From Rhynchobatus australiae (taxonomy: Eukaryota), in NCBI GenBank assembly GCA_034780895.1, contig JAUZTB010000087.1:36563539-36627538 (forward strand): DNA of 64,000 nt. Reading direction: 5' to 3'. Positions 1 to 64,000 of this stretch are shown here, piece by piece. Numbering within the stretch: the stretch's first letter is position 1; each line of letters begins with the position of its first letter. A program made the position numbers and the translations under genes. The notes below the pieces were generated by a model that ran no database searches, was not told the origin of the DNA, and worked only from the letters and a program-made list of their open reading frames with translations.

Positions 1-230
1 TATTAGTCACATGTACATCGAAACACACAGTGAAATACATCTCTATGCGTGGAGTGTTCTGGGGGCAGCCCGCAAGTGTCACCACTCTTCCGGCACCAAC
101 ATAGCACGCCCACAACTTCCTAAAATGTACGTCTTTGGAATGTGGGAGGAAACCGGAGCACGCGGAGGAAACTCACGCAGACACGGGGAGAATGTACAAA
201 CTCATTACAGACAGTGGCCGGAATCGAACG
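1..230 (-). mobile_element. V-SINE (HE1-like tRNA-derived SINE), 5' truncated
   Basis: Minus strand carries the V-domain GAGTTTGTACATTCTCCCCGTGTCTGCGTG...CCGGTTTCCTCCCACATTCCAAAGAC, preceded by a B-box-like GTTCGATTCC. Confidence 0.8.
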
Positions 231-1420
231 TTGGAGAGGGCAGTGGCCCATGGAATAAAGGATGGAGGCGGGGAGGGGAGGAGAGGAGATGGGCAGGTCA
301 TCAAGGTGGGGGAAGGGAGCAATAGGAATAAAGGAAGACAAAGGAGTTGGGGGAGAAGATAAAGGAGTAAATTTTGCAGGACAATATTAAAACAGGACTC
401 AGGTTCTTTAGGGTTCCTTTTAAATGACAGAATCAGTAATGAAAGACACAATTTCATGAAAAGTTTGAGTAACTTTATTTAACACATCTAAAAACAACTA
501 AACAGAAAGGAAACTGCAGCTCTAACTACAAATCTAATCTAACCCAAATTACAAGAAATACGACCAAAACCCCAAACTCACTCACTTAACAGAGACACAA
601 AAAATCTGCAGATGCTGGAATCTGGAGCAATAACTTAACACTTAACACTTCCCAGGTAAAATCGGGCTCAGGTTTGTATGCAGTTCTCAGTGATACTTAT
701 TGGCATCCAATACTTAGCAACGTTGCGTTCTCTGCCACTCAGTCTATCGCCAAGGGGAGCCCCAGGGTACTTCAGCAACATGTGAAGGGGCTTGACAGTC
801 GGCGTTGGCCGCAAACCAATCCGTGGAGAAGCTCCGAAAGAATTTCTTGCGAGGCACATCTTTATAGTCAAGGAGGGCTTTGTGCCCCAATTGGTCTTTG
901 CATAACAAAAGATTCCACACCTTCCCGAGGTTTTTGAGAGTCCCATCAGTCATTAGTGCAGAAAAATTCCACTGTTAATGAACAGATAAAAATCTGATCT
1001 TCTAGAGGGCAGGTGGCTCCATGAGCATGTAGCCGAGAAAGGTTGGTGACGAATTCAGACAAAGCCCTGGGATCTTTCTGATGGGGCAAATTAACACTCT
1101 CCATTGTCTTGCTTGGCTGAAGCATACCCTGATAAGTTTTGCAGAGCTGCCTGTTTAACTGCACCCAATTAATGCTTGGGACTACCTTCCACATTGATGT
1201 CTTGCTGTTTCACACGGTTTCAGTAACTCTTGGGAAAAACAAATAGTCCTAACAGAGAAATATGCTTCTTTTAACCCTTTAGTTACATCCACCCATTGAT
1301 TGCTGTTGCAACAGGGAAATCGTTGGTTGTTTTTCATCTTACCACAGACAAGATTGGGTTGAAATAATGGGTCTACCCCAGACAGTCCTCTTTGTTGATC
1401 GTAGGGGGTTGGTGGAAGTA

Positions 1421-1483
1421 GACTGTGAATGTTTGGAAGACTGTGAATGTTTGGAGGGCTGTGAATGTTTGGAGGGCTGTGAA
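1421..1483. repeat. Minisatellite, 18-bp unit x3.5
   Basis: GRCTGTGAATGTTTGGAR at 1421, 1439 and 1457, partial copy at 1475. Confidence 0.9.
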
Positions 1484-1577
1484 GTTGAAGGTTTTGATCC
1501 AGGGACTTAATTTAGTTGCAACACAATATAAAGCAATAAAAACAATTGTGAACCAAAAAGAGCAAAAAAATGAAAAT

Positions 1578-1715
1578 GAGTTCTGATGAAAGGCCATTGA
1601 CTTGATAAGTTAACTCTGTTTCTCTCTTCAGAGATAATGCCTAACCTGCTGAATATCTTCAGTATTTTCTATTTTTATTTCAGATTTCCAGCATCTGCAG
1701 TGTCTTGCTTTTCCA
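1578..1715 (+). mobile_element. Older Penelope-type terminal repeat with decayed hammerhead
   Basis: GAGTT-CTGATGA-AAGGCCATTGACTT-GATA-AGTT-AACTC, then ...TTCCAGCATCTGCAG family tail. Confidence 0.7.
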
Positions 1716-2209
1716 GCAAAAGAAAGAACAGGCTAAAAATTTCAGCTGCATATGCTTGAAGACTCACTATAAATATACACAAAAATTGCATATGATTAGA
1801 AAACAGCCAGTCATCTCTGAAATACTCTGCATGAAACTATGAGCTGGGTTGACCTGGATCTGACCTCCCTCACCGATTTGCTTTGGGTACAGAGGGGTAA
1901 CTGAACTGACCCTCTATAGCTAAGTGTCATCTAACAATGCAGTGCAGGGTCCATACTTTGAGCAGGCCTCAGGGACTTGATGATGAAGCACCAATACTGG
2001 TGCTCCCTGGCAGCCTTTTGACATGTTTTTTTAGGTGCCTCTAACAGTCATACTTAAAAACTGTTCAAGTAGAACTAAATGAAACAATTAATAAACAAAA
2101 ACCCAATAAAAATACATTAAGATACAAGAAATTAAAAACATTAGTATAAATTTAGATAAAGTGAAAGAAGTAAATTACTTAACTGCATGTAAATAAAGTA
2201 AAATAAGTA

Positions 2210-2344
2210 TCAGTCCTGAAGAAGAGTCCTGACCTGAAACATTGACCACCTGCTTTTCTCCACGGATGCTGCCTGGCTTGCTGAGTTCCTCCAGCATCAT
2301 AGTGTTTTTCACGAGATTCCAGCATCTGCAGTCCTTTGTTTCTC
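2210..2344 (+). mobile_element. 135-bp solo Penelope-type terminal unit with hammerhead motif, 12-bp TSD
   Basis: GTAAAATAAGTA at 2198-2209 and 2345-2356 brackets the unit. The sequence is close to the reverse complement of 33867-34000. Confidence 0.85.
2211..2247 (+). ncRNA. Minimal type I hammerhead ribozyme-like motif (degenerate)
   Basis: GTC-CTGAAGA-AGAGTC-CT-GACCT-GAAA-CATT-GAC: CUGANGA and GAAA boxes around a short stem II, closed by GTC/GAC. Confidence 0.6.
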
Positions 2345-3864
2345 GTAAAATAAGTAAACCACTTTCCTGTAATTTCTTTTCAAATGAGGGTCGGTGATCA
2401 TATTCATATGCATGGAATTGCAATGGAATAGGCAGCCAGATCCCCTGGTTTCCAACCTCCAGTTTTTTTTTTCCATTTAAATCTTACAGCATAGTCGGGG
2501 GTGAACTGAAGACCAAGTGGCAGATAGCATTTGTCTACTCTTGCAGTTTTAATAGTTTATTTCAACACATTTAGCAAAAAAATTGAGCAAACCCTTGAGC
2601 CAGGGCTGGTAAATGTAAAATAATTGTTTTATGGTCCAGTGCATTGGAGAAGTCGCCAGAGTCACAACTCAAATTGTTATTGGTAAGTGTCGGAGTTAAA
2701 GTTAAAATCGAATTGAAGTCATTGAACTGCAGGAGGACAGTGGCCACAGAGTAATTAAGTTTAACATCATCCAAGATTTAGGACCAAAAGCTTAGAGCTA
2801 GGCACATAATTTTAATGGAGTTAATGTGAAAGAAATGATGGGCCACTGCAAGCAAATTGTTTGGGAAAGATTGTCCAGTAACATTTTACTGCAGGGCAAC
2901 AGAAATGCAAATTTAAAAGCATGTATGCAGGATAAATATTATATATTTAATATCAGTGAGCCCAGAATAAATAGGTCAGCCCCTAAAGGGATAAGTAAAT
3001 AAGTAAGTAAAGAGATAAAACTGTCCTCTGCCAATCCTGTGATGAGAAAAGGAATTTTCCTTTGATTGAGCAGAAGAACATGCACACCACAAAAAGGACC
3101 AGATTTTCCAGAATAATCATTGTCAATTTTCAGTATCATTATTCTGCATAACTGATTATAACTTCTAGAGTTCCAGGCACACATTTATGAAAGTGGAAAT
3201 CCAGAGATTGCTGTCAGCGATTCACCATTGAGGAGAAGGCTATGATCCAAATCTAGACTCCGTGTGAAGCTTAGCATGGGAGAGAGATCTTGGGTGGCCT
3301 ACATTTGCATTCTTCACTTGTAATGAAATTCTGAGCCAGACCAATGAAGTATAAAGGAAATTCTCCCTTCGGTATGAATGGAAATGAANNNNNNNNNNNN
3401 NNNNNNNNNNNNNNNNNNNNNNNCTTACATGCTTTATTGGTTTAATCATACAATTTTTTTCCAGATCTTTTTAATCTCAAATTTGTGTGCAAAATTCTGT
3501 ATTTTTGAAGTATTCAAATGTGTTTAAAAGAGTTTTGATATGTCTTGTATTTTATTCTTAAGGTATTTTTTGAGCATTTTATATCTTTTAACATTGAAAT
3601 TCATTTTTGTTTTGGCTGCCCCATGTGATGTTGAATTTCATGCAAAATACTTCCTCCAAGTGCAAGACCTCATCACAGAGAATTTCCCCCCACACCAACA
3701 CATATGACAATTCTAGTGCAAAGCAGTGCTCCCCACATCAACAACCATGCTGGCGGATGAAGTGGAAGTAGTTGCTGATAGTCATGAAGAGACCATTTTA
3801 TTAGCCTTGACAATTATTCTTTTGTATCTCCTCAATAGTTTTTTTTAATCTATATACACAATGC

Positions 3865-4355
3865 CATACTATAGGAAGGACGTACTTATGCTGGAGAGAG
3901 TGCAGTCACCAGCATGTTACCTGGATTGGAGGGCTTTATTTATGGGGAGAGACTGGATAGGCTGACCTTGTTTTCTCTGGAGCAAAGGAGACTGAGGGGT
4001 AATGTGATAGAGGTGTATAAAATTATAAGAGGCATAGATAGGGTAGATGGTCAGAATATTTTTTCCCATGGTAGGACCACCAAAAACATGAATGAATAGG
4101 GTTAAGGTGAGAAAAAGTAGTTTTAAAGAGCATTTGAGGGATAAGATTTTTTTATACTGAGCATGGAACTTACTGCCACAGGAGGTGATGGAGTCAGATA
4201 TAATGACTATAATTAAGAGACGTTTAGATAGGCAATGCACAGAAGGACACAGACCTAGTGTGAGCAAATGGGATTAGTGTATGCGGGCAAAAGGGTGGCC
4301 ATGGATGTTGCGAGCTGAAATGCCTGTTTCTGTGCTGTTCAACTCTATGACTCTA
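3865..4355 (+). mobile_element. CR1-clade LINE 3' end (HER1-like)
   Basis: MLPGLEGFIYGERLDRLTLFSLEQRRLRGNVIEVYKI is the CR1 ORF2 C-terminus. Ends in an ACTCTATGACTCTA tail. Confidence 0.85.
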
Positions 4356-5689
4356 AGCCCCAAATATCTTTGTTTCTCCACAGTACCAGGCTTCCAACTA
4401 CTTAGAAAGTGCTCTAAGTTACCTTTAAAGTAGATGGTGTTGTACTTTCCACATCTGCAGGGTTTTGCCAACTAACTTATCTAAGTAGTGCAAGGACCAC
4501 AAAGTAAAGGTCCCATCTTAGAGGTCCCAACTATGAGAGAAAATTAGTAAAATTTGGACTTTTAGGTTTGAAGGGAGATTATTTTATTGAGGTACAAGGC
4601 TGCAAAACTTTTTATAAATGGTAAACCTACTAATTAATTTAAACTGTAAGAACAAAAGAAAACGAAGGTCAAAGTTTTAAACAAATAAAAGATCTCCTTT
4701 ACGAACCTACTATTTCTACTACACAAAGGAATTTCAATCTAGTACTTAAAAAACTATATATAGATTGAGCACAAAAAAGATTAAATCAAAATATATATCT
4801 ACACTTTTCATTGAACTAGAGCTAGTGAATGAGACTTTTTAGTTTGACAGTTAATTTTCAATTTATATATTTAATTTGCTAAAAATGAAAAATATTTGCA
4901 TTTCAAAACCCGAAGGTTGAAAATCAGTAAAACTGGTCGTAATGTTTTGGGGTATACATGGCAGTTATATGAAGTAGCCTCTGCTGTATGTATAGTGTTT
5001 GNNNNNNNNAGTGTTTGCAGAACTTGAGCAAAATTAAATAAAACTATATTTCAAAATCCTTTATGTGCAAGGAAGTTTAGCCTGGAAATACCTTCAAGTC
5101 CATTATTTGTTCTCCTCAGTGTCCAGCTGATAGCCACTATAATATAAATGCTGTATAGACTTCCTGCTACCTAACTTAACAATCCTCCCAGCACCCGTTC
5201 TGAAAATAAAAAGAGTCAACAAATGGAGATGACTAGACTGAAAAACAACTCTGTTTATTTGCCTGGAATCCTCAACTCCATTATGGCATAATCAGGAGGT
5301 GCAGCCTGAGCTACCATCTCATTATCAAGATCAGTTGGAAGGCTAGTAATTTACTAAAACTTTTAAAAATGCTACTATTCAATGCAATATGCCTTGAACC
5401 TATCCAATACAGATGTACCCTTAGGCCTGTGTCAGCAAGCTCAAGCCTGCAATATAGCTGAACAAAACAGTTTAAATAAGCAAGTATTAGGAGATAGAAA
5501 CTAGTCTGAAAATCAGGACTATTGTCATCTATTTTTCTTGTATTTTCCCAAGGTCTACAGGAGGGATGTGAATCATCCTCATCAAATTCGACTGCTCACA
5601 GAAATTCATGTCTTATCTTCCACTTGGATCTTGATAACATGCCAGCCATAATCCTAACTAATGGATCTACAAAAGAGCCAATGTCTGTG

Positions 5690-7250
5690 TAAACCAGCGT
5701 CAAGCAAAGCCGTGTCATTACCATGACACATTTTTCAATCTTTTTCACTACAATGCTTCAATGAGCTACATGCTGGAATGGAGCTAATCAACAGGATTAA
5801 ATGGGAAACTGTTAACCTATGTTGTCTCCACTCTAGAACCAAGATCAACCAATCTTTTTGGACAAACATGTTTGGGTTTGAACATGTTCAGATGCTGAGC
5901 TCCAAGTCACCACTGACCCGTTGACTGAAGAATACAAGAGTGCGGGCCTTACATTCAGTATTTGAAAATATTTTTTAAAATTCAAAAATAAATTTCATTC
6001 ATAAAAGTATAAAAGAACACAATGCATAACTCTATTTAAGTTTGTAGTATCATTCAATCTATACATTCGCAGTGTTATTGTATACATTGATAGTGTTAGC
6101 TCATTTTGTGTACAGAGCACCATTGCCATTCATGTGGCCTCCTGGGATAATCCCAAATTCTAGCGTTAGAGAGGCTTCTGTGTCCTTTATCAACCTGCCT
6201 CCATTGTATGGCACCATCCTCCAAGATCCTGATAAATATGCACCACTTCCCACATCATGAGAGACATGTTTTAGTGAAAATAGACATTGAAGACAAAATT
6301 CTTTGCCTTTAGTGTGCCAGCACAGACTTTTCTCCAACTGAGAAAAACCGTGTTTTAAAATCCAAACCTCAAACACCACACAAACCAATGATCTCTGCCC
6401 TTCTATACGTTAATAAGACTTGGATTAGCTACAGTTGACATCTCAAGGCATGGAAAGGATACCATCAATGCTCTCTCCATAAAATCTTCCAAATACACTG
6501 GAAAGACAAACAAATGTCAACATCCTCTTCCAGGCCAATATCTACAGCATCAAGGCCCTATTTACACTTGGTCAGTTCCATTGGGCAGACAACATCCTTA
6601 TCTTCCTGGATTCTACACTCCCAAAACAGTCATGATTTTGAGTCATGGGAAGCAATTACTAGATTTTTTTTAACAAAATAAACTTTATTCATAATAAAAA
6701 ATAAACTATATACAATAATAAAACAGTTCAAACCTTTACATTCGTGTACAGTTCCGTTCTTAGTGTTACTTCTTATATANNNNNNNNNNNNNNNNNNNNN
6801 NNNNNNNNNNNNNNNNNNNNNNNNNNNNNNNNNNNNNNNNNNNNNNNNNNNNNNNNNNNNNNNNNNNNNNNNNNNNNNNGGCCTGACGGTGAAGGGGACA
6901 TTGGATCGGTCGGGCCAGTTGCCGAAGAGCATGGCCTCGCTCAAATGTAAAGATTCAAAAATGTGCTTAGAGCATCCTTGAAACATCCCCACTGACTCCT
7001 GGAAATCCCTGGTCCATGGCCACTCAAAGTGAAGGAGAAACATTTGGGATTACATTGAAAACCATGCATTGGGAGCACACAAAACCTCACTGTAAATAAT
7101 GGGAAGCGTGCAGTACCATGTAAAACACCTACCCCACCCACTCAGTCAGGCACCTTCAAGTGCCACATCGGCTTTATCAGTTACCAAAAAATCCCATAGA
7201 ACCGGAGTGGAAACAAGTCATCTTCAATCTCAAAAGACAGCATTAGAAAA
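5690..7250 (+). mobile_element. RTE-clade LINE fragments, interrupted by reverse-oriented Tx1-like 3' ends (about 5970-6180 and 6664-6940)
   Basis: Decayed GVKQGCV..P.LF, YRTDGKLFN, W.GH and KRFKD.LK motifs. Similar to 28900-29780. Confidence 0.6.
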
Positions 7251-10200
7251 AGGCAGAAAGTAAGCAAGTGGCAAAAGCATCTCCAAAAATCTGCTTTTGG
7301 AGATGGTTGTAACAGTCAAGCTATTAAAAAATTGACTACTTTCTGCAGTGTGCAAGCAAATTCAATGGAAATTACACAAGTATTGTTAATAGTGAAATGG
7401 GAATCGGCCACATAATGGGAACAGAAAGTACTTAAAATTATTTCTGAGAACCAATGCTACATTGCATGTAAATTGCCCATAGTCTCAATTTTCTCTGCAT
7501 TCACAGTTATGGATGAAAAATATCCCAGTNNNNNNNNNNNNNNNNNNNNNNNNNNNNNNNNNNNNNNNNNNNNNNNNNNNNNNNNNNNNNNNNNNNNNNN
7601 NTCTCATTAATTGAGCAAAGTGGACTTCATCCGTCCCTGAAAAATTCCACTTTTAACTGGTGTCAACATTTTTGCTTGAAGTCAGAAATTTCCATTACGC
7701 AAGGCCAGATATTTCTGACATAAACAAACCATTTCTTTGGATCTAATACAGGTACAACAGACTTTAACCCTACAGCTATCATTCTGCTCATGTTACTTTC
7801 AGATGTTTGAAACTGTTTTAACTTCATACAAAGTTTTTTTTATCTGTAGATCAAACTATTTTAATGAAGAAATGCATCATTTTTTAATGGATCTGCAATC
7901 TGTTGTTGAATTGATTTACTGCCAAAAATATTGCTCTTAGATTAGATATCCTTTCTGCCTTGCTAAAGAATTACTTATGCGGATTTGAACATAACTTACG
8001 TCCTTACATTTATAGCCAATTAAAAAAAAACACATTTAATTTATTTGTTCAGTACTGATGAGATTCTTGTATAATGCAAATATGTGTAATTGCCCCCCCA
8101 AAAAAACAATTGATCTAAGGATAAACTGGATTTTCCTTCCTAAAAAATTCAGATGGATTGGTGGAATTTAAAAAAAAGTTAAATATGTAGCAAAAACCTA
8201 AAAGCAAAATACCGTAAATCATGAAAATCTAAATGTTGAGAAGATACTGGAAATATTCAATGGGTCAGGCAGCATTTATTGAGAGAGAAACAAAATAAAT
8301 GTTTCAAGTCATGACAAAGGTAAGACAATTTTTAAGTTGGAGCAGAGAAAACAGGGAGGGACAGAGAGAACAGAAGAGAGGATNNNNNNNNNNNNNNNNN
8401 NNNNNNNNNNNNNNNNNNNNNNNNNNNNNNNNNNNNNNNNNNNNNNNNNNNNNNNNNNNNNNNNNNNNNNNNNNNNNNNNNNNTATGGGAGAAAATAGAA
8501 AGCAGTGCGCTTCCCATCACAATTACATCCCAAAAAATCCAAATTCATACTCCCTCTGGCATAACCCCTCAATCACAAGCACTGCACAGCTTGGAACATT
8601 GCCAATGGGGAGAAGGAGGATAAAGGTGTGAAGGACCAAATATCTGCAACAGAAATAGCTCTTGTACTTCATTTACTTGATCTTCAGAGAAATGTATATA
8701 CTGAGAAATCGGCTCTGAAGACTATACTGTTAAATAACTTTTATTTTACGGTATATTTTCCAAACTGAAACAAGGAATTAGAAGCTGTTATATTACTTTC
8801 CACTGAATCCTAAATTCATGCTGATTAATTCCCCGAACCATTTCTACGCTTCCTGCTTTGCACCATGTTTTAAGGTGGCTAGCTGAGATATTTCAGTGAA
8901 ACGTTTGAGGATGGTGGTGATTCATCAAACAGATCCAGACATTGTCACTGAGGATCCTGCTTCTAGTATCCTTTATCTTGCTTTGATAGGGCTCCTGGGT
9001 GCATTCATGTGCTGACACTGAAAGGGACTCTATCCTCATGGGTTCATTACCACTATCATGAGAGTCAGCATCATCTGTTAATTATTTATGGACCACCAGT
9101 TCAAGTGTTAACATGCAAATAGACAAAACTGTCCGAATTAAGACCTGGAAGCTTGTGAAAATGCTATGTTGAGACATCCATGAGGCCGTTGCAAATGCTA
9201 TGCTAGATGCCATCAATAACTTTAATATCCTTCTTTGAAACCATGCTGCCACACTTCTTTCCTGGACTGTTAAGCTCTTATGAGTATTCTGCATGGCATT
9301 AGCAACTTTCAATATTGCACTGTAGATTCATGTGGTGGTTTTGTCCCAACACCCACAAAACTTTCTACATAAAGTTGTTGTTGACTAGAGAGTGTTATTT
9401 TGAAAGCTAAACCCATGAGATGTGAATGTTTTTCCAACCTTTGTGAAGCTCTCCATGTTCCAGTGCCAAATTTACGTGATCAGTAAGGCTTAGCAGTTAA
9501 AATTTAATTGACCGGCTTTCTCCTTCCTCGTGAGTTGGTATTTCTTGGCTGAAGCTCATAAAATGACATGATGGAAGGCAGGGCAATGATGGGGTACAAG
9601 TTCTGCAGCTTCAGTTGCCTGTCTGCTCCTTTAAAAGATTTCCTTCATGCTTCAAGTCATTTCCCAAGATGCTAAACATGTAGAAGTATATAAATGATCA
9701 CATGTTTCCTTGAAAAAGTACAATGGTTGAGTCAAATTTCAATTAAAATATTCCACAGTTCAATGAAAAGGAATGATATTTCCACTTATTGATGCTGTAA
9801 GGTTGTTATAACTGCTCTGTGCTCTGTGGCAGCTTGTGCTGTGGTGGAAGTTTTACTCACTGCTTCAGTCACCTGCCTCCATAAACTTACTGGGAGTTCA
9901 CAGTCATTTGGCAGATGACTCACAATTATCCCATCGCCTGTCGGCTGCCAGTTATATGTCATGTATGATACCAATGCCATTGACTTTCGTGAACTGAGTA
10001 CTGGATAAGACATATCCAATATTGTATATGCCCCACACAAGTTGAAATATATCCCATTTACCACTTGTCCATTCATTTAATAAATATGACATCGACTAAA
10101 AAGTTATTAATCCATGGGGCTTTCCAGCCCCTGTCCCCTCTCAGCTAAAGCTTCTATTTTGTTCTTAAACTGCTTTTGTTATCCAAGAGGCACCAAAAAG

Positions 10201-11699
10201 AAGCGATAACTAGTGTACTTTAAGCACTGTGATATCACTATCTTTTCCTTCCTTCTACAAGTGCCACACCATTCAGAAGATNNNNNNNNNNATTACTGAT
10301 CTGACTTCTCCAGACTGCTGCTACTGATTTATCTTTGGGTGTTCTGACACTATGGTGCTTCAGAGTACCTGTAACTGATTTGCATTGAAGGTGGTAGTAC
10401 AAAGGCATGCCTTAACAAATTATTAAAATAAGACAGTTGCCCACGGTAATGTGACTAAAAAGTCTTTTAAAAACTGAAGAAGGCGTATCAGTGGGTAAGC
10501 ATATTTTTTTTAGTAAAGACATGTTTTGACCAGTTTAAAATTGGTATTTTTATCTGCAAAGGTATAAGTTTTATTATCTTCTTTTAAATGGAAGCTCATT
10601 AACTTAAATAATCTATCCAAATAACAAGAAGTTTATTGTAAAACCATTAGACGTAACATTAAGTCTAGTCTGTGCTGCACTTAAAATAAAAGACTGGCGT
10701 TCACAAGGATATACAATATATAATTAATTCTTTGTTTTTTATCTTCTAAAAGTTTAAGCTCATACATGGCTTAAAATTTTGCATAAAGGTTTATTATTGT
10801 GCTAATAATGGTTTGAGAGTGCATGGGACAAATTCACAATGTGTAATATCAGTAACACAGCCATCAGAAATGGGTTTGTTTGAAGTCTTAGAATTTTTTT
10901 TATTGAAGAATTCAAAACAGTTGTACTGGTTAACAACTTAATGCCAGTTTCTTTTCATGTGAGTGCATTGGCAATGCATCATTAAAATATTGCAGAACAA
11001 GGTTTGTTTTTAAACTTTGATTTATCCCTCGGAATGTTGACTCCGCAGCTACTTTATTTTGACCAGTTCAATTCTGCAGATCTCAAATCAACCTACTTTC
11101 AAATTCAGTCAATATATTGCACATTGGACAAAGGTCTCAGCTTCAGACAAATTTCAAAACAACAATTTCGAACCATTTTTAATTGGGCAATACTGTATTT
11201 TGTTGTTACATTAACTTTGTTGTTTGAAGGAAAGTATCAGACAATTACCTTTTTGCAAAAGGGCTGGACTGCCATTCAAAAAATCCCAGGTTGAAAATTA
11301 TTGATTTTTAAACTTTTTGTTGGAGGATCTGGTGGTTCCCTGTCAATCTGCCAGTAGGAGTATTTAAAAGTAGTGAAGCACATTCATCCAAGTTTAGGAA
11401 CATTACAAAGTTGTTCTGTCAGAAATCATAGTGAGACTATCTCTCTCTTTTGCAGAGGAACAAAACAATTGTTTAAAATGGTGCCTCTCCAATATTAAAT
11501 GCAGTAAATGTGCAGTGTAGTGGTGAGCATTAGACCAGGAGGTCCTAAAACTCTCCTTGACAATGCTGAGTGGCATAGTATGTTAGCAACATTCAGTAAC
11601 ACCAGGTGCAGACAACATTTTGGATTGCAATTTTTCACATATTAAATAATGTGCAGCATTCTGCTGGATGAAGGTTTCAGCCCTGATGGTCAACCCATG

Positions 11700-14420
11700 T
11701 TCTGTTTGTCAGGAGGTTCACTGTGGTGTGTCTCTGCCACACTTTCTGCAAATGAAGACAGTAGACTAAGAAGGTGAAATGTTTGATGCTTCTGTTTCCA
11801 GTGGAGATTCTACTTATCCAGCTGAACATGTTGTTTCTTCTCCCCTCTTTGATGCCCTCCAGAATGGTCAGCCTCTATTTTTTGACCATATATGACCAGC
11901 TTCCAACTGTCTGAGTCGACACCCACCAAATTCATGGGCCGAATCATTTGAATGAAAATTTGTTTGTGACCCTCTGATATCTTCCTGCCATAAAGCCTGC
12001 TTTTCACTGTCCAAAAGATCTGGTGAGCTCCTGACTGAATTCAGTATGCCAACCTTACTGTATACTTTGCAGCATTTGCCAAGTGTTGCCATGCACAAGA
12101 GGTCAAGTGACTTGTCTTCCCCTGTGCTGATGATGTCACTTCCTCAAGGTCACAAGAAATTGACATGGAAATCCTTGGTAATGTTTCTCCATTATGCCCT
12201 TTTTTTGGGATGGGAAGTGACCTCATACTTGCCCTCAAACCAAGAAAGGACACAGCTGAAAAGTGTCACCCAGGATTTCCTGTCAATCATCTCTAAAGAA
12301 AGAAAGGTTTGGAAATGTTCCAAAATATATTAAATATATATAAAGCAAATGAGGACCAGCTTGTCTTCATTTAATTGCACAAAATACCTCTACCATGTTG
12401 GGTATTTTGGGTAAACAACTGTGTAGGAAAAATTCACCAAATTCTGCCCCCTCCCCACTAACTCTCCATTTCAGGAATCCCAGACATAGCTATAGACCCT
12501 GGGAGAGGTCACAGTTTCCCTCAGCAAGAAGCCTCAGGCTCTGTCAATGAGCAGGAATTCAACAGGTGGCCATTCTGTTGATATCACCACTTCCTGACAG
12601 AAAGTGAACTATTGGTAGGTACTCCCATAACTGCTAGTCTCTGGATCAGATCATCCAGTCCTATATCATTCATTGGTTAATTGGTTCATTGATAATTCAT
12701 TAGTTTAGTATTGAATATTTGCTGATGGAGTTCACATATTCATGGGATGGCTTGTATAAAGCAGTGAAAGTGAAAGTGAAACTGTTAAGCTTTTGCTCAT
12801 GCCTTGTGTGTGTTGCCCAGGCCTCACTATTCAGAATATTCTAAGGACACTGGCTTGCTAGAAAGACAGGTCATTGTTCTCTGTCAGATATTGGTCCACA
12901 CTTTATTTTCTTAGCTTGAAAGGACAGCTGCAGCTTTTTTAATACACTTATTGACTTCAGAATCAAAGGACAACTTGCTGGTGATTGTGGAGCCCGGATC
13001 GGTGAAGCTGTTAACAATCTCGAGTAACACATTTTCTAGTTGCAGGTCTAGTTATTTGCTAGTTGAGGGTAGTACGACAATATTCTGGCCCATGGCAGTC
13101 ATCTTCCTGATACTGAGATCAATCCAAACTCTTTCCAGGCATCCAAAGAATCTACCTATTAGTTGCTGGAGGCATTCCTCAGCATACAATACTGGTATGG
13201 TTTCATTGGCATAGAGCAACTCCATGATGAGCACCGACCACAGTTTTGCTTTGGTTCTCAGGCAGGCAAGGCTGAACAGTGTATAAAAAGTAGCCTCGGT
13301 GAATTAGCTGCAGGTGTATGGACACAACAGAGGGAGAAATATGCCAAAAGCAGGTCGTCACCAGAATGTAGTCCCATTTGACCATACTGGGGATGTCAAG
13401 GAGTTCTGATGTTGGCCCATCACTGCTGATCTTACTGCTTGTGTTATCATGCAAANNNNNNNNNNNNNNNTCAGTGGACAACCAACTGATGTTAGCTGTT
13501 TAAGTAAACCACTCTGCTCACACATTAGAATGCCTTGGTGAGGTTGATAAAGGCAAATATATATTCTTTATCCATAACATTCTTTTGCATCTGCAAAACT
13601 GAGAACACCAGACAGATTAAGGTACACCTGGTTCTAAAATTGCTCTTGGATTTGGGGTAAATGCACTCAGCTAAGATCAGATGGAGGGGAATCATTATCT
13701 GGGCTTTGCCTATGGCAGGTGAGTTGATTGCTTTATTAAACTCCACTGTGGTTCAGTATCTAGCTCTCCTGTGACAGGCAGGCTCTCTCTGTGTTTAGAC
13801 CCTTCTCAGTGATAATATTTTCCCTGGAGAACAACTCAAGGTTGCACTCCACCCTCTCCATCTATTTATCACAATCAGTGATGACCTCCCCTGCCTTTAT
13901 TTTCCATGGAGCTGCTCTCTCTGCTGTCACCTGTTGCCTTTTTGATCCCATCATACATGCACCTAGCATACCCTGTGTCAGAGGGCAACTGGATCCTCAC
14001 TGGCACAGTCCCCAGCAGTCTGCTGGACTTTAATCTGACCAGTTCTTATTGCACTCAGAGTCTTCTCATTTGAGTTTGTCTTGTCGCTCTTGAGGGCAGA
14101 TCACTTTGCTTCAATGACAGGATTATTCGCAGGAATGTTGGCCTTGAACCAGTCAGAATACTTTTTATTTGTTTCCCACCTACTGAGACTGCAGTGTTGT
14201 AAACAGTATCTCCAACTATATTCCAACTCACTTCTACACTCTCTTACAGGAATGCCAGGGAGAGCTTGTTCAATGGAATCCAGGAACTGTTGATTCTTAT
14301 CTAGCAGGCTGCGTGGCCACTGTTGATGCAGAGAAGGCCAGTCAAGGCATGTCTGGGGATACTGTGTAGATACATCTGAAATCCAAAAATGTTCATGTTG
14401 CCATCTTGACAATTGAAGCA
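11700..14420 (-). mobile_element. RTE-clade LINE fragments (mosaic, with unrelated sequence at about 12050-12770)
   Basis: LIMELLYANE...LQQLIGRF (ELLYADD motif), YIFAFINLTKAF (AFIDLTKAFD) and KKYSDWF linker motif on the minus strand. Confidence 0.7.
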
Positions 14421-14489
14421 TTTTAATTCCATTGAATACAAGTTATATTTTTATATTCCTTATGATATTTTCCATACTTCCTTATGACA

Positions 14490-14825
14490 TGGAGGGAGGC
14501 CATGTGGCCCATCAAGTCTTTGCCAGCTCACAGAGCATTCCCATTCCCCCACCAATTTTGTCTGCAATTTATTCTCCCTACATTCCCATCAACTGGCCCC
14601 AGGCTTAACCACTTTCCTTCACACTGGGGGCAATTTACAGTGGCTAATTAACATACCAACCAGTATAGCTTTGGGATGTAAGAGGAACTACAGCACCTGG
14701 AAGAAAACCACATGGTCATGGAAAACCCATAAGCTTCACACAGGCAGAATAGGCGGTCAGGATCAAAGCCTGATAACTGGAGCTTCAATGCAGCAACTCT
14801 ACTAACAGTGCCATTGTGCCACCCC
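14490..14825 (-). mobile_element. Older V-SINE copy
   Basis: Minus-strand head GGGTGGCACAATGGCACTGTTAGTAGAG, decayed V-domain and GGGCCACATGGCCTCC tail. Confidence 0.65.
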
Positions 14826-15002
14826 GATCAATTTTGTTAATTACTCATGCATTTTAAGTAGTTATTGTAACTCAGTTATGCATAAGGTGGATGAGTTTTG
14901 CATCTTTTAAATTTGTCAAAGACATTTAAGAAATAGTTGCTCCTGGCAAATATATTTTACATAATATACAGTATATTTAGTTGAGAGAGAATATTTTTTT
15001 AA

Positions 15003-15120
15003 AAAACTGCAGCTGTTGAAAGTCTGAAATAAAAAGTAAAGAAGGTGGAAACATTCAGCAGGCCAGGTAATATCTTGTAGAAAGAGAAATGGACTTTATG
15101 TTTCAGGTCAAAGACCCTAT
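15003..15120 (-). mobile_element. Penelope-type terminal repeat remnant
   Basis: Reverse-complement similarity to the family (GGGTCTTTGACCTGAAACAT..., CTGGCCTGCTGAATGTTTCC). Similar remnants lie at about 8200-8315, 30875-30940, 32600-32690, 39240-39420, 49861-49940, 51850-51990 and 61655-61735. Confidence 0.6.
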
Positions 15121-16284
15121 GTTTCCAACCTTTCCTGTTTTTATTTAAGTTGGGAGAGAACAAACTAACATGTAGAACACTAGATTCTCCTATTTTTCTT
15201 TAAACCAGGTTGTGGCTGCCTCATTAACTTGTAATGAGGAAGGTTAATGTGAGCCTAGTCACGAGTTGATTACCTGGGCAGGTTGGAGACATGAAAGCTG
15301 TGCTGATCTTAACTGACTCCTGCCTGACACCAGACCAGATTCATTGCTGGGTCAATATTGTCAATTGGGCTGCAGAATGTTGCAGCTGATTCCTACCCAT
15401 CAGTGGGGAGAGGGGTGTCTTCATATCACAGCACTATTGGTATTACAGGAGTGGGTTGGAATTCTGGTGGTTCATGATCAATCTACCAAAGAGAGTTTTT
15501 AAACAGACAGAGAGTGTGGTGAAAGTCTCCGGCNNNNNNNNNNCACATCTTGTGAGGCTTGCAAAGAGTACTACTGCTCCTCCTGGCCCACAAAGAATTG
15601 AAAAAGAAGGAAGTATTTAAAATTTAACTTGGCCTCTGCTAATCAGTTGGCTCTTCCTGCCAGGCTTCTGCTGTTGGCAAGAGACTCCTTTTCCTTATTA
15701 TTAATACATCATGGTGGTGCTGATGATGTCATCAGGCTCTGAATTTTGCTTCTTATGTGGACCTACATGGCTGGGCAATTATAAGAATATAAAGAATAAT
15801 ATTTTGCACAAAGATTTCCCCATCTAACAAAAGGGGATGGGGAAATGTAATCTTTCTTTGCTGCAAGTGACTAAACACAACTAAACACAAGAAGCAATAA
15901 GCTCCTCTGCACATATTATTGATTATTCTCTCCTGATAATTATTATAATTATGGATTATCCTAATAAATCAATACTCATTAAATGCTATATTAGTATTTA
16001 AAGTTCAGTTTTTCTGCTATTTAGAAATACAAACATTCCAAACAGTGAAATTGACTCCACGTACTTAATATTCTAATCTGAGGATCNNNNNNNNNNNNNN
16101 NNNNNNNNNNNNNNNNNNNNNNNNNTCAACTTTTAAAAAAAATAGGATTAAATTCTCCATCTTTCATAAATTTTTAACATGTAGGAATTAAATCACTTAT
16201 CTCTGTTTACTTCAACATTTGATATTGGAAATGTATTTAATACAGAATGAAACAAGATTTCTAGGTTGTTTTATAAAGTCACAA

Positions 16285-16450
16285 AGTTAGACAAGCCCTT
16301 CAGCCCACCTAGTATGCGCCTACTATTAAGTATCCATTCACACTAATTCTACACTAGCCCCACATTCTCATCATGATAGCACTGGAGGTCAGGATCAAAA
16401 CCAGGGCGCTGTGAGGCGGCAGCTCTGTTAGCGGTGACCTTGTGCCACCT
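16285..16450 (-). mobile_element. Internally deleted SINE remnant of the same family
   Basis: Head GGTGGCACAAGG...GAGCTGCCGCCTCACAGCGCC...TTTGATCCTGACC and tail GGGCTGAAGGGCTTGT. Confidence 0.5.
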
Positions 16451-19434
16451 CCGGCATCGCACCAGAAATGAAGACAAACACTTCCTGGTGTGTATTGTGA
16501 TCGCACACCTGATGTGACTTCTGCACAGACACATATTAAATTTTGTTAGTTGCCCTGCAACACACCTCTTAGAGCACAAGTTGTCCTGGGTGCAGCCATT
16601 GTTGGACTTTCCAGGGCGAATCAGGTCTTCGCAGCCCAGTATCTGACTGGGGCCTGAGTCAGGTTACTCCTTTCTTTACTCATCATCCTCTAGGGGCTCC
16701 ATCCCAACAAATTACCAACCCCCCACCCACAACCATTGTCCTTAGTTGACCTCTAATCACCCATACCATCCCTACCCACCAATCTCTGCTTCAACAGTCC
16801 CCAATACACAGATCTCCCCCTTATTTCTCCAATCGACCTAGGGACCATTCTCCCTTCCACCAAATGTTCCCTGCCCTTCCAATCTCCTTCCCAACCTCTG
16901 ATTCACCTAAGCAACCTGGCGATCCCATAAGGTCCCCAAAGAATCTCCATCCACAACCATCCTCACCGCCTCGCGTCGCACCCATGACATCCCCACTTCA
17001 GGCCAATTATCTGATTGTTGAACTAACCCCAAGTGCCAAGGCCTGAAGAGGCCTAGGATACTCTGCCCTCCCCACCACCAGCAGTAATATCAGCTAGTAC
17101 TGTTTCACCCTGAAAAGGCGCCAATACATCAGACCCAAATGATCACTGGCTGAGCATATCAGACATTTAAATGAGCATTAACTTGACACCTACCTACATT
17201 CTAATTAATGAGCAACACAGTTCCTGTGGGCATTTTCAGGGGTTGTCTAGAGTCACCATTGTAAAGGAAGAATGTGGCAATTGGGATGGCAGGCTAGAAA
17301 TTGTAGAGACTGAAATTCCACAGTTAAGTGACACTATTTGGGTGGCTGGCACCTGTTTTACCTAGACACCCTCAGAAGCATAATAATATTGGGCCTGACG
17401 CCTGATATTACATATGATTATGTATGACAAAACAACCCTTGCTTCTATTTATGCCAAAGCTCTTGTCTCTACAAATTATGCTAAACATGAGGTAGTAGAG
17501 GAAAGGAAGTCCTGAGCTGATGTGGGCACAATGTGAGGAGGATATGGGCAAGGTAATGGGAAGATCAGATGGTTTCAGGGTCAGTTAGAAGAAGTATTCA
17601 TTTGGGTGAAAGGGAGCTAGGGTTGGAGATTTGAACATAGTGGCAGGCTAGATTAGTGGTCATGGATTGTAAATTGATGAGCAATTCGACAGGTGGAAGG
17701 TCAGGGTTTGTGACTAGGGCCTCAGATGGAAGTGGAGAGGGTGAAGCACTCAAGCCATCAGGGTTGGTTGTGTGCACAGACAAGTAATGGGGAAGTAGTA
17801 GAGTTGGGTGAACCAGGACCAGGCAGGGTGAGTTCAAGGATAGGTACGGTTGGAGGGTGGGGGTTGGAGGAATTGATAATTCCCTGCAGTGAACAAGGAT
17901 GAAGCCGGCCTTAATTTTCCTTTTCATGTAGGCAAAAGAATTTTGCATTGCACAACATGTTGGTCTGATTGATATGCTGAATAGGGATAAAACCACATTT
18001 GCTTGTATTTTTCCTGACTTTTAGCACAAATAGTGGAGAAGTGTGAGAGTGAGTTAGCAGGATTACCTGTACTATTAAAACAATTTAAAGGCAAGTTATA
18101 AAAAGACGATAGGCAGGGCCTCATGGTCTGCTCTCTGTACCTGATCACCACCCAGGGTCCACATTTCTTGCAAGATAGGTGCAGCGTTAAGGCCTTGAGC
18201 TCAGTTAGGCCCACGAGTATGCAAAATATGCTGTCATGAGAACAGTGTGGGCCATGGGCACAAGCAGCAGGCTGTTCAAGAATTAGTTATTACTATATTA
18301 TTGTGATTTGATCCATTGCACTGTGTCTCCTTCCTCCCGTTTTACTCTCACTTTTATTCAATTCTTCCTGATAGATGAAAGTCCTTCACGTTTCTTTGCT
18401 TCTTTCAACTATAATCTTCTCCACTTTTCAACACTGTGTGACATGCAACACAGAATTTGTTGGGAGGCAACTCCCCGAGCTATCCTGGCACATGAACCTT
18501 CATTTTAGTAGTATAATACTGTGCTCATTAATATAATATTCATGGCTGTAAACGTACCCAAACGTTCAAGGAAAGGCAGACTGTGGAATGCCCCAGCCAT
18601 TTACTGAAGAAACTCTTGTCTTTTATGCTTTTAGAAGGATGGAAGACTGAAGGATGTCCATCCACCCTTGAACTTCTCCACTATTTGTATTAAAAGTCAG
18701 GAAAAATACTAGTGTATGTTGCTTGAGGAAGCCTTCAATGACAACCCCCTAAGAAACTACAAGCTTGCACGATTCTTCTGCTGTGATTTCCCACCAAATG
18801 GATATTGAGTGATTGCTCCTTATGTTGCTGGCTTATCTTCCAGTATCTTTGATGGCAATATACATTTATAACTGTTTGGCACGGGGGAGCCCGACCACTG
18901 CTGGATCTGAAGGCTTCTCATTCTGTGTGTGTTAACCTCCATGGGAAAGGTTGTATTTTGGTTGGGCTCAGTGTTTTATAACTATAAGTGATTGTTGTAT
19001 CTAATTTACAGTGTGTAATAACATAATAATAATTTATATTTATAGTTATTTTGTAATTATAAATATAAGTTATTGTTATAAGTTATCTTTACAGAGCAAA
19101 TTATCCTAAGATGTTTCACAGAAAAATAATTAAACAAAGCTTGACACTGAGCTATATCAGGAATTATTAAAACAGATGATAAAATGTTTGGACAAAGTGC
19201 CAGTTTTTAAAGTGAACCTTAAAGAACAGAATGAGGTGAAGATGGATTTAGATGGAGGAAAGGAGTTACAAAACTTGAGGGTTAATCAAATGAAGCCATG
19301 ATCACAACTGGGGTAATGGAAATCAGTGGTGTACACAATACAAGAAATGGAGCAGCACAGTATTCTCAAGAGCACATGAGGCTGGAGAAGGCTATTGGGA
19401 TAGAAAGTCAAAAGCAATATAGGGATTTTAACAC

Positions 19435-19470
19435 AAGTTACTATTAAATAGTAAGTTACTATTAAATAGT
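19435..19470. repeat. Perfect 18-bp tandem duplication
   Basis: AAGTTACTATTAAATAGT occurs twice in direct succession. Confidence 0.9.
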
Positions 19471-19850
19471 AGGTGCTAGCGTAGGTTTGTCAGCAATGTG
19501 TACAGCGGGACTTGGCATGAGTCAGGATTCAGGTAGCAGAGTGGGAGTTTTGGCAGATGGAAACTAATCAGGAGAGCAATGAAATAGTCAAGACTCAAGC
19601 TATAACAATTATAAACAAGGTTTTCAGCAGCAGATGGGTTGAGGCAGGACCCCTTATAATGAATGCACATGCCTGGTTTTATTATAAATTTCTCCCTATG
19701 TATATTACCTCTCATTCTTAAGTGCATTTAATTCAGTTTTTTCCATCTCCAGGTTAACAATTAATTAAAAAGGATCTACAATATGAAATAAAAGCAGAAA
19801 TACTACAAACATACAGTAGTTCTGCAATATTTGTGGAAGAGAAGCATAGG

Positions 19851-19886
19851 GTTAATGTTTCAGGTCAATGACATTTCATCAGAACA
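19851..19886 (-). ncRNA. Minimal hammerhead ribozyme-like motif in a Penelope-type repeat (about 19780-19886)
   Basis: Minus strand reads GTT-CTGATGA-AATGTCATTGACCT-GAAA-CATT-AAC. Both core boxes are intact. Confidence 0.55.
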
Positions 19887-20745
19887 AATCATGAACTGAT
19901 TGTAAAATAACCCTCATAAATGTGTGCTATAGGACAATTTAAAAATGATTGTAACAGGGATAAACACTATGGGACAAACTGGTTTTAATCCTTAATTGGT
20001 CAGAATATTTGTTGTTCTTGCAGATGTGCAGATAAAATTCTGAAAGCAGCCTTGGTGATATTTGATATTTGTTAATAAAACAAATACCCAAGGTGAAGAT
20101 TTCTATTCTTCCAATTTTACTTAATAGTGAAGGTCAGAAATGCTTTCCTTCAGATTTGCTCCCCGTGAAGATTTTGCGCAGTGACACACAGATGTACATT
20201 CAGAATGATGGATGATACATGCAGAGTGCAGTTTCAAATACTCACTCTTCTTACTTCCTGAAAAGATACAAGGATGTACCTTCAACAATTTTGCTGAAAA
20301 ACATTGTAGAAACATTTTATTTTAAATGTTTTCATTCTATTGAAGGATTGCAGTTAAATAAACAAAAAGGTTTGTTGCTGTTTGAGACTTAATTGGCCAT
20401 TTTCAACAGTTTTTCTCATGCAGTCTATTTCTGTAGGCACCTCAGTTGATACCTAGTGCAATGTTAATATGAATCATGCAGCAGCAGTGTCCATTCCTTG
20501 GGGTGTATGACTCATCTTCANNNNNNNNNNNNNNNNNNNNNNNNNNNNNNNNNNNNNNNNNNNNNNNNNNNNNNNNNNNNNNNNNNNNNNNNNNNNNNNA
20601 CATTAAAACTGAACTAGATTTGTTCCTACACTAAGAAATTCATTGACAGCAAAGCAACTGTTGAAAGTTGTAGGAAACCACTAACAGTTCAAGAGACGCT
20701 ACGCATTGAGCCTGATCAAAGCTACAACCAGGGAGTTGTTATGAC

Positions 20746-20775
20746 AGAGAGAGAGAGAGAGAGAGCGCGCGAGAG
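20746..20775. repeat. (GA)n microsatellite with GC interruption
   Basis: AGAGAGAGAGAGAGAGAGAGCGCGCGAGAG read directly. Confidence 0.9.
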
Positions 20776-21339
20776 CACACTTCAGAAAAGAGCTCCATGT
20801 GTAAAGAGGAAAACCTAGGAAGCAAAGTTCAAATTCTATCCTGTATTGAAAGCCTTTGCAAACATTAGAAAATCCCACTGTACCTGCAGGATGGAGTTCT
20901 CCTTCTTTGCTTCCATAAATTTGTTGTAAATCTTATTTATATGGAGCGGAAGAAGTACTGAGCAAATTCACCCTGAGAAGTTTTCAAGCTCTATGAACAT
21001 TCTCAATTTTTGCCAAGAATTTTCCCCTTTGGATGTGGCAAATCTGGTGGATGATTAATGAAAAGCTTATTTGCCTTTCTGCCTAAGTTATGCTAATTAT
21101 TGGAATAACTATACAAGGAATATAGTTATTCCCAGCCAAAGAAATGCCCAATAAGACAACTTAATTAAGCCATGCTGAAATTACAATAACAAATTGAACT
21201 TTGTGACTTGGAATTTGCAGTCAGNNNNNNNNNNNNAGTGCTCACCACTGACACGGAGAATGCAACCCATGAAGATTTGGTGAGGTCAGTGACATTGAAT
21301 TTCCATTGTTCAATGTGACTTCTTGTGGCAGATATAATG

Positions 21340-22725
21340 TACTGTAACACTCCACTCCGGCTGAACAATGTGTATACTTCGTCCGTTCCTGGCGGCATTC
21401 CAACTCGTTCTGGCCGGTGACTTCAATCGATGCGGCTGGACGATCAGGCAGTGCTGACAGGAGACTGCACAGTAGCTCCCGACTCCTGATGGAAACAGTA
21501 AAAGATGCAGTGTTGTGTGGTGCCTTCAGAACCCCTGCAATAACTCAATAACAGCGAAGAACTTGGTTATCAGGTGTAATATGCCCTTGGGGCTGCTGTG
21601 CTTGGTGCAGGTGTGACCCGTCCCCCACTTCTCCACCTCAGTAATCATTTGGGCCATATTCCGGTTCATCTGGACATCCAAGATGGAATGAGTCTGATGG
21701 GTCATGATGCACAAGTCTCCAGACAATGGGGGCAAAAATGTACCCAACATTGCCCTCATCCTGATGACCATTTACATGTGTGGCTGAATCAGGCTGTGCA
21801 TTGAGCCAAAATAAGTGGGCACCAAGTGCCACTATGTGATGAAGTTCCACCTGTCCCTGGTGTTGCAGAGGATAGGTCTGGCCCCATTACTCTGCAATAT
21901 CCCAGTCAGCTGGAGGTTGCAGATACTGCAGGACAGGGACCCTATGGATACTGTGGGGTGATTTCCTGAGCAAACTGTCCAAAGCATATGGCAGAATGCC
22001 TTATCGCCAGAATTCACCAACAAGCACCAAGACCTCACTTAGCTGGTGGTGAGAGGGGCCCTCACAGTCAGATCTTTGCTGCACAGATGAAATATCATCC
22101 CCAACACATGCTACCCTCAGGACAGCTGTGGTGGGGAAGAGATGGTCACCCACCTCTGTGGATTTGCAAAGAGGGTGTAGAGAAGGATGCAAGAGCCCTT
22201 GTCTCAGTTCATCTCAAGTCATGCCAAGCAGCAGTTCATCCCAAACAGAGGATTCTCTGGCCTATGGGCTGTTCCCAGAGGCACACACTAAGACAGACAT
22301 CAAGTGCTGCTGGAAGATCACGAACTCGGTGAAAGACGCTTTTTGGTCTGCCCAAAGCTTGTTAGTCTTCCAGTACTGCGAGATGTCTGTAAGGAAATGC
22401 TGCCAGCTGGCACAGTACATGCTGAGGGATGCATTGAAGCCTGGTGCAGCCAACACAAAGGCTTTCTGTGGGAGGACCACAGTCTAGGATCCTTCCTCTA
22501 CCACACGTGGAGCGGCTGAGTTGAGGTGGGGTGGGAGGACAAAACTTCTCAAACATCGAAATGGTGTATCACCCTAGGGTGTCACATGAGTGGCAACGAT
22601 GCTATGGTTTAAAAAGTAGTTAAAACTACTGAATGTATTGACCATGAATAAAAGGTTTTATACTGTGTCTATTCTTTTGTATAGATATTTTGTTATGAAT
22701 AAATTTTGTTTTTGAAATAAAATAA
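21340..22725 (+). mobile_element. L1-clade (Tx1-like) LINE 3' portion
   Basis: Decayed RT thumb and zinc-binding region (..HQDL..LVVRGAL.V; NSVKDAFWSA..LLVFQ), ending in AATAAA and an A-rich tail. Confidence 0.7.
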
Positions 22726-24789
22726 GGCTTTCAGTCTGGTGCCACCTATAGTGCATATTTGGGTTTGGAATGAAGTCACCAAGCAATCAGTCAGATAAAA
22801 GAATGCTCACAGGTAGTAAACCAGAAAGCAAAAAAGGCAGTTTATCCATTCTACTAAAAAGATAAATCAAGATTTGCCATACATATAGGTTTAGGCAGAA
22901 ACTGAAATACCATAGACACTGCCTGGAGTCAAATATTTTAAAATAAAAGATTCTTAAAAATCTATCACAAAATGAAGGCAATGTTACTGTATACCAGGGT
23001 CATCTATGATCCCCAGGGGCCAAATTTGACTCATGACAACTGCAGGCCCACATTCAGAAATGTTACCGTAAGTTCCAAGGCATCCCGTACAGTAGAATAT
23101 TCTGTGCAATCTCACACCATTGCAAGCAATAGGTCAGAGTGTTGCAGGGCTGGGGAGCAGAACTGGTGAGACATCTGGGATCTCTGGACATGGGGTCATA
23201 GAGAGGAGTGAGATTCAGGAAAGAGTTGGAGAGAGGATTGGGAAGTAGGGGAGGAATCAGATAGAGAACTGAGACCCAAAAAGAATAATGAAAACTGAGA
23301 AGGTATGTGACAGGCCTGAGACAGATGATGATGGTGTTGGGGGCAGGGGAAGTAGGGGCAGAATGCAGGGCAGTGGATGAGCCAAAGTTAAAGAAGGTAA
23401 CTACCAGATGCATAACTCAGATCCCCTGGCAGATCTCCAGGTAGTTTTATAACTTTTAATTAACATCAAAGCAGGCCTTAATCCTCTGGCTAATAGCTGT
23501 TTCAGTGCTTTGGTTCTGTGCCTTTTGAGAACCTTAAATGTGCAATAGAATTAAAGTTAAATTAGTTTGTATACCATGTGTGTATTTAACCCTGTTCCCT
23601 GTTGCATCACATGCAGTGAAGTGCCAGCAGGTGTTTTGGCCCACGGTGTTCTGCTCTGACCCAAAAATGGTTTTCCAAGCATAAATGTTGAGAGAGCCCT
23701 ACTCTGTGCAAAAAGTTCAGGCCAAAGAGGTTGTTCAGCAGTAATCATAACTTAATACAATGTTAATATAACTCAGTTGTGTCTAATTCAACAAGGCTTA
23801 AAAATGCATAAGAAGTTGTTCATGTCTAATCACCAGCTCTATGTTCATTGCATGTGCAAATTCAGCAACAATGCACTCTATTGATTACCAGGAAATCAGC
23901 AACAGCAACTTTAAGCACTTAGTTTCTCACAAGCTAACACCAGACATTACCATTGGTTTCAGACTTTAGTGATTGCGAGGACTGATAGGATTACCAAAAA
24001 TCACGTCTGAAAATTTAGGGCCAAGGTCATACAAAGTGAAACCTTTAGTGTGATTGGTACTCGCTTTGAATGGATCCTCCAACTGAGTTACAGACAAATG
24101 TTCATCTGAGGCCTAAGATAACAGGCACTAACAGTTGGTTTTTGGAGTCTGTGCAAATAAACATATATTCACAATGATTTCTTTGAATGGGTTGCAGAGA
24201 GACAAATGGTTTCTATTGAAATTGGTTTTCCGACTCTGGTCAGATTCTTTGAGGTGACAGCATAGAACTGCCCTATTACCATTTTTCTTATCCAATTAGG
24301 AAACAAACTTGCTCAATGTTTTGTTTTAATTTATTTTTATTGCCTCTGTGATTTTTCTCCTGGGCTGCTTGCACTAGTATCCTGGAAAGAAGTCTTGAAT
24401 TCATGGTGAGGACAACCTGGATAGTTAGCAACCCAAGCTGACGCTTAATACCAACAACTGATGGAATCACTGTTCATTGTGGTGTGGTGTATGTTTATAA
24501 CTTGGTAATTGTGTCAATGACTATCCCACTTAGGAAGAGGTCCATAGTTTCTGTCTACTTTGTGAGGGCATGGTGGTAAACTATACACTTTTAATTCTTT
24601 CATTTTTAACAGTACTGCTATGCTCTTGTTAAGTAATGGACTAAGTTGTCAGAACTGATGATTTTAATAGGTCAATGAAAATGTCTTGAATAAAGCAAAT
24701 AAAAACTACTTAACTGAATAAGTAATTATGTTTGGAGACTCTTATTCATTTTGATGGCTTTCTAAATGTAAATTGACTGATGCACAAGA

Positions 24790-25035
24790 TTAGAGGTTGT
24801 CCAATGAGAAAAGATCAAATTGAATGGGTTTAGATTCTCTGGAGATTAGAAGAATGAAACATGTAAATTTCTGAAGGGGCATGACAGGTGGAAACTGATA
24901 AGTGTTGCCCTTGGCTAGAGAGTGAAGGATTAAGGATTAAGGTTTTAAAATAAGGAGGCAAGCATTTAGGACTATCAGGAGGAATATCTTCACTCAAAAG
25001 GATCGACTCTTCAGAATTCACTACATTAGGGGGCT
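24790..25035 (+). mobile_element. CR1 LINE 3' fragment
   Basis: Nucleotide similarity to 3950-4190 (TCTCTGGAG..AGAAGAATGA; TTCACTCAAAAGG). Confidence 0.55.
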
Positions 25036-25037
25036 AT

Positions 25038-27968
25038 TGTAGTCTATGTAAGTGTGCGTCTTAAAGAACTACGTGCACCTAAAGAACTATGCGTACCATG
25101 TTATACCAGATACTACCATCAATTGAAAGGTTATTAATTGCTCTAGATCTAAGATTTGCATTAAACATGAAAGGGCCTACAGACATTATGCTGGCATCAA
25201 GTTTGGGATATTGCTGCTTCAGTAGCAAGACCATGATCCAGTGCAAGGATGATAGATTATTATAGATCAGAGTTCTCTAAGTGATGGCGACAGGCAGTAA
25301 ATGTGGTGAATATGTCAGTCACAATGAGACACATGAATAGACTCAGGCATTTACTCTGCTTATGGAACAAGTGGGAACATTCCCGAAGATGCATAATATA
25401 ATTAAGGTCCCGAAGGAGGACATAGAACAGAGAAAAGTGGACTCACATGGGAAGAGAAGGGCAACACCATTGCTGATAGCAGGCATCCAAGATGCTGGTG
25501 ATTCTACTAGTGCCAGAAACTACAAACAAAAACCTTATGCAAGACATGTGAAAGCTCTGAAGGGACATTTTAATCTGACACCATTGGAGTTTTCTGAGAT
25601 TTAGAAGTATGGCACTTTACTAGAGACCAAAGGAAATAGTTGGTGAATATATGGTTAAGCTGGAGATACTGGTTTTAAAAAAAATTGATTTCCAGACCTT
25701 TTTATATCTGGGTTAGTTAGCAAATGAGAGAAATCAGATAAAATGATTCAACACAAAGGACTTGAGGGAGCATATGTAATGGTGACTGTAATCAAAATTA
25801 CATGTAATAACATTATGTAACTGTTTTGTTCAGGACATGATTCCAAGATGCAAGCAGGAACAAGTCCATAGAGATAGAAGTGATGGTGTAGTCTTCATTG
25901 CAGCTGAATCTCATGGAATCTCTATTGGGTTTGGCAGGAAGCCAGTGGTCACATGAATGTAAAAGGCAGGAAGGCTGCAAGTCATTTGGGTGTAAAAGGT
26001 GAAAGACCTTCCCATGGATGTTATGGGAAATATCTAGCCTCAAAATATCAATTCAAGATACCTTCTTGCTATATGTGATCAGGATAGGGCATATTGCACA
26101 GGTGTGTAGATTGATTGAGGAGCAACTTTAAGTATGTGCATTGAAACTACAGCAAGTCAGTCAGTTGTAGACCAGGACCTATATCGGAAATACCTCAATC
26201 ATCTTTTTGGGGTGGAGCATGGGTGCAGAAAGGACCATCCAAATTATAGAGAAGGTGAACCATTGGTTTGGTTTTGGAGGAACTTGGTTCCAGTTGCCTA
26301 TAATAGATATGGGGCACAGGCACATACCAGCTATCATGTGCATGGATTGGATCACTCAATTGCAGGACTGTGTTTGAAAGGATTTTAGCATTGCAGAGCA
26401 AAGAGATCCAGAAGCCACTCATGCTTCAGGAAGCACTGGCCCCACCCAAATAGACCAGTCACCAGCTCATAGAAAATGGCAGACTAGGGTAACAGGCTGC
26501 AGTACCCACCAAATACTTCTGGGAAAATAATGGTTCAATGGCTACTATGCAGCTACCTGGGATAATGAGAGAAAGTATAATCCATATGAGAAGGCAGTGA
26601 AAGAGAAATTATAGCCTCTATCAAGGCAATTATAGTCATCAAGGTACAAGCACCAATGCACTGGCATCACAGTAGATGAAATTTGACAATAGTTATTTGT
26701 GAAGTTTGGGCTGAAAAGAGAATGAAGCATTTAAACACGAGACCTTCCTGGGAGAAGACAAGTCAAATTTTTTGACTGAAACATGCAAATACTGCACGCT
26801 AAGGAGATTGGAAAAGGTTGTTCGGTTTAGAGCAAAGGGGTGTGGTAAAACCAGATGGCCGTGAATCTCTGGAAGTAGGTTTAGAATGGGATTAACTAAC
26901 ATCAACAAAGAGAAAAGAAAAAAATGAAAAGAAACATAACAAAAAGAGAATTTTGAGGGGATTTCTCAGGAGTCATGGATTCACACTACTGACTGGTCTT
27001 GTGTTGGCCAATCAGGGTGATCATTTCTATTTCATCATGGGTTAGCAAGTGGAGTGGGTAATAATCATGATGGGACTGAAACACCAGGACTAATGGTATT
27101 CATTACAGAAGTACTTGCAGTGGCCACCATGAAGTTGAGAAACAGACCTGTAAAGTAACAAGCTGGCCAGAGAGTTAAACTAGGGTGAGATATCCCGGGG
27201 AGGGATGTTCTGAGTTTGAGTCCAGTGAAAGACAGTCTATTATGATGGCCTGAGTCAAAGGCATCACTTGAACAGTGAACTGGTTGTTTAAAATGGGACT
27301 ATTACAAACCTTGATGGCAAGCACTTTAGTCAAAGAGTCTATAATCTGTTGGAACTGAATGAGAGAGTCATTTCACAGGAGTTTCAGCACAACAGCTATG
27401 CCATTATAAAAGTCCACAAACAAGGTGAGAAGCATAAGGCTCATGAGGTTCTGGAGTAATATCAATTAAATCTGGCACAGACAATACTGATGAAGAAAAT
27501 GAGCATGAGAGTTTTGGAGAAGAGCAGAATGTCTGCAAGACTTTTGTTGTTTTCAGAAGTGCTGAATGACCTCTATCAAACACACACTGAGATGGATGCT
27601 TTAAGAAAGGATTGCTTTGCAGTGTATAGCCTGCTCAAAGGCTCTTAAAATACTATGCGAGATGTCACAGCAGATATAAATTTACAGAGAGTATAGCCAG
27701 AGTGTGGCAAGACAAATTGATAACAGACAAAGCAGAGATAAAAGCCTTGGAGAAGATCCAGAAAGGGAAAACCATAGATGCTTTGTGACTTAAAAAAAAA
27801 CAACAGCAAAAAAAAAAGGGGGAACAGTCCAGTATGTACAAGTCAGAGTGCTGGTCGGGACGTAAGATGGAATGAAAATAGATGCACAAATTAGACAGCC
27901 ATAAGAAGCACCTGAAGTAAAGGTTGTTATGATTAAGTGCACTGTATCTAGAAATGTACCATACATAA
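25038..27968 (+). mobile_element. Highly degraded LTR-retrotransposon-like region
   Basis: TG-starting LTR-like block with an 18-bp duplication, TGGCGAC PBS-like word near 25285, and a decayed zinc knuckle (C..C...GHIAQVC) near 26067-26110. No intact ORF. Confidence 0.4.
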
Positions 27969-28134
27969 CGTATAATTAAAATTACTGTTGAGCTTGATAT
28001 TAGTAGGTGTTAAAGTTTTATTTAAATGATTTGGCATTTACAGATGACACCAGGAAGATGGTGGTCAAGAATATGTAATTTCACATATTCACAGTCCATC
28101 TTGAAAACAAGTTATCACCTCCATTGATTCTGTC

Positions 28135-28530
28135 AATACTTCTCGCTGCCTCAGGAAAGCAGCCAACATAATCAAGAACCCCTCCCACACTGCTCATTCT
28201 CTCTTGTCCCCTCTCCCATTGGGCAGAAGATACAAAAGCTTGAGACCACATACCACCAGACTCNNNNNNNNNNNNNNNNNNNNNNNNNNNNNNNNNNNNN
28301 NNNNNNNNNNNNNNNNNNNNNNNNNNNNNNNNNNNNNNNNNNNNNNNNNNNNNNCATGCACTATTTGTCTACCTGCACTGCACTTTCTCTGTAACTGTAA
28401 TACTATACTCTGCATTCCGATTTCCTTTTCACTACCTCACTGTACTTGCATACAAAATGATCTGTCTGGATAGCATGCAAACAAAAGCTTTTCACTGTAT
28501 CTTGGTACACATGACAGTAGTAAACCAATA
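28135..28530 (+). mobile_element. Rex1/Babar-type LINE 3' end
   Basis: SPLPLGRRYKSLRPHTTRL (LPSGRRYRS...TTRL motif) and the same tail as the 30515 copy. Confidence 0.8.
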
Positions 28531-28899
28531 CCATAGGAGTAAGACTACATTGAAGCCACAGGTACTGAGCAGGAAGGCCCATCTGGAGAAGTAATCCATT
28601 AGAATTATCTAATGCCTGCAGTGGATATTTCAGAGATGTCAAGTACTGCTTGCAATGAAGAATTCTGTGAACAAAGAGACCAAGTAATCAATTGAATTTA
28701 TAGATTGTTGAATTTGCAATTAGATATCCATGGAAATAGTTAATTAATTGTATCCTGTTTTGTGCAAGGAGTTGATGATTTTAATTGTTTTTTTTAAAAC
28801 AGTACCATTAAGAACTGATTATACCATGTGGTATGAAATTTGATACATTGTACCAGATACATTGTTCAGAACTAATGGGAAACTATTTAATCTATGACA

Positions 28900-29785
28900 A
28901 TTGCACTCCAGACCATAGTCACTCGAACCTCAGTAGTTGAGCTGCAGCATGCAGATGACATTTATGTTTGTACACACTTGGAGACTGAGCTCTGAGGTAT
29001 TGTTGTCTCATTCACCAAAGCACAAGAGGATGGGCCTTACTCTTAGCACCTACAAGACCTAGGTTGTCTAACAACCCATCCCTCCTGCATCACATTACCC
29101 ACCAACAATGAAGATTCATGGCAAGACTCTGGAAAATGTGGACCCCTACTCGTGTTCTGGAAGTCACTTCTCAGTGAAGCAGACATCAATGATATAATGC
29201 ACTAGCACAGCCTTTGGTCAACTGAGGACCTGGCAAAAAAAAAACTAATCGGGCAGCAATGATCCTTGACCGCCTACAAGCTTCTCTGACCTGGACTACG
29301 CACAACAGACATCTCAGTACACTGTAAAAAGACCACCAGTCTCCATAAAATTCTTCAAATTCACCGAAAGGATAACCCAGACAATGCCAGCATCTTCTCC
29401 CAGGCCAACATCACCAGCATTGAGGTTCAAGTTATGCCACATTGGACAGGTCTTGTCATTCAAATATTCAATGCCAGATTCCTGAAACAGTTACTCCATT
29501 CTGAGCTCTGTTGTGGAAGGAGATTACCAGACAGAGTAAATGATTCAAGGATGTGTTCAGTCTTCCTTGAGGAAGTTCAACATCTCCACCGACTCCTGGG
29601 AAACTCTGACCCATTACTGCTCAAAGGGAAGATGTGTTTTCTGGATGGCACTATGAACCTAGAGGCCATGCATTAGGAGTCCAAGGAGGCCTTGCATAAG
29701 CAGCAGACGAAGCAAACCACCTCACCAACTTCCCACTCATCCATCCTATCAATCACTTCCTGCCCCTTCTGAGGAAAAGTCTGCC
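28900..29785 (+). mobile_element. RTE-clade LINE 3' half
   Basis: GAGCTGCAGCATGCAGATGAC (ELQYADD-like) and PHWTGLVIQ..RFLKQLLHSEL (LRWTGHV..LPKQLLYSEL-like). Confidence 0.75.
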
Positions 29786-30514
29786 TAGCTGTTGAGTGTA
29801 TTCAAGATGATATTATTATTTTTTTTTAAAAAGAGAGAGATAGAGGGAACCAAAGGATACAAGGAAAATGGAGTGAGAGGGAAGATCAGCTATTTTGTCA
29901 AAATGAAGTGTATGCTTCAAAGACCATGTCATCTATTCTTGTTCCTGTTTCCTATGTTATTAAATGTTTAGGTCACTAAGCTCAGAATGTCATAGCAATT
30001 CAGATCCTCCGCATTCAAGCAAATGCATTTTGGTTGAATTGCCTCACATAATCAGGGTAACACCCACTGAGAATTACACTCTTTATGTTTACGATGAATA
30101 TCTTACTGTTGAAAATTAGTCAAACCAGGCATTTAATTTTTTAATAAGTTCTGTGAGGTAAGTAATCCAGTAAAAATTTACAAAAAGCATTAATAGAATA
30201 CATAATCTGAAAATTAGCACACTGAACCAGAAAGACTTAACAAAAGTGCCTCCACTCACTATACTGTGACAAATAAGAAGATGGTGAAACACTGCAGGAA
30301 TGACTACTATGACTGGAATGAAGCACCTGCTTATTTCCCATTTCTATTTTCCCCAAAATGTTTATTTTTTTCTGTTTCTTTGTCCTCTTTCATCTATTGC
30401 TTCCTTTGCTCTTACCATAACTATGTACAAGTATCAAGACTTATCTGCAAAATAACATTCAATAAACTACAAAATATTGTAGAAGCTGGAAACGTGAACT
30501 AGAAACAAAAAAAT

Positions 30515-30870
30515 GGTAATTGGTTTATTATTGTCACGTACTGAGATACAGTGAAAATCTTTTGTTTACATGCCATGCAGACAGATCATTCCATATACAA
30601 GTACATCGAGGTCATCCAAAAGGGGAAAAGAAACAGAATGCAGAATATTCTGATGAAGTGGACTGCATTCACAGCTCTGCAATTTCTTGTGCTCTTGGGC
30701 AGAGCAGTTGCCACACCAGGCTGTGATGCATCTGGATAGGATGTTTTCAATGATGCATTTGTAAAAATTGGTGAGGGTCATTGAGAACACACCAAATTTC
30801 TTTAGCCTTCTGAGGAAGTAGAGTTGCCGGTGTGCTTTCTTAGTCATAGCCTCCATGTGGCTAGACCAGA
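30515..30870 (-). mobile_element. Rex1/Babar-type LINE 3' fragment
   Basis: KKAHRQLYFLRRLKKF...FYKCIIENILSRCITAWCGN is the typical Rex1/Babar C-terminal region. Tail TTTCACTGTATCTCAGTACGTGACAATAATAAA. Confidence 0.8.
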
Positions 30871-31813
30871 AATCCTTGAAATACTAAGCAAGTCAGGTGG
30901 CATCTACAAGGTGAGAAACAGAGCTAATGTTTCAGACCAGTCGTCATCTCTCTGTTCAATAAATTATGCTTACTAGAAGATGAAGCAAATTTTCTTTTAT
31001 ATATTATTAATATTTTGATATTTATTCTGAAATCCAAATCTGACGTTTGCCCCACTGCAGATTTATACAGCAAATTTATGGAAGCAATATTTGACAGACA
31101 CAATTTTAAAATATTGTAGAGATTAATAATGAAAGATACAGTTAAAATATTTGCAAATGTACAAAACTTGTATTCTACAAAACCTGAGAAGTAATGATGT
31201 ATCAGCATGATCTTGCTGGCCATGAGGATGNNNNNNNNNNNNNNNNNNNNNNNNNNNNNNNNNNNNNNNNNNNNNNTAATATGCAAGTACTTTTTATATT
31301 TAAATCACTTAGAGTCTTTTGTAAAGACATCTTTCTTTTATATTTCTTTCATCTCTTACATATATATATAACAGTTGTTATAGCTGTCAATGGAGCAACA
31401 CTCTCCAAGGATATTTTTAGTTTTTTTTAAAGAGACCCAGTGACTGACATCTAAACAAATGAACACTTGCTGTGGTCCAGGCTGGCTGACATTGGCCACA
31501 ATGTCGAGGTCAACATCAAAGTGCCACGTGAACATTCTGCTGTGACCCACTGCAAATATCAGCCTCTTCAGCAAGAGAAGAAAATTATCTCAGTACATAC
31601 AATTCTGATAGCTCAGAATGTTTGAAATTTTCTGAAACTTATTGGAAATATTGATTTATATGTTGGAAATATTGATATATATATTTTGTTTTGTTCTAGC
31701 AATACCACCTCAAATTTATTATTTGAAAATTCTTGGTGTGTAGATGGTGGATTTATGGTATTACATTCTCAATGGCTCCAACTAACCAATTCTTTCCTTC
31801 CAGCTTCACTATT

Positions 31814-31928
31814 TAGTTCTGATAAAGGGTCTTTAACCTGAAATGTTAATTGTTTTCTTTCCACTGATGCTGCCTGACCTGCCAAGTGTTTCCAGAATTT
31901 TGTGTTCTTATTTCCTCTGCAGTCTCTT
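31814..31928 (+). mobile_element. Penelope-type terminal repeat with decayed hammerhead
   Basis: AGTT-CTGATAA-AGGGTCTTTAACCT-GAAA-TGTT, then GATGCTGCCTGACCTG. Confidence 0.7.
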
Positions 31929-33068
31929 GCCACAGTGTACCCTGGAGATTGTGGAGGAAGTGAATTGGCTACCAGATTCACTGTGGTAGAGGGGAAGGTA
32001 ATCAGGGATAATACTGGGGTAAATGAGGAGAAGATCATTGTGTTGACAGGATTGTGGCAGAGGATTTTCCCTGTGGAGACAATGAAAAGGTTTGGAAGGA
32101 ATTGTAAGCAATTGGGAACAGAGGTTTGGTCAAGAATATTATCTGAGGATATGATCGGGGTGATGATCAGGCCAGAGTTATTGGAACAGTTTATGAAGAT
32201 GATCAGAGGGGTCATCAGGGAGATAGTGAACATGACATGCAGAGAATGGAGGGATACAGATCATGTGCAAGCAGATGGGATTAGTTTAATTTGGCATCAT
32301 GGTCAACATTGACATTGTGGGCCAAAGGGCCTCTTCCTGTGCTGCACTGTTCATGTTCTGTGACTGAAGGAGGGGTTGTTAGCCAGATGATAGTGATAGC
32401 TGAGGACATTGGCAATGAGTGGGATTGGTTTAGGGGCAATCAATGACTTTGGAAAATTCATCACCATTCTTCACCTGTTCCATGATGACATGTAACCCGG
32501 ATCCTCAGCAAAGGATCCATCACAGACTAGTACACACTGGATTAGTGTTCTCTCACCAACCCTCTTCTCATCGATTCTGATCGAGAACACTTGTTTTACT
32601 TCTGACAGATGCTGCCTGACTTGCATTGTTTCCACCATTTCCTGTTCATGTTTCAGATTTCTAGCATCTGCAGTTTTGTTTTCCTCTTCTCAATACAGCA
32701 CTTAACTTCCAACAAGCTCCCCAGAAGAATGGAGTTAATCTACAGGACAAGAATGAAATGGTTCAAGCTTCATCACCTCCACTCCAGAACCAAGTTCACT
32801 CTAACTCAGTCACTGAGTTTTAGGAGGCAAAAATACATGTCTACATGCACATTTGGAGGCTGAGCACTAAACTATCTTTATTCTTTCACTGCAGTTCAGA
32901 AGGGAATGGGCCTCATACTAAACATATGAAAGATTTGAACGTCCACAGTGAAAAGTAACCTCACCTATTCAATGGAACCCCTAACTCAAGAGTGCTCAGA
33001 TTGGAGGAGAAACATCAGAGAATGCCTCTCCCACAGGAGTAAGTGGGAAGCAAAGTGGTAGCATAGCA

Positions 33069-33297
33069 GTGGGTGGCACAGTAGTGTAACGCTATTACAG
33101 CACCAGCGATCGGGCTTCGATTCCCGTCGCTGTTTGTAAGGAGTTTGTATATTCTCCTGTGTCTGTGCATGTTTCCTCCAGGTGCTCCGGTTTCCTCCCA
33201 CATTCCGAAGACATACGGGTAGGTTAACATGGGCTTAATAATGGGCGGCATGGACTCATTGGGCTGGAAGGGCCTGTTACCACGCTGTAAATAAAAA
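33069..33297 (+). mobile_element. V-SINE (HE1-like), near full length
   Basis: tRNA-like head GGTGGCACAGT...TTCGATTCCC, V-domain, CR1-like tail GGGCTGGAAGGGCCTGTTAC and A-rich end. Confidence 0.85.
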
Positions 33298-33866
33298 CAT
33301 TTTTAAAAATTAATTTAAAAATGGTGGAATCCTTTCAGTCTAACACTATCTCCACCATTGGTGGCAGGTTTTGCATAGAACTCATTGGTCACTTCAAAAC
33401 CTACAAAACTATGGTGGAAATAAGTGATCTTTGACCCAAAGGCTCTGTCTAAGAAGTGACAGATAATACTGCTTTTTATTAAGGACATTGAAATAATACA
33501 AACTGAAATGTCCAGATAGCAGTCCTTCCACACCCATTTCACTATATTTTCCAATTGCATTCTTTGGAAGTCTAAAATACAATTTGCCTTTGTGTACAAG
33601 AGGTGTGATTGTATTTGTTAGTTGAATAGCACATTGATAGGCACACCCTCCATGCAAAATAGGTATTTCGGATATCTAAAGTGGATTGTTATTACATGAT
33701 AGCCCTTGCACAATGTACACCCATAATAAAAACACAAAATTCCCAAAATGGTCAACTAACTGTTAGTATATGTGGAGAGATTAACAGTTAATATTTTGGA
33801 TTGGCATTTTTTGAAATAAATCATAATTCAGACCTTTTATAGTGTTCTGATGAAAGGTCACAGATC

Positions 33867-34770
33867 AGAGAAACGGAGGACTGCAGATGCTGGAATTTAG
33901 ATGAAAAACATGATGCTGGAGGAACTCAGCAGGCTAGGCAGCATCCGTGGAGAAAAGCAGGCGGTCAATGTTTTGGGTCAAGACCCTTCTTCAGGACTGA
34001 AGATAGGAAAAGGGGAAGCCCAATATATAGGAGGGAAGGCAGAGCAGTAATAGGTGGACAAAAGAGCGAAGGCAGGGTGGGCACATAGGTAGATGCAGGT
34101 AAGAGAGAGTGATAGGCAGGTGTGGGGGAGGTGGGAAGAGCAGATCCACCAGGGGATGGGTAAAATGTAAGAAGAGAGAGGAAAGAAAAGGCTAGGAAAG
34201 GGAAGAAGCATAGTGGGGGGGGAAGTTTCTGGGCGGGAGGGGGTGGATGGGGATTACCTAAAGTGAGAAAATTGAATATTCATGCCATTAGACAAGGTCC
34301 CAAGACAGAAAATGAGGTGCTGTTCCTCCAGTTTGTGCTTGGAATTCTCCCAGCAGTGGAGGAGGCTGAGGACTGCCATATCAGTGATAGTGTGGGAGGG
34401 GGAATTGAAGTGACTGGCAATGGGGAGATGCAAGTCGCGGTTATGGACAGAGCACAGGTGTTCTGCAAAACTGTAACCTAGTCCCTATTTAGTCTCACCA
34501 ATGTAGGAAGAGGCCACACATGGAGCACTGAATGCAGTACATGATATTAAGGAAGGTGCAGGTGAATCTCTGTCTCACCTGAAAGGACTGTTTGGGTCCC
34601 TGGATGGAGGTAGTGTTGGGGCAGGTGTTGCACCTATGGTGGGGAGAGTGGAAAGTTTCCAGGGTGGGAGTGGATGAGTGGTGGAGGGAGTAGTGAATGA
34701 GGAAGTCACAGAGAAAGCAGTCCCCGTGAAAGGAAGAAAGAGGTGGGAAGGGGAAGATATGCTTGGTGGT
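33867..34770 (-). mobile_element. Penelope-like element 3' part (GIY-YIG plus terminal repeat), 11-bp TSD
   Basis: FQVRQRFTCTFLNIMYCIQCSMCG on the minus strand. Terminal repeat with hammerhead core at about 33964-33999. GGTCACAGATC is duplicated at 33856-33866 and 34771-34781. Confidence 0.88.
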
Positions 34771-34989
34771 GGTCACAGATCTGACATGTTAACACTGCTT
34801 CCATCTCTGAAGATGCTGTCTGACCTACTGAGTATTTAACAGCATTTTTATTTCTTATTCATTGTATATTTTCAGCATAACCAAATCTAATTTGCAACAT
34901 CCACATAACTGAAAGAATCCATCATAACTAGCCTATAATTCCAGATATATAGTTCATCTCTGACCAGGCACACAAACACTGAAACATTA

Positions 34990-35085
34990 CACACAAAATG
35001 CTGGGGTAACTCAGCAGGTCAAGCAGCATCTATGGAGGGAAATAATTAACATTTCAGGTTGAGACTCTTCATCAGGACTGGAAAG
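34990..35085 (-). mobile_element. Penelope-type terminal repeat with hammerhead motif, runs into a large N gap
   Basis: Minus strand reads CAGTC-CTGATGA-AGAGTCTCAACCT-GAAA-TGTT, followed by GATGCTGCTTGACCTGCTGAGTTACCCCAGCA. Confidence 0.75.
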
Positions 35086-36424
35086 TAAGAGGGCAGAAAC
35101 CAGANNNNNNNNNNNNNNNNNNNNNNNNNNNNNNNNNNNNNNNNNNNNNNNNNNNNNNNNNNNNNNNNNNNNNNNNNNNNNNNNNNNNNNNNNNNNNNNN
35201 NNNNNNNNNNNNNNNNNNNNNNNNNNNNNNNNNNNNNNNNNNNNNNNNNNNNNNNNNNNNNNNNNNNNNNNNNNNNNNNNNNNNNNNNNNNNNNNNNNNN
35301 NNNNNNNNNNNNNNNNNNNNNNNNNNNNNNNNNNNNNNNNNNNNNNNNNNNNNNNNNNNNNNNNNNNNNNNNNNNNNNNNNNNNNNNNNNNNNNNNNNNN
35401 NNNNNNNNNNNNNNNNNNNNNNNNNNNNNNNNNNNNNNNNNNNNNNNNNNNNNNNNNNNNNNNNNNNNNNNNNNNNNNNNNNNNNNNNNNNNNNNNNNNN
35501 NNNNNNNNNNNNNNNNNNNNNNNNNNNNNNNNNNNNNNNNNNNNNNNNNNNNNNNNNNNNNNNNNNNNNNNNNNNNNNNNNNNNNNNNNNNNNNNNNNNN
35601 NNNNNNNNNNNNNNNNNNNNNNNNNNNNNNNNNNNNNNNNNNNNNNNNNNNNNNNNNNNNNNNNNNNNNNNNNNNNNNNNNNNNNNNNNNNNNNNNNNNG
35701 ATATCTGCATTGTATACAAGGTGCCCAGCAACCACAGCCCTTTCGTTTTCTGAAAGAATATTTTTAATTAAGCTTTTGGATTCAAATCTCCCCCAATCTT
35801 ATTACTAAATAATTAGAGGACTCCTATTTCCCCTTTTAAAGGCCAAGATGCATTTGCAAGGAGGTAATTACAAAAATAATACTTTATGTTTAAATCCAAT
35901 GTTTTCATCCCGTGTGACTGCCTAAGAAAAGGATATATTCCATTTGTTTTAAAACTAGTCTAATAACACATAACTTTTGTTTAATTTCCCCCTCCAAAAT
36001 TTTATTTTGTTTCCTGTTGGGTTCAGTAAGCAATCCGTTTTCTCTTTTTTGGTGTTGATCGTCCTCTAAAGGAGGACACCTACTGATATGTGCATTACCT
36101 TCACTCGATAATCCGAGAACATAAAATGGGAATGTATACTAGTCTGACAGTTACAACAATCTTGTATTTTCACCATTAATACAGTAGTACACACACGACC
36201 CCCTGCTTCTCGATATCAGAGAAAAACAACTGTTACACTTTGGGAAGCCAGCACCACGAATCCCAGCCTGTCAACTGGGGAACCCCCCCAGCGCACAGTG
36301 TTGCATTTACAGCGAGCAAGACTTGCAGTACCGCTACCATCCACCTACCATGGCCGGGGCAGCGGCGAGCCCACTCTGCCGGCTCGGTGGGGATCGCAGC
36401 AACCGTGTCACACAGCGCGGGAAG

Positions 36425-36502
36425 ATGGCGGATTGCTCGCTCACAGACGAAGACTTCTCTTCGTTCGTCTTCGATTACCTGACAGAAAACGCAGAGTCTC
36501 AG
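36425..36502 (+). CDS. PPARGC1B: First coding exon of PPARG coactivator 1-beta (PGC-1beta)
   Basis: AAGATGG start encodes MADCSLTDEDFSSFVFDYLTENAESQ (26 codons), followed directly by the donor CAG|GTAAGG in phase 0. It resembles the vertebrate PGC-1beta N-terminus as I recall it (human [26 protein letters not shown], also a 26-codon first exon) and lies in a CpG island. Exon 2 was not seen in the window. Confidence 0.9.
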
Positions 36503-36570
36503 GTAAGGAGCCGTGCTCTCGCTGGCTGCATGCTTGGCGACACACCGTCGCCAGTGAGTTGGGTGGCAGT

Positions 36571-36597
36571 GCTACTGCTGCTGCTGTTGCTGCTGCT
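36571..36597. repeat. Imperfect (CTG)n tract at the start of intron 1
   Basis: GCTACTGCTGCTGCTGTTGCTGCTGCT. Confidence 0.85.
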
Positions 36598-38689
36598 CCT
36601 CCATGCAGATGCCGGTGCTCAAGCTGAAGCGACTTTGCCTGTGCACTGCCGGTCTCTGGAAAGTCATGTGTATGTAGTGGCGGCGAGCGGAGCACCGGCT
36701 TCACGTGGAGCTCGTGCTCAGAACTCTGGCGGCCCGTGCGCCAGCCGGCGGAAGGCTGGCGACCCGCTGCCCGATTGTCTTTTGCTACATTGTTGTTACA
36801 TTGTTGCAAGTGTCATTCCCCGGGCTCGCTTCCTTCATTCATTCCGGACACGTGNNNNNNNNNNNNNNNNNNNNNNNNNNNNNNNNNNNNNNNNNNNNNN
36901 NNNNNNNNNNNNNNNNNNNNNNNNNNNNNNNNNNNNNNNNNNNNNNNNNNNNNNTCATTCATTCCGGACACGTGGGTGCACAAAGTTACAGCAAATAGCT
37001 TTATATTCTTCTTTCGACGGGGCCGTGATTCGTACCAAAGTACGTGTCAGGGGCAAAAAAAATACAACTACTACTTTTTTGAACCCCCCCCCAAATGAAA
37101 ATCAACCGATCAACGCAAAATGCTAAAATCAGGTTGGAAGAGGAAATTAACAATATATTTTGTTTCCTCTTTGTGGCCAGTTGGAGACGCATATATAATT
37201 TTCTCAATTCTCACAAAACAGTGAATCAGGTTGATTCAGCAGTGTGGCTTGCGTAACTCGGGATATTTCTTACTCAACGTTAATGCTTGGATCTCAAGTA
37301 AGATAAAAAATAGCAGCAAACTCCGGTTGTAGCCACTTTCCAATTGGTGACATGTCAGAGCAGTCTTGCTCTTTTTTTTCTGTCCAAACTCGCATCGTTC
37401 TCTTAAGATGCGTAACTGTGAATATCAACTGGGTTGCATATCGGGCACAGACCTTACTTTCCCATCCTCAGCATATTAGCTAGCAGAAACTTGGATAGTT
37501 TCTTGAATGCGTATTTTTTAAAAAAAATATATCATTGATGTTTGCGCAGGGGAGTTCTTTTATACGTTTTAATATGCAACATTTATCTAGCCACCGCAAA
37601 AAAATTGAGACACGCTAATCATGTGTAGTATATCATTTCATGTTATATAAAAACTATAACTGCCGATAATGTACATTGCGTAAGGGATGCGAGCACGGGT
37701 TATGAAAGACAGTTTGATAATGTGTCACATGAGAGCCTGCTGCACCGACGAATGCTGACGTCTCTGCTTTACTACTGGGAGCTGAGAATGAACCCGATGC
37801 CACTGCATTTCTGGCACCACACGCTGCGCATCTCAAGTAGTGCGGCCACATAACGCGTACTTTCCAGTGATTAAAACCAAACCTCTTGTTTTGATTGTAG
37901 AATGCAACTCTGTCCGGTTATGCCAGACGATCGCGCTTGACCAGAGGCAAACTTGTGCTTGCAGTTTTTATGGGTCTTGCGAAACAGCAATGTCCTTTGC
38001 GAAATGAAGGCAAAGGACTGCATTCAATATGTAATTTTTTGACATGTTGTAACTTTATAAGGTGTGGTCCGAAACATTTAATATATTAGGATGGGGTTTG
38101 CGAAAGCTTTTTAATGGGTCACCTCAGTGTGACCCTTGACACTGCCATCTAGTGTTACAGTTATTTTTGGATGAAGCTGCATCTGGATTGTAACAGCAGC
38201 TGAGAGAAGCAACGGCAGCATTTGAAGTCTTGAAACAATCACGCTAATATACACATTGACTGATGTGGGCACAGTAACAAAACAGGTTGCGAGAGTTCAA
38301 TTTTAAAGAATGTGATTGGATGGAAGAAAATGGAAAATTACACATATGTGCTTGGCATTGGTTAAATTGAGAATATTGTTTAGCTTTTGAAAGACAGCTA
38401 TTGCATTAGGTGAGATCCTTTAATAGGAAATATATCATCTTTGGTATTTTTCTCAAAATCTGCTGAAGGGGAAAGAAGAGTCTTAGCTGCATACTGATAC
38501 TCTTGAACAACTTCTCATAACCCTAAGAACAGCCATTAATAATGCAAAGCCTGAATCTCACTAAAAGGACCTTTTAATGTTGACTGTTTGAGTAATTTTG
38601 TGGGAAGTACCTAGAAATACCAAAGCAAATTGATGTAAAGCTTGGCACAAGCAGAGCTTCAGCAGAATCAATTGATTTATTCATTGACA

Positions 38690-39030
38690 TTACCCCAGGC
38701 CACTTTCTCCTGGACCGGTGCAGATGGGCCACAGCCCATAGCCTGATAGTGCCCCAACCTCGCACTGTCCACTTCAATCTCTTCCCTAAGATCTACAAAC
38801 AGGATTGCTCTGGTAAATCAATTGTTTCTGCCTGCTTTTGTCTCAATGAACTTATCTCCTTATACCTTCACTCTATCTTGTCTTCCCTTGTCCAATCCCT
38901 TCTCACTTACATCTGGGACACTTCTCATGCCCTCCACCATTTTAACAACTTCCAATTCCCTAGTCCCAACCATCTCATCTCTACCATAGCCTTCAGTCTC
39001 TATCACAGCCACATGTCCTTCCTCAGTACA
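38690..39030 (+). mobile_element. Penelope-like reverse transcriptase fragment
   Basis: PQPRTVHFNLFPKIYK..GKSIVSAC...LISLYL..ILSSLVQSLLTYIWDT resembles the PLE RT motif LPKIHK..GRPIVS...YIRDT. Confidence 0.75.
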
Positions 39031-42000
39031 AGGTTACTGTGTCAAATTGTGGGTTAGTGTGTAAGTTGCTACTTTCATAAAGTCAAAATTTAAAAACTCT
39101 TGAGTTTTATTCTGTGGTCCCAAATTCTTAAAAAGGACCCAAGGACATGACTTCAGAGATGAGTAGCTTGCGTCAGTTGCTAACATAGGATGGTTGAACA
39201 GTGGCCTTAAACTCCAATATAAGTATCAACAGGAATGCAAATAGAAAATTTTGTTGAAAATACTCAGATCAGATGTCATCTGTGGAGAGAGAAATAGAGC
39301 TGATGACTTGAAAAGTTTATTAGGCTTCTCTGTTCATAGTTGCTTCCAGGCTTGCCAAGTATTAAAAGCACTTCCTCCTTTTTCTCAGATTCACAGCATC
39401 TGCAGTGCTTTGCTTTTGATATCACACACAGTGATTGTTGGAGAGGCTATGATCCAACAATTCTGTGGTTAGAAAGGATACCCAGCTTACAAAGATAAGG
39501 TGATCACAAAAATCATTCAAAACATCACAGCCCCTTCACTTCCCTGTTGTATTTGCTTAGTGTCTTCCCTTGGAGGATGAGATCCCTGCACTTGGAAACT
39601 GACGCTGCTTGTAACAATAAGATGCACTGCTGCTGCATTTATGGATTATAAAGGTGACCATGTTCCTTTGTGTGTACAATCTATGCTTGGAAATGGAAAA
39701 GTAACAGTAAGTCCATGCCTTGCCATGGCCTATGTAACCACAGATATAAATGCCTAAATGCTTAAATTACCACAGGTCAGCTTAAAAGAATGAATGATAT
39801 TGCATTAATCTTCTGTTGTTGAAGGAAAACATTATAAAGATCCCAGATTCCTTGTTATCTTATTTCCATTATCAAAACACCAAAAAAACTCATACTAAAA
39901 ACCATATTCATCCAAATGTGAAGCTGTCAGATTTATTTTTAAAGCACAAAATTTTGTATATTCTCAAGCTAGTGTTATGTGAACAAGATAAGGACTTATC
40001 CTTGTACAGTGTCTCTAATATTCCAGGAGATGGTGGAGTCTTGGCTGGAGATAGGAAAGCAAAAAGATTACATGAGATTACAATTGTAAAAAGAGAACGA
40101 TCAGGCTTTAGTTGAGAGATGGAATAAGATGGAGGTGGTTTGGAAAGAAGCGTCCATGGATGTGATAGAGAATGTTCTTTGATGGTGGAGCAGAGTGGAG
40201 AACTTGCAGCTTCAAGGTCAGAAGGTGTATGCTGAGATATGAGGTTGGAGACATTTGTAAATAGGGGTGAGGAATTTGGCTTAAGTGTGATGGGGAAAAG
40301 GGTTCAGTGGGTGCCGCTGGTGCTATAACTGGAGTGGAACATAGCACAACATTGGATATGATGGTGGAGTTTTCACTCACATTTATACTTAGAGACCACT
40401 TATGTGATTATTGCAATAAAGAATAAATTTATCATGAGGACATTGGCTGTCATCTCAGAAAAGTTTATATGACCCTTTGGCTTAGCAGCTGCAATGACAA
40501 CCAGTAGGTATATTGATTAATAAAATATTACGTAACCTTTTATCACATTGAGGACACTTGCTTTGTGAAACAAAGTATTGATCACATTGCTGGTAAAATC
40601 TATATTAAATCACATTACCTTCAGGTTGGTTAAGACACAAAGATCAATGGGCAGCAGGTAGGTCCTGCTCAAAGGTGACCCCTCATATCTTAGAAATGCA
40701 AAAGGACTTGGTTGAGCTGAAGCACCAATGTATATCGTGCTTTCTAGCATACACTACTGCAGAATCAAATTGCTTCAACACAGTTAGCAAGTTCTCTGCT
40801 TGCCCTACTTAATTTACAATAAAAGCAGAAACTAGATCAATTGTATACTCCACCAGTAGGGGGCCCAGGACTTGTACCACTACACTTGGTTTATTATATA
40901 ATCTGGATCAAACAGCTGATCAAGACGAATAACATGTTTAAAAGGAGGAGTGTTCATTATCAGATGTTACATTCCTGCGTCTTAATAGATAATAGTCCCA
41001 TTAGTTTTAAATTTTAGAAATATTTTTAAAACTTGATGTGTTTGTTTTCCCCCAGTTAAACAATTAATTATATTGTTTTCCTGTGCATATTTAAGGTTAT
41101 CTTTTTGACATGAGTGGCAGATTGTTTTATCATAGTAGTAAGTTGCTTTTGGTGTGATATTTGGCAAGAAAGTTCAGAAACTTATACCTCAGATAAACAC
41201 AACCAATACACCTACTGCTGGAGCATTTGTAGAATGCTGATGAAAATGATCANNNNNNNNNNNNNNNNNNNNNNNNNNNNNNNNNNNNNNNNNNNNNNNN
41301 NNNNNNNNNNNNNNNNNNNNNNNNNNNNNNNNNNNNNNNNNNNNNNNNNNNNTATCTAAAATGTAAAAAAGAATGTAAAAAAGAAAAAAAAACTTGCAAG
41401 TGTAGTGACTTAATGCTTCCTGCAATATTGTAAAGTATTTCATAAGAATCAAATTATTTTTCAAGTTTAATTATTATTGTCACGTAGGCAAATGCAGTTC
41501 TGCCTCAGTCAACATCACCAGAAACAGATTTATTTGCCTTTCATCTCATCTGTAATCAAACATATTTTTCAGTTTGCTTAAGATGCCAGTGCAGCTAGAT
41601 GATGGAAGTGATAGCGGGGAGTTTTATGTAGACAGCAGCTTGCATGTTACAGTGATGTTGAGTACACATGTCATGGTTTTGCATGGGTGGAATAGTGTTG
41701 CAGTACATCTCACCACTGCAACAACCAAGATGAGGTGCATAACTTCATCCTGTTGAAGCAGTAATCTGAGACATTTGTCTTTGGCAAATAGGAGAGGTTT
41801 GTTTTAAAAGTGTCAAGCCACTTAATGAGAGTTCATTTGCATTGAAGTGTGACTAGTTCAAAGTGTGAGAACACATAGTGACACCCTGCTTGTTGCTTTG
41901 TGTTTTTCATTCCTTGCTTTGACATTGCCCTTCTGAAGTTCTCTTAGTGAAGACAGTTCATGTACACTAAGATTTACACTTGTCTCATGTTTACTAATCT

Positions 42001-45000
42001 GGAAATATAATAATGCGTCATGGGTTATATTTTGCAAAACACATTGTCACATTTTAATTCTTAGGATGCCAACCACACGTCCATGTTTCACTTTAGTTTA
42101 AACACTCTTTTGCCAATACAAGAAATTTTAAGGTTGTGAAATGCAGTTTGAAACCATCGTAGAGCAAATGCTTTATCAATACACTGAAAAACAGAGATTT
42201 CAAAGGTCAGGCAGATCATCAAGTCCATCACGAATTGTCAGATGTTCTTCGAACAAACTGGAGTAATGCATAATGTATTGGATAAAAAAAAACAGTTTAA
42301 TTCCATCAGGATAACACGTGTAGGAACTCCTAGGAAGCCTGAGTAATTCTTAGTCTAAGAATTCTAAGGCAATTATGGAAAACACTGTTCTCCGTGAGGA
42401 GGAGAAAGTAAAAATACTTGAATCTCAGTGTTCTTCTCCCTCTTCACATAAAACTGAACAAGATATTTGAGACTCATTTGTGGAAGGAAAAGATACAATT
42501 TTCTGTGAAATCTGGTGCTTAAAGCACCAAATGTCAGTGATAGAAGATGGGGAAGAGGAAGTAACCAGTAAATTTTCCCTCTTTAGGCATGTCAGTATGA
42601 TGACAATGCAACATGAGTTCTGGGAGTTCTTAAAACCATAGACATCTATTCATCAGAAAAGAGACAACATAATACAAAGGCCCCAGAGATGTGTGTAAGG
42701 CCTGGAAACCCTCTCAGTAGCTTTTCTAAAGATGAAGTAAAGGATGTTTTGTGGGGCATTTATTTTGGCTGTTACCACAATTCCTAAGCATAAGGAACTC
42801 AAGAGCCAATTCTGTTGGTGAGTTAAATTTAGGAAGACACTTACCTCGTGCAGCCCTTAATACTTTGCGCAACATTTCCCAGCTCATCCATGTGCTTTGT
42901 TTAGAGAAGTAGAAATAGTGGGATAAAAACCTAGCCTAATTGAACAAACACTGAGAAATATCTCTCTGATCAAGACAAATCCAGGAGGTTGCAATGTCTT
43001 TGATTTACATTATTAGGCACTTCTTGAATAAGATGATATTTCTCTCNNNNNAAGGATGTCTAGCTCTTTGATTATACCAGTAGCTTTCCATTTACATGCT
43101 GGCAATTTGTTTCACAGGTCCAGTAAAAATATCTGGGAAAAGAAACTACCCAGCACCAGTCTGGTTCAGCCTTTTGATAACTTTAGGTGTGACCCCTGAT
43201 CTTCCCTATTCATATCCCACTGGAACAATTGCTCTACACAAGCACAATGTAGTCTCCATTTTATAGACCTCAATCATATTTCCCTGAGTCCATGTTTCTT
43301 TAAAAGATCAGGCATACCTGTCTGGGTAATGAAAATGTTTTAAATTGTCTTTGACATCAGATCATAAAATGTGCACTGAAGCCTTTCACAAGAAATGTGT
43401 AAATAATTCGACTTATGTGATCAACCTTCCAAAAGTAATGGGAACCCAACTTTTCTTCCTCCTGAAAAACTGCTATCAAAGAAATGTCGATCATTTGTCA
43501 CAACAAGTTTGAAAAAGATTAAAAACTGGCATATAGCTTCTTACAGAAGGAATAGTAATAGTGTGAGTTAACTAGTGAATCATTTGTGTTGAAGCCATTT
43601 CCTATATTCTCATTAGCTAATTTCACAATAGATCTAGAAATTAAAACAGTCATGTTTTGTTTGGTTTCTGGCATACTGTATGGTGGCTGTGCTGTGGTAT
43701 GAACATATGACTGACAATTCCTTTAGTTTGGAAGTTTGTGTTCAGCTGTGTTGCATTAGTGTTCTGTAAGCAGTCTGATAATGTGGCATACTTGGCTGGA
43801 GCTCACACTTATTCCATATATGCTCTGACAGACCATGGAATCCTAGATATCCTCAAAAAAATTCTTTCTCTAGCTCTTGTATCCATTTTTGGTTGTTCTT
43901 CACATACTTCCTTTTACACTGCCTAAACTTTGCTGTTTAACTCCAAACATGTACTTTTATGTTAAAAACTATAAAAACATGTCTGACTACTTTTAGTAGC
44001 TCTGGTGAATGTGCAACAGAATACTAGCACAAGTTTCTTTAAAAACACTAATGGAATGTTGCTATAAAATGTGTTGAAGTAGTTTTTCTCTGTTTGAATT
44101 ATATTTCTGGTTTAAAAAATAATGATTTGGAGTGTGTGATTGTTTTCAGATGCAGAGTTTCACTTTGGACTTTATAAGATCCTTGCTAAAGTTGTCAGCC
44201 ATATAAGGAGAAAAATGATCATTATTTCATGGAATAACACCCAACTCCTTAATTCTTTTCTAATTTTCTAATAAAATATTGGTATTTTCCACCCAGTCAC
44301 AAGGCAACACACTCTGTTTCTTGCTTAGGAAAGGGTCAGGTGGGGGAGTATGAATAACCTATTATTGTGTTGTAACTGCTCTCACTTTCCCCAATCTCCC
44401 TGTAGAGTAGCATCCTATGCAGTGTCATGTTCTGTATATCTGTCTAGCAGATAAGTTTTAACCTGGAATTCATAGACTAAGGGTATATTTGACATTAATC
44501 AATTAACAAGGTGAATACAACACCATATTTGAAATCATCTTTTACACACANNNNNNNNNNNNNNNNNNNNNNCTTTTTATTGACTTCAATAAAACTGAAT
44601 ATTGAAAGGGAAATATAATGAATCTTTGTTATGATTATCTGTTTAACACAAGTGACCAAAGATGAATTGCTGTTCCTTCACTTTTTCAAACAATATATTT
44701 AACAACATGGTTTGCTGATGTCTGAATTATGTATATTGGGTATCATTTTAGAGCAGTTTCTTTGGAACTTTTGTTTTCTCATGTTTTTAAAAACAATTAT
44801 CTTCTTATACCTTTCAAGTAGTGGGCCCCATGACCAAACACCTATGTTGTATAATGCTAAACCTGTGTATTATTTGAACAATACTGTGGTAAGGAAGGTA
44901 CTATTGTGATACACGGATGTGAAAATTATCATAGTTAACTTTTAGTCCATGATATTTTAAACTGTCAGTAAATGGGGAGAACTTAAATATTAGAGTTCAA

Positions 45001-45529
45001 GGATGGATGGAGAGTGAGGACATGCTAAAGTTAGCGATGTGCCAAGAATAAATGGTGGAAAAATTGGGTTCAATTTAAAGTATTATTCTGTATTTACTGA
45101 TGTAACAATGGTGACTGCACTTCCAAGTAATCATATGTGAATTATTGTTGAGATGCCTGAGGGGCATAATTATGAGTTACACAAAAGTATGTTCTTTCAT
45201 GTTATTCTTAGGATTACTTAATAATAAATGATTAGTTTGAAANNNNNNNNNNNNNNNNNNNNNNNNNNNNNNNNNNNNNNNNNNNNNNNNNNNNNNNNNN
45301 NNNNNNNNNNNNNNNNNNNNNNNNNNNNNNNNNNNNNNNNNNTGTACTATTCATATTGTGAAAACTTGTCAGGATATTTTTCATGAAGTAATATTTAATC
45401 ACTACAAAATTCCACATCTTGGAAAACATGCGACAATATCAGTGTTGTCAGTACCTGCTTTTGTTTCTGTTTCTGATACATTCACTAAAGGACTGATTAA
45501 TATTTGGGTATGCCTGCTCTTGTAGGATT

Positions 45530-46310
45530 CTCCCTTCCAGTATGTGCAAACATGACCAAAGAGCTGAATTCCAGCAGAGAGGTGAGAGTGACTTCCCTTG
45601 GCATCAAAGCAGCTTTTGACTGGGGTGTGGCAAGTGGTAAAACTGAAGCTAATGGGCACGAAGGAGTAAATGCCCCATTAGCTGGAGTCGTACCTTACAC
45701 AGAGAAAGATGATTATGGTTGTTTGAGGTGAATCATCCCAGCCCTAGGATATTGCAGCAGCTGTCGTAGACACAGCCGTCTTCAGCTGTATATTCAGTGA
45801 GCTTGCTTCCATCATGAGTGCTAATGTTCGCTGAGGATTGCAGAATATTCAATTCCAGCTGCCACTCCTCAACAAATAAAACTGTCCATGCCTGTATGCT
45901 GTGAGACCTAGACAACATGCAGTCATGGGCTGAAAACTGGCAAGTATTCTGTAGCTTATGTGCCAGGCAATGATCATCTCTAATAAGAGGGATTCTAACC
46001 ACCTACTCTTGTAATCAAGGCATTACTGTCGTTGAGTTCTCCACTGTCAAAATCCTGGGTTGTCACCATTGTCCAAAAGTTTAACTGGACAAGCTACATA
46101 AATATAAAGACTATAAGAGCAGATCAGAAGCTGCGTATGCTGTAGTAAGTGACTTGTCTCCGGACTCCTTGAGCTCTTTCTGCCATCTACAAGGAACAAG
46201 TGATGAGTGAATGAAATACTCTCCATTTGCAGAGAAAAGTTGCAATTCAAAAAATATTTAAGAAGCTTTACACCAAACAGGACAAACCACCAGTTTGATT
46301 AGCACCCCTT
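45530..46310 (+). mobile_element. Decayed LINE RT fragment (CR1/L2 group)
   Basis: VTSLGIKAAFD (RT LD..KAFD motif) and ATGTTCGCTGAGGATTGC (MFADDC-like). Confidence 0.65.
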
Positions 46311-47276
46311 GTCTTACTAATAGCTTAAGACATTTTAAGGGTAATTAGTGACAGTAGAAATATGCCAATGACCAACTGGATTGAGATTGCCTAAAATCAT
46401 TTCACATGCAACTCTTTATTGCCAGCAGTTAAGTGCAATTGTTATGTTAGTATTCTGGATTTGGGACAGACCCTTGAGATGAAAGTCCATTGTTTAACCT
46501 ACTTCACCATGTACTTTTGTTTTTTGGAATTTCTTGAGCAAAAGTAGGTCAAGATTTCAAGTAACATTGCATGCAAAACCCATCCACAAATATTTCCCTT
46601 TCTGTTTGATATCTTTATTGTATTTTTCCACCTTGGGTTTAGTTTTTCATGTAAGATGTGAAGCTGTTTCTACGTCTGTGCAAAATTTAAATTACAACCT
46701 AGATGTTGTGTGACACACACTTTAGCTGGCACCAGTTTTCTGCTCTCCATCTGGAGAATTATGCAGCCTTTACTCTGTGGCCCTATCAAGTATAAAGTCA
46801 GCAACTTGCCACAAAGGAAGTGATGTGCATAAATCTGTTCAAAAAGCCACAACCCTGAGTAACTTGTTTTACAAATGTTAAGCAGCTTAATTGTGCCAAT
46901 TTTGAAGAGAAACAGGGTAAGGCTAACCAGCCCTTTGAGTTTGTTCCAATATGTAGGCAAAAGTATCTGAACTCCATTTTTTGTCTTTGATCCATATCTC
47001 TTAATCCCTTCACAGTGAAAAAAACTGGCAATCTCTTAAAAATATCAATGAATCCAATGCTTGTGGAGAGAATTGAAGATTTCCATTACCCTTTAAGCAA
47101 AATTATGCTCTGAATGACCTATCAATATGAAAAGGACACCACAAAGAAATACAGGAATAGACCATTTGGCCTCCTGCACCTGGACTACTATTCAGTTATA
47201 TCAAGGGTAACCTTTCATCTCAGCCCAAGTTCCCTGTACTAATTCCTTGGTTCCCTTGATATCACACTATCTACTT

Positions 47277-48295
47277 GGTCCACCAAGTCCCTGTGAAGGT
47301 TCACTCATCCCTTTCCACCCATCCCATGGTATTTTCCTCTGTAGTTGTAGAAGGTGCAGCACTTGTCCCTACACCTTCTCCCCCACCGCCATTCAGGGAC
47401 ATAAACAGCCCTTCCAGGTCAGGCAAAGATTCACTTGCATCTCCTTCAATCTCGTCTACTGCATTTGGTGCTCTCGATGTGGTGTCCTCTACATCGGCAA
47501 AACCAAGCATAGACTAGGTGACTGTTACGAGGAACATCTGCGCTCTGTCCACGATGGCCGTCTTGAGCTCTTGGTTGCATGCCATTTCAACTCCCCCTCC
47601 CATTTACATACTGGCCTATCAGTCCTCAGCCTTGTCCACTGGCAGAGAGAGGTTAAGTGCAAACTAGAAGAACACCACCTCATATTCCACCTGTGTAGTC
47701 TACAACCCAATAGCATGAACATTGAATTTTCCAATTTCAGTTGCCCTGCNNNNNNNNNNNNNNNNNNNNNNNNNNNNNNNNNNNNNNNNNNNNNNNNNNN
47801 NNNNNNNNNNNNNNNNNNNNNNNNNNNNNNNNNNNNNNNNNNNNNNNNNNNNNNNNNNNNNNNNNNNNNNNNNNNNNNNNNNNNNNNNNNNNNNNNNNNN
47901 NNNNNNNNNNNNNNNNNNNNNNNNNNNNNNNNNNNNNNNNNNNNNNNNNNNNNNNNNNNNNNNNNNNNNNNNNNNNNNNNNNNNNNNNNNNNNNNNNNNN
48001 NNNNNNNNNNNNNNNNNNNNNNNNNNNNNNNNNNNNNNNNNNNNNNNNNNNNNNNNNNNNNNNNNNNNNNNNNNNNNNNNNNNNNNNNNNNNNNNNNNNN
48101 NNNNNNNNNNNNNNNNCCCTCTCATCTCTGTATACGGGCTAACTTTCCTCTACACTCTCAGTCTTGATGCAGGGTCTTGACGCTGAAATGTCAACCATCC
48201 TTCTACCTTCACAGTTGCTGCCTGACCCACTGAATTCTTCCAGTTTGCTTTTCTTTGTTTTGCTGCAGATTGTAGCATTTGCAGTGTCTTGTGTC
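47277..48295 (+). mobile_element. Penelope-like element 3' part: GIY-YIG endonuclease plus terminal repeat, 7-bp TSD
   Basis: FTCISFNLVYCIWCSRCGVLYIGKT...HFNS...QPNSMN is a GIY-YIG domain with the CxxC insert typical of PLEs. A degenerate hammerhead-type tail spans 48158-48295. TCTACTT is repeated at 47270-47276 and 48296-48302. Confidence 0.88.
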
Positions 48296-48302
48296 TCTAC
48301 TT

Positions 48303-49660
48303 TTCAATCTCTCCCCGTTTTGAAAATTACTCAGCCTTGTTTTTTTTAAACCAAAACGGATGGCTTCACATTTTCCGCACCATATTCTCTCACCATGTCC
48401 TTGCCCATTCACATAGCTTGTCTGTCTTCCCTCTCTGCCTTTTCTTCACAACCCACAGTCCCACCCAGTGTTTTTTTTTAATCAGGAAACTTGGATTTGT
48501 TACACTTGGTCTCTTCATGCTAGTGATTGATGTAGAATGTCAACAGTTGCGGGTCTAGTACCAGTCTCTGCACTGTGCAACCGGTCACAGCCTTCCTACC
48601 CAGAAATAACCTATTCATTCCTTTTCTTATGCCTGTTAACCTATCCTTAGTCTATACCATTATGTCACCCCAATCCCTTGTGCTTTTATTTTGTTTTATA
48701 AACTCTTGTGTGGCACCTTCTGCACATGCCAATCTCAAAACAAAACTCACAGATTTGTCAAGCATGATTTGACTTTCAGAAGTCCATGTCGGTTCTACCC
48801 AATTCTCTTATTATTTTCTAAATACCTGCTTCTTGTTTAATAATTATTTTCCCCACTGCTGGTGTTCTGCGTCCTTTCTTTTTTTCAGAACCACAACTGC
48901 TCTGTGGTTCCCTGTTTTCTCGCTCTCTCCTTTCTTAAATAGTGAAGTTACGTTTGTGACCTTCAGCTTTAAGAACCATTCCTAAATCTATGGAATTTTG
49001 GCAGACAATAGCCAGTGTATCTACTATCTGCATAGCCACCTTTTTCAAAACTTTGGGATGCAGGTCATTGGGTCCTAGGGACTTATAATCTTTCAGTCCA
49101 ATAAATTTTTCCAGTGCTTTTTATTTGCTACTGTTAACTTCACTCAGCTACTCATTCACACTGAGCTGTTGTTCTCCAATATCTCCAGGAGATTTTCTTT
49201 GTCTTCTATGAAAATAGACACAAAATATTTGTTTCAGTTCACTATAATTTTCTTATTCCCCAATATACTATCTTCTATTTCAGTCTGGAAGAGATTCACA
49301 TTAATTTTTGATCTTTTTCTTTTTTACAAATCCATCAATGCTTTTCCAGTCTATTTTTATGTTTTTCACTTGGTTATTCTTATATTTTACTCCCCATTTT
49401 CTTATTAATATCTTGCTCCTCCTTTGGTGAATTCTGAAAATATTCAAAATCTCACGTATACTGCTATTTTTTGGAAACATTGTAAGCCTTTTCCTTTGAT
49501 GCAATACTTTATTTAACTTCTCTCGATAGCCAGCTGGACCACTTTTCCTGTAAGATATTTGTACCTTAAAGGGAGATATATATATTTGTTACAGACTACT
49601 TAAGATGTTATCATTGTTAATTTACTGTCATACTATTAATGTAGTTTTTCAATCTACCTC
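48303..49660 (-). mobile_element. Decayed CR1 LINE ORF2 fragment
   Basis: Minus-strand KCEAIRFG-like motif and stop-riddled RT/linker sequence. Appears to continue left of the Penelope insertion (about 46950-47276). Confidence 0.6.
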
Positions 49661-51684
49661 AGNNNNNNNNNNNNNNNNNNNNNNNNNNNNNNNNNNNNNN
49701 NNNNNNNNNNNNNNNNNNNNNNNNNNNNNNNNNNNNNNNNNNNNNNNNNNNNNNNNNNNNNNNNNNNNNNNNNNNNNNNNNNNNNNNNNNNNNNNNNNNN
49801 NNNNNNNNNNNNNNNNNNNNNNNNNNNNNNNNNNNNNNNNNNNNNNNNNNNNNNNNNNNNGAATAAAAGCAAAAGATGCTGAGAACACTGAGTAGGTCAG
49901 ACTGCAATAGCTGCGAGAGAAACAGTTAACATTTCAATTATTGTCCCTTCATTTGAAGTTGGTGCATTGTGTTTCAAGAGAAATATGATCTGATCTACTT
50001 GTATACCAAGAATGCTATTTTGGCACAAGAAGAACTTGTTGACGATAAATGTGAGAAACTATTTGTAGAGGATAATAGCCAACTGGTGAAGATATGCATA
50101 AATTTCCTAAATATCACATCATTACTTCAGAAACAGCATCTTTCATTGCTGACTTCTAATAAATGAGCAATGATTAATATATACACAATGTGGAGGGAGA
50201 TAAAGGGAAAAAGAATGGGTTTGCTCTCTGTTGTGTACTTTGGAGTAAGGCAGGGAGTCTCGCCAATGAGAGATTTTGTTTATAAAAGGATTTTTCCTCA
50301 CTGTAAGCATTAATAGGGAAGGTTTTGTTCATATAAATTTGAGAGCTGACTGGGTATTTGCAGCTATTTAGGGAGGCGAATTTATAGATGCTATTTATGG
50401 TTTTCATTGATTACCAGGTATGAATTAACAGCCATTAAAGAAACAGGATCTTTTCACACATTTAATGTCACATCTTTTTCATCACAGTGATCCAACTGTT
50501 ATATTTTTTATAGATATTTAGATGACTCAGTTTAATATCTTTGTGGTTTTAAGTATCTTTATATGGAATACTAATTTTATAATTTTATAACCTTTTCATG
50601 ATATATTTCATATATTTAATACAATCTTTCAAATGAAATGCTAAAAGTAGTAAATGTAACTTTAACTAGCTGTGGTATTAGTTGACTGTACAGTATGTAC
50701 ATTTAAGTGTATTTATTTGATGAAAAAAGTTAAGACAAAAATATTTTTAGGAATGATGTGTTACCTGCAATTATTACATAAAAGTAGGACGCAGAGTGGA
50801 ACTCTTTTCTAATCTTATAGAATTGATTTATGGAGACTATAACATAGCAACTTTCCCAAGACAGGAAACTATGACCTATGTGCTGAAAACCTAATCTTGG
50901 AGATAATTGTGTCAGTTAGTGATGATTGTTTTACTCTTAAAAAGTGAAATTGCTGTATTCTAGCTTCTGTTACACATTTGTGGTTGATGTGACGGGATTT
51001 AATGCATACTGTTTGCCTTTGAGCATAATTATTTGCAACTTGCTTTGCTTGATGTAGGGTGCTGACTTCTCCCAATGTTCTGTTTTTTTTTGTCCTTGGG
51101 TACTGAGGGAAAGTTTTTTAAAACTAAAATAGTTGAGGATATGCACTGATGTGCAGAGGCAACATTATCTGTGACAGAGCAACCCCAGGCTTTAGGGTTT
51201 AAATCTGATTGGACAAGTTAATTTTATCATAGTTTTGTTTTAAATAAAGCTCTTGGTTAAAATGCTTTAGGAAATGCAAAGTACTCTGAAGGTACTTGGT
51301 AAAATGCTTTGTGATGAACGGTGTGGTACATTGAATACCACACTAAACATAAAACATAGAAGCAATTAAATCATGATCATTCAAGTCTACTCTACCATTC
51401 AATAAATTTATAGCATTTGCTACATCTCAGATATGTTGCTTGTATTCCTTGATTCCCTTGGTGTCCAAAAATATATTGATTTTAGCCCTGAATAGATTCA
51501 TTGACAGAGTATCCTGAGTATGAGTTTATCCTTTGGAAAGAAAACTCTCTCAAACAGCACAGGAAAAATGACTTTTTTATGTTATTTTAAGAAGAATGTT
51601 GACTTGGGAGTTGGAAGAAGTTCAGGCTCTTCAGGTATTCTTCTACATAGTTGAGTAGAGATCATCATCATGGCTCACCAAACT

Positions 51685-51782
51685 GTTCCCTCAGTACTGC
51701 ACCGAAGTCTCAGCCCAAGTGTCAGATTATACATTAACATCTTCTCCCTCAGAAGCAAGAGTACTGAAAACTGAGTCAAGTT
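51685..51782 (-). mobile_element. DeuSINE/SacSINE-like remnant
   Basis: Minus strand GACTCAG...ACTCTTGCTTCTGAG head and GTGCAGTACTGAGGGA core word, recalled from this SINE superfamily. Confidence 0.45.
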
Positions 51783-53644
51783 CTTGGGTGAGAAGAAATT
51801 TTTAAAAAAATTAGAAGCTAGAAGAACTATGATCAATATTCATGAAGGAAAAAAAGCTGGAAATCTGACATTAGAGTTCCTGGAAGTATTCTGCAGGTCT
51901 GATAACATCTGTAAAGAGAGTAACAGTTCTGATGGATGATTATTGCCTGACCTGTTAAACATTTCCACTGTTTTCTGGTTTTATGTCAGTATTCATGTTT
52001 CATTTTCTTTTTTCCAACTTAACAAATATTTTTCCGTGTAATGAACAGTGCTTTCAACAAAATATTTTTGACTCTTTTGATCAGTGATTCTTGGTGGCTG
52101 CTTTTTGAATGTAATGCCAACACCTATGGTCCATTACCTTGAATGACGTTATTAAGAGAGCTGAGAAAATATTGAGACAGCCGTTTAATTAGCTTCACTT
52201 GAGTTATGGGCCAGACCTGTTCCATCTGTTCGCATTAAGGGTGCTTACATTGATAATGTTTTGCCTCGTAATTGCCATTAATAAAAATGTCAATGGACCA
52301 TCAAGTAAGAAAACAAAAATACAGCTTCAGAAATAGTATAATCACATAATGGTTCCAGCATGAAAGGAGGCTCTTTGGCTAGTTGATTCCATACCAGCTC
52401 TATGCTAGAGCAATCCGTGAGATCCATTTCCCCACCCCTCCCATATCTCTGTATATTCTTTCCTTTCTGTTAGTTAAATCAGTTCCCTTTTGATTGCTGC
52501 AGTTGAATCCACCTCCATGATTTGAATGTGACTTCAAAAACGTATATGGAAATTGCTACCTTGCCCAAGAATGGGAACTTAATATTTTATTGAGGAGATT
52601 CGATATAAATAGAGGAAATAATGGACTCCAAATGATAGTGTACCATAATCACTGGATATGCAAAATAAACAGACCTGATAGTTTTCCAGCATTTTAGATT
52701 GATCTTGATCTTCTAAAATCTCACTTTTTTTAAACAAAACAATTTTTTTTTTAATTACAGTGTTTTTCATTTGTCATTTCCTGGTCCATCCCCCTCCCAC
52801 CCGACATCCCTATGACCCCATCAATTTTTTTCTCTTGCATTCTAATTAAAAATGCTTACTACTATCAAACTGTATTCTGTGATTCAGTCTAACAACATGT
52901 AAACTCAGTGCAAAAGGCAGATTTTCAGTTTCCCTACTTTTCAAATATTTTCCATAGATTTATCCTTATCGGGCATTTAGGTGAATAAAGTGCAGTATTT
53001 ATCTCCTATTATATTCCACCAATTGCCCTTTATCCCTTAATCTCTCCCTGATCCAACATTGATCAGTTCAAGACCTTTTGAAGCAGTTCGCTGGCAAGTG
53101 ATCCACAAAAAGTTGCACCACTTTTTTCTTCCTGAAAAATTAGAAATAAAAGACCTGCAAAATTACAAAGGAGGCCAAAATTAACCAAAAGATGAATATA
53201 ATTTGAATTTACTAAAATAGCCACCATTTTAAATTCAGTTATAGTCTATTTTTGGTTCTGATTTCAAAACTTGCAGATTCATTTCTGTGAGCAGGTTCAG
53301 ACGAGGCAGGAAACGAAAAACAAAGATACTTTAGTGTTATGAGGTTTGCTAATGACCAGATAGCAGCCTTACCATTTTTGAAATGTATTATTTTCAGAAT
53401 ATGTTACAGGAAGAATAGGTTGTAAATACTAAAACTTCCATCACTGGACCAAATGTTCTCCTTATTGTGGAGAAGCACATTCTGCAAAGGGAGTGCAGAA
53501 TCAGTAATAGCAACTTTGCAATTCCTATGTTATATCATGCATATNNNNNNNNNNNNNNNNNNNNNNNNNNNNNNNNNNNNNNNNNNNNNNNNNNNNNNNN
53601 NNNNNNNNNNNNNNNNNNNNNNNNNNNNNNNNNNNNNNNNNNNN

Positions 53645-56186
53645 ACCCAGGGAAGCTCATCGACCCAGTTGGGTCCTTTTAGACGCGCCATGAGAGCCGA
53701 TTTGAGCTGTCTGTGAAACTGCTCTACCATCCCATTTGACTGTGGGTGATAGGCGGTTGTGTGGTGGAGTTGGGAGCCCCACAGGTCCACCACTGCAGAC
53801 CACAGGGCGGAAGTGAATTGGGCACGCCGGTCTGAAGTGATGTGAGCTGGAATGCCAAAACGCGCCACCCAGGTCATGAGCAGGGCTCTTGCACAGGACT
53901 GGGTGGAGGTGTCAGTGAAGGGAACGGCCTCTGGCCAGTGAGTGAATCTGTCAACCATGGTGAGGAGGTAGCACGCTCCTCTTGACACTGGTAGGGGTCC
54001 CACAATGTCGACGTGGATGTGATCAAATTGCCGCTGGGTGGTTTTGAATTGCTGCGGCGGAGCTCTGACGTGCTGCTGCACCTTGGCTGACTGGCACTGT
54101 GTGCACGTCCAGGCCCACTGGCTGACCTGCTTCCAGAGACCATGCCAAACAAACTTCTCCGATACCATTCGGACAGTTGCCCTGATTGAGGGGTGTGCCA
54201 GGCCGTGACTGGAGTCGAAAACCGCCCGGCGCCAGGCCGCTGGAACAATTGGTCGAGGCTTACCGGTGGCAATGTCGCAGAAGAGAGTTCGCCCGTCAGG
54301 GCCCACGAGGAGAACCTGCAGCTGTAAACCTGAGACCGTGGTTCTGTAGCTGGGCATTTCTGGGTCTGTCTGCTGCGCCTCTGCTAGTGCTTGAAAATCC
54401 ACCCCCGTGACAGAACCTGGACCGCTGGCCTTGAAAGTGTGTCAGCTACAACGTTGTCTTTGCCAGAGAGGTGTCTGACATCAGCGGTATATTCCGAGAT
54501 ATAAGACAGATGCCGCTGCCGTCTGGCTGACCATGGATTGGAGACCTTCATGAATGCGAACATCAGTGGCTTATGGTCGGTAAAAGCTGTAAAAGGTCTG
54601 CCCTCCAGAAAGTAGCGGAAATGGCGGGTCGCAAGGTACAGTGCCAACAGCTCCCGGTCGAAGGTGCTGTACTTCAATTCAGGCAGTCGTAAATGTCTGC
54701 TGAAGGCGGCCAGGGGCTGCCACAGTCCCTCGATTAGCTGCTCGAGCACCCCGCGGACCGCAGTGCTTGAGACGTCTACCGTTAGGGCAGTTGGGGCGTC
54801 CATGCGTGGATGGACGAGCATGACAGCATTTGCCAATGCATCTTTGGTCCTGACAAAGGCAACAGCGGCTTCTTCAGTCCAGGCAATGTCCTTGCACTTA
54901 CCCGACAGCAGGGTGAATAAGGGGTGCATGATCCGGGCTGCCGATGGGATGAATCGGCGGTAAAAATTAACCATTCCCAGGAACTCCTGTAGGCCCTTGA
55001 CCGTGGTGGGACGAGCAAAATTACGGACGGTGTCGATTTTTGCCAGTAAGGGTGACACTCCATCCCTGGTAATCCTGTGGCCCAGGAAATCGATGGACTT
55101 AAGGCCGAACTGACACTTGGCCGGGTTAATAGTGAGGCTCAAATCACTGAGGCGGGAGCAGAGCTGGCAGAGGTGGGACAGATGCTCCTGGCGGCTGTTG
55201 CTGGCGATTAGGATGTCATCCAAATAGATGAACGCAAAATCCAGGTCACGCCCCACTGCATCCTTAGGCGCTGGAATGTTTGTGCCACGTTCTTAAGGCT
55301 AAACAGCATCCGTACAAATTCAAAAAGGCCAAAAGGGGTAATCAACGCTGTCTTCAGGATGTCATCCATGTGTACCGGGATTTGGTGGTATCCCCGCACG
55401 AGATCCACCTTGGAGAAGATGCACCGCCCATGCAGGTTGGCCGCGAGGTCTTGTATGTGCGGCACTGGGTGGTCTGCGGTTGTTGCCTCATTCAACCGGC
55501 GGTAGTCACCGCACGGTCGCCAGCCACCAGCTGCCTTGGGTACCATATGAAGCGGGTAGGCCCATGGGCTATCCGACCTCTGGATGATCCCCAGCTTTTC
55601 CATATGCTTGAACTCCTCCTTTGCTAGGTGCAGCTTGTCAGGGGGCAGCCATCGAGCGCGGGCGTGAAGGGGCGGACCTCAGGTCAGTATGTGATGTTGA
55701 TCGCCATGCTTGGGCAAAGTAGCAGAGAACTGGGGAGTCAACACCGACAGGATTTCTGCCAGGACTCTGGCGAACTCGTTGTCCGAAGTCAGAACGGAGT
55801 TGAGGCGTGGTGCCGCAAGTTCGGCCTTGCCCAGCGAGCACGATTGAAAAGTTCTGGCGTGGACCAACCACTTTCCTAGCAGGTCGACCAACAAGTTGTT
55901 GGCACGGAGGAAATCAGCACCGAGGAGGGGCGGGGCAACTGCAGCCAGGGTAAAAACCCACTGGAAGGTCCTGGCACCGAATTGCAGTTACACCGAACGG
56001 GTGCCGTAAGTCCGGATATTACTGCCATTGGCGGCTCGGAGGGTGGGCCCCGGCTTGCGTTTGCGGGTGTCGAGGCTGTTTGTGGGCAGGACGCTGATCT
56101 CCACCCCAAGTCAACCAGGAACTGTCGGCCCGAACGCCTATCGTGGAGATGAAGCAGGCAATCCGAGCGGCCAGCCGCCGCAGCCA
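53645..56186 (-). pseudogene. pol: Gypsy pol (protease, RT, RNase H, integrase) broken by several frameshifts
   Basis: FLVDLG (degenerate DTG protease site), WRPCGDYRRLN, FSKVDLVRGYHQIP, FIYLDDILIAS, YSTFDRELLA, HVDIVGPLP and TAYHPQSNGMVE are spread over successive frames. Confidence 0.92.
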
Positions 56187-56890
56187 TCAACAGCGGCCAG
56201 CCCTGGCGTTTCCCAGATACTCGCAAGGTGGGCACCATCTGCGTGCTTCGGCGCCCCACCTCTGGTGGTAGAAGCACCAGTTCCCGGAGGGACCCTCATT
56301 CCTGCTTCCAGGCGACGTGCGTTCTGTTGACGGGCCTGGTCTGTTCCGTCGTTGTGGCCGAGGTGTGGTGACGGCTTCGACGGATGCACCGCTTTCTTTT
56401 TCATCTTGCAAACGATGTCGGCCTGGGTGGCCACCTTCCAGGGGTCACTGAAGTCCACATCGGCCAACAGTATATGGATGTCCTCGGGAAGCTGCTCCAG
56501 GAAAGCCTGCTCGAACATGAGGCAGGGCTTGTGGTTGCCTGCCAGTGCGAGCATCTCATTCATTAGAGTGGAGGGGGGCCTGTCGCCCAACCCGTTCATA
56601 TGCAGCAGGCGGGCGGCACGCTCACGCCGAGAGAGGCCGAAAGTCTCGAGGAGCAAGGCTTTAAATTTGGCATACTTGTCCGTAGCCAGGGGTGCTTGAA
56701 TGAAGTCCCCGACTTGGGCCGCGGTCTCCTGGTCCAAGGCACTAACAACATAATAATAGTGCATGTCGTCAGCAACCACCTGGTGGATTTGAAATTGGGC
56801 CTCGGCCTGGTCAAACCAGACCAGCGGCTGGAGGGTCCAAAATGTAGGCAGCTTGAGGGCTACAGCGTGTACTTCCTGCGAGACAGACAT
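56187..56890 (-). pseudogene. gag: Gypsy gag, frameshift near 56400
   Basis: MSVSQEVHAVALKLPTFW...WFDQAEAQF N-terminus. A second frame carries CFYHQRWGAEARRWCPPC, a degenerate C-x2-H-x9-C-x3-C knuckle. Confidence 0.85.
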
Positions 56891-56914
56891 CGTGGGTCCA
56901 AATGGTGTTTGGAC

Positions 56915-56928
56915 CGTCGGGGTCACCA
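56915..56928 (-). promoter_or_regulatory. Primer binding site, tRNA-Trp
   Basis: Minus strand reads TGGTGACCCCGACG, complementary to the 3' end of vertebrate tRNA-Trp (..CGUCGGGGUCACCA). Confidence 0.88.
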
Positions 56929-56930
56929 AC

Positions 56931-57208
56931 TGTAGCGGCTAGCTATGGGTAAACAAGACTCATGTGTGTTGTCGGAGGTTGTTGAGCCAGAAGCCTCCAA
57001 TCCCTTCCTACTGGCGCTTATATGCAGTTTGAAAGTCCCGCGCTCTCGTCGCTTTGCTGACGTCACGCTGGTCAGTTAACCTTTGCCGCGCGCGGGCTTT
57101 CATCGTTGTTAATGGAGACGTAGGGCCCGGCGCCATCTTGGGCCGGGGAGCTCCATCGACGCGAGCCGCCGCGGGAGCCGGTTCAGAGCAGGTAGGTGCG
57201 TCGCTACA
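56931..57208 (-). repeat. 5' LTR (278 bp) of the Gypsy element
   Basis: Bounded by 7-bp inverted termini TGTAGCG...CGCTACA. The PBS follows 2 nt after its end on the minus strand. Confidence 0.9.
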
Positions 57209-59224
57209 CACATTTATTTTAGAGTGTATACTGGAATTACTGAGATTTCTATAAAAAACTTGAATAATTTTGTGTGTATTAAGTGTCTGAGAGGTGTTAT
57301 CACTTGCATTTAATTAGTCTTGAGGATTTTCAAAGCAACCAATGGCTTTTCTTTAATTGAGTTTGTGTCTTAATGTATTGACTCAATGCTAAATATTCAC
57401 TCCTAAGTTAGCCATTCAAATTCTTTTTGAGCTGAGGTAATGAAAGCCTGCATGTTAGCTTGTATAGTATCTCTTCACTTCAGTATATCATGCTCACCAT
57501 ATGGATTTTGAATGGAATTATTATAGAATATGTATTACTGTCACCTGATTTAAGACGTATCATGACTCAAAATGCAGGCTTTGAGGAGCATGGAATTATC
57601 AAGTTCAATCCAGCCTATATTGGCATGGTATCTGCATTACATTGATCTGATTTCTTCTTGCTAAAAAACTTGACAAGATTTAAAAGTTTTGATAATATGA
57701 GAGTTTTTCCTTGTTAATCTTGCCTGTCATCGAAGAGGGCAAAACATTATGGAGCAATGACAGATGATGCTGTATCTAGAACAGCAATATGATTTCAAAA
57801 TAGCTTTTTGCTATCTCAAGGTCACTCCGTGATTGGATTGTGACAGCTACAATAATGTAAGTATTTTAAGTGACTGCTCTTTCTAAAGTAATTTACAAAC
57901 TCAAAGGGGAATGTTAAGTAATGCATTACAATGTTGGTTGAAATTAAAAGTTGAACACATTTTACATCTTACAAACCTCAAAGAAAATCACTAACTTTTG
58001 GTTGTGAAGTGTCTGGCGTGAAGTTTGTTTAAGTGAAATTAAATACAGATGATTTGTACCTTGCTATGCCTACTATAAATCTTCCAGTTAGTCTTTGCTT
58101 CATTTCTGTTTTTTTCCTTGTTCATGATTTTATCAATCAATTACTCCATTGATTATATACCTTCACTAAGTTAATGTGTAAATTTTGCTTAATTATGTGT
58201 GTTGAACAAAACCAGTGCAGCCAATGTGTTCACAAAACCATGATTTCATTGCTGTAACAATATGACTAATTCAATGCAAAAATAACTGAATGCACTGAAT
58301 CAATTTGTTTGTGAGATTGGCAAAGCGCTCTACATACAGTACTCAACGGTGAATTTAGTTGCTACCATGATAATATAAGTACTAAATCAAACAATTAAAT
58401 GAGCTCCACTGAAGCTGCATGACCCCATCATTTGTATTTATATATTAAATTGTGCTGAAATATTATTTGACATTTTAAAATAAACATACATTCTGAATTT
58501 TTTTGATCATGTCTTCACAGATCTATCAGTGGCTTGCGATGCATATGAACTATTTTGGGGAATATATCCATCAGCTATCATATTACCCAAGGAGAGGAAG
58601 AAAGTACACTCTCCAGAGAGGCAAGAATGCAATTAGAAAATTCATAAAAGCCAAAATCTAAAGATTGATGCAGATCCAGAATGATGTACAGGGAGAAAGA
58701 TATTCAGTACTCTCTTGAAAAGGTGTAGCTAGGGAAAACAGATACATTGGTTAACAGGCTTTTACTTGTACCAATGGATTTAGTGATCTAAAGGAGCCAA
58801 GCACAGGAAAAGCAAATTTTGCAACAGCTGCAGTAAGATACTATCCATTTGCAATAAATAGTGCAATAAGGCTTGAGTAAAAATAAGATAAGACCGAATA
58901 ATTCAAATTAATGGTATGAGGAGAAAGGTGTTTCCTAGAGATCGCTGTTGGGAGTAGTATTATTCACCAGTTACACAAACAATGTGGACAAGGTGATCAG
59001 AAATATTATGTCAAAATTTGACCATGTGACTAAATTGCATCATTGTGGGGTGATGCAGTTTGGTAGGTGGCAACATTTTACGGCTTAAAAATAGGGACCT
59101 GGAAATGAATCTTTGCAATTCCAGGAGAAACTGATGCTGCATGGGCCAAAATCACATTAGCACAAAATTGTCACCAATTTTGAGCATGTCTTAGATAGGT
59201 AATAGCTATCATTAATGTCTTATG

Positions 59225-59450
59225 GTTCCTCCTTTGTGTGAAAAGTTTGTTTCTCAGTTCTCCTTTAAGTATTTTCCCTCTCTCTTTGAACCTGCACCCT
59301 CTGTTTTTAGATTTCCCTACCCTGGGAAAAAGACTGTGACACTCCATCTTATCTATACCCCTCATAGATAAGATGGATTTTATAAACCTCTGTAAGATCA
59401 CCTTTCATCTTCCTATGCTCCAAAGAAAAAAGTCCTGGCCTATCCAAGAG
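59225..59450 (-). mobile_element. CR1 LINE 3' fragment
   Basis: PGLFSLEHRKMKGDLTEVYK and SLFPRVGKSKNRG...LFTQR on the minus strand. Confidence 0.8.
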
Positions 59451-60619
59451 TGGACCGAGTCTCTTCCCTTGGAGTAGTTCAGATATGGTGCCAGCCAAGC
59501 ATCTTATTGTTTGTGACCTTTGATCTGATGAATTCAGAAAACTATTGTTTATGTCACAGGTTGAAGGGTTGCATTTTTTTAAAGTCAAACTTATAGAAGT
59601 TTCTTGTAGAGGTTTGAGTTCAAATATTTTCACTTTTTTAAGTGGGTTCATTGTGTTACTCTGGACTACTGTTTTCTCCTTTCTAAAGTCTAATGATTTA
59701 CTCACATTTATTGAACAAGAAGTGTTTTGTCAGTTCCGTTACTACGTTGAGTCAATTACTATTCAAAAAGATAAGTTTCTACTTTCGATGAAGTAACATT
59801 TTCAGATTGTGGGAAAGAATTGTTCCCACATGGGGAGTGAAAAAGAGTTTAAGTCACTTTATTTTGAATGAAATTTGCTTACCAGCCCCATCTCATACCT
59901 ACCACCAGCCCCTTTCCCAAACCAGGTTATAGCTGTTTTTCTTTTGTAGCTTTAATTTTAATCTCAATTATGTTTTGAAAAACCAAATGGAAATAATTTA
60001 TAATTTAACATAATTTTATTTGATTTTAAACTTTCAATTACATTACTGTCTGAATAAGTAAAGTTTTAGTTTCATGCAACTGCATCTAATAGCTAACCAT
60101 GAAAGGCAGATCTGGCATTGACTGCAACCTGCTTTGGCATGTTCCCAGAGAATGTGATCTGCAGTCTCTAGGCCACATAGTCAGCTGATTGCTTCAGTCA
60201 TTGTGATTCATATAAAGCTCATTCATCTGATTACTTATATGGCATCTGAGGGTCAGGGATTTAGAAGAATCTTTATTTGCATGTTGCACAAACACCTGAA
60301 CCAATGAGTATAGAGGCACAACACTAATGCTCAAATATTACAATTGCACAGAGAAACACATCCTGGGTATTCCTACTTTTTACCCCAGCTTTGTTCTGGG
60401 AATTTAATTCTTCATATATATTCAATAATGGGTGCACTGCCTTCAGTGATCAATATCACCGCAATGGTCCATGTTAAATATTTATGGTATCGTTGGTCAC
60501 ATGTGGAATCATTGATATTCTGCCTACTACTCATTGCTAGACCTTTTAAAGATAACTTCAACTTTTTCATCCCCCTTGCTCATTTTTTTAACCCTGTAAA
60601 AAATTTTCTGTTCAAGTAT

Positions 60620-60885
60620 TAATCCAGTTGTCTTTTTAAAGATACAATTGATCTGCTTCCAGTGTCTTTTCAGGCAGTGAATTCTGATTGTGATAATTTG
60701 CTGCAAAAGAGAGACAATTCCCCTTGAACTTCTGGTTCTTTTGCCAATTACCTTAAATCTGTTACCTCTTAGTACTGATATTCTTGCCAAAGAAAATTGT
60801 TTCCCCCTATGTACACTCTTGAAACCATTTATAATTTTGAATGCTTCTATTAATTGTCCCCTTAACCTTTTCTGCTCTGAGATGG
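60620..60885 (-). mobile_element. CR1 LINE 3' fragment
   Basis: EQKRLRGQLIEAFKII...RGNRFKV on the minus strand. Confidence 0.75.
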
Positions 60886-63800
60886 GCTCTGGGAGTTCAA
60901 CTGAATTTCTGGCAGTGGGGCAGTGACTGCAGAATTTTTGGTTCTTGTAAGGGATGAAAATCTTTTGAGATTTGTATGATGTTAACAACTGTGAATATGT
61001 TCGAAAGAGGAAATGGTGTCATTTATGATAGTTGATTTTTATGATATCTTGAATTGACTGCTATGTTAAAAGTTATTTCAGTGACATTACGACTGTCCTA
61101 AAATCTTGAACCTGCCAGAATGCATTTCCTATATACATGTCCTGTATATTTTTTCCTACACACTATTTCTCTGGTTGTCATTTATTTCATCAATTATTTT
61201 ACTAAGGAATAATTATATTTGTACATGGCATAGGAGCTGAAAACATTGCAGCCTGACTGTAAGTTAATGTTCCTCTGAAGTAATTTTGATTAAGGTTCTG
61301 TAGAATATAAATTTTTGGTAGAATGATGGTTGAAAACTGTCATGTACACTAAACTTGATCTCAGTACAGTCTGGTTTTAAAATCTAATCTGATGAACAGC
61401 TTGCCCTTGGATTAGACTCTCCATCATTTATTTAATGGCATTCATTCTTCTTAAGAAGGAATAGGATGAATTGACATTTCCCCTTCTGTTTTATGCAGAA
61501 CTTTCAGGAACCTAGTGTAACATTGTGACCTCTTGACCAAATTTTAACATTAGTTATTTATATTTTGTTTCTATTATATAACATTGGTTATATATTTAAA
61601 CCTTGATTGCATAAGAATAGTTTGATCCCTATAGATGGAAGTTCAGTGGGAAGAGATGTGGCCTGACTTGCTGAGTACTCCAGCATTTTTTGTTTTTGTT
61701 AGATTACCAGCATCCACAGTTTTTTTTTGATTTTCACTTCTTGTGCAGCTTTCATCCTGATGAGCTGAGAATATGAATTTGATAGGGTGTTTTGCTACAA
61801 CAGCTTGATATTATCCTCACTTCAGCAACCAATATTACTCTTCAAATGGGGAACTTTATTAGTAAAAATCCTAGCTGATATTTTTGATCCACCAGTCTGC
61901 CAAGTATAGATTCTATTTCATTCATATTTAATGAAATGTAATGATAAAATGCTGCACCTGCCTAATTTTTATAATTGGTAGCATATGCCATCTTAAAGAG
62001 AGGTTCGCTGTACAACATTCGTTAGATTATCACTGGGTATTAACTCTAAAATAGACTTGTCAAGCCCCGTCACAATAAGTCATGTGGATTTTGAAGTATT
62101 TGGATCATTATTGATCCATTTGATAACTGTTATCCAAAATGCACGAAACGGACACAACTGGTAAGCAGTAGGCAGTACTGGCAAGCACCAAAGCCTTATA
62201 TCTCTGTAAAAGATGTTAATAACAAGTTTGCATATTCTGCCAACCTAATCTACATTTACTACATGATTCTATGTCTTTTGTATACTTTGGCACTATCCTT
62301 ATTGCTGATTAAATTTTATTTGGACCTTTTGCATGGATTTATAATGCTCTTCAAGTTGGTGGTGGGATTGAGTGGGCATCAGGGAGGAAAGCATTGGCAC
62401 AGTGCAAGGCATATCTTACACCTTTTCTCTCAGGGATGAGGGAGGGGGCAGAACAAACATGAGATTTTTGTTTATTAACAGTGTTATTTTTCTGATGACT
62501 TTTCTGAAGATTATTTCAACTGCAATTTTGGATTCAATATACTCCTTTCTTAACTCCTTAGATAAATATTATATTGTGCAGACAGTAGAAAGTTTTGTTG
62601 TCCTATGCCTGAAGAAAAATGATGATTTGCATGCTCCATAATCCAGTCTCTCCTTTGGGTTGGATTACAAAATTGAATTCTTCGGAATAAAGCTTGGCCA
62701 GCTAATATGAGTTCTGGTATGACTTTTCAGTGCATTTGAAGTACAAAAGAATATAATCTTCAATGTACAATTAAATGTAAACAATACAAAAAATATTAGT
62801 CTGGTTGCATGCCTAATATAGTATACATAAACTTGCAGCCTGCCTCCATTTAATCTGTGGCTTTAGTGCTGCTCCATGTGCTTCAAGGTTTCTATTCTTA
62901 AAAGGCTAGCACTTGGAATGCTGCCAGAGCTGGGATTCAGCACTCTTGCCGTCCATTAAGGAAAAGGAATTGTGTATTACTAGGAGATAGGATAATTTGT
63001 AAACAAATCTAAGGAAAGCTCCATCAGTGTTCTGGGAAGAGCAATCGTTAGTTTCAATAAAAATCGTCAATTATTGAGCGTCCTTTTGTTTTGTTCCTTT
63101 CTTCTGGGGAAATATGCAGTTTCCACTTTGCAATTGCCCAGGTTGAATTAGCAACGAAAATGAGAAATGATTGCAGTGAATGTGGGCTCTTCTTGATCTT
63201 GTTTGACATCCTAACATACCCCATGTCACAGTGTGCCCATCTCTTGATAAAGGGCCTGACTTGAGCAGATGGATTCAATATTTGCTAATGATCGTAAATA
63301 CTTCTATTCGTGCTCCTGCTCCATTGCTTCTGAAGTTCCCTAAGAATCTACCTTTCACTGTCTACTCCTCCTTGTTGAAGTAAGGTTATTTGGCAATATC
63401 ATCCAAGGAAATGGGGTCTACTGCCCAGGTCTTTGGGTCAGACTGCTTAGCCTTGGCATGTTACTTGACAGAAACCATTGTTCCAATTGTACATTCTCTC
63501 TCTCTACAAATATAAATATTTCCTGCTGTCTGTCTTTGATCCTGTTTTAGATTAGTTTCTGCCCTATCTCAAATATTTTGCAAAATTCAGTTCATCAAAA
63601 AATTATGTACCTCAGTTGCAACTTTCTGAACCCGCATTTGCTCTCTGTCCTTCAGTTTAAAATGTCAGACCTAACTGGCTAATCTAACACTCTCATTGTC
63701 CAAATAGAAGACTGCAAAGATGTTCACATCACCTGTGCTGTGGCTGGTGCTGATGATTGCTGGACTGATCATTACCTAATCCACTGAATTATTTTCCTCA

Positions 63801-64000
63801 ACCTTAACCTGAAACAATGGCGGCAATAGGATTACTGCCACAAGAAAATCAATGTTGAATGTCTCGGGACTCCACAAAGAAAGTTCTTCTCAGACAGTAT
63901 CTCGCAGAACCTGCCGGCTCCCAACCAGCGGGAGCTGTGGAGTATTTTCAGTACCTGGACTGCCCTGAGGTCCACCTTAATTAACAGCTGTGAGGAAAAT

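Follow-up and report, generated by a model that had tools for sequence, protein, structure and literature searches.

Dispersed minimal hammerhead units in Rhynchobatus australiae as probable 3' remnants of Penelope-like elements

The short hammerhead-bearing units dispersed through a 64,000-nucleotide stretch of Rhynchobatus australiae DNA (here called the window) are very probably the decayed 3' ends of 5'-truncated Neptune-type Penelope-like elements (PLEs), each comprising a pLTR with a minimal type-I hammerhead and an optional tail of ~30 nt. This reading is drawn from the GIY-YIG genes found upstream of every main subfamily, the inverted pairs, the bimodal 3' ends and the target-site duplications. 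The assignment to the Neptune clade is a likely one, drawn from the linker motif and a match made by eye to the Neptune rows in part of the supplement of PMC8557442 rather than from an RT tree.

Units in the window and their link to Penelope-like genes

The eight copies named in the first-pass annotation (1578, 2211, 19886, 31814, 33842, 33999, 35080, and 48158) all belong to one ~135-bp family, and its count of seven to eight copies in the window was too low, with 18 to 20 fragments found. None of the eight, each described there as carrying some decay, is fully intact. The bare CTGANGA..GAAA pattern did not by itself distinguish the window, with 11 occurrences versus 6.5 ± 2.8 in shuffles and 8 of 100 shuffles reaching 11.

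Two units start at the hammerhead 5' edge: a subfamily A unit with pLTR end and tail (1578..1707, +), in which GAAA is changed to GATA, and a subfamily B1 unit with tail (2209..2344, +), which has intact core boxes, has lost the ACGT palindrome and carries stem mismatches. The same combination of intact boxes, lost palindrome and mismatched stems is seen in an A unit without tail (19780..19885, −; copy 19886). Other A units are truncated inside stem II (8205..8311, −) or inside the hammerhead (15001..15119, −), have a lost or decayed 5' part (30866..30954, −), carry G8>A (31811..31914, +; copy 31814), retain only the 3' part (32592..32678, +) or are decayed (49861..49962, −). A units also form a head-to-head inverted pair at 39232..39412 (39305-39232, −; 39296-39412, +), and truncated A units form another at 51852..51994. 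A B2 unit without the full tail (34988..35086, −; copy 35080) has lost the ACGT palindrome and carries stem mismatches, and its upstream side enters a 595-N gap; a 3' part of a unit lies at 61654..61725 (+).

The annotation's link to GIY-YIG genes was borne out at both of its loci. At the first, a 5'-truncated B1 PLE (33867..34770, −) has inserted into an A unit (33843-34877; copy 33842) and is flanked by an exact 11-bp target-site duplication: the 5' half of the A unit (33843..33866, +), broken in stem II, terminates in the left copy (33856-33866), and the 3' half (34771..34877, +) opens with the right copy (34771-34781). The inserted element contains a frameshifted Cys linker and GIY-YIG (34635-34260), a 3' UTR and a hammerhead unit with tail (34005-33867, −; copy 33999) that carries G12>A; the endonuclease (34260-34635, −) lies 259 bp upstream of copy 33999. 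At the second locus, the Cys-linker and GIY-YIG end of a Penelope-like ORF (47301..47750, +; open frame 47211-47750) lies 405 bp upstream of copy 48158, across a 367-N gap from its B-type unit (48156..48289, +). That unit carries A9>C and C3>T, of which A9>C is a lineage state and not decay alone.

A genome sample of 120 stretches of 10 kb (988,245 non-N bases) gave 247 matches to four subfamily models (1 per 4 kb; 2.5% of sampled DNA) and 235 matches to one pooled model, with 0 in a reversed-sequence control, in agreement with the earlier estimate of roughly one unit per 4 to 5 kb. Genome-wide, exact hammerhead patterns numbered 1,632 (0 in the control), loose hammerhead cores 7,784 (436 in the control) and first-look candidates for the endonuclease piece 49,261.

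GIY-YIG sequences occur upstream of A, B1, B2, and B3 units, both core variants included. They were detected within 1 kb upstream of 13 of the 247 sampled units (one or two being double-counted neighbors), and ~95% of units have no detectable endonuclease upstream. Conversely, most loci picked by their endonuclease have a same-strand unit 185 to 510 bp downstream, with none in 7 of 29. The nearest named proteins are from rays (51 to 61% identical) and combine an RT-type YIDD/YVDN motif, a Cx4CxxC linker and GIY-YIG; the CX2-5CxxC linker is present in window frame 47211, in decayed form in the 34770 fragment, and in ray proteins P0001-P0008. Pfam GIY-YIG matches fell below the curated cutoff (E of 0.021 to 0.13 for genome pieces and 0.0005 for P0001). 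In locus L100, RT-like motifs could be discerned by eye upstream, and homology between loci reached ~2 kb upstream with no intact ORF; Pfam gave no RT match on the L100 segment. The assembly is gappy, and we recovered no full-length element or intact full-length copy from it, nor any 5' pLTR-ORF junction among 267 tails; beyond those tails, no sequence was shared except for two unrelated repeat matches.

Hammerhead architecture and structural variation

The proposal of a minimal type-I hammerhead in several subfamilies is supported, with A, B1, B2, and B3 as the four main ones. In all four families, helix III is absent, positions 15.1-16.1 form a palindrome present as ACGT or its CpG-decay products, and an additional A lies between 9 and 10.1 beside a helix II of five pairs. 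Helix I measures 5 bp in B2, 4 in A, 3 in B3, and 3 plus an A-C mismatch in B1. The 10.1-11.1 pair is most commonly G-C in B1, B2, and B3, whereas in A it is A-U in 46 of 122 copies and G-U in 40. The CUGANGA and GAAA..UH core boxes predominate in A, B1, and B2a but are not kept in B2b (U4A) and B3/B4 (A9C), where the core changes are fixed, and lineages with either fixed change have spread widely. Core and stems are both kept in only 2 of 125 sampled copies, and most copies are predicted to be inactive as ribozymes.

Rfam hammerhead models, to which the first-pass annotation had looked for confirmation, gave no match at an E value of ≤10 in the window or in six loci chosen for their well-kept motifs. 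In minimum-energy folding of monomers and dimers and cofolding of five natural copies, the active fold was not the minimum; the method is uninformative here. Natural hammerhead core variants described in the text of PMC3088659 include U4C, C3U-G8A, and A6C. Our literature search, covering text and a minority of supplements, found no precedent for U4A or A9C among natural core variants. Changes of this kind may already be listed by Lunse et al. (RNA Biol 14:1499), a study discussed in the review PMC6765202.

The claim that stems covary between copies is mostly not borne out. Covariation is seen for two pairs between source lineages, where two double-sided stem changes occur beside uncompensated stem I breaks and the two fixed core changes; among copies, pairing is mostly at or near shuffle level. 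In eight tests against shuffles, p ranged from 0.026 to 0.64, with three below 0.05 and an excess of at most 2.4 points. The stem I variants cited as covarying are rare in family A: the outer pair of GAGTT/AACTC occurs in 9 of 122 copies versus C-C in 49, and the T-A of GTGTT/AACAC in 3 of 122 versus A-U in 55. Nor does the GACCT variant of stem II amount to covariation in B copies (G-C in 42 to 56 versus G-U in 12 to 34 per family); it is best read as CpG decay. A hand-picked alignment of 18 rows did outscore shuffles (2 of 500) but was rejected as proof of covariation because it mixes related subfamilies.

In B1, B2, and B3, the hammerhead core has changed at least as quickly as the DNA downstream of it. 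Family A shows slightly higher conservation in the core than downstream (0.158 versus 0.198, p = 0.03). Pairing is also in slight excess in A (p = 0.048 and 0.03) and in sampled B3 (p = 0.026); these signals may come from search-model selection and age mixing. With pairing near shuffle level and copies that decay like neighboring DNA, structural selection on the ribozyme of individual copies is not supported. Selection of that kind is visible only between source lineages.

Copy ends and alternative origins

The 3' ends of copies are bimodal, at about +89 to +100 and +120 to +126, the second bounding the optional tail. Among 247 sampled units, head-to-head inverted pairs numbered 45 versus ~5.6 expected, and tail-to-tail pairs numbered 7. 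Target-site duplications with at least 8 matched bases flank 19 of 96 non-inverted B copies versus 2.1% of 472 control pairs. The 5' starts pile up at the hammerhead 5' edge (93 of 262 in −8..+1 versus 77 of 556 simulated), a boundary common to all four families; no pile-up was found at the cut site, with 15 of the 262 starts in +25..+32.

The units were likely inserted by a reverse transcriptase and GIY-YIG endonuclease that the element itself encodes, and a mechanism can be proposed. The enzyme would nick DNA and then prime reverse transcription inside the RNA at one of two internal sites, which lie ~95 and ~125 nt downstream of C3 and would account for the two 3' ends. Synthesis would run toward the 5' end and mostly halt within ~150 nt, most often at the hammerhead 5' edge, and fold-back or second priming would produce the head-to-head pairs. 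Where the core of a source element is canonical, its hammerhead would need to dimerize through the ACGU palindrome in order to cut, probably assisted by protein.

We give about an even chance that the hammerhead 5' edge is the RNA start. A plausible if somewhat doubtful alternative for the 5' pile-up alone is that it reflects a 3' splice site or a hot spot of template switching. A pyrimidine tract plus CAG ends at −3 in all four families, the text of PMC4209133 places the end of a D. virilis intron at the 5' end of helix I, and 64 of the 154 copies starting at −9..+1 lie within inverted pairs. However, non-inverted copies show no shared upstream exon, the only shared upstream stretch among the matches listed joining three A copies; a spliced first exon was rejected on the same ground. 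In two standard RNA-seq runs of another labeled organism, 7,861 and 11,206 reads matched, mostly 85 to 95% alike and on both strands, with no RNA-end pile-ups, in a data type that is uninformative about the RNA start.

We consider it improbable that the ~135-bp unit moves as a non-autonomous element in its own right (SINE-like or a solo retrozyme), with its own internal promoter and with mobilization in trans by the Penelope protein. The 5' boundary shared by four families and the ~95% of units without an endonuclease would fit such an element, and no upstream DNA is shared in 50 of 71 A copies, as would be expected of a short non-autonomous element too. There is precedent as well in the portions of the literature consulted, where rotifer pLTR sequences alone could mobilize DNA in trans (PMC3846280) and the Penelope of D. 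virilis contains an internal promoter (PMC2377424). However, GIY-YIG genes precede every main subfamily, both core variants included, and 5' ends form a continuous spread in the upstream direction, 85 of 369 lying beyond −40. By analogy with the anole element, whose template, according to the text of PMC11167929, requires sequence past the RT starts (the first 172 nt of the ORF), solo units would also be missing a needed part.

Very unlikely is a non-LTR retrozyme in which tandem hammerhead repeats self-cleave, circularize and spread as circular RNA, the form considered here for the first-pass idea of a retrozyme-like system: head-to-tail tandem units with a hammerhead each were found in two cases only (76 bp apart at L063/L064; 161 bp apart at G000:C1:39771403 and 39771564), and part of a preprint (10.64898/2026.07.22.740005) reports pLTR-derived retrozymes in one chondrichthyan, but the window holds no unit-length tandem array, the core is minimal rather than canonical, copy ends are not piled up at the cut site, copies bear PLE insertion marks, every main subfamily has GIY-YIG-linked members, and same-strand neighbors within 500 bp are near chance (23 among 247 units, some of which are split copies or belong to mixed families, versus ~15 estimated by hand).

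Relation to known systems and significance

At the class level, the finding of minimal hammerheads (min-HHRs) in PLEs is already published: Cervera and De la Peña (2014, PMC4209133) describe them, in the text considered here, in pLTRs of metazoan PLEs, including fish Xena, Poseidon, and Neptune. The present units share with those the type I form, absence of helix III, ACGU palindrome, extra base at 9/10.1, short helix I, several consensus families, and occurrence mostly as single dispersed motifs, which that text ascribes to truncated PLEs. They differ in coming from a cartilaginous fish lineage that the same text does not name, in the A-U or G-U at 10.1-11.1 of family A, and in fixed U4A and A9C cores versus the U3-A8 variant given there; the 7,784 core matches compare with its ~4,000 for coelacanth and ~9,000 for Xenopus, obtained by different search methods. 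Our literature search found no paper on this hammerhead repeat in sharks or rays, Repbase and Dfam lying outside the comparison.

As in the Neptune-clade EN+ PLEs of PMC8557442 and PMC3846280, to the extent that those sources were covered, RT-like sequence is followed by a Cys linker and then by GIY-YIG at the C terminus, and there are optional tails of 30 to 40 bp, head-to-head inverted truncated copies, short target-site duplications, and insertion into another PLE in opposite orientation; unlike in those elements, a full-length intact copy was not recovered here. In Poseidon PAc of Anolis carolinensis (Frangieh et al. 2024, PMC11167929), internal starts of reverse transcription set the limits of the tail, and the hammerhead likewise lies ~110 to 140 nt upstream of two tail-bounding 3' end points, although PAc belongs to another PLE clade and the text of that paper makes no mention of 5' ends piling up at the edge of the hammerhead. 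Animal non-LTR retrozymes, as presented in parts of PMC7229834 and 10.64898/2026.07.22.740005, have a type I hammerhead, a short unit, and PLE kinship in common with these units; they form tandem units with a hammerhead each and circular RNA, whereas the units here are dispersed or head-to-head, with tails and PLE gene links.

According to the text of PMC8557442, it is unclear what PLE hammerheads do; in that of PMC11167929, cutting could be dispensed with in vitro, where hammerhead mutants still inserted. Judging from the very successful lineages with an altered catalytic core, hammerhead cutting is likely not required for spread. We tentatively propose, short of calling it probable, that RNA starting at the hammerhead 5' edge, reverse transcription from ~95 or ~125 nt downstream, and run-off would have produced hundreds of thousands of stumps of ~100 to 135 bp, and that endonuclease-bearing U4A and A9C lineages amplified about as well as canonical ones. 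If that is true, such amplification would mean that either the hammerhead need not cut or protein rescues the cutting. This genome holds natural pairs of sister lineages, one canonical and the other with a U4A or A9C core, each in many copies, and these make the role of PLE hammerheads directly testable, and at ~2.5% of sampled DNA, the units matter for repeat annotation in cartilaginous fishes.

Membership, abundance and setting of the repeat family

The eight sites at which the first-pass annotation had placed dispersed hammerhead units (1578+, 2211+, 19886-, 31814+, 33842+, 33999-, 35080- and 48158+) are indeed members of one repeat family of ~135 bp, and profile searches identified 18 to 20 fragments in the window. 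In a genome sample of 120 segments, each 10 kb long and placed at round-number coordinates of large contigs (988,245 non-N bases), such searches returned 235 to 247 fragments versus 0 in the reversed-sequence control, which is ~1 per 4 kb, in line with the 1 per 4 to 5 kb guessed earlier, and 2.5% of the sampled DNA. Extrapolation from these large contigs suggests a genome total of several hundred thousand fragments. Clustering of the sampled copies that reach the hammerhead (164 of 235) gave four families, A (79), B2 (39), B3 (30) and B1 (16), with sampled copies 73 to 84% identical to their own family's majority sequence; finer clustering suggests ~7 lineages.

Genome-wide, a tight hammerhead pattern had 1,632 matches versus 0 in the control, and a loose core had 7,784 versus 436. 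Within the window alone, the bare motif count showed no excess over chance; Rfam hammerhead models matched neither the window nor six loci picked for well-kept motifs, and all eight named copies have at least one defect.

The pieces at 33842 and 34771 constitute one unit, interrupted within stem II where a minus-strand Penelope fragment 904 bp long is accompanied by an exact 11-bp duplication. Contigs of run X8 span both junctions (33708-33889 and 34745-34900) with 8 to 9 differing letters each, and the nested insertion is therefore shared by the organism of that run. Elsewhere, the window holds a minus-strand Gypsy-type LTR retrotransposon remnant (53530-56938; Pfam), in which separate open frames encode a DUF7041 gag-like piece, RT, RNase H and integrase, and a GC-rich region (~36150-36900) containing several long open frames, without a Pfam match. 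A short plus-strand piece near 36430-36500 in this region presumably resembles exon 1 of a gene for a PGC-1-family coactivator.

Penelope-like element origin

The units are the 3' ends of Penelope-like elements (PLEs). GIY-YIG sequence lies just upstream of members in all four families, and unit 3' ends cluster at two points ~30 nt apart. Among the 247 sampled units, head-to-head inverted pairs number 45 versus ~5.6 expected and comprise 84 units, and tail-to-tail pairs number 7. Of 96 non-inverted B copies, 19 have flanking duplications of at least 8 matched bases, versus 2.1% of controls. Inverted pairs, two 3' end points and target duplications are all marks of PLEs according to PMC8557442 and PMC3846280. 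A first-look search gave 49,261 genome-wide candidates for the endonuclease piece of the window. Among named proteins, those nearest to this piece are ray proteins; they carry RT-type motifs together with a Cx4CxxC linker and GIY-YIG, and in a by-eye comparison resemble the Neptune rows in the PMC8557442 supplement. A cartilaginous fish is therefore the likely host. Counting against this origin, an endonuclease lies within 1 kb of only 13 of 247 sampled units, Pfam support for the element proteins is weak, and no full-length copy was found. The retrozyme-like system proposed earlier did not hold up, as the window holds no unit-length tandem array and same-strand neighbors among the sampled units are about as frequent as chance predicts.

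Several head-to-head pairs (loci L066, L291 and others) form long hairpins with sub-threshold matches to Rfam microRNA precursors, and are a possible source of double-stranded RNA.

Hammerhead decay and core-variant lineages

Between families, two stem pairs changed on both sides: 2.1-1.1 is U-A in A and C-G in B, and 10.1-11.1 is A-U or G-U in A and G-C in B. In B3 a C-G pair has become U-G through a change on one side, and unpaired states occur at 2.4-1.4 (A-C in B1, A-A in B3) and at 2.5-1.5 in A (C-C). Each between-family change probably arose once, in a source element. Among copies, pairing exceeded shuffles by at most 2.4 points (eight tests, p 0.026 to 0.64, three below 0.05). The outer pairs GAGTT/AACTC and GTGTT/AACAC, read earlier as covariation, are rare (9 and 3 of 122 A copies) and are best read as flank or chance. 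The core is changing at the same rate as downstream DNA or faster in B1, B2 and B3, and slightly slower in A (p 0.03). Of 125 sampled hammerhead-spanning copies, 16 keep a canonical core; core and stems both survive in 2, and ACGT as well in 1.

Two lineages carry fixed core changes. Position 9 is C (A9C) in 18 of 21 sampled B3 copies and, by hand count, in 89 of the 100 matches that head a list of 1,528; the 48158 copy shares this state. Position 4 is A (U4A) in 17 of 34 sampled B2 copies and in 44 of the 100 matches that head a list of 3,105 (hand count), together with other diagnostic sites. GIY-YIG genes lie directly upstream of both variants. U4 and A9 are consensus core positions, with other natural variants catalogued, in PMC3088659. 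Alternatively, A9C could be an extra C inserted between G8 and an A acting as A9. At G000:C1:39771403 and 39771564, two identical U4A-type motifs share one strand at a distance of 161 bp.

Unit ends, proposed mechanism and implications

Among 369 copies chosen without regard to motif, 262 start within -40 to +50 of hammerhead C3. Of these, 93 start in -8 to +1, versus 77 of 556 when starts were simulated uniformly, although alternative 3' UTRs missing from the models, chiefly in A, would likewise stop alignments there; among B copies alone the count is 46 of 117. Only 15 of 262 start in +25 to +32, around the predicted cut. Non-inverted copies starting at the hammerhead 5' edge are flanked by unrelated DNA. 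At that edge, YCAGTY, which we take to resemble an Initiator motif, also closes a pyrimidine tract in splice-acceptor-like fashion. Two further pyrimidine-tract and CAG motifs inside the unit, at ~+35 to +60 and +95 to +120 of C3 in all four subfamilies, presumably resemble 3' splice sites; an ATG comes after the first. Penelope of D. virilis has an internal promoter (PMC2377424) and an intron end at helix I (PMC4209133).

Unit anatomy, the endonuclease-gene link, the end distributions and decay are directly established. By analogy with anole Poseidon (PMC11167929), GIY-YIG would nick DNA, reverse transcription would begin internally at two sites and would stop early or run off at the RNA 5' end, and inverted pairs would arise by fold-back. 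A canonical-core hammerhead would cut only as a dimer or with protein help, and lone dispersed copies are predicted to be inactive as ribozymes. RNA-seq reads of a differently labelled organism (standard libraries) fall on both strands without end pile-ups, a result with no bearing on this scheme. Loci L063 and L064 (G000:C1:2828230-2828339) are near-perfect B1 hammerheads 76 bp apart within a short repeat that runs head to tail and includes part of a third copy; they are a naturally occurring candidate for a dimer assay.

In PMC4209133, minimal hammerheads of fishes, coelacanth and frog are massively scattered single motifs from truncated PLEs. The class is thus already published, and these families add members to the known PLE hammerheads; no publications on these shark or ray families were found in the literature searched. 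Bench work would be worthwhile on the core-variant lineages and on the 5' pile-up, and the dense unit copies could serve as cryptic splice acceptors within host genes.
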